The notes beneath the pieces were generated by a model. It was not told where the DNA came from, did not search any database, and saw only the letters and a list, made by a program, of their open reading frames with translations. Both the position numbers and the translations under genes were made by a program. This document shows, piece after piece, positions 1-64,000 of a DNA stretch of 64,000 nt (its first letter is position 1; every line of letters begins with the position of its first letter). Location: contig JBNMJK010000004.1 of the NCBI GenBank assembly GCA_050873765.1, positions 2,844 to 66,843 on the forward strand. The letters run 5' to 3'. This stretch comes from Sodaliphilus sp. (GTDB taxonomy: Bacteria; Bacteroidota; Bacteroidia; Bacteroidales; Muribaculaceae).

Positions 1-47
1 AGTCGCACACGGGCAAGACTCCCTCCGACTACCGGAAATCGGCATAA
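1..47 (+). CDS. 3' end of an AraC-family transcriptional regulator (partial)
   Basis: Frame from base 3 reads SHTGKTPSDYRKSA*, matching the AraC HTH C-terminal pattern (..TGxTPxxYR). Confidence 0.65.
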   Translation, partial: SHTGKTPSDYRKSA

Positions 48-93
48 ATCAATCAAAAAAAATTGACTACACAACGCAGAAGAACATCAGCTT

Positions 94-687
94 ATGAAGA
101 CAGAACTGGAAAAATGTATGGCAGGCGAAACCTTCACCGCCGACCGCTCAACCATTGAGGTGGCATTGCGAGCCAAGCGGCTCATCAAGCAGCTCAACAG
201 CTGCGACTACGCCGACACCGCATCGAAGCGCGCCATATTGGAGCGCCTGTTCGGCTCGATGGGCGAGCATGTGCATGTGGACATCGACTTCCATTGCGAG
301 TATGGGCAGAACATACATGTGGGCAACAATGTGGTGATTAATATGAACTGCACCTTTGTGGACAACAACCGCATCAATATTGGCAACCGTGTGCTCATTG
401 CCTCAGACGTGAAGATGTACACCGCCACACACTCCACCAACCCAGCCGTGCGCAACCACAGCCAAAATCCCAATCCCGGCTACTGGTGCCAGACCTACGC
501 GCGCCCCATCACCATTGAAGATGAGGTGTGGATAGGCGGCGGTGCCATTCTGCTGCCAGGTGTCACCATTGGCAAGGGCAGCGTGATAGGCGCGGGGGCA
601 GTGGTGACGAAAGACGTTCCGCCCTATTCTGTGGCAGTGGGTAATCCGGCAAGGGTGATCAAGCGCACGGAAGGCTTTCAGGAATAA
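94..687 (+). CDS. Sugar O-acetyltransferase (maltose/galactoside acetyltransferase family)
   Basis: Mac-type N-terminus, CEYGQNIHVG, hexapeptide repeats, VAVGNPARVIK. Confidence 0.9.
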   Translation: MKTELEKCMAGETFTADRSTIEVALRAKRLIKQLNSCDYADTASKRAILERLFGSMGEHVHVDIDFHCEYGQNIHVGNNVVINMNCTFVDNNRINIGNRVLIASDVKMYTATHSTNPAVRNHSQNPNPGYWCQTYARPITIEDEVWIGGGAILLPGVTIGKGSVIGAGAVVTKDVPPYSVAVGNPARVIKRTEGFQE

Positions 688-721
688 TTTGGAATATCAA
701 CATTAAAAAACAGTAAAACCT

Positions 722-1669
722 ATGATGAAGAAACTATTTGTTATGGCACTTGCCCTGGTGTGCGCCATCTCGGTATCGGCCCAGTCGAAAGTGTATATGA
801 CCAAGGAAATCAGCCCAGAGGCGCTGGTTCGCATCTATAAGGCACTGGGCGTGGCAGCCCATGGCCGTGTGGCCATCAAAATCAGTTCTGGCGAGATGGG
901 CGGCAACAACTATCTAAAGCCTACCCTGATCCGTGGCCTTGTGGACGAGGTGAACGGCACGCTTGTGGAGTGCTGCACCGCCTACGGAGGCAGCCGTCAG
1001 GACAAGGGTAAGCACTGGGAAACAATTCACGCCCACGGTTTCGACTCTATCGCAGCCTTCGACCTGATGGACGAATACGGACAGATGCGTATTCCTGTAA
1101 GAGACAAGAAGCACCTGAAATACGACATCGTGGGCGACCATCTCGCCAACTACGACTTCATGATTAATCTTGCCCACTTCAAGGGACACGCCATGGGTGG
1201 CTTCGGCGGAGTGCTTAAAAACCAGAGCATAGGCGTGGCATCGACCGACGGCAAGGCATATATCCACACAGCCGGCAAGGTGGCCGACCCCTCGCAGCTC
1301 TGGCAGAACCTGCCACAGCAAGACGACTTTCTGGAGAGTATGGCAGCCGCAGCACAGGGCGTGGCCGACTACTTCGGGAAAGGCAACATCGTGTACATAG
1401 ATGTGATGAACAATATGAGCGTGGACTGTGACTGCGACAACCACCCAGCCGACCCCGTGCTCAAGGATATGGGTATTCTTGCCAGCACCGACCCCGTGGC
1501 ACTTGACCAGGCCTGCCTCGACCTTGTGTTTGGCCACAAGGCTAAGCCGGGCGACGACGAGAAGCCACTCATTGAGCGCATCAACCGCCAGCATGGCACC
1601 TACATCACCGACTATGCCGAGAAAATAGGCTTAGGCAGCAAGACGTATGAATTGGTGATGATTAAATAA
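722..1669 (+). CDS. DUF362-family Fe-S protein with signal peptide
   Basis: VAIKISSGE, HFKGHAMGGFGGVLKN, DCDC motif, DMGILASTDPVALDQAC. Confidence 0.8.
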   Translation: MMKKLFVMALALVCAISVSAQSKVYMTKEISPEALVRIYKALGVAAHGRVAIKISSGEMGGNNYLKPTLIRGLVDEVNGTLVECCTAYGGSRQDKGKHWETIHAHGFDSIAAFDLMDEYGQMRIPVRDKKHLKYDIVGDHLANYDFMINLAHFKGHAMGGFGGVLKNQSIGVASTDGKAYIHTAGKVADPSQLWQNLPQQDDFLESMAAAAQGVADYFGKGNIVYIDVMNNMSVDCDCDNHPADPVLKDMGILASTDPVALDQACLDLVFGHKAKPGDDEKPLIERINRQHGTYITDYAEKIGLGSKTYELVMIK

Positions 1670-1731
1670 GCACATATATCTACAGAAAATTTTTTACAAA
1701 CATAAAAACGAATAAAAACAAGACAGAAGTT

Positions 1732-2550
1732 ATGAATAAAACGATTCTTACGCTATTACTCATACTACTATCAACTACACAAATTATGGCACAAAATAAA
1801 ATTACACAGACAGCCGGACGCACTCAGCTTGGCGAGTTCGCGCCTGAGTTCGCACACCTCAACGATGATGTGCTTTTTGGAGAAGTATGGAGCCGCAACG
1901 ACCTGCTGAGTCTTCGCGACCGCAGCCTGGTCACCATCACCTCGCTCATTAGTCAAGGTATCACCGACAACTCATTGAAATATCACCTCCAGACCGCCAA
2001 GGCCAACGGCATCACCCGCACCGAAGCCGCTGAAATTATCACCCATATCGCCTTCTACGCAGGCTGGCCAAAGGCTTGGGCCGCTTTCAACCTTGCCAAG
2101 GAAGTGTGGGCCGATGATGTGAAGGGCTCCGACGCCAAGGCCGCATTCCAGCGTGAAATGATTTTCCCGATTGGCGACCCTAACACCGCCTACGCCAAAT
2201 ATTTCAAGGGCAACAGCTATTTAGCACGCGTATCTACCGAGCAGGTGCCATTTGCCAACGTGACCTTTGAGCCAGGCTGCCGCAACAACTGGCACGTTCA
2301 CCACGCCACCAAGGGCGGAGGCCAGATGCTTGTGGGTGTGGCTGGCCGCGGCTGGTATCAGGAGGAAGGCAAGCCCGCGCAGGAAATTCTGCCAGGCACT
2401 GTGATCCATATCCCTGCCAATGTGAAGCACTGGCATGGCGCTGCCAAGGACAGCTGGTTTGCCCACCTCGCTTTTGAGGTGCCAGGCGAGAACTGCTCCA
2501 ACGAGTGGCTTGAGCCAGTGAGCGATGCCGATTATAACAAACTAAAGTAA
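1732..2550 (+). CDS. Carboxymuconolactone decarboxylase-like plus cupin fusion protein
   Basis: LSLRDRSLVT...HIAFYAGWPKA CMD domain; TFEPGCRNNWHVH...HWHGA cupin. Confidence 0.85.
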   Translation: MNKTILTLLLILLSTTQIMAQNKITQTAGRTQLGEFAPEFAHLNDDVLFGEVWSRNDLLSLRDRSLVTITSLISQGITDNSLKYHLQTAKANGITRTEAAEIITHIAFYAGWPKAWAAFNLAKEVWADDVKGSDAKAAFQREMIFPIGDPNTAYAKYFKGNSYLARVSTEQVPFANVTFEPGCRNNWHVHHATKGGGQMLVGVAGRGWYQEEGKPAQEILPGTVIHIPANVKHWHGAAKDSWFAHLAFEVPGENCSNEWLEPVSDADYNKLK

Positions 2551-2579
2551 GCATTTATCCACTTCATAACTACGCGTAT

Positions 2580-3194
2580 ATGATCAAAATGATAAAAAGC
2601 CTGGCTGTGATGGCACTTGGGCTTCTGCTGCCCGTGTCGTGCACAGGCGCGAATCAAGCAAAAAAGAGTCAACCTATGAACAAGAATAGTAAAGTGCTGG
2701 TGGTGTATTTCTCGCACGCAGGCGAGAACTACGCCGTGGGCAATGTGAAAGTGGGAAACACCAAGTTGGTGGCCGACGAAATACAGAAAGTCACCGGCGG
2801 CGATGCCTTTGAAATTGTGGCAGAGAAAAACTACGACATGCCCTACGATGCTCTGACCGAACTGGCCAAGAAGGAGACAGAGAGCGGTGAGAAGCCAGCC
2901 TTTAAGGGCAGTGTGCCCGACATGGCGAAGTACGACACCGTGTTTGTGGGCGGTCCCATCTGGTGGGGCACATATCCACAGGTGATGTTCACCTTCTTCG
3001 ACAAATGTGATCTGAACGGAAAGACCATCATTCCTTTCTCCACCCACGAAGGCAGCGGACTGGGCAGCGTGGTGAGCGACCTGAAAAAGCTCTATCCAAA
3101 GGCCACCGTGAGTGGCGCGTTCAGCATCTATGGGCACGAAACACGTGGCGACCTGTCGAAAGTGGACAAGTGGCTGAAAGGCTTGGGCTATTAA
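2580..3194 (+). CDS. Flavodoxin (possible lipoprotein)
   Basis: LVVYFSHAGENY, GGPIWWG, PFSTHEGSG; LLPVSC lipobox-like. Confidence 0.85.
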   Translation: MIKMIKSLAVMALGLLLPVSCTGANQAKKSQPMNKNSKVLVVYFSHAGENYAVGNVKVGNTKLVADEIQKVTGGDAFEIVAEKNYDMPYDALTELAKKETESGEKPAFKGSVPDMAKYDTVFVGGPIWWGTYPQVMFTFFDKCDLNGKTIIPFSTHEGSGLGSVVSDLKKLYPKATVSGAFSIYGHETRGDLSKVDKWLKGLGY

Positions 3195-3219
3195 AAAAAC
3201 TACAAATAATGACAATTTC

Positions 3220-4326
3220 ATGAAGGCTGTGTGGCTGATTATATTCCTCGTCTTGCCCATTGTGGGCTTGACTTATGTGCTGTGGCACATTTGGCACTTG
3301 CTGCCTTTCGCTGGTTCATGGCGGTGGACAGTGACGGGTGTGGGCATTGCGCTGTTTTTCACCATGTTTGCCGGATTTTCTGGTGTGATAGAGAAAATGC
3401 CGCTCAATATGGCCACGGTCACTTATGAGATAGGCAATTCCTTCATATTCATATTGCTTTACTTGGTCATGACATTCCTTGCCCTCGACTTGGGCAGAAT
3501 GGTGCACCTGGTGCCTAAGGCGTGGCTATTCAGCAATGGCTACACTGCCACAGCCATATTAGCGCTGATGATTGGTGTGTTTGGCTATGGCAATATCCAC
3601 TACTATCACAAAGTGCGCCAGCAGATGAGTCTGACCACCGCTAAGCCGATAGCCTTTAAGGGCGACAGTGCGAAGATTGTGCTTTTAAGCGACTTGCACC
3701 TCGGCTATCACAACCGCAGGAGCGACTTCAAGAAGTGGGTGGATATGATCAACGCCGAGCACCCCGACCTGATTCTGATTGCTGGCGACATTATCGACAT
3801 CAGTGTGCGTCCGCTCTTTGAGGAGCGCGTGGCCGACGAGTTCCGCCGCCTGAAAGCCCCCGTGTATGCCACTCTTGGCAACCACGAGTATTATAGTGGC
3901 TCGGAAGAGGCCAGGACGTTTTACCGAGATGCAGGCATCACCCTCCTTCGTGACAGTGTGGCGAGCGTGGGCGGCATAGGCATCATCGGCAGGGACGACC
4001 GCACGAATCAGCGCCGCAAGCCCCTGCAAGCCTTGATGAGTGAAGTGCCAAAAGGCGAATTTACCATTCTGCTCGACCACCAGCCCTATCATCTGGAAGA
4101 GGCGGAGCAATGTGGCATCGACTTCCAGTTTAGCGGTCACACCCATTATGGACAAGTGTGGCCAGCGTCGTGGATAACCAATGCCCTGTATGAAAAGGCG
4201 TATGGCTATTTGCAAAAGGGCCACACCCAGTATTATGTGAGTTCGGGTATGGGCATTTGGGGCGGCAAGTTTCGCATTGGCACCCAGTCGGAATACTTGG
4301 TACTGAACGTGAAACGAAAAAATTAA
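3220..4326 (+). CDS. Membrane-anchored metallophosphoesterase (YkuE-like)
   Basis: N-terminal TM helices; DLHLG, GD, GNHE, SGHTHYGQ motifs. Confidence 0.9.
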   Translation: MKAVWLIIFLVLPIVGLTYVLWHIWHLLPFAGSWRWTVTGVGIALFFTMFAGFSGVIEKMPLNMATVTYEIGNSFIFILLYLVMTFLALDLGRMVHLVPKAWLFSNGYTATAILALMIGVFGYGNIHYYHKVRQQMSLTTAKPIAFKGDSAKIVLLSDLHLGYHNRRSDFKKWVDMINAEHPDLILIAGDIIDISVRPLFEERVADEFRRLKAPVYATLGNHEYYSGSEEARTFYRDAGITLLRDSVASVGGIGIIGRDDRTNQRRKPLQALMSEVPKGEFTILLDHQPYHLEEAEQCGIDFQFSGHTHYGQVWPASWITNALYEKAYGYLQKGHTQYYVSSGMGIWGGKFRIGTQSEYLVLNVKRKN

Positions 4327-4340
4327 AATTATTAGAGAAA

Positions 4341-5180
4341 ATGCAGAACAACGATAAAAAAGATGTGCTGATTCTTACTGGAGCTGGCCAGATAGGAATG
4401 GCGATAGCCAGAAGAATGGGTGCAGGAAAGAAAATAGTGATTGGCGACAAGAGCGAGACCAACGTGGAGAGCATTGCCGCCACCATGAGGAATGCGGGTT
4501 TTGATGTGGCCACCTATGTGATGGACCTCTCATCGCGCACTTCCATCTTGGGGCTGATAGCGGAAGCCCAGAAATATGGCGAAATAGCCATGCTGGTGAA
4601 TGCTGCCGGAGTGTCGCCAAGTCAGGCGCCCATCAGCACCATTCTGAAAGTGGACCTCTATGGCACGGCTGTGCTCCTTGAAGAGGTGGGTAAGGTGATT
4701 CGTGAAGGTGGCGTTGGTGTGACCATATCCAGCCAGTCGGGTCACAGAATGCCGGCTCTCACCCCAGAGGAGGATTTGCAGCTTGCCACCACTCCCACAG
4801 AGAGCCTTCTGTCGTTACCGCTTCTTCAGACGCAAAACATTCGCGATACGCTCCATGCCTACCAGCTTGCCAAACGCTGCAATGTGAAGCGTGTGATGGC
4901 TGAGGCGGTGAAGTGGGGCGAGCGTGGCGCGCGAATCAACTCCATTTCGCCGGGTATCATTGTCACGCCGCTGGCCATCGATGAGTTCAACGGCCCACGA
5001 GGCGACTTCTACAAGAATATGTTTGCCAAGTGTCCGGCACAGCGGCCTGGCACAGCCGATGAGGTGGCTAATGTGGCAGAATTGCTCATGACCGACAAGG
5101 GCGCGTTTATCACCGGATCCGACTTCTTGGTTGACGGTGGCGCCACGGCATCATACTTCTATGGGCCGCTGAAGCCTTGA
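4341..5180 (+). CDS. SDR-family oxidoreductase
   Basis: TGAGQIG, NAAG, YQLAK catalytic motif; start moved to ATG 4341. Confidence 0.85.
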   Translation: MQNNDKKDVLILTGAGQIGMAIARRMGAGKKIVIGDKSETNVESIAATMRNAGFDVATYVMDLSSRTSILGLIAEAQKYGEIAMLVNAAGVSPSQAPISTILKVDLYGTAVLLEEVGKVIREGGVGVTISSQSGHRMPALTPEEDLQLATTPTESLLSLPLLQTQNIRDTLHAYQLAKRCNVKRVMAEAVKWGERGARINSISPGIIVTPLAIDEFNGPRGDFYKNMFAKCPAQRPGTADEVANVAELLMTDKGAFITGSDFLVDGGATASYFYGPLKP

Positions 5181-5241
5181 GGTGGTTTTAGATATAGAGA
5201 TAAAACAGCAGAACTATAACATTATAAAAAAACGTGAGAAT

Positions 5242-5790
5242 ATGAAAAAGGTGATTGTGATATCCACCAGCTTGCGTGTAGGCTCAAACAGCGATATGCT
5301 TGCCGACAAATTTGTGGAAGGCGCTGTGGCTGCAGGCAACGATGTGGAGAAAATTTCGCTTGTGGGTAAGGAGATAGCTTTTTGTAAAGGCTGTCTGGCC
5401 TGCCAGAAATTGGGTAAGTGTGTGATCAACGACGATGCCAACGCCATCATGCAGAAGGTGCTTGACGCCGATGTGGTGTGCTGGGCATCACCCATCTACT
5501 ATTATGAGATGAGCGGCCAGATGAAGGTGCTCATCGATAGAATGAACGCTATGTATCCGCTTGACTACAAGTTCCGCGACGTGTATATGCTCACTACCGC
5601 TGCCGAGGACGCGCCAGAGGTGCCAAAGCGCGCCGAGGCTGGGCTGACAGGCTGGATCGACTGCTATCCCAAGAGCCACCTTGCCGGCACGCTCTTTTGT
5701 GGCGGCGTCGATGGCCCTCGCACGATAGAAGGCAATGCAAAATTGCAGGCCGCCTATGAGTTGGGAAAGAGTGTGGGCAGCGGCAAGTGA
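5242..5790 (+). CDS. Flavodoxin-family / NADPH-dependent FMN reductase (Fe-S flavoprotein-like)
   Basis: STSLRVGSNS, CKGCLAC, SPIYYYEMSGQMK; start moved to ATG 5242. Confidence 0.85.
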   Translation: MKKVIVISTSLRVGSNSDMLADKFVEGAVAAGNDVEKISLVGKEIAFCKGCLACQKLGKCVINDDANAIMQKVLDADVVCWASPIYYYEMSGQMKVLIDRMNAMYPLDYKFRDVYMLTTAAEDAPEVPKRAEAGLTGWIDCYPKSHLAGTLFCGGVDGPRTIEGNAKLQAAYELGKSVGSGK

Positions 5791-5853
5791 CACTGCCAAA
5801 AAACAGAAACTGCTAAACGTAAAAGTCTGCGCGTGAGCGTGGATGTAGATTCT

Positions 5854-5900
5854 AAAAAACGAGCTCAAAGACCGCCAGTGGCCTTTGAGCTTTTATTTTT
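5854..5900. terminator. Intrinsic terminator between convergent genes
   Basis: AGCTCAAAG/CTTTGAGCT stem, A-tract before and T-tract after. Confidence 0.7.
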
Positions 5901-5950
5901 GCAAATGGATTAGTTAATTTATTGATGGATATAAAGATGCCCTTGGCGCA

Positions 5951-6748
5951 CTATGGCTGGAAAAAGTCGCTTAGCCTGAGCTTTGTGACAATAGCCCTGT
6001 GATCCGACAACTGGTCGGGTAGGGTAGTCGGGCAGAAGTGGGGCTTGAATGACTGCGAGGGAGCGTAGGTGAATAGATAGTCGATCTTTCTGTCTGGATT
6101 CAAGGCAGGGAATGTAGGGTCGGTGCCAGAAATGTCGGTCATTGCTGCATGGAATTTGTGAGCGCACATTTCCTCTGGGTAGGCGTTGAAGTCGCCACCG
6201 ATTATAGTAGGCAGGGCAGTGCCTTTAATTTTGCCAATGATGTAATCGGCCTGCAAGCTCCTTGTCTCGGCGCTTTTTACATCGAGATGCGTGCAGGCAA
6301 AAGCGATTTCATGCTTCCCGTCAATTTCAAATTTTCCTAACAGAAGCACCCGTTGCTCCGTATGCTTGGGGTTTGGAAGTTGGAAACATTCCATATTCAA
6401 GCATGGGTGACGCGACAGAATGGCAATGCCATAATAGCCGCCGGCAAAATTAAGCGTTTTGCCAAAATAGCCGAACATGTTGGTTCTTGCTGCCAATGCC
6501 GACACGATGTTGATTCCATTCATCTGTTTCGCATTGGCGCGATTTGTCATCACGTCCACCTCCTGCAGTGCCACAAAGTCGGGGTGGTGAGCATTGATGA
6601 AATCCGCGAGAGAGTCAATCGTCGTCAGGCTGCCGGCACGAATGTTGTAGGTCATCACAACCAGCTCTTTGTCGGCGGCATTAGCCTGAAAACTGCCTGC
6701 CGCTATGAGCAAAAGGCTTAATAACAATAATTTCTTAATATGCTTCAT
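5951..6748 (-). CDS. Endonuclease/exonuclease/phosphatase (EEP) family secreted protein
   Basis: MTYNI, LQEVD, THLD, GGDFNA, IDY, SDH motifs; signal peptide. Confidence 0.9.
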   Translation of the reverse strand: MKHIKKLLLLSLLLIAAGSFQANAADKELVVMTYNIRAGSLTTIDSLADFINAHHPDFVALQEVDVMTNRANAKQMNGINIVSALAARTNMFGYFGKTLNFAGGYYGIAILSRHPCLNMECFQLPNPKHTEQRVLLLGKFEIDGKHEIAFACTHLDVKSAETRSLQADYIIGKIKGTALPTIIGGDFNAYPEEMCAHKFHAAMTDISGTDPTFPALNPDRKIDYLFTYAPSQSFKPHFCPTTLPDQLSDHRAIVTKLRLSDFFQP

Positions 6749-7737
6749 TTTAATGGAGTGATTTGATCATTCAATTTACTATGGTGAAAAACAGCCTGCT
6801 TGCCATTGAAGTGGCCAATATACGAAAAATAATCCGGATCGGCTACGAGTGGGTTAAGAAACCACGTGTAGATGCCTTCCCAATGTGTGGTGTCACCGCT
6901 TTTGACAACGTGATTGCCGATGAGCTTGTGGTACGACTTGCTCCATGAGTTGCCGATAAACACCACATCATCGTCGGTGATGAGGTGATGGTCGCCCAGA
7001 CCGGCTTCGGTCAAAAACGCTGCCGCATAGCAGACTTTCGATTTTTCGATGAATTGATGAAAGTGTGGTGCCGATTTTCGGGTGAACCTATCCACACTGC
7101 CCACCGGAGTCCATCTGGAATATTCACCACCGGGAGTGAGAATCTCTGTTTCTCCTATCATCATCGACTGCATGCCATAATAGCGGGCAATCGTCAGCGG
7201 CTGGCGGTTGAGATAGTGATGGGTGGCCGACACTTGAATACTGTTGCCGCTAATGGTGTAGGTGACAGATTCCGTACAGAATTTTTGGGCGGAATCAGAC
7301 GGATTCAGCAGCGTGTTGTGCACACATACTGTCACGCATTGTGCCTCACCAGAGAAATCAGCCGTTATTCGGTTGCCGTCAACAGATATGGAAACGCTGT
7401 CGGTATGAGCTGATGGCGATCCGTTGGCCAGCAGATGATTGCCACCGGTCCAGCCGGCACCGTCGATTAAAAACGGCCCGATATTGTCGCTTGTGGCCTC
7501 ATTGACCACGGTGGTGTCGATAAGCACACGGCAGAATGTGTAGAGATGGTTAGCCATGCATCGGCGGAACTCATAGCTGATGGTGTGCTGCCCCTCCAAC
7601 TGCGAACTGATACGAAGCAATTCTCCGTCCAAAGCCACGTGGATTGTGGCTTTGGCAGAGGAAACGAATACCGACGACAAAACTAAAATAGCGAGCGCCG
7701 ATTTCAATGCTTTATACTTAAAAATAGAGGCAGGCAT
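6745..7737 (-). CDS. Secreted hypothetical protein, beta-rich
   Basis: 330-aa ORF with signal peptide; start/stop overlaps with both neighbours. Confidence 0.75.
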   Translation of the reverse strand: MPASIFKYKALKSALAILVLSSVFVSSAKATIHVALDGELLRISSQLEGQHTISYEFRRCMANHLYTFCRVLIDTTVVNEATSDNIGPFLIDGAGWTGGNHLLANGSPSAHTDSVSISVDGNRITADFSGEAQCVTVCVHNTLLNPSDSAQKFCTESVTYTISGNSIQVSATHHYLNRQPLTIARYYGMQSMMIGETEILTPGGEYSRWTPVGSVDRFTRKSAPHFHQFIEKSKVCYAAAFLTEAGLGDHHLITDDDVVFIGNSWSKSYHKLIGNHVVKSGDTTHWEGIYTWFLNPLVADPDYFSYIGHFNGKQAVFHHSKLNDQITPLK

Positions 7738-10700
7738 TATTTGATTGTCAATTTTTTGTTGTGCCGCCGGTCAACGATAATCTTGGCCAATTCGTCCATG
7801 ATAGCCTGATTCTTGGCGTTGGGATTGGCAGCCATGTCGATTAGTGCCTTGCTGCCGGTGTAGTAGGCAATGGTGGAAGTGGAGAATACATGGTGGCGGC
7901 GGAAAGCGTTGATGTAGGCCTGCATACGTCCGTAAGAAGAATCTTCTGAGCCGTAAAGCGCTTTCGAGTCACATTCAAATTCCATAGCCATACCAAGGTT
8001 AAGAGCCTCGTCACATGCATCGTCGAGGCGCGAGTCCGGAATTTTCTTGTCGAAGAAATGGTTGGGCTGATAGTATGCAATGTCGAATCCCAGCTCTTTC
8101 CATCGGTCGTAGCCTCTTGCCCTGTAATACGGAATCCAGATGAATTCAAGTCCTTTGGCGTGTACGGCAGGCGTAATGTGCTTCACCAGGTCTTTTGTGT
8201 GGCAGATGTCTTCGTCCACCCAATAGAGGCCAGCCAATTCCAGATTTTTGTATCCGGCTTTGGCGAAACGCTCCACCAATTCATTGATAAACCAGATGGC
8301 TGCTGCTGAGCGGTCGCCATAGTTGTCGAAAATCAGCGTGCGGTTGCCCAGTTTGCCCCAGTCGGTCTGGCCGGCGATAGGGGTGGGTATGGTCAGCACG
8401 ATTTTATGTTTGAATCCAGGGGCGCCGATAGAGTCGATTTGCTGACTGATGCACTTGTCGATAGCGTCGAGTGATTTGCCTTTTTCAAACAGGCGGTCGA
8501 GATACCATTCCCATTCCTGCTTGCGGGCGTTTTTCGCGCCATATTGCGGAACGAAAGTGTGTCCCATGCCATCGTTGAAGTCGAGAAATAGGAATCCGTC
8601 GAATAGCCAGTCTCTGTGCCCGTCGGCGAACTTGTGGGTTACGTAGGGCAGGAACTGGTCGGCGGTCCAGTCGATTCGCTTAGCTCCGCCTTGATAGATC
8701 AAAGCCAAGTCGCGGATCGTGTTTTTTGGATATTCCTGAATCGTGTCGCATTTCATCACCTCGACAGGCTCTACTGGCGCAAGAATATTTTCAACTTTCC
8801 ATTCGAGTGCCTTGCCCACTTTCAACTGCGCAGCGCTTAATGTGGAGGCTGGGTCGGCTGAATGGCGCAATTGCACGGTGTAGGAGCCTTTATCTGTCAG
8901 CCAGGCAGAAGACTGCTCATTGAACGAGGCGATGTCTCTTGCGCTGAACGAAAGCTTTACGGTTTCGCTCTCTCCAGGCGAGAGCAGCTTGGTCTTGGTA
9001 AAAGCTTTGAGCTCAGCTTCCGGCTTGGTAATGGAGTCTGTTTTTTGATTTGACTTCACGTAGAGCTGAACCACCTCGCGGCCCGCAACGCTTCCAGTGT
9101 TTTTTACATTCACGCTTACCGTCCACTTGTCACCTGTTTTTTTCACTGTGGGCTTGGAGTAGGCGAAATTCGTATAGCTCAAGCCATAGCCGAAAGGAAA
9201 CGACACATGGCGGTGTGAGGTGGAGAAATAGCGGTAGCCCACCCAGATGTCTTCCTCGTAGTCCGTGTAGTCGAAGTTGCGTCCCTCGGTCTGGCCAACG
9301 TATGGATAATTTTTAGCCGAAGGAATGTCGGTGTACTTCATCGGGAATGTCATAGGCAGCCTGCCAGAAGGATTTACTTTGCCAGAAATCACGTCGGCAA
9401 CGGCGTTTCCACATTCCTGACCGGGAAACCAAGCCATGAGTATGCCATCGGCGTTCCATTTCCAGGATTCGGTTTCGATTACACCGCATACATTAAGAAC
9501 GACCACCATTTTTTTGCCCTGCTTGCGACATTCGGCGCCCACTTTGTTGATTAGCGCCGTTTCTTCAGCAGTGAGGTTGAAGTCGTTTTCCACGGTTCTG
9601 TCGGAAGTCTCACCTGAGCCGCGCCCTATCACCACCACAGCAATGTCGCTTTTGCCTATTTCTTCCGCCACGAGAGCCTCGTGGCCAGTGATGTCCATTT
9701 CCGGAGCTACAGTGCGGTGGTATGAAATCTTTTGCCAATCGGGGCAGTCGGGGTATTTGTCGTCGAGAACGGTTCTGAAATCAACGTATTTACGGTAGAT
9801 TTCAGCCACTCTGCCGTTGATGGCGAACCCGGCGTTCTCAAGGCCGGTGGAAATGTCGATGACGTATGGCTTGTTGACATTCGACGAGCCAGTACCGCCA
9901 GCTATTGACTTATATGCGGTGGCTCCGAACAGCGCGATTTTTGAGCCCGCTTTCAGAGGCAGCGGGTTGTTGTCGTTTTTCAGAAGCACCATTGATTCCG
10001 ACGCAATCTTTCTTGATGCCGCAGCATTTTGGGCAAGTGCTGGAGTGGTGAAGTGCCACCCCTTGGCAGTTATGGATTTCGCCACAAGGCGGAGCACGTC
10101 TTTCACGCATGCGTTGATGGCATCGGTCGAAACTTTTCCGGTGTTGACAGCCTCTATGATTTCTTGCACGATTTCCTCATCGCCGGGCATAATCAAGCCG
10201 CAGCGGGCATTGAGCAGATCGGCAGTAGGGCGGCGCACGGTCCAGTCGGTAAGCATCAGACCGTTGTATTTCCACTCGTTGCGGAGCAGCCGTATCATTA
10301 AGTCTTTGTTAGTCTGTGTGAATTGTCCGGCTATTTTATTGTACGACCCCATGATAGTCCATGGGTTGGCTTCCTTTACACAAATCTCGAATGCCCTGAG
10401 ATAGATTTCACGGAGAGCACGCTGAGAAATTCTTGCATCATTGAATTTTTTGCCAGTTTGCTGGTTGTTTGCCACAAAATGCTTGAGGCTTGTGCCTATG
10501 CCACATTCTTGAATGGCTCTGATGATGGCGGCAGCCATTTTGCCTGTGAGCAGAGGATCTTCTGAGAAATATTCAAAGTTGCGTCCACAAAGGGGATTCC
10601 TCATAATGTTTATTCCGGGAGTCAAGACGATGTCCACGCCATAAGCCTTCGCTTCGTCGGCCATGCATCTGCCTTGCCAGTCGGCGGCATTGACGTCCCA

Positions 10701-11111
10701 TGTGGCGGCAAGAGCCGTTGTAGAAGGGAAGCATGTGCAGAATGTGCGCTGTCCGTTGGAAGTGCTTGATGCTGTGGAGGTGGCCACGGGAATACCCTGG
10801 CTGTCGTATTTGATCGTAATGTTCTCGGATGGCACCGGGTTAATCCTCACGCCCACCGGGCCGTCAGCCAGATTGATGGAAGGAATGCCTAATGATGGAA
10901 TTTCATACGTCCACCCGGCGGCACCTGCCACGAGATGGCTCATGTCGTCGGTTTTGCCATCGGTTCCTACGAGAATTCTTGCCTTCTGCTCCAAGGTCAT
11001 TTTGGAGACAATCGCATCGATGTCGTTCTCTGTTATAAGCTCTGTGGCATTCAGAGAGGCGAACGAGGCAGCAATTGCCAATAAAGCCAATGAGAGGAAG
11101 CGTTTTGTCAT
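7737..11111 (-). CDS. GH3 beta-glycosidase fused to C-terminal DUF4855 domain
   Basis: ADGPVGVR, GRNFEYFSEDP, KHFVAN, LTDW nucleophile, Fn3 domain; then DLALIYQGG..WLFDGFLFL..YYQPNHFF (DUF4855-like). Confidence 0.85.
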   Translation of the reverse strand: MTKRFLSLALLAIAASFASLNATELITENDIDAIVSKMTLEQKARILVGTDGKTDDMSHLVAGAAGWTYEIPSLGIPSINLADGPVGVRINPVPSENITIKYDSQGIPVATSTASSTSNGQRTFCTCFPSTTALAATWDVNAADWQGRCMADEAKAYGVDIVLTPGINIMRNPLCGRNFEYFSEDPLLTGKMAAAIIRAIQECGIGTSLKHFVANNQQTGKKFNDARISQRALREIYLRAFEICVKEANPWTIMGSYNKIAGQFTQTNKDLMIRLLRNEWKYNGLMLTDWTVRRPTADLLNARCGLIMPGDEEIVQEIIEAVNTGKVSTDAINACVKDVLRLVAKSITAKGWHFTTPALAQNAAASRKIASESMVLLKNDNNPLPLKAGSKIALFGATAYKSIAGGTGSSNVNKPYVIDISTGLENAGFAINGRVAEIYRKYVDFRTVLDDKYPDCPDWQKISYHRTVAPEMDITGHEALVAEEIGKSDIAVVVIGRGSGETSDRTVENDFNLTAEETALINKVGAECRKQGKKMVVVLNVCGVIETESWKWNADGILMAWFPGQECGNAVADVISGKVNPSGRLPMTFPMKYTDIPSAKNYPYVGQTEGRNFDYTDYEEDIWVGYRYFSTSHRHVSFPFGYGLSYTNFAYSKPTVKKTGDKWTVSVNVKNTGSVAGREVVQLYVKSNQKTDSITKPEAELKAFTKTKLLSPGESETVKLSFSARDIASFNEQSSAWLTDKGSYTVQLRHSADPASTLSAAQLKVGKALEWKVENILAPVEPVEVMKCDTIQEYPKNTIRDLALIYQGGAKRIDWTADQFLPYVTHKFADGHRDWLFDGFLFLDFNDGMGHTFVPQYGAKNARKQEWEWYLDRLFEKGKSLDAIDKCISQQIDSIGAPGFKHKIVLTIPTPIAGQTDWGKLGNRTLIFDNYGDRSAAAIWFINELVERFAKAGYKNLELAGLYWVDEDICHTKDLVKHITPAVHAKGLEFIWIPYYRARGYDRWKELGFDIAYYQPNHFFDKKIPDSRLDDACDEALNLGMAMEFECDSKALYGSEDSSYGRMQAYINAFRRHHVFSTSTIAYYTGSKALIDMAANPNAKNQAIMDELAKIIVDRRHNKKLTIK

Positions 11112-11138
11112 ATTGATGTGAAATTAGGATTGTAACTC

Positions 11139-11201
11139 AAAAAAGAAAAGAAATGGGAAAGGCGCCCAAAAAACAGTTTCGGTGATGCGCCAGTCCCATT
11201 C
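11139..11201 (-). terminator. Terminator-like hairpin inside the PUL
   Basis: AATGGGA..GGCGC/GCGCC..TCCCATT stem followed by a T-rich run on the minus strand. Confidence 0.6.
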
Positions 11202-11223
11202 GATTGATAATAGAATATTCGTG

Positions 11224-12507
11224 TTATTTAACAATAACCTTAGTAGCCTTGCCGTTGACCATGACAATGTAGATACCAGCATCGCAGCTGATTTCGCCGT
11301 TGCCAGTAGCCACGAGAGCGCCAGCGGTAGTGTAAACGTTGGCAACGCCTTCGCCCTTCACAACGATCTTGCCATTGGTGCCGTAAACCACAGCATCGTT
11401 TTCAGCCTCAACACTCTTTACTGAAGAGCTCTGAACGGTGAACTCATATTTTGCGATGTAAGCGTTAGGAACGTACTCGTAGATATAGACAGAGTTTTCT
11501 GTTGCAGGCTCCACAGAGAGGTGGCAACCATAGAAAGCGTTGTTTTTGTACAGCACGTCAGAACCATCTTCCTTAGCCTCAGCATATTTAGTAGCGATGC
11601 GTACATCTTTGTCAGCGTCTTCGTTGGCAGGAGTGTCCTTCACTTTCAAAGATGATACAGTAAAGCCGTCGGCATTGTTTGAGCCAGAAGGATAAACGAT
11701 GTATTTCTTGCCGTTGAGCTCGAAAATCTCGAATCCTGAGCAACCGTTGTGGTTAGGTGTCACATAGAAGCCGGTTGGAACCCAGTTGTCGTCGTTGTCG
11801 AGAGTCAGACGATAGATGGAGTTTCCATTACCAGAAGTAGTGCTTGTGATTTGCACATTAGGCGAAAGCAGCGCAATAGACTCTGTGTCGAATTTGTAAG
11901 CGCAAATGGTGTGGGTAGTAGTGAAAGTGCCGCCTACCTTGATGGCCTCGTTTTGTACGAAGTTGTAGGGATAGGTGTCTTCAACTGCTTGCGCACCGTT
12001 CACAATAGGCACTTCAATCATGTTGGGCTGCCACATGGTGCCCATAAAGAGAACGCCACCGTCTTTCGACATCACATCGCCAGCCACGTGTCCCCAGAAG
12101 TCGGCACGTCCGCCAGGAATACCTGCGATTTCAAAATCTTTAACTTCACCTGCAGGAGTGATAATTCTCACACCTTTATTCACATTGTAGTTTGTGTTGA
12201 ACTCGCCAGTGCGGACAATGATGTTGCCGGCGTCGTCGCGTGTGATGTTAGTGCCTTTACCAGATTCCAACTCACCGATTTTGCCTGTCTCGTTCCAGAT
12301 TTCAATTTTCTGGGTGTCCTTGTTCTGAAGGTAGAATTTGCCATTAACGGCTACACCTTGGCGTGCAGAAGTGTGCAATGGAGCCACGTCGGTGTTCATC
12401 CATAAACATTTAAGACTGCGATCCATTGAGGATTTTGCAGTAGCTGACGGAGCGTAAACTGCCATGCTGGCAATCAAAGCTGCTCCCATGAGTAAATTTT
12501 TTTTCAT
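11224..12507 (-). CDS. Secreted hypothetical protein with T9SS-like C-terminal sorting domain
   Basis: Signal peptide; C-terminus VYTTAG..GIYIV..GKATKVIVK. Confidence 0.8.
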   Translation of the reverse strand: MKKNLLMGAALIASMAVYAPSATAKSSMDRSLKCLWMNTDVAPLHTSARQGVAVNGKFYLQNKDTQKIEIWNETGKIGELESGKGTNITRDDAGNIIVRTGEFNTNYNVNKGVRIITPAGEVKDFEIAGIPGGRADFWGHVAGDVMSKDGGVLFMGTMWQPNMIEVPIVNGAQAVEDTYPYNFVQNEAIKVGGTFTTTHTICAYKFDTESIALLSPNVQITSTTSGNGNSIYRLTLDNDDNWVPTGFYVTPNHNGCSGFEIFELNGKKYIVYPSGSNNADGFTVSSLKVKDTPANEDADKDVRIATKYAEAKEDGSDVLYKNNAFYGCHLSVEPATENSVYIYEYVPNAYIAKYEFTVQSSSVKSVEAENDAVVYGTNGKIVVKGEGVANVYTTAGALVATGNGEISCDAGIYIVMVNGKATKVIVK

Positions 12508-12539
12508 TTTGTCTGTTTTTTAAATAGTTATTAAAATAG

Positions 12540-14237
12540 TTATTTGATAGGTAATTTATAAACCTCTTTATCTGTAGCGATGAAATATATTCCAGCCGAC
12601 AAACCTGATGTAGGCATCTCGATTGTTCCAGCCTTGCATTTCACCGTTTTCAGGCAAACGCCCTGGCAATTAATTAGGCGAATGTTTGAGTCGTAGGGAA
12701 TAGTTATTCTGACATTTGCCCCAGGCTCTACCGTCACGCTCATTTTGCTGTCGGCGGTGGGCTGGAATCCTACGCTGGAATTGTCGGTGACTGTGATGCG
12801 GATTTTGGCAGTGTGGCTGCCACGGCTTGCCTCAATCTGATAAGCTCCTGCCTTGCTGAAAGTGAATGTGCCGTTCTCAATGCTCACGTTGCTCTCGGGT
12901 GAGCAAGAGAAAGTGCAGCCAGCCAGATTGGCATCGATGAGGTATCCGTCCTTGTTGTAGCCATAAACTGTTGGCTTGTAGGCAGAGCCTACGGCAATAG
13001 TCTTTGCATAGTCGGCAAATGCGATTGATGCCACCTCATTGTCGAGGGTCTTCGGTGCAGCCAAAAACCACCCGTTTCTCACTTTTCGGAGTTGTCCGTC
13101 GCTTGGACGGTTGAACACGCCAAGAGTTTCGGAATAAATGGTCGATGATCCGCCACCATCAAAGTTGATGGCCGTCACGCAACCCACATTCTGCATCATG
13201 CTTGCCAGTTCCTTCGATGTGATGCCGTCGGATATACCGGCGTTGAACTTGTCGCCGTCCACCACCATCATCACCATTTTGGTTCCAGTCTTGTCAATAC
13301 CAACGGCGGTGCGGGGGCGGCGTGACGACAGGTGGTCGAGCACTTTGTCGGTGTTGAGAATGTTGCCGTCTTGCAGAATCATCGGGCAGCCGCCGCTCAT
13401 CTCCTGAATTTGTTCTATGGTCTTGCCATTGAGCGTGAATGTGGGGGTAATCTCGATGATGTCGCCCACTTTCAGCTTTTTCAAAGGATCCATATACCAC
13501 GACGCATTCGCCGAGAGCACAATTCCACCTGCGGGAATCGACATATTGCCGACACCTGATTGTGGTGCCGCTGTGACTTTGAACTGCGTGGTGCCATAGG
13601 CCGCCAGCCCCTTGCCGAGGCTTACGGCCGCCACTTCCACGCCATTGGCAGAGGTGCCCGTAGATGCGCCGTATTTGTCGGTGAAGATGACAAAGTCGTT
13701 CGACTCTCGCGGCGTGTTGACGCTCTTTGCCGACATTTGCCCTGTGGCAGTTGACGTCAGTTTGAATGTGGAGTAGAATTGTCCGAAGTTGAGACGCTTT
13801 TCGCTGTCGTAGCCCACGGAATACCACCCGGTTGATGTTCTGGCGGTTTTATAAATTTCCGAACCTACAATCGTTGAGCCGATAGGGCCTGTGCCAGAAA
13901 ATAAGTCGGCATTCACGCCGGCAATGTATTCATAATTTTTATCGCTGTTATTGCTGACCATCTGAGGAACGGTCTGGTTTGTTTTCAAATTATTGTTGCC
14001 GCAGATAGTCTTAACCTGCACAAGCGGATTGCTGAGGTCGGTGGTCGTGAAAAACACACGTTGGCGCTGGTCGCCAGTCAGGTCGAGTATCGTTAAGGAA
14101 GTGCCCGGCCCGATTTGGCAATGCTTCACGGTGTCGATAGCAAACGCTTTGCCCATCACAGTCCATGTGGAAGCCTGGCTGGCAAACGCTGTCTGGATTG
14201 AAGTTGCTAATAATATTACAAACGCGATCGATTTCAT
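12540..14237 (-). CDS. Phosphodiester glycosidase (NAGPA-like) with T9SS-like C-terminal domain
   Basis: GVNADLF, RPRTAVG, VVDG, NFDGGGSS motifs; C-terminal GIYFI..YKLPIK. Confidence 0.85.
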   Translation of the reverse strand: MKSIAFVILLATSIQTAFASQASTWTVMGKAFAIDTVKHCQIGPGTSLTILDLTGDQRQRVFFTTTDLSNPLVQVKTICGNNNLKTNQTVPQMVSNNSDKNYEYIAGVNADLFSGTGPIGSTIVGSEIYKTARTSTGWYSVGYDSEKRLNFGQFYSTFKLTSTATGQMSAKSVNTPRESNDFVIFTDKYGASTGTSANGVEVAAVSLGKGLAAYGTTQFKVTAAPQSGVGNMSIPAGGIVLSANASWYMDPLKKLKVGDIIEITPTFTLNGKTIEQIQEMSGGCPMILQDGNILNTDKVLDHLSSRRPRTAVGIDKTGTKMVMMVVDGDKFNAGISDGITSKELASMMQNVGCVTAINFDGGGSSTIYSETLGVFNRPSDGQLRKVRNGWFLAAPKTLDNEVASIAFADYAKTIAVGSAYKPTVYGYNKDGYLIDANLAGCTFSCSPESNVSIENGTFTFSKAGAYQIEASRGSHTAKIRITVTDNSSVGFQPTADSKMSVTVEPGANVRITIPYDSNIRLINCQGVCLKTVKCKAGTIEMPTSGLSAGIYFIATDKEVYKLPIK

Positions 14238-14239
14238 GT

Positions 14240-16273
14240 TTACAAGTTGATTCTTTTACCTGATATAGGGTCGAGTGTGAGTTCTTGTCCGTTGGGCAGA
14301 ACCACATGGTGTGGCTTGCTGTCGCTGTTGATCACATACATCACACGCTTTCCTTTGGGGCTTTCCCACAATGCGCCTTTCACCACATAGTCTTTGCCGA
14401 AAGTGGGAACATCGATGACGGGATTGTCGCCAGTAGGGATAATTTCCTGAATGTAGCGGCCACCGATAAACACATCGTGCTGCTTTTTGCGCAATTCCCC
14501 AAGTGTGCGGAGGAATTTAGCCTCATATTCAGCTTTGTCGTTGACCCACAGCAACCGGGGATCAACCCAACCGAGCTGAGAGCCGTAGAGGAAGCATTGC
14601 ATATTCTGATAGCGGAATTCTCCTTTCGTCACATCGGTGTAGGGAGAGTAAGTATAGGCGCAAGTGAGCACGCGGTCGGAATAGATCAGCGGATAGAGCG
14701 GCACAATCTTACATTCAGGGTTGTGTGGCGTGTTTACTGTCAGCAATATGTCGAAGTATGGAATATAACATTCGGCATTTTCTTCAGAAAACACGATATT
14801 CCCTTTTTTCAGATGATTTGTGCGCAGCTCTTCCATCATGTCTCTGTACGACTGATACCAGAATTCACCGCCACCTTTGGGGTGGTTGTGGTTCTTGGCA
14901 TAGCATGGATAGGGGGCTGCCGCTGCCACTTGGTCGATGTAGAGACCATTGGTCTGTAGCTCATTTTGAATGCTGTCGGCAAGGTCAAGAATCACTTTCT
15001 TCCATATTGGCGACGAAGGGCAGGTGACCGAGTTGGGCACAAGGGAAGTGGGATAGACCTCCGTGTACAAGGCCCCGTCGGCACGCCGGCATGACGCGTC
15101 CTTTCCGTTGAGGCGCGTGTAGCTCTCCGTTCCCGGATCCCAAAGTCGGCCGTTGATGTAGGGCATCACTTGGCAGCCTTTGTCTCTGACCATGCGCACG
15201 ATGGGCTTGAACTCGGGCTGTGCCGGGAAGTAGTCGGGATAGTGCGTGTCGTAGCTGTGGTGATGCCAGAAATACCAATGGAAACAGATGTCGTTGCCGA
15301 AGTAGTCGATGGCTTTGTTGACAGCCGTAACAGTGGTGTCGCCAAGATATTTTGCACGCATCCACAGGTCCTTATCCACAAGCCATTTAGGAATGTTGCG
15401 TTCTTTCAGCGTCTTGCTTCCCCATGGAGTGGACAATGCGAACGGGCGGTACCATTTCACGGCTGCATCACTCCAATTGCCAGCTAAAGATCCGGTAACC
15501 GTAGGCCATGGAATGCTGAACTGGTGTGAAGCCGTGTTGGTCCAGCCGTAGGACGCCACCACCTCTGTGCGGAAGCTCACGGCTCCATCTTTCTCTTTTA
15601 TGCGCATCATCTTGCCGCAGGCGTTGCGGTCTTCAGGTGAAAAATAGAATGTTCTGTTTTTGGCGGTGAGCATTACCATCTGCATCGAGGCGTTCCACGA
15701 TGGGTAGTTGGCTTCGTAGTCGCCGTTTGCTTTCAGCGCATACTCATTGCCCCAGCCGCCAGGAGTGATCACTGAACCTTCACCAGGCGACTTGATGGCA
15801 ATGTCGGGGAACACGAAATTGGTCACAACCCAGTTGTTAGGCACTTCGGCCGACAGGTTCCATTGCACAAGGTCGGCATTGTCGGCAAGCGTGACCCTCA
15901 TTTCCACAGGGTAGTTTTCGCCGTCGTATTTCAGGCGGGTGTGCCATGTGAATACAATCGTCTTTGCCGTGTCGCTGTCTTCCACCCGCCAGCCGCGGTA
16001 AATGGCATACTGTGGGCTGATAGCGGGAGTTTCGCCTTGCTCACCGAGGTATGTCAGGCTCCAAGGCTGCTTGTTGTCGCCCGCTTTCACCATTTCCACC
16101 CCTTGATGCTTCATCGACACGATGTCGAAAGTGCCGCTGCCGGTGAATTCCATCGCCACGTTGTCGTTGGCGATGGTCACCGTGGCAGCACCCTGCTTCA
16201 CCGTAGTTTTGGCAAAGGCAGGCAGAGCCGGGAGAATGGAAGCAATTATTGCTGTTATGACTTTATATGTCAT
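14240..16273 (-). CDS. DUF6259-like putative glycoside hydrolase (TIM barrel)
   Basis: Signal peptide; WHHHSYDTHYPDYFP, PYINGRLWD, GLYIDQ, SEENAE motifs. Confidence 0.7.
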   Translation of the reverse strand: MTYKVITAIIASILPALPAFAKTTVKQGAATVTIANDNVAMEFTGSGTFDIVSMKHQGVEMVKAGDNKQPWSLTYLGEQGETPAISPQYAIYRGWRVEDSDTAKTIVFTWHTRLKYDGENYPVEMRVTLADNADLVQWNLSAEVPNNWVVTNFVFPDIAIKSPGEGSVITPGGWGNEYALKANGDYEANYPSWNASMQMVMLTAKNRTFYFSPEDRNACGKMMRIKEKDGAVSFRTEVVASYGWTNTASHQFSIPWPTVTGSLAGNWSDAAVKWYRPFALSTPWGSKTLKERNIPKWLVDKDLWMRAKYLGDTTVTAVNKAIDYFGNDICFHWYFWHHHSYDTHYPDYFPAQPEFKPIVRMVRDKGCQVMPYINGRLWDPGTESYTRLNGKDASCRRADGALYTEVYPTSLVPNSVTCPSSPIWKKVILDLADSIQNELQTNGLYIDQVAAAAPYPCYAKNHNHPKGGGEFWYQSYRDMMEELRTNHLKKGNIVFSEENAECYIPYFDILLTVNTPHNPECKIVPLYPLIYSDRVLTCAYTYSPYTDVTKGEFRYQNMQCFLYGSQLGWVDPRLLWVNDKAEYEAKFLRTLGELRKKQHDVFIGGRYIQEIIPTGDNPVIDVPTFGKDYVVKGALWESPKGKRVMYVINSDSKPHHVVLPNGQELTLDPISGKRINL

Positions 16274-16288
16274 CGTCTCTGTTCTTGA

Positions 16289-18049
16289 TTAATAGTCAGG
16301 GTTTGTCAAGTTGGGGTCGCGGTCAGTCTCCACACGTGGGATAGGCCACCATGTGAATTTAGAATCCCAGAATCTGTTTTTGTCGCGCACGCGGAGTTTC
16401 TCCTTGTAGGCCTCATACGATGGAATGTCGTTGAGGTCGGCGCGGTCAGATGTCTTGAAGTTTGGAATATCCGTTTCTGAGAGACCTTCGTATTTGATAG
16501 CTGGCAATGGTTGCCCGTATGACGGCTGGCTGTTCAGCAGGTCGCCGATGCCCCATCTGCGCACATCTACGAACAGCAGGCCTTCCAGTGCGAACTCAAC
16601 CTTGCGCTCGCGGCGTACCAACTGGCGCATTTTGGCTTGATTGCCAATTCGGTCGGCCGAAACGGCGGGCATTCCGGCTCTGCCGCGCACAGCGTTGATT
16701 GCTGAGTACACAGATTCGTCAAGTTCGCCGAGCTCGATTTTAGCTTCTGCATAGTTCAGCAGAATCTCGGCATAGCGCATAAGAATGAGGTTAGAAGACG
16801 AACTCATGAGCGGTTCTGTGGTTTCATTGGCATACTTGCGCCACACATAGCCCACACCGCAGTTCACGAGCGATGGGCTTGTGCCAGTCACATCTACATT
16901 GTTAGAGGTGTACCACTTGTTGCGGCGGGGGTAAAAACTTGTCTTTTGGTCGTAGATGTTGATGACGCACTTCAGTGGATTGTTGCCGTCGGTGTTGGTG
17001 TAGTTGACGGTATCTAAGTGTCCGGCAAGCGTGGCCTCAAAGCGAGGGTCGCGGTTCTTTGTCGGGTGTTTGGGATCGTAGAGTGGCGACTCGTCGATGC
17101 GCTTGCCGTCGATGCACTCGTAGGTGTCAACGATAAGGCTGCTGGGGAAACGCACTGATGAGCCATAGTTGCGTGAAGAGTGGCCGTAGCCCACAGTATG
17201 GAGCTTCTTAGTGCTGGAAGTGGAATACATCAGTTCCCAGAGACACTCGTCGCGCACGTCGCTTTTTGCCTGGCCAGTCAGGTTGAACAGGTCGTCGAAC
17301 TTATTTGCAAGGTGGCGTTTGCCAATCACTTTCGATGCTGCTTCTGCGGCCTGGCGGAAGTAGTCCTGTCCCTTGTTGTCAACGTTGAAGCTGCCGGCAA
17401 AAAGGCAGATTCTCGAAATCAAGCCATAGGCTACGGCCTTATCTACACGGCCACGTTCAGTGGCAGTCCATGGCAAAGCCTCGGCTGCATCGTTGAGGTC
17501 TTTTGTGAGGTATTCGATGATTTCGCCTTTGGGCGTTCTTCCTGCCTTGTACTGCTCAATGGTCACAGGCTCAGTAAAGAAAGGAACATCTCCGTAAGCT
17601 GAAATCAGATTGTAATAAGCATACGCTCTCAGCACACGGGCTTCGGCGAAGTATTGCTTCGACTTGTCCGACATTTTGTCGATGGCATCTTCTGCACCAG
17701 CGATTACGGAGTTGGCACGGGCGATGATGCCGTATTCTCCCGACCAGAACGCCTGGATTTTGGCATTATCGGGGTTTAGTGCTCCACCGGCGCCGATTGA
17801 TCTGTTCTCGTCCTGCTCCAGACCATAGGCAGTGTAGTGGTCGAGCACGATACATGCCGGTACAGACCAGTTCATGTCGAAATACAATTTCTGATAAACG
17901 CCGGTCAGGCCTTCTTTCAAGCCCTGCTCTGATTTGTAGAATCCGCGGTTGTCGTAGGCTGGATTCTCTTTGTCGAGAAAGTCAGAGCAACCGACAAGCG
18001 CTATTGCTGCAGAGGCGGCAAGAATATATTTTGATATTGTCTTGATCAT
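16289..18049 (-). CDS. susD: RagB/SusD nutrient-binding lipoprotein
   Basis: Lipobox LVGC-SDFLDK, LMRYAEILLNYAEA, RRERKVEFALEG, WPIP. Confidence 0.95.
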   Translation of the reverse strand: MIKTISKYILAASAAIALVGCSDFLDKENPAYDNRGFYKSEQGLKEGLTGVYQKLYFDMNWSVPACIVLDHYTAYGLEQDENRSIGAGGALNPDNAKIQAFWSGEYGIIARANSVIAGAEDAIDKMSDKSKQYFAEARVLRAYAYYNLISAYGDVPFFTEPVTIEQYKAGRTPKGEIIEYLTKDLNDAAEALPWTATERGRVDKAVAYGLISRICLFAGSFNVDNKGQDYFRQAAEAASKVIGKRHLANKFDDLFNLTGQAKSDVRDECLWELMYSTSSTKKLHTVGYGHSSRNYGSSVRFPSSLIVDTYECIDGKRIDESPLYDPKHPTKNRDPRFEATLAGHLDTVNYTNTDGNNPLKCVINIYDQKTSFYPRRNKWYTSNNVDVTGTSPSLVNCGVGYVWRKYANETTEPLMSSSSNLILMRYAEILLNYAEAKIELGELDESVYSAINAVRGRAGMPAVSADRIGNQAKMRQLVRRERKVEFALEGLLFVDVRRWGIGDLLNSQPSYGQPLPAIKYEGLSETDIPNFKTSDRADLNDIPSYEAYKEKLRVRDKNRFWDSKFTWWPIPRVETDRDPNLTNPDY

Positions 18050-18064
18050 TGCTTTTGATGTTTT

Positions 18065-21000
18065 TTAGAATTCAACGTTTAGTCCGAAAACGAATGTCTT
18101 GTTAAGCGGGTAGAGGCTTGCGCCAGAGCCGATGCTGCTTTCTGGGTCGAAACCCTGGTAGAAGTTGTCCTTGATTGTGAACACGTTTTGCGCGCTGGCA
18201 TACACACGAAGTTTTGAGATGTTGACTTTGCGTGTGATTGCAGCAGGAAGCGTATAGCCGACAACCAAGTTTTTCAGACGGCAGTAGGCTCCGCTCTTTA
18301 CCCAGAACGATGAAATCATGTTGTTAGGGTTGGTAGCATTCGGGTCTTCAAGCAGGCGAGGGAACTTGGCGTTCTGGTTTTCCTCGGTCCAGTAGTCGAG
18401 CTGGTACTTGTAGATGGTGTAGTTGCCGCACAGCGCGCGTGCGCCGGCACCAGAGTAGTACACATCTTTCTTGCCCACACCCTGGAAGAATGCCGAGAAG
18501 TCGAGCCCTTTCCATTGCAGACCGAGCGTGAGACCGAACTCATAGCGTGGGGTAGGGTTGCCGATGATAGTGCGGTCGTAGCTGTCGATTTTGCCGTCGG
18601 GCACACCATCAGGGCCAGAGATGTCTTTGTATTTGATATCGCCAGGAGCCACGTTGGCTTTATTGCCGCCATATACTGGAGATGCTTCAATTTCTTCGCG
18701 CGAGGTGAAGAATCCGTCGGCCACATATCCATACCAAGAGCCGTAAGGCTTGCCCTCAGTTGTCAGTCGAGTGCCGCTTTTGTATTCATTGCCATAGAGG
18801 TTTGTCACCTTGTTCTTCACATCGGAGATATTACCCTTAATGTAGTAGTCAACGTTGCCCACTCTGTCTTGCCATGCAATAGAGAATTCCCAGCCGTTGT
18901 TTCTCATCGAACCGGCATTTTCCCAAGGCGATGTCATTGACACGAACAATGGCACAGGAAACTGCTGAAGCATGTTGTTGATGTTACGCACGTAGTAGTC
19001 GAAGCTACCGCTCAGCCTGTTGTTCAGGAAGGCGTAGTCGATACCGACATCAAACTGGTGAGATTTCTCCCAAGTGATGTTTGGATTGGCGAGTACGGTC
19101 TGTGCCACACCCGATGAAAATTCTTTATCGAACCAGTAACCATAGGCTGGAGAGCTACCGATTGCAGCAGAGTAAGGATAGTAGCTGTTGATCGACTGGT
19201 TACCAAGAGTACCGTACGACACTCTCAGCTTGAAGTTGCTCATCACATCTTTTGCTGATTCCCAGAAAGGCTCCTCAGAGATTCTCCAACCTGCTGAAAC
19301 CGAAGGGAAGAAACCCCAGCGCTGGCTGCCGATGAATCGCGATGTGCCGTCGTAACGGCCGTTCACTTCAAGGAGATAGCGGTCTTTGAAAGCGTAGTTT
19401 ACCCTGAACAGATAAGAGAGCATCGCCCATGAGTTACGCGCGCTTGAGTTGGTCTGTGTGGTGGCGTCACCATTGATGAGGTCTTCATAACCGTCGTAAT
19501 AGTAATTCTTTCGTCCGGCGGTCAGATAGGTGTAGTTGAGTTCCTCGGATTGGAAACCGAGCAGCACTTTCAGGTAGTTTTTACCAAAAGTGTTCTCGTA
19601 TGTGCCTGTGAGATCGTACTGCTTGCGCACCGTCTTTGTGCGCTGCTCCGACATAGAGGAACCGCTGGTGGGGAACGAACCCTTGAACACACCGTTCTCG
19701 TAGGTGTCGTATGGCTTTGCAAACGCTTTCACCTCTCCATCGTTGCGCTTCCAAGTGTAGGAGCCGAAGATTGTGAGACCCTTGAAAGGCGTAAGCGTGA
19801 GGGTAGGCTTAACAATGTATTCAGGTGCAACGCTGTTGGAAGTGCAGCCGCAGCGCACCATAGCAATCGGGTTGGTGCCGTTGATGCCGTAGCCATAAGT
19901 GCCGTCGGCATTGATGCCCGACATGATAGGTGTCATCGTCAGGGCTTTACCGATGATATTGGTAGGCGAGTCTAATACGGGCGATGTGGCGTTGGCTTGG
20001 CGTACACTTGCGTCAACACCAAGTTTCATCCACTTGTTGATCTTCATGTCGGTGTTGAGGCGCAGTGATGTGCGCGAGAATTTGTTGTTGTCGATCAAAC
20101 CGTCTTGCGTGTAGTAGCCGGCAGAAGCATAAATTTTCAAGTACTCGCTGCCGCCGCTCACGCCGATTGAATAGTTTTGAACAAGTGCGGAACTTTTAAT
20201 CACCTCTTTTTTCCAGTCGGTGTCGTAATAGTTAGTCTGGTCCACGCCACCGTTCTTGTATATTTCAATCACATCGGTGTAAAGAGGCTGCTGCAAAGCG
20301 TTTTTGCGTGCAGCGTCCACGGCTTGCATATATTCGATAGCCGATGTAGGCTCAGGCAAGGTGGTAGGGGTGTTGATACCTACGTAGCCGTTGAAAGTGA
20401 CGGTGGGCTTGCCTTCAGCGCCACGCTTGGTGGTGACGAGAATCACACCATTTGATGCGCGCGAACCATAGATTGATGCGGAAGCAGCGTCTTTCAGCAC
20501 CGATATCGACTCAATGCTGTTGAGGTCGATACGGTTGAAGTCGCCTTCCACTCCATCGATAAGAATCAGTGGCGAGGTGGAAGAGTTGAGTGAGCCCAAA
20601 CCTCTGAGCCGCAGGGAAGCCTGGTCGTTGCCTGGCTGACCTGAAGTCTGCATGGCAGTCAGACCTGGCACAATACCTTGAAGCGCGGCAGAACCGTTGG
20701 AAACGTTGGCGCGCAGAATGTCTTTGCTGCTGATGCTTTGCACGGAACCGGTGAGGTTGATTTTTTTCTGTGATCCGAATCCAACGACCACCACATCTTC
20801 GAGGGCTGTGGCCGACTGATGCATGACAATGTCTTGGTTGAGACCCTTTTTGGCATCAAGCGTAACAGGCTCAGTGCCGACATAGGTGAATTTCAACTTT
20901 GTTGGAGAACTAAGGCTGATGGTGTATCTGCCTTCCGAGTCTGTGACATTGAGTGTCTTGCCGCCTTTTCCGGTGATGGCGACACCTATCATGGGCTCGC

Positions 21001-21111
21001 CCTTCTCATCCACAACCTTGCCCTGCACGGTGAATGCTTGGGCAAGAGCCGTCTGGGAGACAGAGGCTAAGGCAAGAGCCAAAAATGCACTTAAAAACTA
21101 TTCAGTCTCAT
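18065..21111 (-). CDS. susC: SusC/RagA TonB-dependent transporter; natural ATG (21111) is out of frame by 1 nt, in-frame TTG at 21082
   Basis: Carboxypeptidase-like N-domain, SISVLKDAASASIYGSRASNGVILVTTK plug, C-terminal FGLNVEF. Confidence 0.93.
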
Positions 21112-21203
21112 TTTTTGGGTTTGAAGTTTATTAGTTATGTAAAATGATGTATTTGTCAGTTAGGAAAGTTATGTGAATTACGTTTGGAAGCTGTGGCTCT
21201 GCC

Positions 21204-22409
21204 TCAACAGTCAAACGCTCGTTTTCGTGCATTTGCGCATGCTCCAATCAGTCCCACCTGGTCGCCAAGCTGCGAAAGCTCGATTTTGGTGTCTTCGTTG
21301 ACAAGATTGAGAGAATAGCGCCTTACAAGGGTCTTTATTGGCTGAAGAATGTAGTCGCCCGTCATCGACAAGCTGCCGCCGATCACCACTTTCTCAGGGT
21401 TGAAAATGTTGATCAGTCCGGCAATCCATCTGCCGAGCACTTGTCCCACTTCCTCCACCAGTTCTATGCATAAGAGGTCTTCGTGGTTTACGGCATCTAT
21501 AATTTTGTCGAGTGACACGTCGCCCTCAGTCTTGAATTCCTTTGCGAGAATTGAATTTTCACCGGCTTCGAGCCTGGCGATTAGCTTGCGGTGCAGCGCG
21601 CTGCCAGATGCTTCCGTCTCGAGGCACCCTTTTTTGCCGCAGTGGCACATCACCTCATTGTTGAATGTGACCATGTGCCCGAACTCACCGGCAAATCCCG
21701 ATTTGCCTCTGTAGATTTTTCCGTCGAGAATCATACCGATGCCAAGTCCCCAGCCTACGTTCACGAAAATCACATTCTTTTCGTTTGAGCAGTTGCCGAA
21801 CGTATATTCGCCCAGGGTCATCGCCCTTGTGTCGTTTTCGATGCAGGCCGATATTCCGATTTTTCTGGTCAGCACATCAGCCAGCGATTGCTCCTCGAAA
21901 TTAAACCGGCTGTAGCTGTAGCCCGATTGAGGGTTTACGCGTCCGGAAATGTTGAGGTTTATTTTAATAATGTTTTCTTTGTCGATGCTCAGATTAGAAA
22001 TAAAAGTACGAATGATGTGGCAGAGACGGTCGAGCCCTTCGGGAGTGTTCTCGAAATGGTAGGCAATGTCGATCTGCTTTTCCACCATGTCGCCGCAAAA
22101 GTCAATGAGGCCAATGCTCACCGAATCGTTGTTGATGTCCACTCCAGCGAAATAGCAAGAGTCGGGGTTGAGCCCATAGAGCACAGGATGGCGTCCGCCG
22201 TTGGTTTCCCGCTTGCCCCGCTCTTTTACGATACCTATGCAGGAAAGCTCCTCCACAAGTTTGGTGATTGTGGGAATACTGAGCCCAAGGGATTTCGCCA
22301 AGTCGGGGAGCGTGTAAAATCCATTTTTCATAAAAAAGGAAATCACGCGCTTCTTCAACATCGCATTTTTGGTGCCTTTTCCTATCTCTTTTATTAAGGT
22401 GGAAATCAT
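21204..22409 (-). CDS. ROK-family transcriptional repressor
   Basis: N-terminal HTH, ENDTRA, GFAGEFGH, CHCGKKGCLET. Confidence 0.92.
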   Translation of the reverse strand: MISTLIKEIGKGTKNAMLKKRVISFFMKNGFYTLPDLAKSLGLSIPTITKLVEELSCIGIVKERGKRETNGGRHPVLYGLNPDSCYFAGVDINNDSVSIGLIDFCGDMVEKQIDIAYHFENTPEGLDRLCHIIRTFISNLSIDKENIIKINLNISGRVNPQSGYSYSRFNFEEQSLADVLTRKIGISACIENDTRAMTLGEYTFGNCSNEKNVIFVNVGWGLGIGMILDGKIYRGKSGFAGEFGHMVTFNNEVMCHCGKKGCLETEASGSALHRKLIARLEAGENSILAKEFKTEGDVSLDKIIDAVNHEDLLCIELVEEVGQVLGRWIAGLINIFNPEKVVIGGSLSMTGDYILQPIKTLVRRYSLNLVNEDTKIELSQLGDQVGLIGACANARKRAFDC

Positions 22410-22554
22410 TTTATTTGATTAAAAAGCTAATAGTCAATTTCATTTCTTGTGGCAAAGTAAGCCAGAAAAATCCGTATAAACAAATTTTTTAATTAAAAAT
22501 ATCGCAATTAATAAAATTTTTTCGTAACCCTTGGTGCATATAATAAAAATATTT

Positions 22555-22562
22555 ACCTTTGT
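22555..22562 (+). promoter_or_regulatory. Bacteroidetes sigma70 -7 box for the DUF4434 operon
   Basis: TACCTTTG matches TAnnTTTG, 29 nt before ATG 22591; perfect palindrome TTTTTAATTAAAAA at 22486-22499 is a possible ROK operator. Confidence 0.55.
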
Positions 22563-22590
22563 GAAACCATAAACAAATAAATTTAAAAGA

Positions 22591-23667
22591 ATGCTTAACA
22601 GAAGAATCTTCTTAAAAAGCTTGACTGCATTGGGGCTTGCGGGGCTGGTGGCTCCGCAGATGATGGCTGGCGGCAGCCGCCGGCGCTCTGGCGGACTGGA
22701 GCCGCTTGCCCACAGTGGCAATGCGCTGAGAATCACTGGAACATTCTTAGACGAGATTTCTCACGACATTCCTCATCAGAATTGGGGCGAGAAAGAATGG
22801 GACGCTGATTTCCGCTACATGAAATCGATTGGGATAGACACTGTGGTGATGATCAGTAGTGGCTATCGCAAATTCATCACATATCCGTCGGCTTATCTTA
22901 TAGGTAAAGGGTGCTATAGGCCTTCAGTCGATTTGCTCGACATGTTTCTGCGCCTGTCGGACCGCTATGGAATGAAGTTCTATTTCGGCCTGTATGACTC
23001 TGGCGTGTATTGGGACACTGGCGACATGACGATGGAGATGGAGCATAACCGCTTCGTGGTGGACGAGGTGTGGAAAAACTATGGCTCAAAGCATAAGAGC
23101 TTTGGTGGCTGGTATGTGAGCACCGAAATATCGAGAAAGACCAAGGGCGCTGTGGCTGCATTCCACACACTTGGCAAGCAGTGCAAGGACGTGTCGGGTG
23201 GCTTGCCCACGTTCATCTCACCGTGGATCGACGGCAAAAAGGCTGTGATGGCCGCGTCGTCGAGCCTGACCAAGGAAGCCGGCGTGTCGGTGGAGGAGCA
23301 TGAGCGGGAGTGGAACGAGATTTTTGCGGGCATACATGACGTGATTGACGCTTGCGCCTTCCAAGATGGGCATATCGATTACGACGAACTCGACGCTTTC
23401 TTCGAGGTCAACAAGAAACTTGCCGACCGGTATGGCATCAAATGCTGGACAAATGCAGAGACTTTCGACCGTGATATGCCTATCAAATTTCTCCCTATCA
23501 AATTCGAGAAGCTGCGCATGAAGCTCGAGGCGGCTAAGCGGGCGGGGTATGACAAGGCCATCACCTTTGAATTCTCGCATTTTATGAGCCCGCAATCCGC
23601 TTATCTGCAGGCCGGGCATCTTTTCGACCGGTATTGTGAGTATTTTGGTATAGACGATAAATTTTAA
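22591..23667 (+). CDS. DUF4434-family putative glycoside hydrolase with Tat-like signal
   Basis: NRRIFLKS twin-arginine motif; ITGTFLDEISHDIPHQNWG, ETFDRD. Confidence 0.85.
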   Translation: MLNRRIFLKSLTALGLAGLVAPQMMAGGSRRRSGGLEPLAHSGNALRITGTFLDEISHDIPHQNWGEKEWDADFRYMKSIGIDTVVMISSGYRKFITYPSAYLIGKGCYRPSVDLLDMFLRLSDRYGMKFYFGLYDSGVYWDTGDMTMEMEHNRFVVDEVWKNYGSKHKSFGGWYVSTEISRKTKGAVAAFHTLGKQCKDVSGGLPTFISPWIDGKKAVMAASSSLTKEAGVSVEEHEREWNEIFAGIHDVIDACAFQDGHIDYDELDAFFEVNKKLADRYGIKCWTNAETFDRDMPIKFLPIKFEKLRMKLEAAKRAGYDKAITFEFSHFMSPQSAYLQAGHLFDRYCEYFGIDDKF

Positions 23668-23684
23668 TCTAAAGAATAATAATT

Positions 23685-25097
23685 ATGATTGTTGGAAAAG
23701 CAAACTTGGCCTACGTCACGTTTATTGCCGTTGTGGCGGCTGTCGGCGGCTTCCTGTTTGGCTACGACACGGCTGTCATTTCCGGAACTATCGATGTGGT
23801 CGGACGTCAGTTCTCTCTCGACGCATTGCAGAAAGGGTGGTATGTGGGCTGTGCATTGGTAGGAAGCATCTGCGGTGTGGCTGTGGCAGGAATGATAGGC
23901 GATTATCTGGGTCGCAAGAAGGCCATGATATTGTCGGCGCTGTTGTTCACGGTGTCGGCTGTTGGCTGCGCGGTGTCGGCATCGTTCAGTGAGCTTGTGG
24001 CATATCGGATAGTAGGAGGCGTAGGCATCGGAATGGTGTCGATTATTTCTCCGCTGTATATATCAGAAGTGTCGGTGCCAGAGCACAGAGGGCGGCTGGT
24101 TTCGCTCTATCAGTTGGCCATAACGATAGGCTTCCTTGGGGCTTACATCGCTAATTACGCCCTGCTTCAGTTTGAGCATACGGCAGCTCTCTCGCAAATC
24201 CACCTCGTGGCCACCGTGTTTGGCACAGAGTCGTGGCGTGGAATGCTTGGAATGGAAACGCTGCCCGCTGCATTGTTCCTTGTGATCATATTCTTTATTC
24301 CGGAATCGCCAAGATGGCTCGTGCTTAAAAGGCGTGAGGCAGAGGCTGCCGCCATAGTCGGTAAAATATACCTTAACGATAAGGACGCGTCGCAGGAGCT
24401 TTCAAACATACGCTCGGCTATCGGAAATGAAGAGCATGTGGAATGGCGTGAGCTTCTTCGCCCCGGTGTCAGAAAGATGGTGGCAGTAGGGGTGGCGATA
24501 GCCATTCTTGGCCAGTTTATGGGCGTGAACGCGGTGCTCTACTATGGTCCGTCGATATTCACCGACAGCGGTCTGTCGGGTGGTGACTCCCTGTTTTATC
24601 AGGTGCTCGTGGGCACTGTGAATATGCTCACCACGGTTCTTGCATTGCTCATCATAGATAAGGTGGGACGTAAAAAACTTGTATATTACGGTGTGGGAGG
24701 AATGATAGCGTCGCTCGTTCTCATATCCGCCTACTTTGCTTTTGGAGCGTCGGTAGGGCTGTCGCCATTGTTGCTGCTGGTGTTTTTCCTGGCCTACATA
24801 TTCTGCTGCGCCATTTCGATATGCGTGGTAGTGTGGGTGCTGCTGTCGGAGATGTATCCAACGAAAGTGAGAGGGTTGGCCATGTCGATTGCCGGATTCT
24901 CGCTGTGGATAGGCACATATCTGATAGGCCAGCTCACGCCATGGATGCTTTTGCGGCTTACTCCGGTAGGCACCTTCCTGCTGTTTGCAGTGATGTGTGT
25001 TCCGTATATTGTCATTGTCCACAAATGTGTTCCGGAGACCAAGGGACTGAGCCTTGAAGAAATTGAGAGAATTACTGAGAAAGAAAACAAACATTAA
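23685..25097 (+). CDS. Sugar porter family MFS transporter
   Basis: GGFLFGYDTAVISG, GRKK loop, PESPRWL, PETKGLSLEEI. Confidence 0.93.
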   Translation: MIVGKANLAYVTFIAVVAAVGGFLFGYDTAVISGTIDVVGRQFSLDALQKGWYVGCALVGSICGVAVAGMIGDYLGRKKAMILSALLFTVSAVGCAVSASFSELVAYRIVGGVGIGMVSIISPLYISEVSVPEHRGRLVSLYQLAITIGFLGAYIANYALLQFEHTAALSQIHLVATVFGTESWRGMLGMETLPAALFLVIIFFIPESPRWLVLKRREAEAAAIVGKIYLNDKDASQELSNIRSAIGNEEHVEWRELLRPGVRKMVAVGVAIAILGQFMGVNAVLYYGPSIFTDSGLSGGDSLFYQVLVGTVNMLTTVLALLIIDKVGRKKLVYYGVGGMIASLVLISAYFAFGASVGLSPLLLLVFFLAYIFCCAISICVVVWVLLSEMYPTKVRGLAMSIAGFSLWIGTYLIGQLTPWMLLRLTPVGTFLLFAVMCVPYIVIVHKCVPETKGLSLEEIERITEKENKH

Positions 25098-25109
25098 AAA
25101 TCATATAAA

Positions 25110-26312
25110 GTGATGGATAAAAAAATAGAGGAGCTTGCGAATCTATATAAGTCGGAACTGCTTGGCAATGTGTTGCCATTTTGGCTCGACAAGTCGCAGG
25201 ACAAAGAGTGTGGCGGTTATTTCTCGTGTCTTGACCGTTATGGAAACGTTTATGACACAGATAAGTTTGTGTGGATGCAGGGACGTGAGGTTTGGCTGTT
25301 CTCAATGCTCTACAACAAACTTGAGAAGCGCGAAGAATGGCTTGAATGTGCGGTGAGAGGCGGTGAGTTTTTGAAGAAGCACGGGCACGACGGCAAATTC
25401 AACTGGTATTTTTCGCTCGACAGAGCCGGCAATCCATTGGTTGAGCCCTACAATATATTCTCCTACACGTTTGCCACGATTGCTTTCGGGCAGTTGGCGC
25501 TTGCCACCGGCAACAAGGAATATGAAGATATAGCACGCAGCACATTCGACATCATACTGTCGAAAAAAGAAAATCCGAAGGGCAAGTGGAACAAACTACA
25601 TTCGGGCACGCGCGACATGAAGAATTTCGCTTTGCCGATGATTCTCTGCAACGTGGCTTTGGAGATAGAGCATATGATTGAGCCGGAATATCTGAATCAG
25701 ACAATCGACACTTGCCTGCATGAGGTGCTTGATGTGTTCTACCGTCCGGAACTTGGCCTGGTGGTGGAGAATGTCACCACCGACAATCAGCTGTGCGATT
25801 CGTTTGAGGGACGCCACATGAATCCCGGACACGCTATTGAAGCGATGTGGTTCTGCATGGACCTCGGAGAGCGTCTGGGCAGAAAAGACATCATCGACAA
25901 GGCTGTGGATATAACCCTGAATATGATTAACTATGGTTGGGACAAGGAATTTGGCGGTATATTCTATTTTATGGACCGCAAAGGCTGTCCTCCACAGGAG
26001 CTGGAATGGGATCAGAAACTTTGGTGGGTGCATATAGAGACGTTGATTTCCCTGCTGAAAGGTTATCAGCTCACCGGCCGCAAAGAATGTTGGCAATGGT
26101 TTGAGAAAGTGCACGACTATGCATGGACGCATTTCAAGGACTCGGAAGCTCCTGAGTGGTTTGGCTATCTGAATCGCAGGGGAGAGGTGTTGTTGCCTCT
26201 CAAGGGCGGAAAATGGAAGGGCTGCTTCCATGTGCCCAGAGGCTTGTATCAATGCTGGCAGACGCTGGAGAAAATTGCACACCCCGACTCATCGGTTATT
26301 ATTGACAAGTAA
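25110..26312 (+). CDS. AGE-family N-acyl-D-glucosamine 2-epimerase
   Basis: WMQGREVW, NPGHAIEAMWF, KLWWVH, KGCFHVPR; GTG start. Confidence 0.92.
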   Translation: MMDKKIEELANLYKSELLGNVLPFWLDKSQDKECGGYFSCLDRYGNVYDTDKFVWMQGREVWLFSMLYNKLEKREEWLECAVRGGEFLKKHGHDGKFNWYFSLDRAGNPLVEPYNIFSYTFATIAFGQLALATGNKEYEDIARSTFDIILSKKENPKGKWNKLHSGTRDMKNFALPMILCNVALEIEHMIEPEYLNQTIDTCLHEVLDVFYRPELGLVVENVTTDNQLCDSFEGRHMNPGHAIEAMWFCMDLGERLGRKDIIDKAVDITLNMINYGWDKEFGGIFYFMDRKGCPPQELEWDQKLWWVHIETLISLLKGYQLTGRKECWQWFEKVHDYAWTHFKDSEAPEWFGYLNRRGEVLLPLKGGKWKGCFHVPRGLYQCWQTLEKIAHPDSSVIIDK

Positions 26313-26333
26313 GTGTTTCTCATAATAATGATG

Positions 26334-26372
26334 GAAGGGCGCTTGGCACTGTGTTGCCGAGTGCCCTTCTTG
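26334..26372 (+). terminator. Hairpin/terminator after epimerase
   Basis: GAAGGGCGCTTGGCA/TGCCGAGTGCCCTTC 15-bp stem; weak T-tract. Confidence 0.6.
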
Positions 26373-26491
26373 ATTGTTAACTTTTTCGTAACTTTGTAGA
26401 AGATAGGCTGCATTTCTCCAAAACAAATTTGTTGTTCTGCGTTTGGTTTGCACTATCTTTGCACCAGAATAAAATAAATTGATGATTCAAG

Positions 26492-27466
26492 ATGAAAAAA
26501 CGAATTTTAATCAGTATGCTGATGGCTGTGGTGGCCGTGGTGGCCGTGGTTGCCGCCTGTGCACAAATCACGGATGGCTCGTATTGGACCGACGGTATAG
26601 TCAGCTATAAGGCCAAGGTGCTGAATGGCGGCAAAACCGTGGTGATGGAAGGCGGCACCCTGCATGAGGGCGGCTACAAATTTGTGCTCAAACGGGAGAG
26701 AAAGTCGGCAAAAGAATACACGATTCTGCCCGGCGACCAGTCCGACAGCACCATTTGCATAGACAGCTTGTGCCACAAGGGCGATGAATTGGTGCTCTAT
26801 AACATTGGGGGCTACAAAATACTTCAGTGCTATCATAGCCATCTATTCGTGGCGGCACTCCAGAAGTTTGACGGCAATCTTGAGCGTTTTATGAAGCGCG
26901 ACCGCTACGAAGCCTATGCGGGTGTTTATGAAGATATGAAAACCGGTGAGAAATGGCATTTCACCACGAATGGAAAATATGCGGTAGGGTCGCAGCAAAC
27001 CTATAGCAACTATGTAGTGATAAAGCAGTTTGATATGCCTTCCGATGTGATCGCGCTTGCCGACGGCACACTTTATCAAGTGCAGCTCACCGAGCATGGC
27101 ATGAATTTGCGAGCCTGCAAGGCATCGGGGCTGCATGGCGACCAGGTGGACGAGGAAACCATGGAGTTTGGCGAAGTGGTGGCTGTGCTGAACCGAACAG
27201 CGTCGGCCTACGGCGTGGGCAAATGGTCGATATGTGAAAAGCGTCCGTTGAGCAAGGCAATGCTCAACTTTTATGATGAAAAAACACTCAAATTAATGAT
27301 CGGGGAGATGTTTGCTCGGAGCGGAATAGTGCTGTATGACGACCAGCACGGCTATTTTTGTCTGCAACCTTGGTTTAAACCCAGAAAATACAAGGTGCCC
27401 AAAGTGTACGACATATCTGGGTTTAATTTCACCTATATGTGGGCGCAGTTGAATTTGGCATTGTGA
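26492..27466 (+). CDS. Secreted hypothetical protein with degenerate YARHG-like C-terminal domain
   Basis: Signal peptide; LKLMIGEMFARSG..YF..QPWFKP resembles the YARHG consensus. Confidence 0.7.
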   Translation: MKKRILISMLMAVVAVVAVVAACAQITDGSYWTDGIVSYKAKVLNGGKTVVMEGGTLHEGGYKFVLKRERKSAKEYTILPGDQSDSTICIDSLCHKGDELVLYNIGGYKILQCYHSHLFVAALQKFDGNLERFMKRDRYEAYAGVYEDMKTGEKWHFTTNGKYAVGSQQTYSNYVVIKQFDMPSDVIALADGTLYQVQLTEHGMNLRACKASGLHGDQVDEETMEFGEVVAVLNRTASAYGVGKWSICEKRPLSKAMLNFYDEKTLKLMIGEMFARSGIVLYDDQHGYFCLQPWFKPRKYKVPKVYDISGFNFTYMWAQLNLAL

Positions 27467-27607
27467 AGTCAAGCCCATAACCACAGCGGTTGCATATCGT
27501 TTTTTTTGAGGCGGACGCGGCCTTTGGCATGAAATTTGCTATATTGTGGGGCGTGGGGGCTGTCGCACGAACCGCACGAACCGTGCGTCCTTACTGAATA
27601 CCTCCCT

Positions 27608-27677
27608 TCTAACATCTAATTTCTAACGTCTAATTTCTGACGTCTAACATCTAATTTCTAACATCTAACATCTAATT
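27608..27677 (+). repeat. Tandem heptamer array, 10 x TCTRA(C/T)N
   Basis: TCTAACA TCTAATT TCTAACG TCTAATT TCTGACG TCTAACA TCTAATT TCTAACA TCTAACA TCTAATT. Confidence 0.92.
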
Positions 27678-27752
27678 GATTATGAACTATGGACACATTA
27701 TGTTTCACCAAAGTAAAGTTTTTGCTCACCTTATCTTTAATAGAAAGAGACG

Positions 27753-28040
27753 ATGGACAAAAATCAAAACAAACGAAACAAATTGTGGCGTCGCCGACAG
27801 ATGGCGCGCGTGTTTAAGGCTCGTATGATTTATCTCGCAGCCTGTGGTGAGATAATCCTTCTTGAAGACGGCAGTATGAAACGCAATCCTCACTGGTTTG
27901 AGGTGGCAAAAGAACAGTGGGCGCTAAAGTACAAATCTACTGGCACCCCATGTAGATGCTGGTTTTGTAGGAGAGAGGAATACAATCGCCGATCCTATAA
28001 AAAGGACTCTCTTCGCATCATTCGGGAATCTTTGGAATAA
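27753..28040 (+). CDS. Small basic hypothetical protein with CxCxxC motif
   Basis: 95-aa ORF, TPCRCWFC, followed by a terminator. Confidence 0.7.
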   Translation: MDKNQNKRNKLWRRRQMARVFKARMIYLAACGEIILLEDGSMKRNPHWFEVAKEQWALKYKSTGTPCRCWFCRREEYNRRSYKKDSLRIIRESLE

Positions 28041-28066
28041 GGCCGTGGTGTGAACCGCATTGAAAA

Positions 28067-28113
28067 AACTGGACCAACGCATTTGCATAGGCGATGGTCC
28101 AGTTTCTTTTTTG
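28067..28113 (+). terminator. Intrinsic terminator
   Basis: AACTGGACCA/TGGTCCAGTT stem and T-tract. Confidence 0.75.
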
Positions 28114-28165
28114 TGTTGCGGTTTCTTTTTCCTACTTTTGTACTGTCAACTAAAATGAAGAAGAA

Positions 28166-29362
28166 ATGAAACATCTGCTACTATCTATGTTTGTGGCGTT
28201 GATGGCAGTGGCCTCATGGGCAGCCGGCAACGACCAGTACACCATTATCGTGTCGCTCGACGGATTCCGCTGGGACTATTGTGAGGCCTACAACACGCCA
28301 TTCCTCAATTCCATGGCGGCAAAGGGCGTGAAGGCTGTGATGCAGCCGTCGTTTCCCTCCAAAACGTTCCCCAACCATTACACCCTGGCCACAGGGTTGG
28401 TGCCCGACCATCATGGCATCATTGCCAACTCTTTCCGTGTGCGCGCCACAGGCAAGCGATACTCGCTTGGCGACTCCGAGACTCGTACCGATCCCCAATA
28501 TTACGGTGGCGACCCTATTTGGCTCACTGCCAAACGCCAAGGCGTGACCACCGCCACGGTGTACTGGGTGGGCAGTGATGTGGCTATCAAGGGCGATCAT
28601 GCCAATTATTGGCACGACTACCAGAAAAAGCCGCTGCTCACCGATGTGGAGCGTGCCGATGAGGTGCTGCGCCTGCTCCAGCTTCCGGAAAAGGAGCGTC
28701 CTCATTTTGTGATGTGCTATTTTGAGGAGCCCGACCACACGGGCCATGTGGCTGGACCGGTGACGAGCGACTGCCGCAAGGAGGTGGAACACATGGACGA
28801 GGTGCTGGCGTATATGTGGAACCGCATCAGTCTGCTGCCAGAGGCGAGCAAAGTGAACTTGATAGTGACTGGCGACCATGGCATGACGTGGACCGACGCC
28901 GACCGCACTGTGCCGGTGAGTAAATACATCAAAGACGAGTGGGTGGATGCCGTGGATGGCGACCTGCCTGCCAATGTGTATGTGAAAAAGGCGGCTTACG
29001 TTGACTCTATTTTGCTGGCGCTGAAGGGTGTTGACCATATTCGCGCATGGCGTAAGGCCGACATTCCCGAATATCTGCACTATGGCAGCAACCCGAATGT
29101 GGGCGATGTGCTGGTGCTTCCCGATGTGGGCTGGCTTTTCACCGACCGTAAGGTGCGCCGGGGTGGCAGCCATGGCTTCGACAACACTTGCAGTGATATG
29201 CAGGTGGGCTTCCGCGCCATGGGACCGGCGTTTAAGAACGGCTATGTGAAGGCCGACAAATTCCGCAATGTGTGCGTGTATCCGCTGCTGTGCCATTTGC
29301 TCGGTGTGAAACCTTCGGCTTGCGATGGCTCTCTTGCCGAGGTGGCTGATATGCTGAAATAG
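28166..29362 (+). CDS. Ectonucleotide pyrophosphatase/phosphodiesterase (alkaline phosphatase superfamily)
   Basis: VSLDGFRWDY, FPSKTFPNHYTLATG, EEPDHTGH, TGDHGM, GSHGFD. Confidence 0.93.
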   Translation: MKHLLLSMFVALMAVASWAAGNDQYTIIVSLDGFRWDYCEAYNTPFLNSMAAKGVKAVMQPSFPSKTFPNHYTLATGLVPDHHGIIANSFRVRATGKRYSLGDSETRTDPQYYGGDPIWLTAKRQGVTTATVYWVGSDVAIKGDHANYWHDYQKKPLLTDVERADEVLRLLQLPEKERPHFVMCYFEEPDHTGHVAGPVTSDCRKEVEHMDEVLAYMWNRISLLPEASKVNLIVTGDHGMTWTDADRTVPVSKYIKDEWVDAVDGDLPANVYVKKAAYVDSILLALKGVDHIRAWRKADIPEYLHYGSNPNVGDVLVLPDVGWLFTDRKVRRGGSHGFDNTCSDMQVGFRAMGPAFKNGYVKADKFRNVCVYPLLCHLLGVKPSACDGSLAEVADMLK

Positions 29363-29426
29363 CCGCCATATTGCTATTGACCGCGGTGCCGGCATTGTGT
29401 AGTTTTACACTCAAAAAAGAATACCG

Positions 29427-31349
29427 ATGACTGAAAAACACGATCATTTGGCAGCTTTGCCAATGACCTTGCCTAAAATGATAGCCGAAAACCGCTCTCG
29501 CAATGAGGCGCTGAATGTGCCCTACAATCCCGTCACGGGTGAGGGGTGCTGCGGTCCGCGCCGAATGGTGAACTCGGCCGTGGCTGGAGAGGTGTGGCTG
29601 CCGCAAGCCATGCTCGACGGGGAGCCAGCCGATGTGCTGAATGATGAGTTGAGCTATAAAAAGGCAAGAATCAAATACGACTTTGAATACTGGTGCGCCA
29701 CCTGTGCCACTGTGCGCGACAAGGTGAGCGGACGCAATGTGCGCCTTCGGCTCAACGCTCCACAGCGTCATGTGCTCGCCTCCTTGGAGCGCCAGCGGCT
29801 GATGGGAAAGGGCATACGCATGATTTTGCTCAAGGCTCGCCAGTGGGGCGGATCCACGCTGGTGCTGATGTATATGGCATGGATTCAACTGGTGCTGAAG
29901 CGCAACTGGAACAGCATTATCTGCGGACATAAGCGCAGCACTTCGAGTGTGATAAAGGGTATGTATTCCAAGCTCTTGCTGCATTACCCTAAGGAACTGC
30001 TCGAGGGTGGAAAGCGCATGGAGTTTAAAACGTTTGAGGGCAATGCCCACGCCAAGATTATCACCGGGCGCGACTGTGTGGTGCTGATGGGCACGGCTCA
30101 AGCCGATGATGTGGTGCGTGGCTACGACATAGCCATGGCTCATTTGAGCGAAGTGGCGTTCTGGCCCTCTTCCACTATGCGCAATCCCGAAGATGTGATG
30201 CGCTCTATCGACGGCTCACTGCTGGTGGGCGGACTCACTGTGGAGGTGCTGGAATCGACGGCGAATGGCATTGGCTCATATTTCCACAATGAGTGGCTCC
30301 ACTCGGTGAATGGCGAAACCGACAAGCAGGCGGTGTTTGTGCCTTGGTATGAGATTGAAATCTACCGTTTGCCGGTGGCTGAGGCTGAAATTCCTGAACT
30401 GTGGCAAAGCCTTGATGGCTATGAGCGCAATTTGTGGCATATAGGCTGCACGCTGGAAATGATTAAGTGGTATCATGAAAAGCGCAAAAGTTATCTCTCA
30501 CACCATAAGATGATGGCGGAGTTTCCCTCCAATCCCACTGAGGCTTTCAGCACTTCTGGCCGGTGCGTGTTCTCGCTGCCGCGGCTCGACGCTATGCGTG
30601 CTCAGTGCCGTGAGCCTTTGGCGAAAGGTGAGTTGAAACGCTGGCAAGGAGAATGGAAGATTGTAGAAGAGGGCGAGGCGCGCCTGAAGGTGTGGGAGAT
30701 GCCCACCAGCGATGCCTTTGGCGCAAAATATGTGGTGGGTGTGGATATTGGTGGACACAGTGATGGCGCCGACTACTCGGTGATTTCGGTGATTGCCCAC
30801 CACGACGGCCTTTACGAAACGGTGGCACAGTGGCGTGGGCATATCGACCACGATCTGCTGATAGAGAAGGCAATAGATATTGCCACGTTCTATAACCGGG
30901 CTTTACTGGTGGTGGAGAGCAATACGCTTGAAACGCATGCTTCCGACGGCGGAAAATCGGCTTTTTTGCTGAAGCGGCTCCGCAGTGAGTATTCCAACGT
31001 GTATCGCCGCAAGGTGAAGAATGGCGGTGTGAAGGTGGGCTTCCAGACCAATGTGCTGACCAAGGCTCAAATCGTGAATAATTTGGTGGCGATGGTGCGC
31101 GACGGGCTTTTGGTGGAGCACGATGGCGATGCCATTGATGAAATGTGCTGGTTTGAGGAAAAGGTGGGTGGCGGCTATGGTGCCATCGACGGTAAGCATG
31201 ATGATATGGTGATGTCGCGCGGCATAGCCCTATTGGTGCTCTGCATTTATGCCGCTATGGGGAAAGCCTGTTGTGCCGACTTTCCATCGGCATTGCCGCC
31301 ACAGCCTCCTGTTGCAGCCTCGCTCGACACTGTGCTCGAGCGCCAATAG
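29427..31349 (+). CDS. Phage terminase large subunit (orphan)
   Basis: Walker A-like LKARQWGGST, Walker B-like AHLSE, coupling motif ESTANG, RNase H-like nuclease GVDIGG / VVESN / HDDM. Confidence 0.85.
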   Translation: MTEKHDHLAALPMTLPKMIAENRSRNEALNVPYNPVTGEGCCGPRRMVNSAVAGEVWLPQAMLDGEPADVLNDELSYKKARIKYDFEYWCATCATVRDKVSGRNVRLRLNAPQRHVLASLERQRLMGKGIRMILLKARQWGGSTLVLMYMAWIQLVLKRNWNSIICGHKRSTSSVIKGMYSKLLLHYPKELLEGGKRMEFKTFEGNAHAKIITGRDCVVLMGTAQADDVVRGYDIAMAHLSEVAFWPSSTMRNPEDVMRSIDGSLLVGGLTVEVLESTANGIGSYFHNEWLHSVNGETDKQAVFVPWYEIEIYRLPVAEAEIPELWQSLDGYERNLWHIGCTLEMIKWYHEKRKSYLSHHKMMAEFPSNPTEAFSTSGRCVFSLPRLDAMRAQCREPLAKGELKRWQGEWKIVEEGEARLKVWEMPTSDAFGAKYVVGVDIGGHSDGADYSVISVIAHHDGLYETVAQWRGHIDHDLLIEKAIDIATFYNRALLVVESNTLETHASDGGKSAFLLKRLRSEYSNVYRRKVKNGGVKVGFQTNVLTKAQIVNNLVAMVRDGLLVEHDGDAIDEMCWFEEKVGGGYGAIDGKHDDMVMSRGIALLVLCIYAAMGKACCADFPSALPPQPPVAASLDTVLERQ

Positions 31350-31446
31350 CACGGTTCCCTCCGATACAGAGTCATAGTAATATTAGGAATGACACCCCCA
31401 AACCGTCTGCCAAAATGAATAAAAAACGGCCTTATCGGGTGCGCAT

Positions 31447-31475
31447 AAAAAAAGGGATAGTCTCCCGACTTTCCC
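31447..31475 (-). terminator. Intrinsic terminator on the minus strand
   Basis: Minus strand GGGAAAGTC-GGGA-GACTATCCC followed by T7. Confidence 0.7.
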
Positions 31476-31626
31476 ATTTCCTTAAATACACAATTATCTA
31501 TAAAACAACTATTTTGAATCAAGATGATAAGATTTGCCATTAGCCAGAGTGTGCACGAGAGCAAATCCAAAATGTTTTGCCATAAAAGCTATAGATGTTT
31601 GGTGTCATCAGCTTTAATTATGACAC
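31447..31626 (-). ncRNA. Candidate sRNA or small-peptide transcript
   Basis: -7 box TAACTTTG (31636-31629), CTTG 19 nt upstream, 5' hairpin GTGTCAT/ATGACAC, terminator at 31447-31475; 24-codon ORF 31583-31509. Confidence 0.4.
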
Positions 31627-31739
31627 TGCAAAGTTACAACAAAATTTTATAATAGCAAGCGTTTGTATTAAAAAATATCACTTTTTTGACTAAAAAAGTG
31701 ATATTTTTGTTTGAAAAGACGTAAAAAACGGTGTTTTGT

Positions 31740-34157
31740 TTACTTGCTCCTTATATAAAGATCCGTGGCGCGAATGATTGTTCCTGATGGTGCGGTGCCG
31801 CTGATGCAGAGTCTTACGGTGCGTGTGGGAATCGTGACCACGGGCAGCGAAATCGGCGCGCCCACATTGCCATTCACCTTCGCTCCACATAGTGTGAACC
31901 CATGACAGCTTTCTCCACGCTCGCCCAAAAGCAAGAGTGAAAGATGCAGCCCCTCTCCGAATATGTTCCAGATAATTTGCGATGGCTGGCTTGCCAGGTC
32001 GGTGCCTAAGAGGATAGGGTGGGTGAGGAGCGATATGGTTTGCTCTGCCGGTGTGGTGGCGCAGATGTCGTGTACGCTGCCGTCGGGCATCACAGCAAGT
32101 GCCGTCTGTCCATCGTGGTAAAGCGATGCCGCGCTTAGCGTGAGACTTGATGAAAAACCGCCTTCATCGGTGATGCGCAGTGTGCCGTCGGCACTGATTT
32201 GCCACAGTTCTTGCTCGGCGTCGTTCCACGCCATGCCTGTCACCGATTCCGCAACGGTGGTCACCTCTTTGATTTTCGACCCCTCAATATAGCACAACCG
32301 GTGATGTGTGCTCACGAACCATATTTTTCCGCCCCCACTCACTGGGCTGGCTTGGGCATTAATCAATTTGCGGCTCATCAGCTGTGCTTCGCCAAATGTG
32401 CCATCGCTCTTTTGCGGAACGATAAATATGCCATGGTCGGTGAAGAGGTAGAGGGGATAGCGTCCGAATCCGCCAGAATAGATGGGACGCTCGGTGGCAG
32501 CCAAGGCGGTTAGCTCCACGCCGGTCACCGTTTGGCTGTAGGCGGTGGTGATGGGTTGCGCAATGTCGCTCACCGTGAGCGCGCCCGATGTGCTGATGAT
32601 GGCACCGTGCGTACTGGCATTTTCCGGCTCATCATCATGAAGGGTGAGCGGAAGCAGGTCGGGTGTGAATGTGGCTGCCATTCCACAGGCGTGGAGCGGG
32701 GTAAGCGCCCATTCAGCCGCTTTCGTGCCTTGGTCGTCACTCACCTCCATGCGGAGCGAGGTGGCGCAGGTGTGTGGCGCGCAGGCGAGAGGGTTCACGG
32801 CCGATGGCGTGAAGGGGTAGGTGCGTGTGGTGGTGATGGTGGCTTCGCCTTGGTCGGTGGCCATTTTCTCGGTCAGAGTGATGGTGCATGATTTGGCGGA
32901 GAAGGGTGGCATAAACCATGCCGAGGGCTGCCATGTCGCCACCAGGCGCTTGCTGCCGCCACCACACCACAGTCTGCCGCCATGGCTGAGCGTGCACGCA
33001 GGCAGATGCGCTTCACTGGTCTGACTAATGATGCGTGCACACTCGGCATTGGTGAGCGTTGGAGCGATTGTGGCAGGCTGTGAGAGTGTGAAGGCCGGTA
33101 TGCCAGGCAGGAGAGCGGTGGGGTTTTGAGTTGCGCCCCATGCACTGAACACGCCTTTCGCTAACGCCTTGATATTCGTGCATGATGCCACCAAATGCCA
33201 TTTGCTGTTCATCAACTCTCCCATCACCTCGCCGACGCTTCGAGGCTCTGGCCCAAACTCGGCAATGTATCGGCGTGTGCCCACCGATGTGGTGGCTATG
33301 CGGTAGTCGAGCAGTGTGGTGTCGGCCACATCGGCTTCATCGGTGATGAAAATATCTACCGACTTCACTGCATCGATCCATTCGGGGGCAGTGCCTTTCA
33401 CCACACTCACTGCCAGTTTGAAAGTGGGCAGCGAAAGGGTGGAGGCAGCGATGCCGGTGTAGTGGCCGCCACTTGTGGTGGCATCGCTTTGTGTGCGGTA
33501 ATGGTTCTGCACCGTGGTGTGGCCGATAAGCACAGGCGCGCTTATCCACAAGTATTTGTCGGAAGTGAGCCTCACACCATAGCGCGCCAGCAGAGGGCGA
33601 GTGTTTGTGCCGTTTCCTTTCGCCCTTTTTTGCAGATGGCGGTAAGCATCACGAATGATGGCGGCCATCATCTGCACATCGGCGGCGGGCAGTGGTGCGC
33701 GCCATGTGGCGAGCGGTGTGCTGAAATCGTATTGCGGAAGGTCTTCCGAAAGGGAGCCTGTGTCGATGGCTTCGAGATGCAGCTCAGGAATGGCATCGAT
33801 CACGTTGAGGCGCGAGAGTTCGCCATCGGTTCCGGTGAAGTATGCTAAGCCGTGGGAGGTGTTCACCACTAAAAATCTGCCAATGCTGTGCGCCTCAAGC
33901 ACCGCAGCGTCGGTTTTGAAAAAGAGGTTGCCATCGTGGTAAAGTCCATCGGTGTGCCACGTCACATAGTGGCCGTGGTGAATACACACGATTTTGTGTC
34001 CGGCGGTCACATTCCCGGTTTTCACGGGATTTCCCACCACCTCCACGCTTTTTTCGCGTCGGCGCACATTCATGGCTTGTGCGGCTTCGCCCGATGGCAT
34101 GGCCTCCTCGTTGTGTGCAAAAGAGGAAGTGGAAGGATAGATAGTAAGGTGTTTCAT
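31740..34157 (-). CDS. Phage tail nozzle / packaged-DNA stabilisation-like protein
   Basis: 805 aa, beta-rich; N-terminal PSGEAAQAMNV and C-terminal FGRYPLYLFTDHGIF, LLTHPILLG resemble motifs I recall from Bacteroidales prophage tail proteins. Confidence 0.55.
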   Translation of the reverse strand: MKHLTIYPSTSSFAHNEEAMPSGEAAQAMNVRRREKSVEVVGNPVKTGNVTAGHKIVCIHHGHYVTWHTDGLYHDGNLFFKTDAAVLEAHSIGRFLVVNTSHGLAYFTGTDGELSRLNVIDAIPELHLEAIDTGSLSEDLPQYDFSTPLATWRAPLPAADVQMMAAIIRDAYRHLQKRAKGNGTNTRPLLARYGVRLTSDKYLWISAPVLIGHTTVQNHYRTQSDATTSGGHYTGIAASTLSLPTFKLAVSVVKGTAPEWIDAVKSVDIFITDEADVADTTLLDYRIATTSVGTRRYIAEFGPEPRSVGEVMGELMNSKWHLVASCTNIKALAKGVFSAWGATQNPTALLPGIPAFTLSQPATIAPTLTNAECARIISQTSEAHLPACTLSHGGRLWCGGGSKRLVATWQPSAWFMPPFSAKSCTITLTEKMATDQGEATITTTRTYPFTPSAVNPLACAPHTCATSLRMEVSDDQGTKAAEWALTPLHACGMAATFTPDLLPLTLHDDEPENASTHGAIISTSGALTVSDIAQPITTAYSQTVTGVELTALAATERPIYSGGFGRYPLYLFTDHGIFIVPQKSDGTFGEAQLMSRKLINAQASPVSGGGKIWFVSTHHRLCYIEGSKIKEVTTVAESVTGMAWNDAEQELWQISADGTLRITDEGGFSSSLTLSAASLYHDGQTALAVMPDGSVHDICATTPAEQTISLLTHPILLGTDLASQPSQIIWNIFGEGLHLSLLLLGERGESCHGFTLCGAKVNGNVGAPISLPVVTIPTRTVRLCISGTAPSGTIIRATDLYIRSK

Positions 34158-34319
34158 ATCGCTAAAAAATTAAAATGAAAATAACAAATGCCCCAAAGGT
34201 AGCGAATCCCCTTCCACCAGTCAATGCCAAAACCGCCCACCCGTAACGGCCGCAAAGCTGCTTTGCAAGTAGGAAAAATCAAGAAAATTGTGCTTTTTTA
34301 AAAAGAATAGGCTAAAATA

Positions 34320-34351
34320 TTTGCAAATGTGGAATAAGCATTATATTTTTG
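34320..34351 (+). promoter_or_regulatory. Bacteroidetes sigma70 promoter with no downstream CDS
   Basis: TTTG (34320) - 20 nt - TATTTTTG (34344). Confidence 0.65.
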
Positions 34352-34420
34352 AACATCGAAATTACTGAAGTAAGAACATAGTTTTCTGATGATATATATG
34401 TTTTTATAGATTGTAGATTT

Positions 34421-34466
34421 TAAGGAGCCCACGCTGTGAAGCGCAGGCTCCTTAATTTATTTTTTG
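34421..34466 (+). terminator. Intrinsic terminator of a short plus-strand transcript
   Basis: TAAGGAGCC/GGCTCCTTA stem, CTGTGAAG loop region, T-tract. Confidence 0.7.
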
Positions 34467-34473
34467 GGGGGGA

Positions 34474-35178
34474 TTAGGTGAGGCGGGCGGCCGCGAGGGT
34501 GAAGAATGAGACGCGCAAGCTGGGTATCTGGCACAGGCTTTGCGCACAGCTCAGCAGGGTGGCTCCGGTGGTGATCACATCATCTACGAGCAGCACATGC
34601 TTGCCGGTGAGCGTGGCTGTGGCTTCGGGAATTGGGGCGTAAAGGCCTTTGGCGTTGAGCATACGCTCGTGGGCCGACTTGTGCGTCTGTGTGTGGTGGG
34701 CCTTCACTGCGTAAAGGGCTTCGTAGATGGGAATGTGGGTGGCATCGCTGATGCCCATGGCTATGTGAAGCGCCTGGTTGTAGCCCCGCTTTGCCAGTTT
34801 TGTGGCGTGCAGGGGCACGGGTATGATGAAGTCGATGCTGCTCCATGGCACGCTCTCGGCGGTGGATTCAGCATAGCGCCGTGCCAGCCATCTGCCCATT
34901 GATGGCACATTACGGTATTTGATGTCTTGCAGAATCTGCGCATAGGGGGTGTCACGCTCATAGAAGAAATAGGCCGTGGCAAACTCCACCGGCACCGTGC
35001 CGATGAAGCGCGCCGCCATATTGTTGAGCGGATTGGCTTCATACGTGGTGAGCGGCAGGAGCATCAAGCACTTTCTGCACACATACCGCTCGCCGCCGTC
35101 AAGGGTGGCGCCGCACACGGGGCACACGCGCGGCATCAGTATATCGGCAGTGGCTCGGAGAATGTGGCTGAGTTTCAT
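34474..35178 (-). CDS. comF: ComF-family phosphoribosyltransferase
   Basis: CPVC..CRKC zinc ribbon, PVPLH..RGYNQA, LLVDDVITTGAT. Confidence 0.9.
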   Translation of the reverse strand: MKLSHILRATADILMPRVCPVCGATLDGGERYVCRKCLMLLPLTTYEANPLNNMAARFIGTVPVEFATAYFFYERDTPYAQILQDIKYRNVPSMGRWLARRYAESTAESVPWSSIDFIIPVPLHATKLAKRGYNQALHIAMGISDATHIPIYEALYAVKAHHTQTHKSAHERMLNAKGLYAPIPEATATLTGKHVLLVDDVITTGATLLSCAQSLCQIPSLRVSFFTLAAARLT

Positions 35179-35681
35179 TCTGGCGCGTTGTTGTGGGGGT
35201 GATGGCTCATCACCTCGGTGATGATGGGGTAGAACACATCAGGCTCGAATCCGCGTGAAGCGGCGTAGCGCATAAGCGAGGCGCGCGCCTGCATTGGCTC
35301 CTTTGCACTCACATCGCGCCATTTAGCCTGCAGCAGCCTGCGGAGTGTGGCGGTGTATTCCGCCATGTCTACATCGGCGAGTGTGGCCTCAATGTGATGC
35401 TTGCCTATGCCTTTGGCCTTGAGCATGAAAGCCACCTTGATGCGTCCCCAGCCATTGAAGCGCATCTTGTCGCGGCAGTAGGCCCGGGCGTAGCGCTCAT
35501 CGTTGAGATAGCCGTCGGTCTTCAGCCGCTGAATCACGCTGTCGGCATCGTCGGCCGAAAGCCCCCAGCCCACGAGTTTGGTGTAGATATCGCCAGATGC
35601 CTGCTCTGAGCGTGCGCAAAGAGCCGCCGCCTTGTTGAGGGCGGCAGTGGTGGAAAGGGGTTTGCGTGGCGATTTATACAT
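35175..35681 (-). CDS. recX: Regulatory protein RecX
   Basis: YLNDERYARAY, WGRIKV, SRGF three-helix repeats. Confidence 0.9.
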   Translation of the reverse strand: MYKSPRKPLSTTAALNKAAALCARSEQASGDIYTKLVGWGLSADDADSVIQRLKTDGYLNDERYARAYCRDKMRFNGWGRIKVAFMLKAKGIGKHHIEATLADVDMAEYTATLRRLLQAKWRDVSAKEPMQARASLMRYAASRGFEPDVFYPIITEVMSHHPHNNAPE

Positions 35682-35830
35682 AGCTGTGAGTGATATTTTT
35701 TTTGTGCACGCAAAATTATAAAAAAAACATAATTCAAGAAAATTTCAAGCGCCACACTTGCCACCGTAAGTGATATTATTCGTAATTTTGTAATAAATAT
35801 TATTATTAATCCCTCAACAGATATTCATTC

Positions 35831-36481
35831 ATGAAAAAGTTAGATCTTCTTCTTGCTGAGAAATTGTTAAAAATCAGTGCTATAAAACTTCAGCCCGACA
35901 GTCCGTTTACTTGGGCAAGCGGCTGGAACTCACCAATATATACCGATAATCGCCTCACGCTCTCCTATCCCGAAGTGCGTAATTTCATTAAGGTGGAGCT
36001 CTCACGCCTCATTCTTGAGAACTTTGGCGATGCCGAGGTGGTGGCTGGTGTGGCCACTGGCGCTATAGCCCAGGGCGCACTCGTGGCCGACACTTTGGGC
36101 AAGCCTATGGTGTATGTACGCTCGGCTCCAAAGGATCACGGACTGGAGAACATGATTGAAGGCAATATCAAGCCAGGCCAGAAAGTGGTGGTGGTGGAAG
36201 ACCTTGTGTCCACAGGCAAGAGCAGCCTGAAGGCCGTGGAGGCTCTGCGCAATGCCGGTGCCGAAGTGGTGGGCATGGTGGCTATCTTCACCTACGAGTT
36301 TCCACAGGCTGTGCAGGCTTTTGAACAAGCCGGTGTGACGCTCGTGACACTCAGTGGCTACAGCGCTATGATTAAGGCCGCTGTGGAGACCAACTACATT
36401 AAGGCAAGCGATGAGGCACAACTTCAGCTTTGGCGTGAAGACCCTGAGAACTGGACTCCTGAAGTGGTGAATATTGACTAA
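35831..36481 (+). CDS. pyrE: Orotate phosphoribosyltransferase
   Basis: FTWASGWNSPIYTDNR, VVVEDLVSTGKS. Confidence 0.97.
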   Translation: MKKLDLLLAEKLLKISAIKLQPDSPFTWASGWNSPIYTDNRLTLSYPEVRNFIKVELSRLILENFGDAEVVAGVATGAIAQGALVADTLGKPMVYVRSAPKDHGLENMIEGNIKPGQKVVVVEDLVSTGKSSLKAVEALRNAGAEVVGMVAIFTYEFPQAVQAFEQAGVTLVTLSGYSAMIKAAVETNYIKASDEAQLQLWREDPENWTPEVVNID

Positions 36482-36495
36482 AGAGGACAACGGAT

Positions 36496-36933
36496 ATGGA
36501 AACATATAAAAGCGATAAGCATGTGATTGACTGCGACATTGCCACGGTGTACGGCAAACTGTCGAACCCTGAGGTGTTTCGCCGTCACATGGAAGAAAAT
36601 ATCGACAAACTGCCCGAAGAAGCCCGCACTCATCTCCAGAGCCTTAAATTTGAGGACGGCGGCGTGGTGATAGAGTCGCCTATGGGGCCACTCAAATTGG
36701 GTGTGGTGGAAAAGGTGGTGCCAAATAAAATTGTGTTTGGCGCAGCGCAGTCGCCAGTGCCGTTCGGGCTGGTGATTGAACTGAAGGAGATTGATGCCGA
36801 CCACACGGAGAGCATGACCTCGCTGCAGCTCGACATTCCCATCATGCTCCGTGCCATGGTGGGCGGCAAGCTGAAAGACGGCGCAAAGAAGTTTGGCGAG
36901 ATGATTGCCAAGCTGCCTTACAAGAGCCTTTAG
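36496..36933 (+). CDS. SRPBCC-like hypothetical protein
   Basis: 145-aa ORF directly after pyrE with host-like codon use. Confidence 0.7.
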   Translation: METYKSDKHVIDCDIATVYGKLSNPEVFRRHMEENIDKLPEEARTHLQSLKFEDGGVVIESPMGPLKLGVVEKVVPNKIVFGAAQSPVPFGLVIELKEIDADHTESMTSLQLDIPIMLRAMVGGKLKDGAKKFGEMIAKLPYKSL

Positions 36934-37109
36934 GCGGGCGCAGACGTGCCTTGCGATGCCGGGGCGCGTGTAAGAAATGATGATATTAAGTAGGAACGCG
37001 ATATTTTCGTGCCTGCCCCATGAGCTGGCGGTGAATGGTTTGCTGCTTGCTTATAGAGGGGGCGGACGCAGAATGTGGCGTTCCTATAGTTTTTTTAAAG
37101 CACATAAAA

Positions 37110-37979
37110 ATGGATATGGAAAAGAAAGGAAATTGTGGACTGGTGCTTGAGGGTGGCGCTTACCGTGGCATGTTCACCTGCGGCGTGCTTGATGTGATGA
37201 TGGAAAATGGACTGAAGGCCGATGGCGTGGTGGGCGTGAGCGCTGGAGCCGCCTTTGGCGTGAACTATTGCAGCGAGCAGATAGGACGCGCGCTGCGCTA
37301 TAATCAGCGGTTCGCCCATGACCGGCGTTACAGTGGCTTTCACTCGCTGCTCACCACGGGCAACCTTTATAATATAAAATTCTGCTACCATGAGGTGCCG
37401 CTCAAATACGATATTTTCGACTTCGACAAGTTTTTGGCCAATCCTATAGATTTTCATGTGGTGTGCACCGATGTTGACACGGGTAAACCGGTATATCATA
37501 TTCTCCGTGACGAGAACGTGACCGAAATGCTGGAATGGATTCGTGCCTCGTCGTCGATGCCGCTGGTGTCGAAAGTGGTGGAGGTGGGCGGCCACCGTAT
37601 GCTTGACGGCGGCATGAGCGACAGCATTCCACTGAAATATTTTGAGCGTGTGGGCTATGCGCGCAACATTGTGGTGCTCACCCAGCCTGTGGGCTATGTG
37701 AAGCGCCTCACCAAGGCTATGCCCATTATCAGGCTGGCTCTGCACAAATATCCTAAGATGATAGAGGTGATGGCACACCGCCACGAGATGTATAACGCCG
37801 AGCTGGAATATGTGGCAGCGCAGGAGAAGGCTGGGCGCGCATTGGTGATCCGCCCTGCCGATAAGCTGGAGATAGGGCATGTGTGCCACGATCCGGAACT
37901 GATGGCGAAAACCTACCGCCTCGGGCGTGAGCAGGCATTGGCTAAATTAGCCGACATCAAGCGATTTATGGCTTGCTGA
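37110..37979 (+). CDS. Patatin-family phospholipase
   Basis: LEGGAYRG, GVSAG, DGG motifs; start moved to ATG 37110. Confidence 0.92.
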   Translation: MDMEKKGNCGLVLEGGAYRGMFTCGVLDVMMENGLKADGVVGVSAGAAFGVNYCSEQIGRALRYNQRFAHDRRYSGFHSLLTTGNLYNIKFCYHEVPLKYDIFDFDKFLANPIDFHVVCTDVDTGKPVYHILRDENVTEMLEWIRASSSMPLVSKVVEVGGHRMLDGGMSDSIPLKYFERVGYARNIVVLTQPVGYVKRLTKAMPIIRLALHKYPKMIEVMAHRHEMYNAELEYVAAQEKAGRALVIRPADKLEIGHVCHDPELMAKTYRLGREQALAKLADIKRFMAC

Positions 37980-39090
37980 TGCCGCTTCGGGTGATGCCAT
38001 TTTGGTCCATGGCTCGCCAAACGTAGGCAATGTAGGCGAGCACAAACGGCACAAGCACCGACACAACGCTCATCACTTTCAGCGTGAAAAGACTCGACGA
38101 GCTGTTGCGAATGGTGAGCGAACTGTTGGCGTCGAGCACCGAGGGGTAGAAGGCGGTGTGGTTGTAGCCCAGCACGCAGAACAGGCATATCACCACAGTC
38201 ACCGTGCCCAGTCCCACGGTCAGGAATCCTTTGCTCCATTGCGCCTTGGTGGCCAGTGTGCGGTAGATGCCCCACAGCACCAGCCCCACGCCAGCGAGCA
38301 GCAGAATGAGGCACCACCACATGTCGATGAAATTATGCAGATATTTGTAGCTGATCCACTGCACTGCGCCGTCAGTGGTGTCCACTCCGTCGGAGGTGAG
38401 TATCAAAGCTGCTGTGGCAAGGAAACACACCACAAAAATGCCTCCATTGATGGCTAATTGCTTGATTTGACCTTTTTTGAAGCGCTCATCGCGAATGTAG
38501 CCAATGAAGTAGAGCGATGCCAATGTGCGCGCTAGAAACAGCACCATGATGCCGAACACCAGATTTTTCCAGCACATGATGGCTTCAAGTCCGTGGAGCG
38601 GCCCCCAGGTGGATATGGCCGCCGCCTCTACGTCGAGAATCCTGTTTTTGGTGACGCTGAACTCGTTGCCGAAAAACATACTGCCCACGGCCACGCCCAG
38701 CAGCACCGGGCCGAGCACGCCATTGATGAGGAGCAGGGTGTCGTAGAAGCGTGTTCCATACACGTTGCCTCGCTTTGCGCGGTACTCGTAGGATATGGCT
38801 TGAATCACAAAGCTGAACAGAATGAGCATCCACAGCCAGTAGGCACCGCCAAAGCTGGTGGAGTAGAACAGGGGGAACGAGGCGAAGAATGCGCCGCCAA
38901 ACGTGACCAGTGTGGTGAACGTGAGTTCCCATTTGTGGCCTAACGCGTGAATGATCAGAAGTCGGTCGTCGGCGTCTTTCACACCGAAGAGCATCGACTG
39001 CCCGCCTTGCACGAAAAGGAGAAACACAAGCAAGGCTCCCAGCGTGGAGATGATGAGCCACCAGTAGTTTTGAAGAAGTTGGAGTGTCAT
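37966..39090 (-). CDS. cydB: Cytochrome bd ubiquinol oxidase subunit II
   Basis: KWELTFTTLVTFGGAFFASFP; multiple TM helices. Confidence 0.95.
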   Translation of the reverse strand: MTLQLLQNYWWLIISTLGALLVFLLFVQGGQSMLFGVKDADDRLLIIHALGHKWELTFTTLVTFGGAFFASFPLFYSTSFGGAYWLWMLILFSFVIQAISYEYRAKRGNVYGTRFYDTLLLINGVLGPVLLGVAVGSMFFGNEFSVTKNRILDVEAAAISTWGPLHGLEAIMCWKNLVFGIMVLFLARTLASLYFIGYIRDERFKKGQIKQLAINGGIFVVCFLATAALILTSDGVDTTDGAVQWISYKYLHNFIDMWWCLILLLAGVGLVLWGIYRTLATKAQWSKGFLTVGLGTVTVVICLFCVLGYNHTAFYPSVLDANSSLTIRNSSSSLFTLKVMSVVSVLVPFVLAYIAYVWRAMDQNGITRSGISKP

Positions 39091-39097
39091 ATCGTTG

Positions 39098-40675
39098 TCA
39101 ATGTTTTACGGTGTTGAGGTTCTGTTTTGATTTTTCTGCTATTTGCTTGATGATAATGCTCACATCGGCAATGAGCAGGGCTGTGAAGATGGCGGCAAAC
39201 ACCCAGAAGGTGATTTGCACATAGCCTGCGCTGAGGTCGCTGATAGCCACCTTGTTGGGCATCAGGTCTTGAATAGTCCAGGGCTGGCGTCCCACTTCAG
39301 CCACAATCCAGCCACAGGCGCTGCACAGGTAGGTGAGGGGAATGGTGACGATGGCGAGCGTGTGCCACCACCGTGCCCACCGAGCCTTTTCCAGCCACTG
39401 GCGCTTGTAGGCTAACACGAGCGCCAATAGCATAAACAGCATGAGGTAGCCACCCACAGCCACCATCAAGTGGAAGGTGTAGAAGGTGAGCGCCACGGGA
39501 GGCACCGCTTCTTGGGGCGAGTCTAAGTAGCCGTATCCGAAGTGGGAAAAGTTGGCCTCAATGGTCTGGAGCGCGTCGGCCATGGCGGCCTTGTCGTCTT
39601 TTTTCAGTGCCACGTTGTAGGTGCCGATGGCCTCCTTGGCAATGGCCCCTCGCTTCATGCGCTCCTCATAGGAGATGGAGCTGATGGCATTTCCGTGGCG
39701 GTCTTTCAATTTGCCGTCGATAATATCGTTGATGCCCGGCACAAACGCCTGTGGATCGTGATTGGCGAGAATGGAAAGTCCGTATGGAATACCTATTTTC
39801 ATCAGATAGGGGTCTTCGTCGTTGTCCACCGTCTTGGCAGGGTTGAGTAGGCCGAAAGCCACAATTTCCTGCCCGTTCTGCCCGCGGTAAAGTCCCTCCA
39901 TGGCGGCGAGCTTCATAGGCTGACGCTCAGCTACGGTCACAGCCGACGTGTCGCCCGACACTACCGTGAGCACGATGCCGATAAGTCCTACCCAGGCGCC
40001 CACTTTCAGGCTGCGGAAGCAGTGGTCGGCATTGCGCCCTCGCAGCAGCAGCCACCCCGACACGCCTATCACAAACACGCCGCCGAGCGTCCATGCGCTC
40101 AACACGGTGTGCAGCACCTTGTTCACCGCCATAGGTGAGGTGGCCACAGCCCAGAAGCTCGTCATTTCGTTGCGCATGGTTTCGGGGTTGAAAGTGCAGC
40201 CCACGGGATCCTGCATCCATGCGTTTGCCACTAAAATCCACAGGGCCGACAGACTGGCGCCGATGGCGGTGAGCCAGGTGGCGGTGAGGTGAAAGCGTGG
40301 CGACACACGGTTCCAGCCGAAAAACATCACGGCAATGAATGTTGACTCCATAAAGAATGCAAGAATGCCCTCAATGGCGAGTGGCGCGCCAAAGATGTCG
40401 CCCACAAACCAGCTATAGTTCGACCAGTTGGTGCCAAATTCAAATTCAAGAATGATGCCGGTGGCCACGCCGATGGCGAAGTTCACGCCAAACAGCGTGG
40501 TCCAAAACTTGGTGGTGGCGAGCCATTTCTCATCGCGTGTGCGGTAGAAAATGGTCTCCATAATGGCTATAATCACACCTAAGCCGAGGGTGAGTGGCAC
40601 AAAAAGCCAGTGATAGATGGCGGTGAGCGCGAATTGCGCGCGCGACCAGTCCACTACGGTAGTCAGTTCATTCAT
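39098..40675 (-). CDS. cydA: Cytochrome bd ubiquinol oxidase subunit I
   Basis: YHWLFVPLTLG, EFEFGTNW, QPMKLAAMEG, EVGRQPW. Confidence 0.97.
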   Translation of the reverse strand: MNELTTVVDWSRAQFALTAIYHWLFVPLTLGLGVIIAIMETIFYRTRDEKWLATTKFWTTLFGVNFAIGVATGIILEFEFGTNWSNYSWFVGDIFGAPLAIEGILAFFMESTFIAVMFFGWNRVSPRFHLTATWLTAIGASLSALWILVANAWMQDPVGCTFNPETMRNEMTSFWAVATSPMAVNKVLHTVLSAWTLGGVFVIGVSGWLLLRGRNADHCFRSLKVGAWVGLIGIVLTVVSGDTSAVTVAERQPMKLAAMEGLYRGQNGQEIVAFGLLNPAKTVDNDEDPYLMKIGIPYGLSILANHDPQAFVPGINDIIDGKLKDRHGNAISSISYEERMKRGAIAKEAIGTYNVALKKDDKAAMADALQTIEANFSHFGYGYLDSPQEAVPPVALTFYTFHLMVAVGGYLMLFMLLALVLAYKRQWLEKARWARWWHTLAIVTIPLTYLCSACGWIVAEVGRQPWTIQDLMPNKVAISDLSAGYVQITFWVFAAIFTALLIADVSIIIKQIAEKSKQNLNTVKH

Positions 40676-40716
40676 TGCGTAAGTGTTGTTAGTATATGTG
40701 TAATGATGTTGGGGTG

Positions 40717-40956
40717 TTATCGATTGTTAAGCTGTTCTCTCACATATTCGGCCTTTCCCTCGTCGCTGTCGGCTTTCGTGCTGAGGAAGTCGGGGAAAAG
40801 CAGCCAGCGCAGAATCAGGAAAAACACCACTATCTTAATGGCGATGATGGCCCAGAGCGTGCGTCCCACGGTCATGCCGCGGAAACCGTCGCGATAGAAG
40901 CCCACGACCCTCGTGAGCGCGCCGGGCAGAATGCCAGTGTGGAGGTTTGTCTTCAT
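40717..40956 (-). CDS. DUF4492 small membrane protein
   Basis: FYRDGFRGMTVGRTLW..LFPDFL directly upstream of cydA; start moved to ATG 40956. Confidence 0.85.
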   Translation of the reverse strand: MKTNLHTGILPGALTRVVGFYRDGFRGMTVGRTLWAIIAIKIVVFFLILRWLLFPDFLSTKADSDEGKAEYVREQLNNR

Positions 40957-41053
40957 CGTGCAGAGGCTATAAATAAGTTCACACCACAAATATAATGATT
41001 TATTTGTGAAAAACAATGCCTCGCTCAGCCATCATTCGTTCAAAAAAATTAAT

Positions 41054-41154
41054 AGCTTCTGAAATTTGTGGAAATCGGCAATAATATTTACTTTTGTTTT
41101 GAATGAAAAAAACAGACACGATGAGACCCCTTCAAGACTATGTGTCAGTTATTA
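41054..41154 (+). repeat. About 100-bp direct repeat copy 1 (promoter plus first 11 codons of an MNT gene)
   Basis: About 87% identical by eye to 43396-43495; contains TTTG-N20-TACTTTTG. Confidence 0.88.
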
Positions 41155-41183
41155 TTTTATTGCACCCTTCACCATTTAAATAG
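41121..41183 (+). pseudogene. Truncated MNT antitoxin remnant
   Basis: MRPLQDYVSVI matches MRTLQDYISVI at 43462, then diverges and stops. Confidence 0.7.
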
Positions 41184-41214
41184 AAAAATAATTATTAAAC
41201 CTGTAATATTGAAA

Positions 41215-42786
41215 ATGAATAAAATTTGTTTTGCTTTTCTGCTTGTGTTCTTCATGGGGAGTTTGAATTTATATGCGCAATACACAAGTGAGAATTCCTT
41301 TATGCGAACAGCCTTGGTCCTATATCACAAAAACGCGAAGGGCTATTTTGAGCCATCGGAGAATGTTTTGGTGGACGCGGTGACCAATGTGACTGCTGTG
41401 TATGCTTATGACAAAAAAACACACAATCTTTATGTGAGAAACGGTCAAGGCAACTTTGTGGTTACACTAAACAACGAATACGCAAAAGTTGTCAAAAACA
41501 ACAAACATATACCACAACTCACACAAGAGGTGATAACATCGTTGGCACAGAGCGTCAACGACGAGCTGCATCGGCTCTATGCACATAAAAACGACAGTAT
41601 TCGTGCCCTTGAACGAAAAGCAAGAGAAAAGGCGATTTCCGACTCATTGGAGCTTGCCAGGGTAACGCAAGAGAAGGAAGATGCTGCCAGGCTCAAAAAG
41701 GAGCAGCGCGACAAGGATTTTGGCGTTTACAGAAATATGGCTTCATACAGCCTTGTTCCATTAGATGGAAATGTTCTTGAGTGTGCCGACTGTGGAAAAT
41801 ATTTTGATAAAAGCTATGTGGTGACGGAAGCTATTAAGCATGATTCAATCTATTTCATTACACCAATTACCAGAGAACTACAAGATGACTACGTGGCATT
41901 TCACGTAGCCGCTATTCCAAACATTCTGAAAACCGACCCAAACTTCATGTATCATGTGGAAGCCTTTGCCGACAGTCTTTGCAATGACACAGTTTACACG
42001 CTTTCGTATATCAAGAAAATGAATCAGTTTGCCGTGGCTAATCATTATAGAAAGGTATTAAACTTAGCGCCCTATGGCTATATAGGTGATTGGGGTTGGG
42101 GAAATGAATACTCTTTCTTGACTTTTAATTTTTCATTTACTAATCTTAACAAAAAGACTATAAAATACATTGATGTGTATTGGAAGGTAACGAATGATGT
42201 GGGTGACATTAGAAAAGTGGGGCATTTTAAAGGCACCGGACCTCTCACACAATATGAATCGGCCAGTTGGGATTGGGATTCATCATCGTATTATGTGGCT
42301 GGCGACGCTTCTAATATGCAGCTCACTAAAGCCATCATCACATATATGAATGGCTCTCAGAAAATATTATCCGGTAAATCGCTGCTGGTCAACAGTGAGT
42401 CGGATTATGTTGATGAAATGTCGTCGGACAAGCCACGCACATCATACGGAAGTTTCGTGCTTGACTACCACACCAACGACAATAGTATTGTAGATACTCC
42501 AGCAATGTATGCAGAAGGAAGTGTTCAACTTTATGAAGATGTTAATCGAAACTTACATTACACCCCAAACCGCTCCAAGGAGCACAAACTGGCGCAAGTG
42601 GTTTTGAAAATAGAAATTAATAAAGATGGAACCATCGGAGATGTGGCCGTTGAAAAGTCATACAATGCCACATACGACAATATTGCGAAAAACGTTGTGG
42701 CGAAACTTGGCAAATTCACACCTGCAAGGCACGATGGGAAAAAGGTGAAAGTATGGTATAGGCTACCAGTCATTTTCTATTTGTGA
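41215..42786 (+). CDS. Secreted protein with C-terminal TonB-C domain
   Basis: Signal peptide MNKICFAFLL; INKDGTIGDVAV..FTPARHDGKKVKVWYRLPVIF; AT-rich. Confidence 0.8.
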   Translation: MNKICFAFLLVFFMGSLNLYAQYTSENSFMRTALVLYHKNAKGYFEPSENVLVDAVTNVTAVYAYDKKTHNLYVRNGQGNFVVTLNNEYAKVVKNNKHIPQLTQEVITSLAQSVNDELHRLYAHKNDSIRALERKAREKAISDSLELARVTQEKEDAARLKKEQRDKDFGVYRNMASYSLVPLDGNVLECADCGKYFDKSYVVTEAIKHDSIYFITPITRELQDDYVAFHVAAIPNILKTDPNFMYHVEAFADSLCNDTVYTLSYIKKMNQFAVANHYRKVLNLAPYGYIGDWGWGNEYSFLTFNFSFTNLNKKTIKYIDVYWKVTNDVGDIRKVGHFKGTGPLTQYESASWDWDSSSYYVAGDASNMQLTKAIITYMNGSQKILSGKSLLVNSESDYVDEMSSDKPRTSYGSFVLDYHTNDNSIVDTPAMYAEGSVQLYEDVNRNLHYTPNRSKEHKLAQVVLKIEINKDGTIGDVAVEKSYNATYDNIAKNVVAKLGKFTPARHDGKKVKVWYRLPVIFYL

Positions 42787-42879
42787 AAAGATTGCCCTGG
42801 TAAATTTTTTTGATTTGAAAAATTTGGTATGTCAAAACAAATAGCTATTTTTTGTGTCAAACTATTGATGTGTAAATCT

Positions 42880-43191
42880 ATGATTAGCAGTGATATAATA
42901 AGTGCAATACCAAAAGTGCAGCAGTTTCTTTTAGGTCTGCCAGTGAAGAAAGCATGGCTTTTTGGCTCTTGTTCGAGAGGAGAAGATACGCCAAGTAGCG
43001 ATGTGGATATTCTTGTGGAATACGATCGAGATAATGCAAGGATTACACTAATGACCATTTCTGCTATAATGATAGGACTTGAAGATATTTTTAATCGCAG
43101 CGTGGATCTTGTTGAAAACGGTATGCTGTTACCTTTTGCGGAAAAAACGGCTAACAATGACAAATTCTTGATTTATGAGAGAAAAAATTAA
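42880..43191 (+). CDS. Minimal nucleotidyltransferase (MNT) antitoxin 1
   Basis: LFGSCSRGED..SDVDILVEY motif. Confidence 0.88.
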   Translation: MISSDIISAIPKVQQFLLGLPVKKAWLFGSCSRGEDTPSSDVDILVEYDRDNARITLMTISAIMIGLEDIFNRSVDLVENGMLLPFAEKTANNDKFLIYERKN

Positions 43192-43231
43192 AGACAAGGA
43201 CCGGCTGTTGGAAGATGAGGATATGGTATGA
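43175..43231 (+). pseudogene. Truncated HepT/DUF86 toxin remnant
   Basis: MREKIKDKDRL overlaps the MNT stop like a DUF86 N-terminus, then stops after 18 codons. Confidence 0.6.
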
Positions 43232-43322
43232 ACCTCGCTATTGCTGACTGTAGGTCTGTTCGCAATGAACTTGCATTATACCCCCCCCGTTCCTGCGCCA
43301 CTGTGAATGTTCTTATAAGCGG

Positions 43323-43337
43323 GTGGCGGTGACGAAG
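43323..43337 (-). repeat. 15-bp att-like direct repeat (copy of prmC 3' end)
   Basis: GTGGCGGTGACGAAG is identical at 44289-44303 within prmC. Confidence 0.8.
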
Positions 43338-43395
43338 TTGTCGGTTTTGAGAAGAGTTTGAGATATTTATAGTAATTGTTTTAAAAGTAATAAGC

Positions 43396-43495
43396 AGCTT
43401 CTGAAATTTGCGAAAATCGGCAATTATATATACTTTTGCTTTAAATGCAAAAACAGACAATATGAGAACCCTTCAAGACTATATATCAGTTATTA
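43396..43495 (+). repeat. About 100-bp direct repeat copy 2 (promoter plus start of MNT 2)
   Basis: Matches 41054-41154. Confidence 0.88.
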
Positions 43496-43761
43496 AGCAA
43501 AATCGTGCGAAAATCACAACCGATTTTGGTATAAAGCGTTTGTGCGTGTTTGGATCTGTGGCACGAAATGAACAGACGGAGCAAAGCGATTTGGACGTGT
43601 GTGTGGAAACAGAAACACCTAATCCATTCTTGTTGGCCGACTTTAAAGACTTTTTGGAACAATTGTTTAAATGCTCAGTTGATGTGGTTCGATTTCATAA
43701 GAATATGAATCCTCTCTTCAAATCCAGAATAGAAAAGGAGGGCGTAGATGCTATACGATAA
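43462..43761 (+). CDS. MNT antitoxin 2
   Basis: VFGSVARNEQ..SDLDVCVE; start moved to ATG 43462. Confidence 0.88.
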   Translation: MRTLQDYISVIKQNRAKITTDFGIKRLCVFGSVARNEQTEQSDLDVCVETETPNPFLLADFKDFLEQLFKCSVDVVRFHKNMNPLFKSRIEKEGVDAIR

Positions 43762-44122
43762 AGAAGTGGTTCTGAACATTCTGAATAGAATTTTGGCTTC
43801 AATTGAGAGTATAGAAGATCGGTCAAAACCATATCGCTGTTCTGATGATTTTTTTGTGAATCCTGTTGGGGTCGCAATTCTGGACTCAATCTGTATGCAA
43901 TTTATTGCAATCGGAGAAAGTTTGAAGGGTCTTGATAAAATCACAAAGGGCGAACTTTTGTCAACGCATCCAGAGATAGATTGGAAAAATGTGAAAGGGC
44001 TACGCGATATTATAGCACATCACTACTTTGATATTGATGCAGAACAAATATGGTGGATTATAGAGAATGAACTTTCATCTTTGAAGAAGGCCATAATCGG
44101 AATGATTGATGATGTGAAATAG
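43748..44122 (+). CDS. HepT/DUF86 HEPN ribonuclease toxin
   Basis: IAIGES, WKNVKGLRDIIAHHY (RxxxxH plus Y); overlaps the MNT stop. Confidence 0.9.
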   Translation: MLYDKEVVLNILNRILASIESIEDRSKPYRCSDDFFVNPVGVAILDSICMQFIAIGESLKGLDKITKGELLSTHPEIDWKNVKGLRDIIAHHYFDIDAEQIWWIIENELSSLKKAIIGMIDDVK

Positions 44123-44272
44123 ACTGTTCGCTTATGCGCTTGGTATGGCGCAATATCTTGATAAATAGATTGATGACGCAATCTTATGAGACAATGTGAC
44201 TTGCGTTATATTGCAATATGAGGGCATGGTTTGCTTGTGGAAAATTTCAGGTGATTCGTGGTTTAACTTCTA

Positions 44273-45127
44273 TTAGGGGGCAGGCTTTGTGGCGGTGACG
44301 AAGCGGGGATTGCCGAACTGGTCGGCGGTCACGCATGCCTGCTCGAAGCCGTGGCGGGTGAGGAGTTGACAGGTGGCTTCGCCAAACCTGCGGTTGATTT
44401 CCAGATAGATGCGTCCACCTGGGCTCAACGCCACTGCTCCGTAATTGGCAATGGCACGGTAAAAGAGCAGCGGGTCGGTGTCTGGTACGAACAGAGCTGA
44501 GGCTGGCTCGTGCTCCAGCACATTTCGCTCCATGCCGCCGCGCTCACTCTGGCAGATGTATGGCGGATTGCTCACTAAAATGTCGAGACTGCCGCTCTCT
44601 GGTTTCGCGTGCAGAATGTCGGCATGGGTGAATGTCACCTTTGCCCGAAGCGCCTTTGCATTTTCCTCTGCCACCTTCAGCGCATCGTCGGAAATGTCGA
44701 TAGCCTCCACTTCTGGCCACTGGAGCGCCAAAGCCAGTGATATGGCGATACAGCCGCTGCCCGTGCCCACGTCGAGCACACGCAGGTCGGCCTTGCCGTG
44801 AGCATCATCTACAATTATGTCAACGAGCATCTCTGTTTCGGGTCGGGGAATGAGCGTGGCGGGTGTCACCTTCAGCACATGGCCATGAAAAGAGGCTCGC
44901 CCCAAAATATACTGGATAGGCTCACCACTGCAAAGGCGGCAGGCAATGGCACGGATATGCTCCACAAAAGCAGGGTCCTGCTCCACGTTGCCCCGCAAGA
45001 GCACATCCACGGGAGTGTAGTGCAGCACCTCCTCCATGATGATGCGCACCAGGGCACTGGCTTCGCGCTGGCCATAGAGTGGCGCCAGCCGCGATTTTAG
45101 TTCAGAAACGATTTGGTCGGTGGTCAT
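44273..45127 (-). CDS. prmC: Release factor glutamine methyltransferase
   Basis: EPIQYILG, LIPRPETE, LDVGTGSGCI, VSNPPYI; start moved to ATG 45127. Confidence 0.96.
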   Translation of the reverse strand: MTTDQIVSELKSRLAPLYGQREASALVRIIMEEVLHYTPVDVLLRGNVEQDPAFVEHIRAIACRLCSGEPIQYILGRASFHGHVLKVTPATLIPRPETEMLVDIIVDDAHGKADLRVLDVGTGSGCIAISLALALQWPEVEAIDISDDALKVAEENAKALRAKVTFTHADILHAKPESGSLDILVSNPPYICQSERGGMERNVLEHEPASALFVPDTDPLLFYRAIANYGAVALSPGGRIYLEINRRFGEATCQLLTRHGFEQACVTADQFGNPRFVTATKPAP

Positions 45128-45192
45128 AGGCATATTGCGTGATTTCTTATGAGCGTGATTGAAAGTTGACATTTCTTATTTAATTGTTGTAG

Positions 45193-46110
45193 CTATCTCC
45201 AAATTGGATTTTCCTCCCATCCTTTTGTGAAGCCAATCATGAATATTGGAATATTTGGGTATGAAGCAAAAAGATTCTTTATGTCCTGCTTGATTGTGTT
45301 ATTTGGACAAATCGCATTGCACAGATATAGAAGACAGGATATTACGCCAAAAGCACGTTTGCGCTGGTGTTCTGTCAAGTCTGAGCGCATCCAATTATCC
45401 CTATGGCGGTTGATGTTGGTTGGCTTCTTGGAAAATATCTTATACCATAGTCTTGAATGATGTGCGATAATATTTCGTAAGACAGAAATAGCTTCTAACC
45501 AACTTGAAAGTTCTCTGGCTGAATACAAACCGAATTCGTTTGCGATTCTTGACTTAAGCGGAGATTGATTCAGTAGGTTTTTGTACATTTTGGAAAGTGT
45601 TCCAAATGTGGCAGTTTCAAAAATTATCCATGCGTCAGGGTTGTCTCCTTCAAATGAGTTCTTGTTCCAATTGTGATGGCCCAAAATATATTGACGTACA
45701 AAAGGATCAGAATTTCTATCAAACTCATATTTCATATCCAACACCAGGTTTGCATGAAACTGCTGATTGTTGAAAAGAGAACCATTCAGATACCACAGCC
45801 CTGTATTTGTTGCCAGCGAAAGTGTTGTTATGAATTTTGTGCGCAATCCTACTTCCAGGATTTCAATTGCGCCAAAAAGAATGTTACGCAACTTTTTATC
45901 AAGCTCATATCTTCCTATAACCATGTCGAAATTTGCACCATTAATGAAATTCCCAGTATTGACGTCTAACATATCCACCCAATAATATTTTAAGCGGAAA
46001 TAGCTAATCCTCGACAAATACGAAATGGCATTTGGTTCATCATTAAATACCATTCCCTTTTCTTTAAGTCGGCACAATTGCTCTTGTATAGTTCTTGGTC
46101 TCTGATTCAT
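45193..46110 (-). CDS. Abi_2 (AbiD/AbiF-like) HEPN protein
   Basis: ISYFRL, ILEVGLRT, FGTLSKMY, LRNIIAHHSRLW HEPN motif; AT-rich; start moved to ATG 46110. Confidence 0.88.
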   Translation of the reverse strand: MNQRPRTIQEQLCRLKEKGMVFNDEPNAISYLSRISYFRLKYYWVDMLDVNTGNFINGANFDMVIGRYELDKKLRNILFGAIEILEVGLRTKFITTLSLATNTGLWYLNGSLFNNQQFHANLVLDMKYEFDRNSDPFVRQYILGHHNWNKNSFEGDNPDAWIIFETATFGTLSKMYKNLLNQSPLKSRIANEFGLYSARELSSWLEAISVLRNIIAHHSRLWYKIFSKKPTNINRHRDNWMRSDLTEHQRKRAFGVISCLLYLCNAICPNNTIKQDIKNLFASYPNIPIFMIGFTKGWEENPIWR

Positions 46111-46136
46111 TTCATAATATGTATATATGTACATAT

Positions 46137-46185
46137 AAAAAATGACTCGCTTGCAGTTCTGATGGGATGCAAACGAGTTCTGTTG
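46137..46185 (-). ncRNA. Candidate leader RNA / RNA antitoxin of the Abi gene
   Basis: 11-bp stem ACTCGTTTGCA/TGCAAGCGAGT plus T-tract, between promoter (46189-46219) and ATG. Confidence 0.5.
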
Positions 46186-46188
46186 ATG

Positions 46189-46219
46189 CAAAAATACAAA
46201 TAAATTCTGGTAATGCAAA
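46189..46219 (-). promoter_or_regulatory. Sigma70 promoter of the Abi gene
   Basis: Minus strand TTTG-N19-TATTTTTG. Confidence 0.7.
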
Positions 46220-46527
46220 TCTTTTGGCAAGAAAAATTCTAAATAATATTTTATCACATTAAAATTGTGGTTGGTGGAAGCGGTGGAGGAGGGGCGGATT
46301 GGTGAAAAACGGTAGGGGAAGGCGGCGGCCGCGTTAAAAAGGTGTAAAAAAGAGCGGTTACTTCTTTTAATATCTTAATTTGTAAGCGCCATTTGCCACT
46401 TAAATATTAATTTTACACGTTGAACAATGTGCAGGGCTCGCGCGTGTTACTATATAAAAGCACTGGCGAACCCCACATTATTGATGATTTTTTTGTAAAT
46501 TTGTACTTTCAAAGTAAAATTAGATAG

Positions 46528-48012
46528 ATGAACAAGAGATATTCCATGTACATACTGCTGGCGATGCTGCTTGGCTTCGCCGTGAGCTCGTGCAGCTCCA
46601 CAAAAGACGATCCAACCAACACCGATTCTACAATCTCGCCCAACAGCTACACCTCCACACTGGTGTCGAATTTCAGCTTGGGCTCCAACTCCAAGGTGCT
46701 CTACAACCTTGACTCGGTGTACTTCTCTATCGACCAGGACAAAAACCTCATCTACAATGCCGATTCTCTGCCCAAAGGAACCGACGTGTCGCACCTTACC
46801 GTGTCGGTCACATTCCCCACAGCTGTTGGCAAGGCGGTGTTTAAGGTGAAAGACAGCAAGTGGATGGAAAAGAAAGAGGTGGAATACACCAGCGAGACCA
46901 CCGACAGTATCGACTTCACCAGCCCTGTGGAATTGGAGGTTACCTCACAAGACGGCAAAAACATTCGCACCTACAGCGTGTGTGTGAATGTGCACAATAT
47001 CAAGCCCGACTCACTGTACTGGGATCAGCGCGCCCGCCGCGACCTCCCAAACACCAGCGGCTCGGCTAAGGCTGCAAAAACAGTGGCCTTCAATGGCAAA
47101 TACGCCTGCCTCGTGGCCGACACTTATGGCTACGTGCTTTCCTTCGCCACCAACCCCGGTCAAGGCACATGGGAAAGGAAGACGGTGGCGTTCGACTTCA
47201 CGCCCAATGTGGAGTCGCTCACAGCCTCGTCCGATGCGCTCTACATTCTCTCCAATGCCGGACAGCTCTACAAGAGCACCGATGAAGGCTCCACCTGGAC
47301 TGGCTGTGGCGTGATCTGGCGCAGCATCAAGGGCGCCTACGCCGGCAAGGTGCTTGGCGTGATCAGCGACGGCGGAGAATACAAGCACGATGAATACCCC
47401 CGTGGCAGCTACACCCCGGTGGCTTTGGAAGATGAATTCCCGGTAGAGGCTTCGTCGGAATTTGTGATGGCCAACAATAAGTGGACCACCACGCAGCAGG
47501 GTATGCTTGTGGGTGGTATCGACAAAAACGGAAAAACCGTGCGTGCCGTATGGGGCTACGACGGCAAGACCTGGGGGCGCATCGACAACGAAACCTTCTC
47601 GCCACTTCCTGCGCTTGAAGGCGCGTCGCTTGTGTCGTATGCCTCGTTTAGCAACGACAGTGTGACCCACCGCCAGACTAAGCGCACCACCTGGCTTGTG
47701 CTTGGCGGACGCAAGGCCGACGGCTCGATGAACCGCGCCACTTATGTTTCCTACAATCAAGGTATCACCTGGAGCAATGGCGGACTGGCACTTCAGTTGC
47801 CGTCGTATATGCCTTCCTTCACAGGCGCCAACGCCTTCGTGGTGGAAGAAACCATGTCGAAGAAATCACGTGCTTTCGCACCCGTGAAGCCTGTGACCCA
47901 ATGGGAGTGCCCCTACATCTATCTTGTGGGCGGCAAGAATAGCAGCGGTGAGCTGTATAACAGTATTTGGAAAGGCGTGATCAACCAACTCACCTTTAAG
48001 CCTCTTTACTAA
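46528..48012 (+). CDS. DUF6242-like lipoprotein
   Basis: Lipobox VSSC; FSIDQ..IYNADSLPKGTDVS; IDFTSPV. Confidence 0.78.
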   Translation: MNKRYSMYILLAMLLGFAVSSCSSTKDDPTNTDSTISPNSYTSTLVSNFSLGSNSKVLYNLDSVYFSIDQDKNLIYNADSLPKGTDVSHLTVSVTFPTAVGKAVFKVKDSKWMEKKEVEYTSETTDSIDFTSPVELEVTSQDGKNIRTYSVCVNVHNIKPDSLYWDQRARRDLPNTSGSAKAAKTVAFNGKYACLVADTYGYVLSFATNPGQGTWERKTVAFDFTPNVESLTASSDALYILSNAGQLYKSTDEGSTWTGCGVIWRSIKGAYAGKVLGVISDGGEYKHDEYPRGSYTPVALEDEFPVEASSEFVMANNKWTTTQQGMLVGGIDKNGKTVRAVWGYDGKTWGRIDNETFSPLPALEGASLVSYASFSNDSVTHRQTKRTTWLVLGGRKADGSMNRATYVSYNQGITWSNGGLALQLPSYMPSFTGANAFVVEETMSKKSRAFAPVKPVTQWECPYIYLVGGKNSSGELYNSIWKGVINQLTFKPLY

Positions 48013-48060
48013 TAATACGCTGGGGTGGCAACCACTCGAATGACGCAAGTGACGACGACG

Positions 48061-48723
48061 ATGAAGAAAATGTTCGCAATATTGGCAATGTGGCTGATGG
48101 CCTTGGGCGCTGTGGCTCAGGAATACCGCTATGAAGTGGGTCCTGCCCTTGGTGTGAGCGGTTATATTGGCGACATTAGTGGCGGCAACATGTATAAGCA
48201 CCCCGGAGTGGTGGGCGGCGGCGTGTTTCGCTACAATATGAACAGCCGTATTGCATTCAAGGGCAATTTGCTTTACGCCTCGCTCAGTGGCAACAGCAAC
48301 GATTGCGCCAGCAAATTTCCCGACGGCGAGCATTATGAGTTTAAGTCGCACCTTGTGGATTTGGGCGCACAGGCCGAATTCAATTTTCTGAATTACGGCA
48401 TAGGCGCCAAATATAAGAATTACAGCAGAATATCGCCATATATGGTGCTGGGCATAGGCGCTACTGCTGCATTTGTGAATGGCACGCACCTCACGGTGAA
48501 CATACCCATGGGTGTGGGCGTGAAATACAAGTTGAAGGAGCGCCTGAATCTTGGATTTGAGTTCACGATGCGCAAGTCGTTTGGCGACCGGCTCGACGGG
48601 TTGAGCGACCTCTACCGTATTCAGCACGGCTTCGCCAAAAACACCGACTGGTATTCGGTGGGCATGTTCACCATCACCTACGAGTTTAGCAAGCGGTGCA
48701 CGAAGTGCCATTATGTGGAGTGA
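48061..48723 (+). CDS. DUF6089 / PorG-like outer-membrane beta-barrel protein
   Basis: YIGD, FSDxLDG-like FGDRLDG, DWYS; directly before uppS. Confidence 0.78.
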   Translation: MKKMFAILAMWLMALGAVAQEYRYEVGPALGVSGYIGDISGGNMYKHPGVVGGGVFRYNMNSRIAFKGNLLYASLSGNSNDCASKFPDGEHYEFKSHLVDLGAQAEFNFLNYGIGAKYKNYSRISPYMVLGIGATAAFVNGTHLTVNIPMGVGVKYKLKERLNLGFEFTMRKSFGDRLDGLSDLYRIQHGFAKNTDWYSVGMFTITYEFSKRCTKCHYVE

Positions 48724-48795
48724 CGGAAATGCTCCCCTATGTGTGTGAGTAAACGAAATAAATATAGAAAAGATATACATTATATAAAATAAGCA

Positions 48796-49554
48796 GTGTC
48801 GCTAATAGATAAAATAGATAAAACAAGAGTTCCTCGCCACGTGGCCATCATTATGGACGGCAACGGGCGATGGGCTAAACAGCGTGGCATGATTCGCTCA
48901 TTCGGCCATGAGAATGGTGTGCCCACCGTGCACAACATCACCGAAGTGGCCAACGACTTAGGCATTGAATACCTCACGCTCTACACCTTCTCCACCGAGA
49001 ACTGGAGTCGCCCTCAAATGGAGGTGGACGCTTTGATGCACCTGGTGGTCACTTCCATCGAGAAGGAGACACCTGAGCTTATAGCGAAAAACGTGCGCCT
49101 CACCACCATTGGCGATATGGAGTGTGTGCCAGAATTTGCCCGTGCCCGTTTGCTCAAGTGTAAGGCCGACACCGCCCACTGCACAGGCATGGAACTATGC
49201 CTGGCATTAAGCTATTCCTCGCGTTGGGAAATTGTGGAGGCTATGCGCAGCATCGCCAGCGAAGTGAAAAACGGGTCGCTGAAGGTGACCGACATCGACG
49301 AAGGCGTGGTGTCGGCACATCTGTCAACCGCCCATATGCCCGACCCCGACCTGCTTATCCGCACAGCGGGAGATTTGCGCATCAGCAACTACCTGCTGTG
49401 GCAAATTGCTTACAGTGAACTCTATTTCACACCAGTTCTTTGGCCCGACTTCTCCAAGGACGACTTCCTTGAGGCCATCATCGACTATCAAAGCCGTGAG
49501 CGCCGATTCGGAAAGACCAGTGAACAGGTGACTAATGATAACGAACAAAATTGA
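48796..49554 (+). CDS. uppS: Undecaprenyl diphosphate synthase
   Basis: [34 protein letters not shown]; GTG start. Confidence 0.97.
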
Positions 49555-49558
49555 AGAT

Positions 49559-52204
49559 ATGCGATATAAGGCAATTCTACTACTCGTAACTATTCTTGCG
49601 CTTGCCTCAAGCGCCAACGCGCAGGAAACACGCACAGTGAACGACACCATCTACTATCCGAAAGTGGTGTTCTCGGGTCATCACCCTAAATATGAGATTG
49701 CAGGTATTAAGGTGACTGGCGCCGACAACTATGAAGACTACATCATTATCGGCTATTCCGGGCTTTCAATAGGTCAGCGCGTGGAAATTCCGGGCGACGA
49801 CATTAAGAACGCAGCCAAGCGCTTCTGGCGGCAGGGCCTTTTCTCCAAGGTGCAAATCAAGGTGGAGAAGGTGTATGCCGACAAGGTGTGGCTTGAATTT
49901 GTGCTCCAGCAGCAGCCGCGCATCTCGCAGGTGAACTATGTGGGCATGAAAAGCGGTGAGAAGAAGGACGTGAGCGAGCGCCTTGGGCTTACCCCAGGCA
50001 ACCAGATGACGCCTAACATTGCCGACCGCGTGAAAATCATCGTGCAAAAGTATTTTGCCGACAAGGGTTTTGAAAAGGCCACTGTGGAGGTGCTCCAGAA
50101 AGAGGACATCAGTAAGAAGAACGAGGTGATCGTGGATATTGTGGTGGATAAGCACTCTAAGATAGGTGTGCACAAAATCTATATCGAGGGCAACGAGGTG
50201 CTCAGCGATGGCAAAATCAAGAGTGCCATGAAGAAAACCAACGAGACAGGATTCTTCAACTTCAAAAAATGGTTCAGCCAGAAGAAGTTTGTGAACACCG
50301 ACTACGAGGAGGATAAGAATCGCATTATTGAAAAGTATAACGAGCTGGGCTACCGCGATGCGCGCATCGTGAGCGACAGCGTGGTCACCTACAACGACAA
50401 GAAGGTGGACGTGCATCTGCGAGTGGATGAAGGTAAGAAATACTACATTTCGGGCATCAACTGGGTGGGCAACACCGTTTATCCTACCGAGTTCCTCGAC
50501 AATGTGCTGGGCATGGAAAAAGGCCAGGTGTATAACCAAAAGAAACTCAACAAGCGCCTGAGCACCGACGACGACGCCGTGTCGAACCTCTATCTCGACA
50601 AGGGCTACCTCTTTGCTCAAATCGTGCCAGTGGAAACCCACGTGGAGGGCGACTCCATAGCGCTTGAAATGCGTTTGTTTGAAGGCAAGCGTGCCACAAT
50701 CAACCGTGTGATTATCAACGGTAACGACCGCCTGTATGAAAAGGTGATTCGCCGCGAACTCCGTGTTCGCCCAGGCGACTTGTTCTCCAAGAGCGACTTG
50801 ATGCGTTCTGCCCGTGAAATAGCCCAGACCGGTCACTTCGACCCTGAAAAAATGGATATTCGCCCTGAGCCAAACGAAGAAAACGGCACGGTTGACATCG
50901 TGTTCGGACTGGAATCGAAAGCCAACGACCAGATTGAGTTCTCCGCCGGCTGGGGACAGACGGGTATCATTGGCAAAGTGAGCTTGAAGTTTACCAACTT
51001 CTCCATTCAGAACCTGTTCCACCCCTCGTCGTTCAAGGGCATTATTCCACAGGGTGAAGGACAGACGTTCACCATCAGCGCACAGACCAATGCCAAATAC
51101 TATCAGTCGTACAGCGTTTCGTTCCTTGACCCATGGTTTGGAGGAAAGCGTCCTAACTCTCTGAGCGTGTCGGCATTCTACAGCCGCCAGACGGGTATCA
51201 ACTCCAGCTATTACAACACGCTCTACCAGAATGGCATGTATAACTACTACAACAACTATTATGGCCGATACAGTGGTTATGGCTATGGCAACTATGGCTA
51301 TGGCAGCAACTACTATGAAGATGCCTACGACCCCAACAAATATCTGCAAATGGGTGGTGTGACCATAGGCTTCGGTAAGCGCTTGAACTGGCCCGACGAC
51401 TATTTCACGCTTTCAGCCGAACTGGGCTACCAGTGGTACAGCCTGAAGAACTGGGAATACCTCTACTATATGAACAATGGCACGTCGAACTCTCTTGTGT
51501 TTGGCTTGACCCTTGCCCGTAACAGTATCGACAACCCACTCTACACCCGCCGAGGCAGCAGCTTCTCGCTCAGCTTCCACTTCACTCCACCAGCAAGCCT
51601 CTTTGGCAAGAAGAACTGGAAGGCGCTCTCGCAGGCCAACGACGAGGCTTCAAAGAAGGAGCTCTACAAGTGGATTGAATACTGGAAACTCAAATTCCAG
51701 GCTCGCACCTATACGCCGCTTACCGACCCCGACGGACGCTGGACACTCGTGCTCATGACCCGTGCCGACATTGGTTTGCTCGGCAGTTGGAACAGATATC
51801 TCAAGTCGCCGTTTGAAACCTTCTACGTGGGTGGCGACGGTATGTCGGGCAGCTACACTTATGCCACCGAGACTATTGCCCTGCGTGGCTACGACAATGG
51901 CCAGTTCACCCCTTATGGCAGCGACGGCTATGCCTACACCCGCTTCTTGATGGAGCTTCACTTCCCATTGATGCTCTCGCCAAGCGCCACCATCTATCCG
52001 CTGGCGTTTATTGAAGCCGGTAACGCATGGACAAGCGTGAGCCGCTTCTCGCCATTCGACCTCAAGCGTTCAGCCGGTGTGGGTGTGCGTATATTCCTGC
52101 CAATGCTCGGTATGATGGGTATCGACTGGGGCTATGGCTTCGACAAGGTGTTTGGCACAAAGGGTGGCAGCAATTTCCACTTTGTGCTCGGTCAGGAATT
52201 CTAA
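49559..52204 (+). CDS. bamA: Outer-membrane protein assembly factor BamA
   Basis: POTRA repeats, LRGY lid-lock motif, C-terminal FVLGQEF. Confidence 0.95.
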   Translation: MRYKAILLLVTILALASSANAQETRTVNDTIYYPKVVFSGHHPKYEIAGIKVTGADNYEDYIIIGYSGLSIGQRVEIPGDDIKNAAKRFWRQGLFSKVQIKVEKVYADKVWLEFVLQQQPRISQVNYVGMKSGEKKDVSERLGLTPGNQMTPNIADRVKIIVQKYFADKGFEKATVEVLQKEDISKKNEVIVDIVVDKHSKIGVHKIYIEGNEVLSDGKIKSAMKKTNETGFFNFKKWFSQKKFVNTDYEEDKNRIIEKYNELGYRDARIVSDSVVTYNDKKVDVHLRVDEGKKYYISGINWVGNTVYPTEFLDNVLGMEKGQVYNQKKLNKRLSTDDDAVSNLYLDKGYLFAQIVPVETHVEGDSIALEMRLFEGKRATINRVIINGNDRLYEKVIRRELRVRPGDLFSKSDLMRSAREIAQTGHFDPEKMDIRPEPNEENGTVDIVFGLESKANDQIEFSAGWGQTGIIGKVSLKFTNFSIQNLFHPSSFKGIIPQGEGQTFTISAQTNAKYYQSYSVSFLDPWFGGKRPNSLSVSAFYSRQTGINSSYYNTLYQNGMYNYYNNYYGRYSGYGYGNYGYGSNYYEDAYDPNKYLQMGGVTIGFGKRLNWPDDYFTLSAELGYQWYSLKNWEYLYYMNNGTSNSLVFGLTLARNSIDNPLYTRRGSSFSLSFHFTPPASLFGKKNWKALSQANDEASKKELYKWIEYWKLKFQARTYTPLTDPDGRWTLVLMTRADIGLLGSWNRYLKSPFETFYVGGDGMSGSYTYATETIALRGYDNGQFTPYGSDGYAYTRFLMELHFPLMLSPSATIYPLAFIEAGNAWTSVSRFSPFDLKRSAGVGVRIFLPMLGMMGIDWGYGFDKVFGTKGGSNFHFVLGQEF

Positions 52205-52295
52205 CGAATAAACTATTTGCGACTTACGGAGTCTAAAACCTCGCAGAAATCACAAATATGATCAAACCGTTAATTAATAATATTGCTTTTACGCT

Positions 52296-52808
52296 ATGAT
52301 GAAAAAATTTGTAATGCTTTTAATTGCCGTGGCCGCTTTTGTGGCTACAGCCTCTGCTCAAAAGTTTGCGTTCATCGACCAGGAATATATCTTGAAGAAA
52401 ATCCCCAACTATGAAATGGCAAACGAGCAGCTGAACCAGATTTCGCAGCGCTGGCAACGCGAGGTGGAGACTTTGGAAAAGGAAGCCGACACCATGTATA
52501 AGAACTACCAGGCCGACATGGTTTTCCTCACCGACGAACAGAAAAAGAAAAAGGAGGCTGAAATCGTGGCCAAGGAGAAAGAGGCATCTCAGCTCAAATA
52601 TAAATACTTCGGTCCTCAAGGCGAGCTCTACAAGAAGCAGCAGTCGCTCATCAAGCCTATTCAAGACGACATTTACGCCGCTTGCAAAAAGGTGTGTGAG
52701 GAAAAGGGCTACCAGGTGATATTCGACCGCGCCTCCATGCAGGGAGCTATGTACGTGTCGCCACGTATCGATGTAACCGATGAGGTGATAGCTAAATTAG
52801 GCTACTAA
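52296..52808 (+). CDS. skp: OmpH/Skp chaperone 1
   Basis: QKFAFID, FGPQGEL, DVTDEV. Confidence 0.92.
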   Translation: MMKKFVMLLIAVAAFVATASAQKFAFIDQEYILKKIPNYEMANEQLNQISQRWQREVETLEKEADTMYKNYQADMVFLTDEQKKKKEAEIVAKEKEASQLKYKYFGPQGELYKKQQSLIKPIQDDIYAACKKVCEEKGYQVIFDRASMQGAMYVSPRIDVTDEVIAKLGY

Positions 52809-52945
52809 AAAGTGGCTCTCAAAGCCAGCCATCGTGCACCTCTCGTTTTTCTCTCCGGAGGCGGCTATTGAAAGTATTTTCATACGGCTTCTAATTCACT
52901 GAAATAATAAATAAACTTAATAACTTACAAACACGACACACTATT

Positions 52946-53455
52946 ATGATGTTTAAGAAATTAATTCTCGCAGCGCTTGTGGCTGCTCCTATGATGCTTT
53001 CAGCACAGTCTGCTGTGAAGTTTGGTATGGTAAATCCTTCTGAAATTTTCCAGGTTATGCCAGAAACCGCTACAGCTCAAAACACGCTTAAGGCCGCAAG
53101 CGACAAGTATCAGCAGCAGGGCAAGGCTCTGCAAGACGAATTGCAGAAGAAGACTCAAGAGCTCGATGAACTTGAAAAGGCTAAAGCCGCACAGGCCACT
53201 ATCGAGGCTAAGACTAAAGAGGCTCAAGACCTCTACACCCGTCTGCAAAACTTCTCTCAAACTGCTCAGCAAGATTTGCAAAAGCAGCAGGAAACCTTGA
53301 TGGCCCCTATTCAGCAAAAGCTCCAAAACGCCATTCAGGCTGTGGGTGCCAAGGGTGGCTACACTGCCATTATCGACTCTTCTACACTCCTCTACAAGGG
53401 CAACAGTATGGAAGACGTTTCGGCCAAGGTGAAAGCTGAGCTGGGCATCAAGTAA
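52946..53455 (+). CDS. skp: OmpH/Skp chaperone 2
   Basis: KFGMVN, coiled-coil body, DVSAKVKAELG. Confidence 0.9.
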   Translation: MMFKKLILAALVAAPMMLSAQSAVKFGMVNPSEIFQVMPETATAQNTLKAASDKYQQQGKALQDELQKKTQELDELEKAKAAQATIEAKTKEAQDLYTRLQNFSQTAQQDLQKQQETLMAPIQQKLQNAIQAVGAKGGYTAIIDSSTLLYKGNSMEDVSAKVKAELGIK

Positions 53456-53530
53456 TAATTGAGTGCACAGTGCGTGTGGGCTGTTGGCATGGCCGCAGCT
53501 TATTCATACACATTCCCCTAAAAAGCATTA

Positions 53531-53570
53531 AGGAAAGGCTTGCCATTGCATGGTGGGTCTTTCTTTTTTG
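53531..53570 (+). terminator. Intrinsic terminator after skp 2
   Basis: 15-bp stem with G-U pairs, T-tract. Confidence 0.65.
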
Positions 53571-53738
53571 CGCTATTGAGAAATATAGCTATCTTTGTAG
53601 GGTAATCACACTCTGTGTGAGGTACAGATGATGGCCGAAAGCGGCTCACTACGCATCGCTTCAGCCGCGTGTAGGCTTCTGCGCAGCTCAAGACTTTGTG
53701 CCTCGGGGTGAAACTAATTGATCAATTATTAAGACGCT

Positions 53739-54251
53739 ATGGTAAAGAAAATTCTACTTTTATTAGTGGCGCTGGTGCCCATGTGTGTGTCGGCTCAAGT
53801 TGTGAAAATTGCGGTGGTCAATATTCAGGACATCTATAACGCGTGCCCAGAAAAAGAGGCTGCGGAAAAAACGCTCACCGACTTGAGCAAGCAGTACCAG
53901 AAAGAATACAAATTGATGCAGGACGATTTCGGAAAGAAGTATGCCGATTTCCAGCGTCTTGCCAACGACACCAAGGTGGCCGCCACCATCAAGGAGCGCC
54001 GCGTGCAGGAAATTCAGGACGAGGATGAGAAGGTGAAGCAGTTTCTCCAGCAGGTGGATAAGGAACTTGCCCTCAAGAAAGCTGAACTGAACAAGGGCAT
54101 CTATGCCAAAATCCATGCCGCAGTGAAAGCCGTGGGCGAGGCTGGAGGCTTCACCTACATTTTCGACGTGTCGCAAACTCCGTTGGCCTATACCGGACCC
54201 ACCGCCATCGACCTCACTGCGGTGGTGAAGGAGAAGCTGGGTCTGAAATAA
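53739..54251 (+). CDS. skp: OmpH/Skp chaperone 3
   Basis: KIAVVN, FTYIFD, DLTAVVKEKLG. Confidence 0.88.
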   Translation: MVKKILLLLVALVPMCVSAQVVKIAVVNIQDIYNACPEKEAAEKTLTDLSKQYQKEYKLMQDDFGKKYADFQRLANDTKVAATIKERRVQEIQDEDEKVKQFLQQVDKELALKKAELNKGIYAKIHAAVKAVGEAGGFTYIFDVSQTPLAYTGPTAIDLTAVVKEKLGLK

Positions 54252-54378
54252 GCCAATTCCGAATAATGGTGTACGCACGCATTGAGGCTACGCCTTTTTG
54301 CACAAATTCAGAAAAAATTAGTTATCTTTGTGATGGGCAAACCGTAATGGCATGCTTATTGCATCTTGAATAGGAAAA

Positions 54379-55608
54379 ATGACGAAACGTATCCTTACAT
54401 ATCTTATGCTGATGATGGGCATCTGCTTTTGCGCCGATGCCTCACAAGGCACCGATTCCATACGGGTGAGCCTCGTGACGGTGTTTCCGGGAAGCGAGAT
54501 ATATGAGGCGTATGGCCACACCGAGCTGCGTGTGGTGGACGAGCATGGCGACTTTTTCTACAACTACGGCTTGTTCGATTTCAATGCGCCAGGCTTCACC
54601 TATCGCTTTGTGAAGGGTGAAACCGACTATCTGTGCGGCGCCATACCGCAATCCTACGCCATGCAGGACTATGATGGCAGAAGGGTGGTGGAGCAGGTGC
54701 TTAATCTCACGCCATCGCAGGCACGCACAGTGCGCGACTTGCTTGTGGAGAACGCCAAGCCGCAAAACGCCACCTACCGCTACAAGTTTGTGAGCGACAA
54801 CTGCGCCACACGTCCGCGCGACATTATAGAGAAAGCCTTAGGCGATTCACTGGAGTACCACCCCAATGGCTCTGCCAAACTGACATATCGCGACATCATG
54901 CATGTTTTCAACGCCAATTTTGCGTGGAGCCAGTTTGGAATCGACCTTGCGCTTGGCAGCGACCTCGACACGGTGATTACCTATCGGCAGCAGATGTTTG
55001 CCCCGCTTTTTCTGATGACCGCCGTTGCGCGCGCCACGGTGAAAAACGCCGATGGAACAGAGGCTCCGCTGGTGAAGAGCGAGCAGCTGCTTTCCGAAGG
55101 GGCGATGGGCCCGATGGCGCCACCCACGCCATGGTACGCCTCGCCGCTCTGGCTGACGTTGGCACTGCTGGTGCTCACGTGGGCCGTCACTATTCGCGAC
55201 TGCTGTAAAACCTTCCGTGCGAGCCGGTGGTTCGACACCGTGCTTTTCGCCATATATGGCCTGGGCGGGTGCGTGATGTTCTACCTTGTGTTTGTCTGCA
55301 CCCACGAATGTACGTCGCCCAACTTTAATGCGCTGTGGCTTCACCCGTTTTATCTGCTCCTGTCGGTGCTGCCGTGGCTGCCCAAAGCCCAGAAGGCACT
55401 TACTGTGCTTCACATGGTGAATATCGCCTGGCTTGTCGTGGTGGCGGTGCTCTTTGGCATCGGGGTGCTGCATCAGAGGCTGCTCACAGCGTTCTGTATT
55501 TTGATTGCGGTGCCAATAATCCGGTCAATCAGTTATTTACTCACCTATCAACTGCGCCACTTCCGTGAACTGCGCAGCCAAATGAAAGATTATGCAGTCG
55601 AGGAATAG
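54379..55608 (+). CDS. DUF4105 protein (Lnb-like lipoprotein N-acyltransferase candidate)
   Basis: YGHTELR, NYGLFDF, YKFVSDNCATR, C-terminal TM helices. Confidence 0.85.
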   Translation: MTKRILTYLMLMMGICFCADASQGTDSIRVSLVTVFPGSEIYEAYGHTELRVVDEHGDFFYNYGLFDFNAPGFTYRFVKGETDYLCGAIPQSYAMQDYDGRRVVEQVLNLTPSQARTVRDLLVENAKPQNATYRYKFVSDNCATRPRDIIEKALGDSLEYHPNGSAKLTYRDIMHVFNANFAWSQFGIDLALGSDLDTVITYRQQMFAPLFLMTAVARATVKNADGTEAPLVKSEQLLSEGAMGPMAPPTPWYASPLWLTLALLVLTWAVTIRDCCKTFRASRWFDTVLFAIYGLGGCVMFYLVFVCTHECTSPNFNALWLHPFYLLLSVLPWLPKAQKALTVLHMVNIAWLVVVAVLFGIGVLHQRLLTAFCILIAVPIIRSISYLLTYQLRHFRELRSQMKDYAVEE

Positions 55609-56014
55609 TCAAATCAATCGCTTGCTCACGTCCATTATGGCTTCCATAGTGGTGCTGTCGGCTGTCGCCACCGTGGAGGTGCGTATGCCCAGCCAGGACG
55701 TGGAGGTGATTGTGAACCAGCTTCGCTCCGACTGCACGCTCCTGCTTTCCGACCGCGAGGGGCAGGAGGCCCTTGGCAGAATCCTCCGCCACCCACAGGG
55801 CAAGGCGCTGATGCGGGCCATCAAGCATCTTTCCAAAAAGCAGATGGGAGGATCGCTCGTTGTGCCACATTCTGTGGCTGCCACGCTACCCTCGCTGCTT
55901 GCGCCCACTTCTGAAGATTCCTTGCAATTTATATCCATACCCATCGACACGGCTCTGCTGGCACCTGCCAAACAGAGCCAGCTGCGCGTGCGCGCACCCA
56001 GTATATTGTGCTGA
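55592..56014 (+). CDS. Hypothetical protein upstream of secA with N-terminal hydrophobic segment and C-terminal RAPS motif
   Basis: 140-aa ORF overlapping the previous stop. Confidence 0.6.
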   Translation: MQSRNSQINRLLTSIMASIVVLSAVATVEVRMPSQDVEVIVNQLRSDCTLLLSDREGQEALGRILRHPQGKALMRAIKHLSKKQMGGSLVVPHSVAATLPSLLAPTSEDSLQFISIPIDTALLAPAKQSQLRVRAPSILC

Positions 56015-56152
56015 TCTATCATGTGATTTTCAACTATTTTTATTATCTTTGTAGCTCATTATGTGGCATTTTGCCCCACCGCACATGTGGCGCGTGGGTG
56101 ACGTGTGCCGCTGATGGCTCTTCACTAAACAAACATACATACAACACAATAT

Positions 56153-59100
56153 ATGGGATTAAACGACTTTTTAAAATCGATGTTCGGTAGCAAAAGCGAC
56201 CGCGACTTGAAGAAACTGCGTCCTATTTTGCAGAAAATCAAGGATGTGTATCCGTCTATTCAGCAGCTGTCGAACGATGAAATTCGTGCACGGGTCACTG
56301 CTATCCGTCAGGATATTCAAGACAGTGTGCAACCACTACGCGATGAGATAGCTAAAATAAAATCGGAAGTTGAGGAACTCGACTTCGACAAGCGCCAGCC
56401 CCTTTGGGACAAGGTGGACAAACTTCAGAAAGATGTGCTCGACCGCATTCAAGAAAAGCTCGATGAGGTGCTGCCTGAGGTGTATGCCATCGTGAAGGAC
56501 ACCGCACGGCGCTTCGCTGAGAATGAAACCATACAGGTGACTGCCACCGACTTCGACCGTAAGCTCGCTGCCGAAGGGCGCGACTTCCTTACAGTGGACG
56601 GCGACACCGCCACCTACTACAACCACTGGGTGGCTGGCGGCAACGAGGTGACTTGGGATATGATTCACTACGATGTGCAGCTCATCGGTGGTATTGTGCT
56701 TCACCAAGGCAAGATCGCTGAAATGGCTACTGGTGAAGGTAAGACCCTTGTGGGTACGCTGCCGGTGTTCCTCAACGCCCTTAGCGGCAATGGTGTGCAC
56801 ATGGTCACCGTGAACGACTACCTCGCTAAGCGTGACTCGGAATGGATGGGTCCGCTGTATATGTTCCACGGCATCAGCGTGGCTTGTATCGACAAGACTC
56901 GCCCCAACTCTAAGGAGCGCCGCGATGCCTACAACTGCGACATCACTTTCGGTACGAACAGTGAATTCGGTTTCGACTACCTCCGCGACAACATGTGTAT
57001 GACACCGGAGGAGATGGTGCAGCGTATGCACAACTTCGCCATCGTGGACGAGGTGGACTCGGTGCTGATCGACGATGCCCGCACACCTCTGATTATATCC
57101 GGACCGGTGGCAAGAGGCGAGGATCAGATGTTCAACGACTTCAAGCCTAATGTGGAGCGTGTGTATGAGGCTCAGCGCAAACTCGTGACCCAACTGCTCG
57201 CCGATGCCAAGCGCATGATGGCAAGCGACGACGACAAGACCTTTGAGGAAGGCACACTGCTTCTGTATCGTGCCCACAAGGGTCTGCCTAAATACAAGCC
57301 ACTGATCAAATATCTCTCGGAAGATGGCGTGAAGCAGGCTATGCTGAAAATTGAGGCGAAGTATATGCAGGACAATAGCCGCGACATGCACATTGTCACC
57401 GATCCTCTTTACTTCATCATTGATGAGCAGAACAACACCGTGGAGCTTACCGACAAGGGTATCGATGTGCTGACCAAGGGCACCGAGGATCCTAAGTTCT
57501 TCGTGCTCCCCGACATTGCCAGCGAACTGTCGGCCGTGACCAACGAGCCTATCTCGGAAGAGGAGAAGGTGGAGAAGCGCGACCAGCTGCTGCAGAACTA
57601 TTCGCTGAAGGCGGAGCGTGTGCACACGGTGACACAGCTTCTGAAGGCTTACACGCTCTTCAACCGCGATGATGAGTATATCGTTGACGAGGAAGGCAAG
57701 GTGAAGATTGTGGACGAGCAAACCGGCCGTATTATGGAAGGCCGCCGCTATAGCGATGGTCTGCACCAGGCTATCGAGGCTAAGGAAGGTGTGAATGTGG
57801 AAGCCGCAACGCAGACTTTCGCCACCATCACGCTGCAGAACTACTTCCGTATGTATAACAAGCTGGCAGGTATGACCGGTACGGCCGAAACCGAGGCCGG
57901 CGAGTTCTGGGAAATCTACAAGCTCGATGTGGTTACCATTCCCACCAACAAGCCTGTGATTCGCGACGATATGCCCGACCGCGTATATAAGACCCAAAAA
58001 GAGAAATTCAATGCGGTGATTGCCGAAATTGAGAAGATGCGCAATTCCGGACGGCCTACGCTGGTGGGTACCACCTCTGTGGAAATATCAGAAATGCTCA
58101 GCCGTATGCTCCGTTTGCGCCATATCCCACACCAGGTGCTGAACGCCAAGCTCCACCAGCAAGAGGCCGATATCGTGGCTCAGGCTGGTCAGTCGGTAGA
58201 TGGCAAGGGTGTGGTCACCATTGCCACCAACATGGCAGGCCGTGGTACGGATATTAAGCTCTCGAAAGAGGTGAAGGCGGCAGGCGGTCTGGCCATCATC
58301 GGCACCGAGCGCCACGAGTCGCGCCGTGTGGATCGTCAGCTCCGTGGCCGTGCAGGCCGTCAGGGCGACCCCGGTAGCTCTGTGTTCTTCGTGTCGTTTG
58401 AAGACAAGGTGATGCGTCTGTTCGCCAGCGAGAAAATCGTGAAGCTGCTCGACCGCCTCGGTCTTCAAGACGGTGAGGCCATTGAGTCGCCTATGGTGAC
58501 CAAGAGCATTGAAAATGCACAGAAACGTGTGGAGGAGAACAACTTCGGTATCCGTAAGCACACGCTTGAATACGATGATGTGATGAATGCCCAGCGTAAG
58601 GTGATCTACACCAACCGCCACCACGCCCTTTTGGGTGAGCGCATTGGCCTTGACATTATCAACACCATCTACGACACGGTGGAAGATGCCGTGAATAAGT
58701 ACAACGACTATGAGTACGACGACTTCAAGATGCACGTGCTCACCACTTTCGCCATTGAGCCACCATTCGACGAGGCTGAGTACCGCAAGCTCGACAAGCA
58801 GGACAAAATCGACCGCCTCTATAAGGTGGTGAACGATGCGTTCAACCGCAAGATGGAGCGCCTCCGCGAGGTGGCCACTCCTGTCATCAACCAGATTGCG
58901 CAGCAGCAGCTCGAAAGCGGCGCGCCTGAGGTGGGCGGACAGATTCGTGTGCCTATCACCGACGGCAAGCGCATGTTTGGCATTGTGATTGGCATTAAGG
59001 AAGCCTACGACACTGGTTGCAAGAATTTAGTGAAGGCTTGGCAAAAGGCTGTGCTCCTGCTTTCTATCGATGAGAATTGGAAGGAGCATCTTCGTGAGCT

Positions 59101-59515
59101 CGACCAGTTGCGCCAGTCGGTGCAGAATGCAAGCTATGAGCAGAAGGATCCACTCGTGATCTACAAGGTGGAGTCGTTCAAGCTGTTCCAGGCCATGCTC
59201 GGCGTGCTCAACACGAAGGTGGTGGCCACACTGCTTCGCGGCCAGATACCGGTGGAGGCAAGCGACCCCGACACCGTGCGCCGTGAAGGCGAGCGTGCTC
59301 CAGAGCGCAAGCCACAGCAGCGCCTGAGCGAAAACCGTGGCGACGATGCGCTTGAGGCTGCCGCCAAGGCCAACGCCCGCGCAGCACAGTCGGCTTCACC
59401 ACAGGCCAATGCGCCACGCACCCCACTCCACGTGGGTCCGAAAGTGATGCCTAACGACCCATGCCCATGTGGCAGTGGCAAGAAGTACAAAAAATGCCAC
59501 GGCCGCTTCGCCTAA
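56153..59515 (+). CDS. secA: Preprotein translocase subunit SecA
   Basis: [42 protein letters not shown] zinc motif. Confidence 0.99.
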
Positions 59516-59589
59516 CATAGCATAATGATGGCGCATCAGCCGTCAAAGGCTACGATGTGAAAATAATAAATCTCACTCTTTACATATAT

Positions 59590-59633
59590 ATCGCTCTCTG
59601 TGGCACCGATAGCCGCAGAGAGCGATTTGTTTT
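59590..59633 (+). terminator. secA terminator
   Basis: ATCGCTCTCTG/CAGAGAGCGAT stem, T-rich tail. Confidence 0.8.
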
Positions 59634-59828
59634 GGGCTTGGGCATGTGTGAATAAATGCAAGGTTGCAGAAATTTGGAGCGTAAGAGAATAGTGTGTAAT
59701 TTAGCGCCGTGAAAGCAGCACTCATGCTTGCCACGCATATTACGCATCATTTAGAAAAGCTATTGAATAGCATATAATTATAGCACAGTTTCCATTCTTG
59801 TTATCTCATTAATAAAAACTTCAGCGAA

Positions 59829-60515
59829 ATGAAAAAAACTATCCTGTTTGTTATCGCCATTCTCGTCATGGGCTGCCTATTTTTCAAGGTTCAAAAGGCG
59901 GTTGTTGCACAGTTAGCAGTGGCTAAAGAAAGTTTTCTAAAAAGAATACCCAAAAATGCGATATTGGGGGTAGATGTTTCTCATCATAATTACCCGGTTG
60001 ATTGGGCATTACTTCGTGAAAATAAGATGAAGTTTGCTTATGTGAAAGCATCTGAAGGAGTTACGCACGTTGATCCTAATTTTCATGAGTATGTAAAAGC
60101 TGCGCGAGCAGGGGGTATGAAGGTAGAAGCATATCATTACTTTAGAGCTGAAACGCCGGTAAAGGATCAGTTTATGAATTTCTATGCTTATGTGGGCCAA
60201 TGTGATTTGATTCCAATGCTTGACGTAGAGCATCACGCTACTAAAAACCTGACCAAGGTCCAAGTGAGGCAGCGCACTATGGAGTTTGTGAACTTGTGCA
60301 AAAAATACTATGGCATGGCTCCGATACTGTATTGCTCGGAATCAGACTGGAAGCAGTACTTTTCAAAAGGGTTTGAAGACTGCCTGTGGTGGGCAGATTC
60401 AAAGGGAGTGGCGCCTAAAACATCTTGGGATTTGTGGCAATATAATATAGAGAACGGCTACGACCGCAATTGCGTGAAGCCCAACATCTACAAAAAACTA
60501 TTCCTCCCCAACTAA
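59829..60515 (+). CDS. GH25 muramidase (lysozyme)
   Basis: GVDVSHHN, YVKASEG, AYHYFR, PMLDVE; N-terminal hydrophobic anchor. Confidence 0.9.
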   Translation: MKKTILFVIAILVMGCLFFKVQKAVVAQLAVAKESFLKRIPKNAILGVDVSHHNYPVDWALLRENKMKFAYVKASEGVTHVDPNFHEYVKAARAGGMKVEAYHYFRAETPVKDQFMNFYAYVGQCDLIPMLDVEHHATKNLTKVQVRQRTMEFVNLCKKYYGMAPILYCSESDWKQYFSKGFEDCLWWADSKGVAPKTSWDLWQYNIENGYDRNCVKPNIYKKLFLPN

Positions 60516-60547
60516 CCTCCTATTTAGCATTGCATAAGTATGTAATA

Positions 60548-61522
60548 TCATAGCAAAAATGAAAGTAATTGTTCCATGCTCCGCTCAATACTATCGGCAG
60601 TAGGTATCTCTTTATAGGCAAGATCTGGAAGTTAGCTTGCATATACACTGCTCAACGCTGCCCATATCGAATGTAGGTTTGTCATCATTGGCGAGTCTAT
60701 GATAGTTTTGTTCTGCCATCCATCAGGCTTGTTGAATCGCTGTTGGTCCTGTGACAACAAATTTTTTAAGTCGGTCTTAAATGCGTCATTTTTCAGATAG
60801 TCTTGTGTTTCTGCATCATTTAAAAGAAAATGCAAGTCATAGAAATGACGTATTTTAGCTTTGAGTGCTGGAATATAATTGTTTGAAAAAGAACAACGAA
60901 GCAGTGATACTAATTTCTCTGTCAGTGTTCTGCGCTTGTCAAGAACATTCACCTCGAATGGTTGCATATCGTATTCCTCTATCAGCTTTTCATTACCAGT
61001 CTTCCGTAAAAACTCGGTTAGGAAACTTTCCAACTTGCATTTCTGGAATGGGTAAGGATTGGCAAAAGAGTTGATTTCAACAAGCAAAAGGCCTGCCTTA
61101 ATGGCTCCCACCTGTAATGTGTCAATGGCTCGTGGATAAGAGTAGTATGCCTTGTGATAGTGGGAACCTTTGCTTGTAACGCCAGGCATATCCATTTCCT
61201 GCAATCCTTCTGTCATACTTCTTGCGGTCCTCTTGATTAGCTTCTTTAACTGGTTGCCGCTAAGAGTCCATGCCTCAGAAATGGCGATGTCTATGTCTTC
61301 CGAGAATCGGCTTCCAATGCCGTATGCCTTTGTGAGACTTGTGCCACCCTTGAAAATGGAACGACTGTCTGTGTCATTAGCAGCCATCAATGACAGTGAA
61401 CGGCATATCCAATAGTCCTTCTCTATAAATATGCTCTTGATGCCAAGACCTTCATCCTCGATAGGTTGCGATGCTGCTTGTAATGCATCGGAGAACAATG
61501 CCTCGTTTTCATGTAGTCTCAT
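60548..61522 (-). pseudogene. AbiEii-family nucleotidyltransferase toxin with premature in-frame TAA at 60634-60632
   Basis: IEKDYW, FKGGTSL, RFSEDID, RHFYD; frame continues LPDLAYKEIP..LLSFLL to TGA at 60550-60548. Confidence 0.8.
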
Positions 61523-62238
61523 AGGATATTCCAGTTTCTTTTGTTCGACAATACTTTATCGGAGACAGACAACTTATAGCTTGTCAATCCGTTTAAAGAT
61601 CGGCTTATGACGCCAGTGTCATAGCCCATATTTTCATATATGGCACCAAGCAAAGCCCTGACATAGGGCGTGTAGGTTAACGCCAGTTTTGCCAGTTTCT
61701 TTTTTTTGTCATCTGGAAGTGCCTTTATCGTGCTGCAAACTTTCTTTACACTTTCATCTGGTGAGGATGCAGGAATTTTCTTGATAAGACGCATGGCATC
61801 CAATATTCTTAATAGTGGAATATTACTTTGAGTGATTACGTTCTCCTGTAAAAGAAACGATATCTTTAAGCCGCCTCTTGTGATAGGTCTGCGGTACTTG
61901 TTTGTGCCGATAAGGATAGAGGAACTTATTTGTGTTGTCAATCCTATGGAAGCAAATGCGGCAGTTCCTGTTATGTAGCCAACAGTCTTTCCGTCTCGCT
62001 CTAAGAATTCCTTTACAAGTTCAGAGTCTGATGGCTTCAACTTTCCAAAAATGGTATTCTTAGGGATATAGTATCTCCCTTTAGCTACTTTTTGCAGTTC
62101 ACCTTGGAACACAAGACGGCTCAAGGCTTTGGAGAGTGCGGGCTGATATCGCATGCCTACGCCAAAGTCTTTAGTTGTCAATACTACTCCAGCGGGGGTT
62201 GATGACAATTTTTTCTTTATCTGTCTTGTAATAATCAT
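61519..62238 (-). CDS. AbiEi-like antitoxin (DUF6088-type)
   Basis: N-terminal wHTH (LSRLV..KVAKGRYY), GLTTQI; 4-nt overlap with the toxin. Confidence 0.85.
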   Translation of the reverse strand: MIITRQIKKKLSSTPAGVVLTTKDFGVGMRYQPALSKALSRLVFQGELQKVAKGRYYIPKNTIFGKLKPSDSELVKEFLERDGKTVGYITGTAAFASIGLTTQISSSILIGTNKYRRPITRGGLKISFLLQENVITQSNIPLLRILDAMRLIKKIPASSPDESVKKVCSTIKALPDDKKKKLAKLALTYTPYVRALLGAIYENMGYDTGVISRSLNGLTSYKLSVSDKVLSNKRNWNIL

Positions 62239-62621
62239 GTTAATCTCCTTTATTGCTATTGCAAAGTTAATAAAAAATCTTGTTTTTTACGTCATAAACT
62301 CGACATTTTTGTTTTTTAAAAGACATTCTTACCCTGAAAAAAATTGACTCTTTGATGAGACAAACCTTTTCCTGGAACAGACTGATGGCTTTGTCGGTTG
62401 CGGTGTTTTTGTGGCTGTTTTGCTTGTTTTTATTATAGATTTGGTGCAATTCTATATGGATTCTTTGATTGCTGTAAAAGAAAATTAAAAGTAATCATCA
62501 AATTATAAGTCCATGATAAAAGGTGTAATCACAGGAGGTTTAGTAAATTCCACCAAAATTGCAGCAAAATGGCATACGGGAATCGCAATAGCACGTTTAT
62601 TGTGACTATACCAGAATACAA

Positions 62622-63131
62622 TCAAATCCTTCCGTAAGTGATTATTGCGTGTTCTGTGTCAATGATTTCTATATCACAAAACAGGTCTCCGTCATACACG
62701 TAGCCATCGTTAACGTGAAAAGTATAGGGGAATTTAGACTCCCATTCTTTGTCATTTTCACAGATTAAGCCCATTTTCACTAATTGTTTGGCACTTATGG
62801 GTGTCTCAAACTTGATCTTAGCTTCATCGTGGAAATCTCCTGCAAAGTTCATCAAAGTGCCTTTGCACGACAGCACTTCAAACTCTGGAAGCCTTACGCC
62901 ACATTTCTTGCAAATAGTGTCGTAATTCATAAAATAGTCATTAGGCTTACAAGGCGCAGCAATGCCTTTTCCGAGTTTGCCTTCCTTATAGAGCTTCCTA
63001 TAGCCTCCTCCAAATTTATCCAGATAATAAAGGGTTCGTGGAAGCCCAAAGATAAAGTATAATACTATAAATGATATTACTAACCACTTATAGACCATTA
63101 TGATTATTTTCAATTTCATGAACAGACACAA
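62622..63131 (-). CDS. Hypothetical membrane-anchored protein
   Basis: AT-rich ORF with an N-terminal TM segment; start uncertain. Confidence 0.6.
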   Translation of the reverse strand: MCLFMKLKIIIMVYKWLVISFIVLYFIFGLPRTLYYLDKFGGGYRKLYKEGKLGKGIAAPCKPNDYFMNYDTICKKCGVRLPEFEVLSCKGTLMNFAGDFHDEAKIKFETPISAKQLVKMGLICENDKEWESKFPYTFHVNDGYVYDGDLFCDIEIIDTEHAIITYGRI

Positions 63132-63407
63132 CCTAAAGGCAATTGATGAGTTTTACAGTAAAGAACGTAAATTTAGGTTGAAAATTGTAGTTTGTTAGTT
63201 TTTTCTCTTTTGCCGATTCAAAATTTGGCATATACTTAAACATGACTTTTTGCGTCTATTCTTGGGATAAACTTTGTGTGGGGGAATGGGATACTGTGGT
63301 GGGGGTGGTGGTTATTTCGGGGATTATGATTAACTTTGTGGAGCGGAATGGAGGCGCGGGGCTGCCGATGTGGTGGCTCGCCTCGGTTCTGCGCCCCTCT
63401 TTAGCCT

Positions 63408-64000
63408 ATGGAATTTAACTCGTGGTCGTTTGTGGCGTTTTTCCCGGTGGTGTGCCTGCTGTATTGGTGCATCAGGGGGCAGCATGCGCGCAATGTGTTT
63501 TTGCTGGCGGCGAGCTATTATTTCTATATGTGCTGGAATGCGAGCTATGGGCTGCTCTTGGCCACGAGTACGCTGATTTCCTACGGTGCTGGGCTGTGTA
63601 TGGCAAGAATGGGCAAGGGACCGCGCCGGAAATGGCTGATGGGGGTGGCTGTGGTGCTCAACCTTGCGCTGATAGCCTACTTTAAGTATGCCGATTTTGG
63701 CGTGCAGACGGTGAACTGGCTGATGCATGTGCTTGGCATCGGCATGCAGGTGCCGCTGCCCCACATTCTGCTGCCGGTGGGCGTGTCGTTTTTCGTGTTC
63801 CAGTCGGTGGGCTACACGGTGGACGTGTATCGTGGCACCGTGGCGGCTGAACGCAGCCTTGTGCGCTATGCGCTGTTTATCTCGTTTTTTCCGCAGCTGG
63901 TGGCGGGGCCCATTGAGCGGTCGGCCAATATGCTGCCGCAGTTTCGCGAGCGCCGTGTCTTCGACGACGACAAGGCGGTGTCGGGGCTGAAGCTGATGCT
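63408..64000 (+). CDS. MBOAT O-acyltransferase (AlgI/DltB-like), partial; not in the ORF track
   Basis: MEFNSWSF..LLAASYYFY, YFKYADF, LPVGVSFFVFQ, FFPQLVAGPIER; runs off the window. Confidence 0.92.
   Translation, partial: MEFNSWSFVAFFPVVCLLYWCIRGQHARNVFLLAASYYFYMCWNASYGLLLATSTLISYGAGLCMARMGKGPRRKWLMGVAVVLNLALIAYFKYADFGVQTVNWLMHVLGIGMQVPLPHILLPVGVSFFVFQSVGYTVDVYRGTVAAERSLVRYALFISFFPQLVAGPIERSANMLPQFRERRVFDDDKAVSGLKLM

Follow-up and report, generated by a model that had tools for sequence, protein, structure and literature searches.

A conserved Sodaliphilus polysaccharide-utilization locus with a candidate role in the breakdown of phosphodiester-linked amino-sugar glycans

The region from 5862 to 26312 of the window, i.e. 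the whole 64,000-nucleotide stretch of Sodaliphilus sp. DNA analyzed here, is a real and conserved nutrient-uptake cluster of a gut Muribaculaceae bacterium. It may well operate as one catabolic system for a glycan combining phosphodiester linkages with amino sugars. As its target we tentatively favor an envelope phosphoglycopolymer made by other bacteria. This could be a wall teichoic or lipoteichoic acid bearing the ManNAc-GlcNAc-1-phosphate linkage unit, or else a capsule or cell-wall polysaccharide with phosphate bridges.

Architecture of the locus

The cluster is bounded by a strong terminator on one side and the end of the epimerase gene on the other, and contains the following features (positions in the window):

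5862..5891, minus strand: intrinsic-terminator-like hairpin with a 12-bp stem and a T tract, 3' of the EEP gene, closing the susC-to-EEP operon
5951..6748, minus strand: secreted EEP phosphoesterase of 265 aa (PF03372, 65.6 bits against a cut-off of 24.5)
6745..7737, minus strand: secreted 330-aa orphan of an unnamed family, with no Pfam family
7737..11111, minus strand: secreted 1124-aa fusion of GH3, Fn3 and DUF4855 (PF00933, PF01915, PF14310; PF16147, 367 bits)
11224..12507, minus strand: secreted 427-aa orphan of an unnamed family (TIGR04183, below the cut-off)
12540..14237, minus strand: NAGPA-like phosphodiester glycosidase of 565 aa (PF09992, 103 bits against a Pfam gathering score of 25)
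14240..16273, minus strand: DUF6259 protein of 677 aa (349 bits)
16289..18049, minus strand: SusD-like outer-membrane glycan-binding protein (SusD_RagB and SusD-like_3, Pfam)
18065..21082 (21111 with an out-of-frame ATG), minus strand: SusC-like TonB-dependent transporter (Plug and CarbopepD_reg_2, Pfam)
21204..22409, minus strand: ROK-family regulator with an N-terminal winged HTH (NagC/Mlc-like, NCBIfam)
22410..22590, no strand: divergent AT-rich control region between the ROK and DUF4434 genes
22591..23667, plus strand: DUF4434 TIM-barrel protein (272 bits)
23685..25097, plus strand: sugar-porter-family MFS transporter of the inner membrane (Pfam/NCBIfam)
25110..26312, plus strand: N-acyl-D-glucosamine 2-epimerase (AGE) of the NanE-II type of Bacteroides (NF052547)

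Searches with Pfam and NCBIfam upheld every domain call of the first-pass annotation, and the genes lie where it had placed them. The susC and susD genes are adjacent, with a 15-nt gap, and the GH3, NAGPA, DUF6259, DUF4855 and EEP coding regions share one strand with them, giving the locus both the transporter pair and the co-oriented enzymes of a polysaccharide-utilization locus (PUL). Spacing between the minus-strand genes ranges from an overlap of 1-4 nt to a gap of 112 nt; given this tight packing and the terminator after the EEP gene, susC to EEP reads as one operon. The ROK gene is divergent from the DUF4434 operon, as had been described, but it is not solely divergent, for it also stands immediately upstream of susC in head-to-tail orientation. 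An ENPP gene (28166-29362) and a 324-aa gene (26492-27466) were rejected as members of the locus, both being absent from the 7 kb downstream of AGE in the related locus L007.

Conservation in other genomes

Genomes of Muribaculaceae, Bacteroides and Alistipes repeatedly show the families of the locus as neighbors: the recurring set comprises a SusC/D operon with DUF6259, NAGPA, DUF4855 and the 330-aa orphan, together with the DUF4434, sugar-porter and epimerase genes. Bacteroides salyersiae DSM 18765 and a Bacteroidales MAG (JBDKUH01, locus L098) share the gene order from SusC to the 330-aa gene with Sodaliphilus, with identities of 71-72% for SusC (72% in B. salyersiae), 77-81% for SusD (81% in B. 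salyersiae, 77% in L098) and 41-62% for the others. The full order in B. salyersiae, which the MAG locus follows, is DUF4434, MFS, EEP, ECF sigma, anti-sigma, SusC, SusD, DUF6259, NAGPA, 427-aa, GH3, SGNH esterase, two DUF4855 genes, 330-aa and GDPD, so that in B. salyersiae DUF4434-MFS and EEP stand directly upstream of the orthologous operon. Both versions differ from that of Sodaliphilus in being under ECF sigma/anti-sigma rather than ROK control, in an N-terminally longer SusC (with an STN domain recorded in L098), and in encoding GH3 and DUF4855 as separate genes with DUF4855 duplicated. Moreover, B. salyersiae has the extra SGNH esterase and the terminal GDPD and lacks an AGE gene adjoining its MFS gene, whereas in L098 a PF00756 esterase comes last, at the edge of the stretch examined.

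Bacteroides nordii presents DUF4434, MFS, EEP, SusC and SusD in the arrangement of B. salyersiae, with a DUF6259 match about 10 kb from DUF4434 if these lie on one contig, as their coordinates suggest. In an Alistipes locus (L033), ROK-DUF4434-MFS-AGE stands beside a homologue of the 330-aa protein and two DUF4855 genes, while L097 combines DUF4434, MFS, a second DUF4434, DUF6259, a 330-aa homologue and an esterase without SusC/D.

Candidate phosphodiester-cleaving enzymes

The NAGPA-like protein retains at residues 360-364 an intact DGGGS motif, which is reported to be invariant and required for recognition of GlcNAc-1-P (PMC13474241). It shares the PF09992 domain and the DGGGS loop with the vertebrate uncovering enzyme NAGPA (GlcNAc-1-phosphodiester alpha-N-acetylglucosaminidase), but the sequence matches are marginal (E 1e-3 to 1e-2), and the Sodaliphilus protein is extended at its N-terminus by about 250 aa, probably ends in a T9SS tail and lacks the EGF stalk. 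Its Por_Secre_tail match scores 17 bits against a cut-off of 27, with such a tail recorded for the L098 orthologue; it is probably displayed on the cell surface via a T9SS C-terminal domain, and is a candidate surface depolymerase. The 427-aa protein likewise has a probable T9SS C-terminal sorting domain (TIGR04183, 17.4 bits against a cut-off of 23) and is a candidate surface glycan-binding protein; its orthologues in B. salyersiae (54%) and L098 (53%) occupy the equivalent place in their operons. The genome encodes the T9SS translocon component SprA (TIGR04189, 2725 bits).

In the EEP protein the motifs TYN (33-35), LQE (61-63), THLD (153-156), GGDFN (184-188) and SDH (248-250) are all intact and include N35, E63, H154/D156, D186/N188 and D249/H250, which we take to be the conserved metal-binding and catalytic residues of the superfamily. 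Its start overlaps the stop of the 330-aa gene by 4 nt. No solved relative was recovered at E<=0.01, nor any sequence match to 4C1R or 3MPR, which indicates that it is not close to BT3783. The latter and BT2630 are EEP-fold sugar phosphatases of yeast-mannan loci (Cuskin et al. 2015), and they resemble the present protein in being secreted EEP-fold phosphoesterases encoded within a PUL; the Sodaliphilus locus differs in having no mannosidases and in coupling its EEP to the 330-aa orphan domain, to which it is fused elsewhere. Yeast mannan or phosphomannan was rejected as a substrate on the same grounds, there being no mannosidase families in the annotated variant loci and no sequence relationship of the EEP to BT3783.

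Neither orphan matched a Pfam family even at E<=5, and the 330-aa protein had no sequence match in the PDB. Some 30 other protein clusters contain versions of the 330-aa family joined to an EEP domain (P0259-P0286 and P0304 carry PF03372), and homologues occur in L097, L098, L092, L019, L033 and B. salyersiae; the protein is a core member of the locus type. The window contains no glycerophosphodiesterase (GDPD), the enzyme that marks a GlpQ-type teichoic-acid-degrading system; among the relatives, GDPD is encoded in the orthologous operon of B. salyersiae and is fused to DUF4855 in P0222 and in a B. thetaiotaomicron-type locus (L092).

Glycosidase-like components

The DUF6259 protein was modeled (pLDDT 91.3) as a (beta/alpha)8 barrel flanked by two beta-sandwiches. 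Foldseek related this model to the GH129 alpha-N-acetylgalactosaminidases and to GH36 (FpGalNase), with E of about 1e-26 to 1e-21 and TM of 0.60-0.66, with further matches to GH36 (TM ~0.5), GH31 and GH101. The three-domain architecture is common to NagBb, ZgGH129 and FpGalNase, but identity is only 11-13%; neither single-sequence nor profile searches found a PDB sequence relative, and by sequence it does not belong to GH129 or GH36. The protein is a predicted alpha-glycosidase of a new family. DUF6259 genes adjoin NagB/PIG-L genes in L100, and in a locus of a B. thetaiotaomicron-like genome they are grouped with GH20, GH89, NagA, NagB and a ROK kinase. Elsewhere, DUF6259 also adjoins hexuronate genes.

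The N-terminal part of the fusion protein is a two-domain GH3 enzyme with an Fn3-like domain: it has PF00933, PF01915 and the Asp nucleophile motif (LTDW, 287-290), and is of the beta-glucosidase rather than the NagZ type, its best solved relatives being beta-glucosidases (E 1e-177). The C-terminal DUF4855 region (~800-1110) adopts a TIM barrel (model pLDDT 94) with weak fold matches to GH18, GH84 and 4h41, and no PDB match by sequence.

The DUF4434 protein bears a twin-arginine signal (RRIFLK, residues 4-9) and shares some 80% identity, as judged by eye in the alignment, with PDB 4h41 (BT0435). It is predicted to be a periplasmic glycosidase.

Epimerase, ROK regulator and sialic acid

The AGE protein matches NF052547 over its full length with 712.2 bits, above the equivalog cut-off of 600. 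The earlier observation that the locus lacks a sialidase and a neuraminate lyase held, and for the lyase the absence extends to the genome: TIGR00683 (nanA) had no match at E<=0.001 in this 99.75%-complete assembly, and the sole BNR_2 match is marginal (30 bits). As nanA is missing, ManNAc does not come from sialic acid, and a pathway of the nanLET type is ruled out. The nanLET/NanR sialic-acid operon of Bacteroides fragilis, reportedly described by Brigham and colleagues in 2009, likewise has a ROK repressor beside an operon that encodes an MFS transporter and a ManNAc epimerase of the AGE type; in Sodaliphilus, a Tat-exported DUF4434 TIM barrel takes the place of the neuraminate lyase and the transporter is of the sugar-porter, not the sialate, family.

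The ROK protein is the counterpart of BT0433, a predicted NanR (table in Ravcheev 2013). A Bacteroides-type -7 box, TACCTTTG, lies ahead of DUF4434 at 22554-22561. Footprinting across 14 divergent ROK/DUF4434 control regions defined no ROK operator, recovering solely AT-rich words and the Bacteroides-specific TTTATTTAATAAA element, and nothing convincing is common to those regions and the susC leader.

Functional interpretation

The first-pass annotation had proposed one system acting on a phosphodiester-linked N-acetylhexosamine polymer. Its view of a single system for a phosphodiester glycan with an N-acetylhexosamine part is backed by the synteny, three fusions tying orphan families to phosphodiesterases, the intact DGGGS motif, the alpha-glycosidase-like fold of DUF6259 and the absence of a neuraminate lyase from the genome. 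In contrast, a pure HexNAc-phosphate polymer meets counter-evidence: the GH3 is of the beta-glucosidase type, the DUF4434-MFS-AGE module is general and mostly occurs without the susC-to-EEP operon, and related B. thetaiotaomicron operons are reported to be induced in vivo (cited in PMC6989115). The substrates named there, teichoic-acid linkage units or ManNAc/GlcNAc-phosphate capsules, remain compatible with the sequence evidence and are those we favor.

From the gene content, families, motifs, folds, linkage and fusions we infer a course in which substrate, compartments and every activity are predictions. The NAGPA-like and 427-aa proteins would be displayed by the T9SS, bind the polymer at the surface and cut glycosyl-1-phosphate bonds, and SusC/SusD would import the fragments. 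In the periplasm, DUF6259 and GH3-DUF4855 (beta-glucosidase plus TIM-barrel hydrolase) might strip sugars, while the translationally coupled 330-aa/EEP pair would remove phosphate esters. The Tat-exported DUF4434 protein could then free the last monosaccharide, possibly ManNAc, for entry via the sugar porter; AGE, by its family, is predicted to turn ManNAc into GlcNAc, and ROK would repress both operons until the amino sugar is present. Several observations count against this reading: besides the GH3 type, the wide occurrence of DUF4434-MFS-AGE and the B. thetaiotaomicron induction data already mentioned, they are the lack of GDPD in the window, DUF1735-type proteins in DUF4855 loci, the sub-cut-off T9SS tails, the frameshifted susC start and the failure to find a ROK operator.

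The same system might instead act on a host- or diet-derived phosphorylated glycoconjugate, e.g. GlcNAc-phosphate-capped or otherwise phosphorylated N-glycans, GPI-anchor or plant/fungal inositol-phosphoceramide head groups, or phosphoglycerol-decorated beta-glucans, which we regard as unlikely but deserving of weight. The B. thetaiotaomicron region BT0433-BT0454 (a predicted NanR regulon, PUL8 and PUL9) is among the closest known systems: it shares the ROK, DUF4434 (BT0435), sugar-porter-type MFS and AGE genes, and in the L092 version, which agrees with the published annotations of BT0438, BT0442, BT0446 and BT0447, SusC/D is followed by DUF4855, GH3, a 330-aa homologue, a phosphodiesterase and an esterase. 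It differs in that SusC/D are only ~29-33% identical to those of Sodaliphilus, a GDPD fused to DUF4855 stands where Sodaliphilus has EEP, a DUF1735/F5-8 type C surface protein is found in place of the T9SS-tailed NAGPA and 427-aa proteins, GH89 is added, and the B. thetaiotaomicron-like genome searched has its DUF6259 and NAGPA genes in another, second locus. Detection of the SusC BT0439 on human-milk oligosaccharides and GOS speaks for this alternative; the DUF4855 loci include DUF1735 and F5-8 type C proteins, which are characteristic of N-glycan loci, those of the former type in both Alistipes and B. thetaiotaomicron; and a host or dietary target would also suit the PIG-L/NagB and hexuronate neighbors of DUF6259 and the beta-glucosidase type of GH3. 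In vivo induction work reportedly used mice colonized by B. thetaiotaomicron alone, and if those mice were indeed mono-associated, other bacteria would not be needed as a source. However, the related operons are also reported to be induced by carbon limitation via BT4338 with no added substrate (PMC6989115), and in vivo induction may simply reflect this. Further, no alpha-mannosidase family (GH92, GH38, GH76, GH125), GH18 or alpha-glucuronidase occurs among the annotated neighbors of six of the seven variant loci (all but L033, with L097 read from a precomputed Pfam list). To our knowledge, eukaryotic glycans contain no ManNAc residues, which leaves AGE unexplained if the target is of host or dietary origin.

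Whichever glycan is targeted, the Sodaliphilus copy may import nothing, as susC is separated from its ATG and signal peptide by a frameshift of one base. The ATG at 21111 would give a normal signal peptide but is out of the susC frame by one base: its frame reaches TAA after six codons, and the susC frame reopens only at TTG 21082, from which a short signal lacking positive charge results. In the relative L007 (94-95% identical), susC is in frame from the ATG, and the T runs, which in Sodaliphilus occupy 21097-21093 and 21085-21081, measure 7 and 4 as against 5 and 5. An operon that is silent or in decay in this strain nevertheless seems improbable: the ten other genes are all intact, as are their motifs, and a homopolymer assembly error or reversible slippage could possibly account for the shift.

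The possibility of two unrelated neighbors, i.e. an ordinary beta-glucoside-glycan operon next to a general NanR-type module scavenging free ManNAc/GlcNAc, appears more improbable still. More than 588 species carry the DUF4434-MFS-AGE module, with ~73% identity, and most often no DUF6259, NAGPA or DUF4855 gene is found inside 10 kb of it; 32 of 50 genomes bearing it lack DUF6259, and hence it is not dedicated to the susC-to-EEP operon. Elsewhere, the module heads SusC/D pairs only ~30% identical to the Sodaliphilus pair, and a first survey of +-10 kb found NAGPA and DUF6259 by DUF4434 in the closest relative alone. Wider windows, however, revealed linkage over 10-20 kb in Bacteroides, disposing of a chance juxtaposition of the two halves: adjacency or ~10-20 kb linkage is seen in Muribaculaceae, at least four Bacteroides species and Alistipes, and L097 has DUF6259 and the 330-aa family directly after DUF4434-MFS-DUF4434 even without SusC/D.

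Implications

A large part of the Gram-positive cell wall consists of teichoic acids and similar polymers with phosphate bridges. We know of no gut Bacteroidales system feeding on them, and our literature search found none, nor any functional study of DUF4434, DUF4855, DUF6259, PUL phosphodiester glycosidases or teichoic-acid PULs. It is conceivable, though doubtful as a whole, that the locus represents the first recognized Bacteroidales utilization system for teichoic acids or phosphate-bridged envelope polymers of neighbors, built from several unassigned enzyme families: DUF6259 would be a new alpha-glycosidase family, DUF4855 and the 330-aa family phosphodiesterase partners, and DUF4434 a periplasmic beta-N-acetylmannosaminidase feeding ManNAc to AGE. 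If true, this would explain the "NanR regulon" kept by Bacteroidales without a sialate lyase.

The locus type adjoins DUF4434-MFS-AGE, which is among the most conserved unexplained modules of the Bacteroidales. With the substrate of the locus identified, five or more orphan protein families would gain an activity and the predicted NanR regulon would become clearer in species unable to use sialic acid; a route of cross-feeding on dead gut bacteria could also come to light.

Gene content and organization of the locus

The locus, from a 2.52-Mb Muribaculaceae genome with a completeness of 99.75%, is by its defining features a polysaccharide utilization locus. Nine minus-strand genes run head to tail, beginning with the ROK regulator and ending with the EEP phosphoesterase, and three plus-strand genes diverge from the ROK gene:

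Features of the locus in the window
21204-22409, minus: ROK regulator
18065-21082, minus: SusC
16289-18049, minus: SusD
14240-16273, minus: DUF6259
12540-14237, minus: NAGPA-like protein
11224-12507, minus: 427-aa orphan
7737-11111, minus: GH3-Fn3-DUF4855 fusion
6745-7737, minus: 330-aa orphan
5951-6748, minus: EEP phosphoesterase
5891-5862, minus: strong hairpin terminator, 3' of the EEP gene
22591-23667, plus, divergent from ROK: DUF4434
23685-25097, plus, divergent from ROK: sugar-porter MFS
25110-26312, plus, divergent from ROK: AGE

From susC onwards the intergenic gaps do not exceed 112 nt, and the last three minus-strand genes (GH3-DUF4855, 330-aa and EEP) overlap by 1 and 4 nt. AGE scores above the NCBIfam equivalog cut-off for N-acyl-D-glucosamine 2-epimerase, and signal peptides are present on all candidate periplasmic or surface proteins. 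The gene content reported in the first-pass annotation is borne out in every detail.

Downstream of AGE lie two further plus-strand genes, encoding a 324-aa secreted orphan (26492-27466) and a secreted type I phosphodiesterase/nucleotide pyrophosphatase (28166-29362; PF01663, 262 bits). Neither was found in L007, the 94-95%-identical relative, over the 7 kb that follow AGE, nor near DUF4434 in the other 79 species surveyed, and they were not counted as members.

The DUF4434-MFS-AGE module and its linkage to the susC-to-EEP operon

The module on the right is already known and widely distributed, and its function is a predicted one. Its DUF4434 protein is, as estimated visually from the alignment, about 80% identical to BT0435 of Bacteroides thetaiotaomicron (PDB 4h41), a member of the predicted NanR regulon comprising BT0433 (the ROK protein 'NanR'), BT0434, BT0435, BT0436 (MFS), BT0437 (NanE-II, an AGE) and BT0438 (GH89) (Ravcheev et al., 2013). 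Homologs of DUF4434 with about 73% identity occur in over 588 species. Among 80 species whose DUF4434 surroundings were surveyed over 10 kb, 66 have the MFS gene next to it, 45 have AGE and 32 have a ROK gene. In other genomes the module is often followed by a SusC/D pair, which is only about 30% identical. DUF4434 carries a twin-arginine signal (RRIFLK; coding stretch 22591-22620), an unusual export route for a TIM-barrel glycosidase-like protein without a known cofactor. The genome encodes no neuraminate lyase, so the AGE epimerase would not serve sialic acid catabolism, and a sialic acid system is ruled out. In B. thetaiotaomicron, an inversion between the AGE paralogs BT0437 and BT0453 is reported to reshuffle PUL8 and PUL9 (2025 preprint). 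A contig (C9) of G001, a genome labelled B. thetaiotaomicron, is arranged differently, with an AraC-type regulator, esterase, DUF4434, MFS, AGE and then SusC.

A functional linkage of the two halves is well supported by their recurrent association in other genomes. A survey of ±10 kb had suggested that the operon adjoins DUF4434 only in the closest relative, a view overturned by wider searches. B. salyersiae carries, in sequence, DUF4434, MFS, an EEP gene on the opposite strand, ECF sigma, anti-sigma, SusC, SusD, DUF6259, NAGPA, 427-aa, GH3, SGNH esterase, two DUF4855 genes, 330-aa and GDPD, with identities to the window of 72% (SusC), 81% (SusD), 52% (DUF6259), 42% (NAGPA), 54% (427-aa), 58% (GH3) and 43% (330-aa). 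B. nordii shows the same arrangement of DUF4434, MFS, EEP, SusC and SusD, with DUF6259 about 10 kb from DUF4434 if both are on one contig, as the coordinates suggest, and a Bacteroidales MAG (L098) repeats the operon order. In G001, DUF4434-MFS-AGE precedes SusC, SusD, DUF5018, SIS, ROK kinase, GH2, GH20 and a 754-aa orphan, followed by DUF6259, fn3-NAGPA, SGNH esterase, DUF4855, GH89, MFS, NagA, NagB and Gfo/Idh/MocA oxidoreductases. In an Alistipes locus a 330-aa homolog and two DUF4855 genes adjoin ROK-DUF4434-MFS-AGE, while a metagenome contig (L097) combines DUF4434, MFS, DUF4434, DUF6259, a 330-aa homolog and an esterase without SusC/D. DUF6259 itself is patchily distributed: of 251 Muribaculaceae genomes 28 carry it, as do 3 of 13 within the genus, and an evenly drawn sample across the order gave 5 of 301. 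The operon is thus accessory, with a tendency to become established beside the core module. A lone DUF6259 gene in Parabacteroides bouchesdurhonensis (L003, 10001-16046) precedes ApbE, kdgK, KDPG aldolase and uxaC, a hexuronate catabolism context without SusC/D or a phosphoesterase that the proposed model leaves unexplained.

The transporter pair

The susC ATG at 21111, from which a normal signal peptide would be translated, is shifted out of frame by a single base (ATG AGA CTG AAT AGT TTT TAA), and the open frame begins no earlier than TTG 21082. In L007 the T runs of this region (21081-21111, minus strand) are 7 and 4 long, versus 5 and 5 in the window, and its susC reads MRLNSFFKCILALALATVSQTALA in frame. 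The frameshift may truly inactivate the gene, reflect switching by slippage or be an error in a homopolymer; that both homopolymers differ between the two genomes would suit slippage-prone tracts. Between the SusC/D pair of the window (16289-21082) and those of the B. salyersiae and L098 operons, a comparison of Muribaculaceae with Bacteroides, SusD is 77-81% and SusC 71-72% identical, whereas the enzymes of the same operon reach 41-62%, the reverse of the usual pattern. This comparison suggests either that the ligand exerts a very strong constraint or that the transporter genes were transferred on their own and more recently.

Predicted phosphodiester chemistry and orphan families

The phosphodiester theme of the locus is likewise well supported. 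The NAGPA-like protein retains, at residues 360-364, the DGGGS loop, which is reported to be invariant from bacteria to man and needed for GlcNAc-1-phosphate recognition (2026 structural study, PMC13474241), and the superfamily motifs of the EEP protein are complete. Three independent gene fusions tie the families together: in the window GH3 is joined to DUF4855, in cluster P0222 and the B. theta-type locus L092 DUF4855 is joined to GDPD, and about 30 protein clusters combine the 330-aa family and EEP, the window genes for these two being the pair that overlaps by 4 nt. The B. salyersiae operon ends with a separate GDPD gene, and B. theta PUL9 contains a calcineurin-like phosphoesterase. Hence, every variant locus examined in detail has at least one phosphoesterase type, and jointly they supply several.

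The DUF6259 model (pLDDT 91.3) comprises a β-sandwich, a (β/α)8 barrel and a further β-sandwich. The PDB contains no sequence relative of DUF6259, and its best fold matches are retaining α-glycosidases (E down to 2e-26; TM 0.60-0.66 for the closest) of families GH129 (3,6-anhydro-D-galactosidase; α-N-acetylgalactosaminidase NagBb), GH36 (α-galactosidases; blood-group galactosaminidase), GH31 and GH101. Its invariant acidic residues include D447, E497, E498 and E501, with a spacing that would suit a GH129-like Asp/Glu pair. DUF4855 is modeled as a TIM barrel (pLDDT 94) with weak matches (TM 0.4-0.47) to GH18 chitinase, GH84, GlgE and DUF4434; the predicted fold is GH-like and gives no specific activity. 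The 330-aa and 427-aa proteins match no Pfam family at E<=5. The C-terminal ends of the 427-aa and NAGPA-like proteins weakly match a T9SS sorting domain, which is on record for the L098 NAGPA ortholog; as the genome encodes the SprA translocon and a lipoprotein cysteine is absent from all enzymes of the locus, both proteins are likely surface components.

Predicted substrate and relationship to known systems

Pooled across the variant loci, the phosphoester side comprises a predicted HexNAc-1-phosphodiester glycosidase, EEP, GDPD and calcineurin-type phosphoesterases, the esterases are SGNH and CE2, and the sugar side comprises β-glucosidase-type GH3, α-glycosidase-like DUF6259, GH89, GH20, NagA, NagB and ManNAc epimerase. 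Wall teichoic and lipoteichoic acids are polyol-phosphate chains with ester-linked D-alanine and α- or β-linked Glc or GlcNAc side groups, attached via ManNAc-β-1,4-GlcNAc-1-phosphate. Matched against this general knowledge, they are the plausible best fit to the pooled set; phosphate-bridged capsules or cell-wall polysaccharides would also fit. Against the teichoic reading, GDPD is absent from the window, the window GH3 is of β-glucosidase type rather than a HexNAc-ase, and sister loci contain DUF1735-type proteins reminiscent of N-glycan systems. The related B. thetaiotaomicron operons are moreover reported to be induced in vivo, for which other bacteria would not be required if the mice were mono-associated. 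No mannosidase family, GH18 or glucuronidase was found among the annotated neighbor genes of six of the seven variant loci, which weakens the alternatives of yeast mannan, N-glycans and inositol phosphoceramides; the window EEP has no sequence-level relation to the yeast-mannan phosphatase. The earlier proposal of a single locus aimed at a phosphodiester-linked HexNAc polymer, such as teichoic acid linkage units or capsules, gains support from synteny, fusions and the DGGGS loop in its unity and phosphodiester theme; on the target we infer the same polymers.

In its workings the locus resembles a Sus-type system coupled with an amino-sugar module of the NanR/AGE type. The locus family in which it falls is conserved and uncharacterized, and B. 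thetaiotaomicron BT0433-BT0454 is the best-known member.

Follow-up and report, generated by a model that had tools for sequence, protein, structure and literature searches.

Why should a large terminase gene and a podovirus-type tail nozzle gene lie side by side among the housekeeping genes of a Muribaculaceae chromosome, and do they belong to a phage, to the remains of one, or to the host? We examined this for two long open reading frames within a 64,000 nucleotide stretch of a Sodaliphilus sp. contig (hereafter the window). Both frames were present where the initial annotation had placed them, convergently oriented and separated by 390 bp, and their neighbours, an NPP phosphodiesterase gene on one side and comF, recX and pyrE on the other, were as it had described them (Table 1). 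A perfect inverted repeat, read from the sequence, sits in the AT-rich gap separating the two convergent stop codons; its RNA fold (-15.2 kcal/mol, z = -4.2) was not equalled in stability by any of 200 shuffles, and it may serve as a two-way terminator.

Table 1. Coordinates of the gene pair, its neighbours and the motifs within TerL (nucleotide positions are those of the window).
Feature	Nucleotides	Strand	Residues	Remarks
Type I phosphodiesterase/NPP gene	28166-29362			upstream neighbour of the pair
TerL-like gene	29427..31349	+	640 aa	large terminase
TerL N-terminal region			aa 1-100	lineage-specific, rich in conserved Cys
TerL ASCE ATPase domain			about aa 100-330	
Deviant Walker A, KARQWGGST	29832..29858	+	aa 136-144	aligns with T4 gp17 SRQLGKTT
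Walker B and catalytic glutamate, AHLSE	30138..30152	+	aa 238-242	aligns with T4 gp17 IYIDE
Coupling (C) motif, ESTANG	30252..30269	+	aa 276-281	aligns with T4 gp17 TTTPNG
TerL RNase H-fold nuclease domain			about aa 430-600	
Nuclease catalytic acids D440 (VDIGG), E497 (VVESNT), D592/D593 (KHDDMV)	30741..31205	+	VDIGG aa 439-443; ESN aa 497-499; HDD aa 591-593	
Perfect 17-bp inverted repeat, 4-nt loop	31671..31708	none		candidate two-way terminator
Podovirus tail nozzle / tail hub-like gene	31740..34157	-	805 aa	
comF-like gene	34474-35178			downstream neighbour of the pair
recX	35175-35681			downstream of the pair
pyrE-type PRTase gene	35831-36481			downstream of the pair

The terminase identity proposed initially was confirmed. 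The protein (TerL) matches PHROG family phrog_2 (E 7e-19), its ATPase and nuclease domains align with those of T4 gp17, and it shares 37.7% identity, across 96% of its length, with the TerL of Bacteroides phage BF1-TP2; no match was obtained in Pfam, NCBIfam or PADLOC. The motifs lie where they had been reported and correspond to the Walker A, Walker B, coupling and acidic positions of T4 gp17. The Walker A lysine stands at the front of the motif and not in a GKT; the motif is identical in the window and BF1-TP2 proteins, and LKARQWGGST is kept in 76 of 80 chromosomal orthologs, the remaining four showing a one-residue change. At Walker B the chromosomal clade conserves H-L-[ST]-E and the viral clade H-x-S-E. 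ESTANG is found in 79 of the 80 chromosomal orthologs; the nuclease acids, which align with gp17 D401, E458 and D542, are invariant in A3 and kept in all 80 chromosomal orthologs by motif tallies. Judged from its sequence, TerL keeps every residue needed for ATP hydrolysis, DNA translocation and DNA cutting. Proteins of the chromosomal clade have also acquired conserved cysteines (GCCG, WCxxC) in their N-terminal region, the part with which phage terminases contact the small subunit.

The 805 aa protein gave no sequence match in Pfam, NCBIfam, PADLOC or the PDB, and no signal peptide was apparent by eye. Its AlphaFold2 model (pLDDT 87.8, pTM 0.81) is mostly beta, and when this model was compared with the PDB using Foldseek, ranks 1 to 8 were all podovirus nozzle or hub chains, among them SU10 (7Z4B, E 1.8e-13), T7 gp12 (6R21, 5e-9), P22 gp10 (8EAP and 8U10, 1e-7), HRP29, Pa223 and Carin-1, with GP4 and Sf6 gp8 lower down and generic beta-propellers ranking below those eight. 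The matches to the SU10, T7, P22, Sf6, HRP29, Carin-1 and GP4 proteins span E 1e-13 to 1e-6, and T7 gp12, at 794 aa, is close in length; sequence similarity to known podovirus nozzles, however, is undetectable, and global TM-scores are only 0.25-0.42. True sequence homologs are BF1-TP2 gp33 (E 4e-56, colinear along the entire length) and phrog_32516 (E 3e-15; matched by 52 of 61 members of the nozzle family), to which no function is assigned; the phage homologs are 870-940 aa and, in BF1-TP2, encoded about 21 kb from TerL. The nozzle identity first suggested is borne out at the level of fold, where the model clearly indicates a podovirus tail nozzle.

The pair is an orphan of host-like composition, as had been claimed. 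RSCU correlation with the core genes of the window was 0.84 for TerL and 0.91 for the nozzle, versus 0.11-0.30 for genes of the AT-rich islets. Pfam assignment of the larger ORFs across most of the window returned ordinary Bacteroidales genes and two Abi islets only; a portal profile gave 0 matches in the 64 kb, no tRNA gene or Rfam match was found there, and comparison with related phages matched no gene besides the pair. Portal, capsid, scaffold, adaptor and small terminase genes were absent from the window and from the 8 kb around TerL in 83 chromosomal loci (portal profile, 0 of 83), whereas in real (pro)phage loci a portal lies within 8 kb of TerL in 66 of 80. A gp58-like gene (phrog_27246) that precedes TerL in phages and is a candidate small terminase is kept in one chromosomal locus only.

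What does persist is the association of the two genes. Among the 67 loci with full flanks, 58 have the nozzle gene at most 8 kb from TerL, in five different arrangements, and no other gene is co-conserved with the pair across loci; recX adjoins TerL in 19 and comF in 18 of the loci examined. We know of no contact between TerL and nozzle in any phage, and for this reason virion architecture alone does not explain so tight a linkage. In 28 loci the nozzle gene is immediately upstream of TerL on the same strand, and this co-oriented, adjacent arrangement, seen in most Muribaculaceae, looks like an operon. The initial annotation had argued from convergent orientation and separate promoters, and this argument finds no support: related phages also show neighbouring genes convergent with TerL, either the portal or, on two viral contigs, a nozzle homolog about 1.5 kb away as in the window. 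The convergent layout of the window is a quirk of its lineage and not evidence of separate domestication.

At least 577 GTDB species genomes, the majority from Muribaculaceae, encode a relative of TerL, and the best 80 of these are Muribaculaceae, Sodaliphilus or Muribaculum records. In the tree, these 80 chromosomal proteins are monophyletic, with a BF1-TP2-like viral clade as sister, and synteny of TerL with comF-recX-pyrE-cydAB holds down to 53% TerL identity. The dS of the pair equals that of neighbouring housekeeping genes. dN/dS ranged over 0.04-0.15 for TerL and 0.2-0.29 for the nozzle and was not neutral for either; one comparison at a dS of about 0.1 (L002 versus L008) gave 0.036 and 0.287, with neighbours at 0-0.16, and the window compared with L009 gave 0.08 and 0.20. 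The nozzle evolves about twice as fast as TerL in amino acids, with a dN/dS 3-8 times that of TerL. ORFs were full-length and intact across about 80 species (TerL identity 42-99%), one TerL in about 80 (split into two ORFs) being possibly broken. Close copies of TerL were not found on viral contigs: the best IMG/VR contig was 39% and the best INPHARED entry 37.7% identical to the window TerL, IMG/VR nozzle matches were at 19-35% identity and mostly partial, and no phage carried near-identical genes. Strain-level presence was not patchy in four metagenomes, where depth was even over the pair and no deletion joints were seen; in a single run retrieved with an RNA filter, whose library type is not on record, depth over the pair was far below that of the flanks.

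The pair is ancient, vertically inherited and host-owned. Its domestication is well supported by vertical descent in Muribaculaceae, purifying selection, monophyly and the lack of a close copy in viral collections; because it has been kept intact in hundreds of species without nearby phage genes, the host presumably uses it, and we regard it as very probably a functional module of phage origin. The two genes would have been captured from a BF1-TP2-like Bacteroidales podovirus, at the root of the Muribaculaceae or close to it, and passed on vertically since. In podoviruses the nozzle is the hexameric hub that closes the portal-adaptor channel. To our knowledge, a terminase translocates DNA only while bound to a portal, and nozzle assembly requires a portal-adaptor, so the remaining capsid parts would most likely be supplied in trans. 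Our best guess is a packaging and tail-completion module acting on such capsids, a mechanism to which we give slightly less than an even chance.

We found no published description of this pair in the literature. The TerL proteins of BF1-TP2, BKO1-TP3 and BS-TP4 (PQ571263, PQ571269, PQ571277) and their IMG/VR relatives belong to the same subfamily (36-39% identity, >90% length) and, in the BF1-TP2-like phages, share LKARQWGGST, ESTANG, the nuclease acids and the N-terminal extension. In these phages, with genomes of 45-75 kb, TerL adjoins a portal and a gp58-like gene; the window TerL has neither, is chromosomal and vertically inherited, and carries extra conserved cysteines. Unlike podovirus nozzles, the window nozzle has no adaptor, needle or fibre gene next to it. 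Gene transfer agents (RcGTA, BaGTA, VSH-1) resemble the pair in being phage-derived, non-mobile, inherited vertically across a family, under purifying selection and equipped with an intact large terminase; however, they keep portal, capsid and tail genes clustered with or near the terminase, while here there are two genes, known from sequence only. Known agents are long-tailed particles, not podovirus-like, and the bulk of their head and tail genes are clustered together. The absence of capsid genes near the pair counts against capsids supplied in trans, as do the survival of the gp58-like candidate in no more than one chromosomal locus and a linkage that virion architecture alone does not explain. 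Phage satellites (PICI, cf-PICI, PICMI, P4, PLE) are likewise host-resident and exploit helper-phage capsids with few packaging or assembly genes, but they are mobile, integrase-bearing, replicating and patchy, where the pair is immobile and family-wide, and satellites whose gene sets are minimal encode the small terminase rather than the large one.

The main rival to capsids supplied in trans is interference with phage, which is possible but rather improbable. The diverged subunits would act at the portal vertex of BF1-TP2-like podophages during infection, the terminase competing for the portal and cutting or mis-packaging DNA, the nozzle capping adaptors non-productively; phage yield would fall with no role in gene transfer, comparable to satellite interference or the gag-derived restriction factors of animals. 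Both proteins come from a phage lineage whose prophages are frequent in gut Bacteroidales; interference would require no further structural genes, in keeping with their absence, and the faster nozzle is expected of a surface tracking a phage partner; the low depth in the single RNA-filter run also fits. Defence genes, however, are typically patchy in distribution, and family-wide vertical retention with a TerL dN/dS of 0.04 is unusual for them. The pair lies among housekeeping genes with host codon usage, outside the Abi islets, and a pure poison subunit would not need the conserved ATPase and nuclease residues. The defence decoy offered as an alternative in the initial annotation finds no support in PADLOC or in the distribution.

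It is unlikely that the pair serves a cellular DNA transaction without virions, in which the terminase, as an ATP-driven translocase-nuclease functionally like HerA-NurA, would act in repair, recombination, DNA uptake or degradation and the nozzle would be re-used as a ring or scaffold. This is consistent with the ancestral and often kept site beside recX and comF, with purifying selection at housekeeping level, with the lack of nearby capsid genes and with the cysteines gained in the region contacting the small subunit. Yet we know of no precedent for a nozzle outside a virion, and its full architecture is colinear with the phage homolog. Moreover, most lineages have lost the recX-comF neighbourhood but kept the TerL-nozzle link, and that neighbourhood is therefore probably just ancestry.

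A decaying prophage remnant of no present function is very improbable. In its favour, no more than two phage genes survive, a gp58-like gene still adjoins TerL in locus L030, a phage-type muramidase lies between the pair in loci L059 and L060, and the TerL of L086 is in two ORFs. The selection data already contradict it, however; the frames are otherwise intact across about 80 species, the catalytic motifs are invariant, and the linkage survives repeated rearrangement. That the pair belongs to a prophage or mobile island, either intact or of recent integration, has next to no probability and is already contradicted. The terminase match alone would set off many prophage predictors, but it stands in 64 kb without integrase, portal, capsid, tRNA or other phage-lineage gene; codon usage is that of the host, chromosomal synteny is conserved, neither IMG/VR nor INPHARED holds a close relative, and read depth is even with no sign of excision joints.

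For the preferred reading, in which capsid parts come in trans, circumstantial support is given by a 2026 preprint describing Muribaculaceae (Duncaniella) contigs with uniform or sloping virus-like-particle coverage, the mechanism being unidentified there (doi 10.64898/2026.07.08.737213). Neither VirSorter2 nor VIBRANT detected a prophage region in the closed Muribaculum intestinale YL27 genome (PMC10197239); this speaks against that species having a clustered head-tail locus and bears on the pair only if YL27 carries it. One possible source of the parts is a set of unrecognised genes at other places in the genome, in which case the pair would be a portion of a dispersed gene transfer agent of podovirus type. 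The other would be BF1-TP2-like phages, either resident or infecting: the host terminase would then fill their procapsids, and the host nozzle would serve as the cap. Were phage procapsids the source, phage assembly would be diverted and host DNA would be put into particles.

The two ORFs under study, a large-terminase-like gene (TerL) and a podovirus tail nozzle-like gene (nozzle), were convergent with 390 bp between them. An NPP-type phosphodiesterase lies upstream of the pair; downstream are comF-like, recX and pyrE genes, then a small conserved ORF, a patatin-like lipase and cydBA. The remainder of the window was ordinary Bacteroidales chromosome (a SusC/SusD PUL with a GH3 enzyme, an MFS sugar transporter, GlcNAc 2-epimerase, BamA, SecA and cytochrome bd), and the 64-kb window contained no tRNA genes and no Rfam matches. 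The host-like codon style ascribed to the pair in the initial annotation was evident from the RSCU r to core genes, which was 0.84 for TerL and 0.91 for the nozzle, compared with 0.11–0.30 for the Abi, GH25 and TonB-like genes of two AT-rich islets, both situated away from the pair.

Coordinates of the pair and of other features noted in the window and in compared loci
Feature	Sequence	Positions	Strand	Size or residues
TerL ORF	window	29427-31349	+	640 aa
Nozzle ORF	window	31740-34157	-	805 aa
GEGCCG cysteines of TerL	window	29535-29555		aa 37-43
WCATC cysteines of TerL	window	29685-29711		aa 87-95
Intergenic repeat-like stretch	window	~27606-27675
Candidate -7 promoter box	window	34194-34201	-
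AT-rich surroundings of Abi_2	window	41000-47000
TonB-C-terminal protein	window	41140-42786
Abi_2 gene	window	45193-46257	-
AbiEii/DUF6088 islet	window	59829-62238
GH25 muramidase	window	59829-60515
AbiEii toxin	window	60632-61522
DUF6088 partner	window	61519-62238
BF1-TP2 large terminase (gp60)	L001 (PQ571263.1)	20049-22076
gp58 homolog	L030	7417-7929	-
N-acetylmuramidase	L059	7168-7785	-
N-acetylmuramidase	L060	7217-7885	-
Split terminase	L086	7881-9932		242-aa + 417-aa ORFs

The Abi_2 (AbiD-like) abortive-infection gene of one islet (Pfam E 4e-46, GC 0.36) showed foreign codon usage (RSCU r 0.15) and is adjoined by the TonB-C-terminal protein (GC 0.40); these features suggest a defence islet of recent acquisition, unrelated to the terminase pair. 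In the other islet the AbiEii toxin and its DUF6088 partner form a toxin-antitoxin pair of the AbiE type, beside which lies a GH25 muramidase; all three genes are of low GC (0.41–0.42) and foreign codon usage. Within an intergenic stretch, the number of CCGTCTAACCG units varied among metagenome contigs, which had many differing loose ends, pointing to a short element that is repeated or present in several copies. Ahead of the nozzle start codon by 37–44 nt, the minus strand reads TACCTTTG, a candidate -7 promoter box (picked by eye only) that matches the Bacteroidetes consensus TAnnTTTG.

TerL matched the terminase PHROGs (phrog_2, E 7e-19, and four others) and aligned with both domains of T4 gp17. 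The motif KARQWGGST fell opposite the gp17 P-loop, AHLSE opposite Walker B and the catalytic Glu, and ESTANG opposite the coupling motif, and these ATPase/coupling motifs were kept in 76–80 of the 80 orthologs; D440, E497 and D592, invariant among the compared sequences, aligned with gp17 D401, E458 and D542, the three acids of the C-terminal RNase H-fold nuclease. These alignments are in agreement with the earlier description of a terminase retaining all ATPase motifs and nuclease acids. The P-loop is without the usual GKT lysine and has a lysine at the motif start (KxxxxGxS/T), a pattern that resembles deviant Walker A motifs; because the exact motif is also found in the genuine terminase of phage BF1-TP2, it characterises the lineage and does not reflect decay. 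The BF1-TP2 terminase was the closest phage relative of TerL (37.7% identity over 96% of the length). Its GenBank label is “tail spike protein”, as it is for the terminases of the Bacteroides phages BKO1-TP3 and BS-TP4, which looks like mis-annotation. Two N-terminal cysteine groups (GEGCCG and WCATC) were common in the chromosomal TerL clade and mostly missing from the viral clade, and may be an acquired metal-binding site.

By sequence methods the nozzle matched only phrog_32516, a family without assigned function. Neither the protein nor a 61-sequence profile had meaningful matches in PDB sequence searches, and hhalign of this profile against P22 gp10 and T7 gp12 gave a probability of <1%; because the profile comparison with these sequences was not significant, it is the fold that supports the nozzle call. 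An initial AlphaFold model built from 14 sequences was poor (pLDDT 60), with fold matches that were only suggestive, and the addition of nine distant homologs (23 sequences) gave a model with pLDDT 87.8 and pTM 0.81. The top eight PDB matches of the latter were all podovirus nozzle or tail-hub chains (E 1.8e-13 to about 1e-7); its matches included SU10, HRP29, Pa223, T7 gp12, P22 gp10 and Carin-1, with GP4 and Sf6 lower down, and generic beta-propellers ranked below the nozzle/hub chains. The viral-structure library BFVD agreed, with matches named P22 Gp10, tail tubular protein B and stabilization protein. As modelled, the protein is a podovirus tail nozzle/hub fold, and the identity proposed in the initial annotation was upheld by this fold match. 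A phage homolog emerged only with a nozzle-family HMM (tblastn against INPHARED gave no match), which detected the full-length gp33 in BF1-TP2 (E 4e-56), and therefore TerL and the nozzle come from the same phage lineage. Nozzle homologs were also present in the viral contigs L089, L099 and L105 and in 256 IMG/VR relatives. A third homolog search, run with a profile, returned only 19 proteins, and the family comprised 2776 representative clusters in the public protein library (E up to 0.001). Among loci L018–L083 the family fell into two length classes (~800–870 aa and ~630–720 aa); the short forms matched the profile in two stretches (positions ~1–400 and ~500–800) and appear, as judged from these matches, to be without the middle segment.

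TerL relatives were present in at least 577 genomes when one genome per GTDB species was scanned, and the best 80 of these (44–87% identity) were from records of Muribaculaceae, Sodaliphilus, Muribaculum or older family names. Two records with a Muribaculaceae-type terminase were titled Agathobacter rectalis (L038, CAVFVP010000016.1, which also had the comF-recX-pyrE neighbourhood) and [Ruminococcus] lactaris (L082, CAVEIP010000004.1); these are probably mislabelled or contaminated bins. The comF-recX-pyrE-cydAB surroundings and the convergent partner were the same in orthologs at 78% and 53% TerL identity. The 80 chromosomal terminases grouped as one clade in a neighbour-joining tree, with no viral sequences inside it and a BF1-TP2-like viral clade as its sister. 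The best match of the window TerL among 2.9 million IMG/VR contigs was 39% identical, and the nozzle matches there were 19–35% identical and mostly partial.

Selection was most cleanly assessed by comparing loci L002 and L008 (dS ~0.1), where dN/dS was 0.036 for TerL, 0.287 for the nozzle and 0–0.16 for seven neighbours, and where the dS of the pair (0.11) was similar to that of the neighbours (0.06–0.15). More distant comparisons agreed (dN/dS 0.08–0.15 for TerL, ~0.20 for the nozzle). In the MAG locus L086 the terminase was split into two ORFs with no nozzle within 8 kb; this may represent a pseudogene in that species, or it could be a MAG assembly error. Depth was even over the pair and its flanks in four metagenomes containing the Sodaliphilus organism of the window, and no contigs in these joined across a deletion of the pair. 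Neutral dN/dS, near-identical genes in intact phages and, in the four metagenomes, patchy strain-level presence, each of which had been named at the outset as telling against domestication, were not observed. The pair shows vertical inheritance, purifying selection and no autonomous phage counterpart, features that it shares with a gene-transfer agent (GTA). It is an old two-gene capture from one podovirus lineage that has been retained as a functional, linked, host-owned module.

Among the 67 loci with at least 3.5 kb on both sides of TerL, the nozzle-family HMM placed a nozzle within 8 kb of TerL in 58. The nozzle was directly upstream on the same strand in 28 loci (gaps of -124 to +126 bp, mostly <40 bp), an order that looks like an operon, directly downstream on the same strand in 11, and convergent as in the window in 8, the others being divergent or a few kb off. 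In some species SulP permease, C10 peptidase or PUL genes lay between the two. All-against-all ORF clustering of 83 loci revealed no third co-conserved gene, and no common upstream motif of the pair was found. The convergent orientation had been interpreted in the initial annotation as separately promoted domestication, which does not stand in view of the same-strand adjacency and of viral contigs L099 and L105, where TerL and a nozzle homolog are convergent and ~1.5 kb apart; TerL and portal are also convergent in many related phages, and therefore the window layout was inherited or arose by local inversion.

Working partners of TerL (small terminase, portal) were not found encoded alongside it. 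A portal profile built from related phages matched nothing in the window and nothing in any of 83 chromosomal loci, and comparison of the window with the proteins of BF1-TP2 and 80 related viral contigs disclosed no phage-lineage ORF besides the pair, so that the earlier report of no integrase, portal or capsid gene nearby holds for the 64-kb window. A metagenome portal-profile scan returned only phage/prophage portals with 48–100% identity to the query portal, a result uninformative on domesticated Muribaculaceae portals. In the phage, a small-terminase candidate (BF1-TP2 gp58, phrog_27246) directly precedes the terminase; a homolog of it was beside the chromosomal TerL in locus L030 only. 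Loci L059 and L060 each had a phage-type N-acetylmuramidase (PF11860) beside the pair; these genes and the gp58-like gene appear to be leftovers of an ancestral prophage.

In established phage biology, a terminase must be docked on a portal to translocate DNA, and nozzle assembly requires a portal-adaptor complex. Because of these requirements, and because both proteins retain their full architecture and TerL all its catalytic residues, we favour, tentatively, a model in which the pair would act on capsids whose remaining parts are supplied in trans. These parts could come from unrecognised genes elsewhere in the genome, which would constitute a dispersed podovirus-type GTA, or from BF1-TP2-like phages, which would amount to a hijack with or without a defence benefit. 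Evidence against a classical clustered GTA is that no portal or capsid gene lay within 8 kb on either side of TerL in 83 loci, or in the 64-kb window. M. intestinale YL27 has no predicted prophage-like region (PMC10197239), which also counts against such a GTA if YL27 carries the pair. The further proposal that Muribaculaceae own podovirus-derived DNA packaging is speculative and rather doubtful at present; this would be either the first Bacteroidota GTA, with capsid genes dispersed and unannotated, or a minimal chromosomal “capsid-hijack” module by which host DNA would be loaded into BF1-TP2-like procapsids that are then capped. Either version, if true, would explain uniform virus-like-particle coverage of Muribaculaceae genomes. 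A preprint describes unexplained uniform particle-fraction coverage of Duncaniella contigs (doi 10.64898/2026.07.08.737213), which is circumstantial and only a lead toward DNA packaging by the pair.

The main rival to supply in trans is that the pair serves purely for anti-phage interference; this agrees with the rapid evolution of the nozzle, but vertical retention throughout the family and strictly conserved catalytic residues do not fit it, and we consider it unlikely. Participation of the pair in a non-virion DNA transaction seems slightly less likely again. A known anti-phage defence system was rejected, as neither protein matched PADLOC, the housekeeping context has conserved synteny and the Abi genes lie elsewhere; likewise a phage satellite (PICI, cf-PICI, PICMI or P4-like), since integrase, replication module and mobility are absent near the pair and the distribution is family-wide and vertical. 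An intact prophage and a decaying relic were each rejected on selection, synteny and composition and are effectively excluded; no integrase, att sites or further phage modules accompany the pair, and its composition is not atypical.

Pfam, NCBIfam and PGAP do not recognise the pair, and TerL is publicly annotated as hypothetical because Pfam and NCBIfam give no match. Even in the RefSeq isolate WM24 (“Barnesiella sp. WM24”, locus L055), PGAP calls both proteins “hypothetical protein” (WP_135043008.1, WP_135043010.1). A search for RNA evidence on the window yielded no run. A WM24 run returned under an RNA filter, whose library type is not on record, had a depth of 1–9 over nozzle-TerL and 140–460 over the flanking genes; if this run is RNA, the WM24 operon is transcribed weakly.

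We found no description in the literature of the TerL-nozzle pair, of an orphan terminase in Muribaculaceae, or of a GTA in Bacteroidota. Domesticated phage genes are a known concept; we came across no precedent for a module of terminase and nozzle that spans a family and lacks portal and capsid, and this variant seems to be new. Phage machinery that bacteria have domesticated, such as GTAs, tailocins and contractile injection systems, has more than once proved biologically important, and Muribaculaceae are one of the dominant bacterial families of the mammalian gut. Its members have kept what appears to be a competent packaging ATPase-nuclease, yet without the nearby portal and capsid that it would seem to require. 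Packaging and blocking can be directly distinguished by experiment because cultured carriers, e.g., WM24, exist. If the pair blocks phages, it would represent bacterial restriction of capsid assembly by captured viral structural genes; if it packages DNA into particles, genes would have a new way of spreading in the gut, and Bacteroidota their first system of this type.
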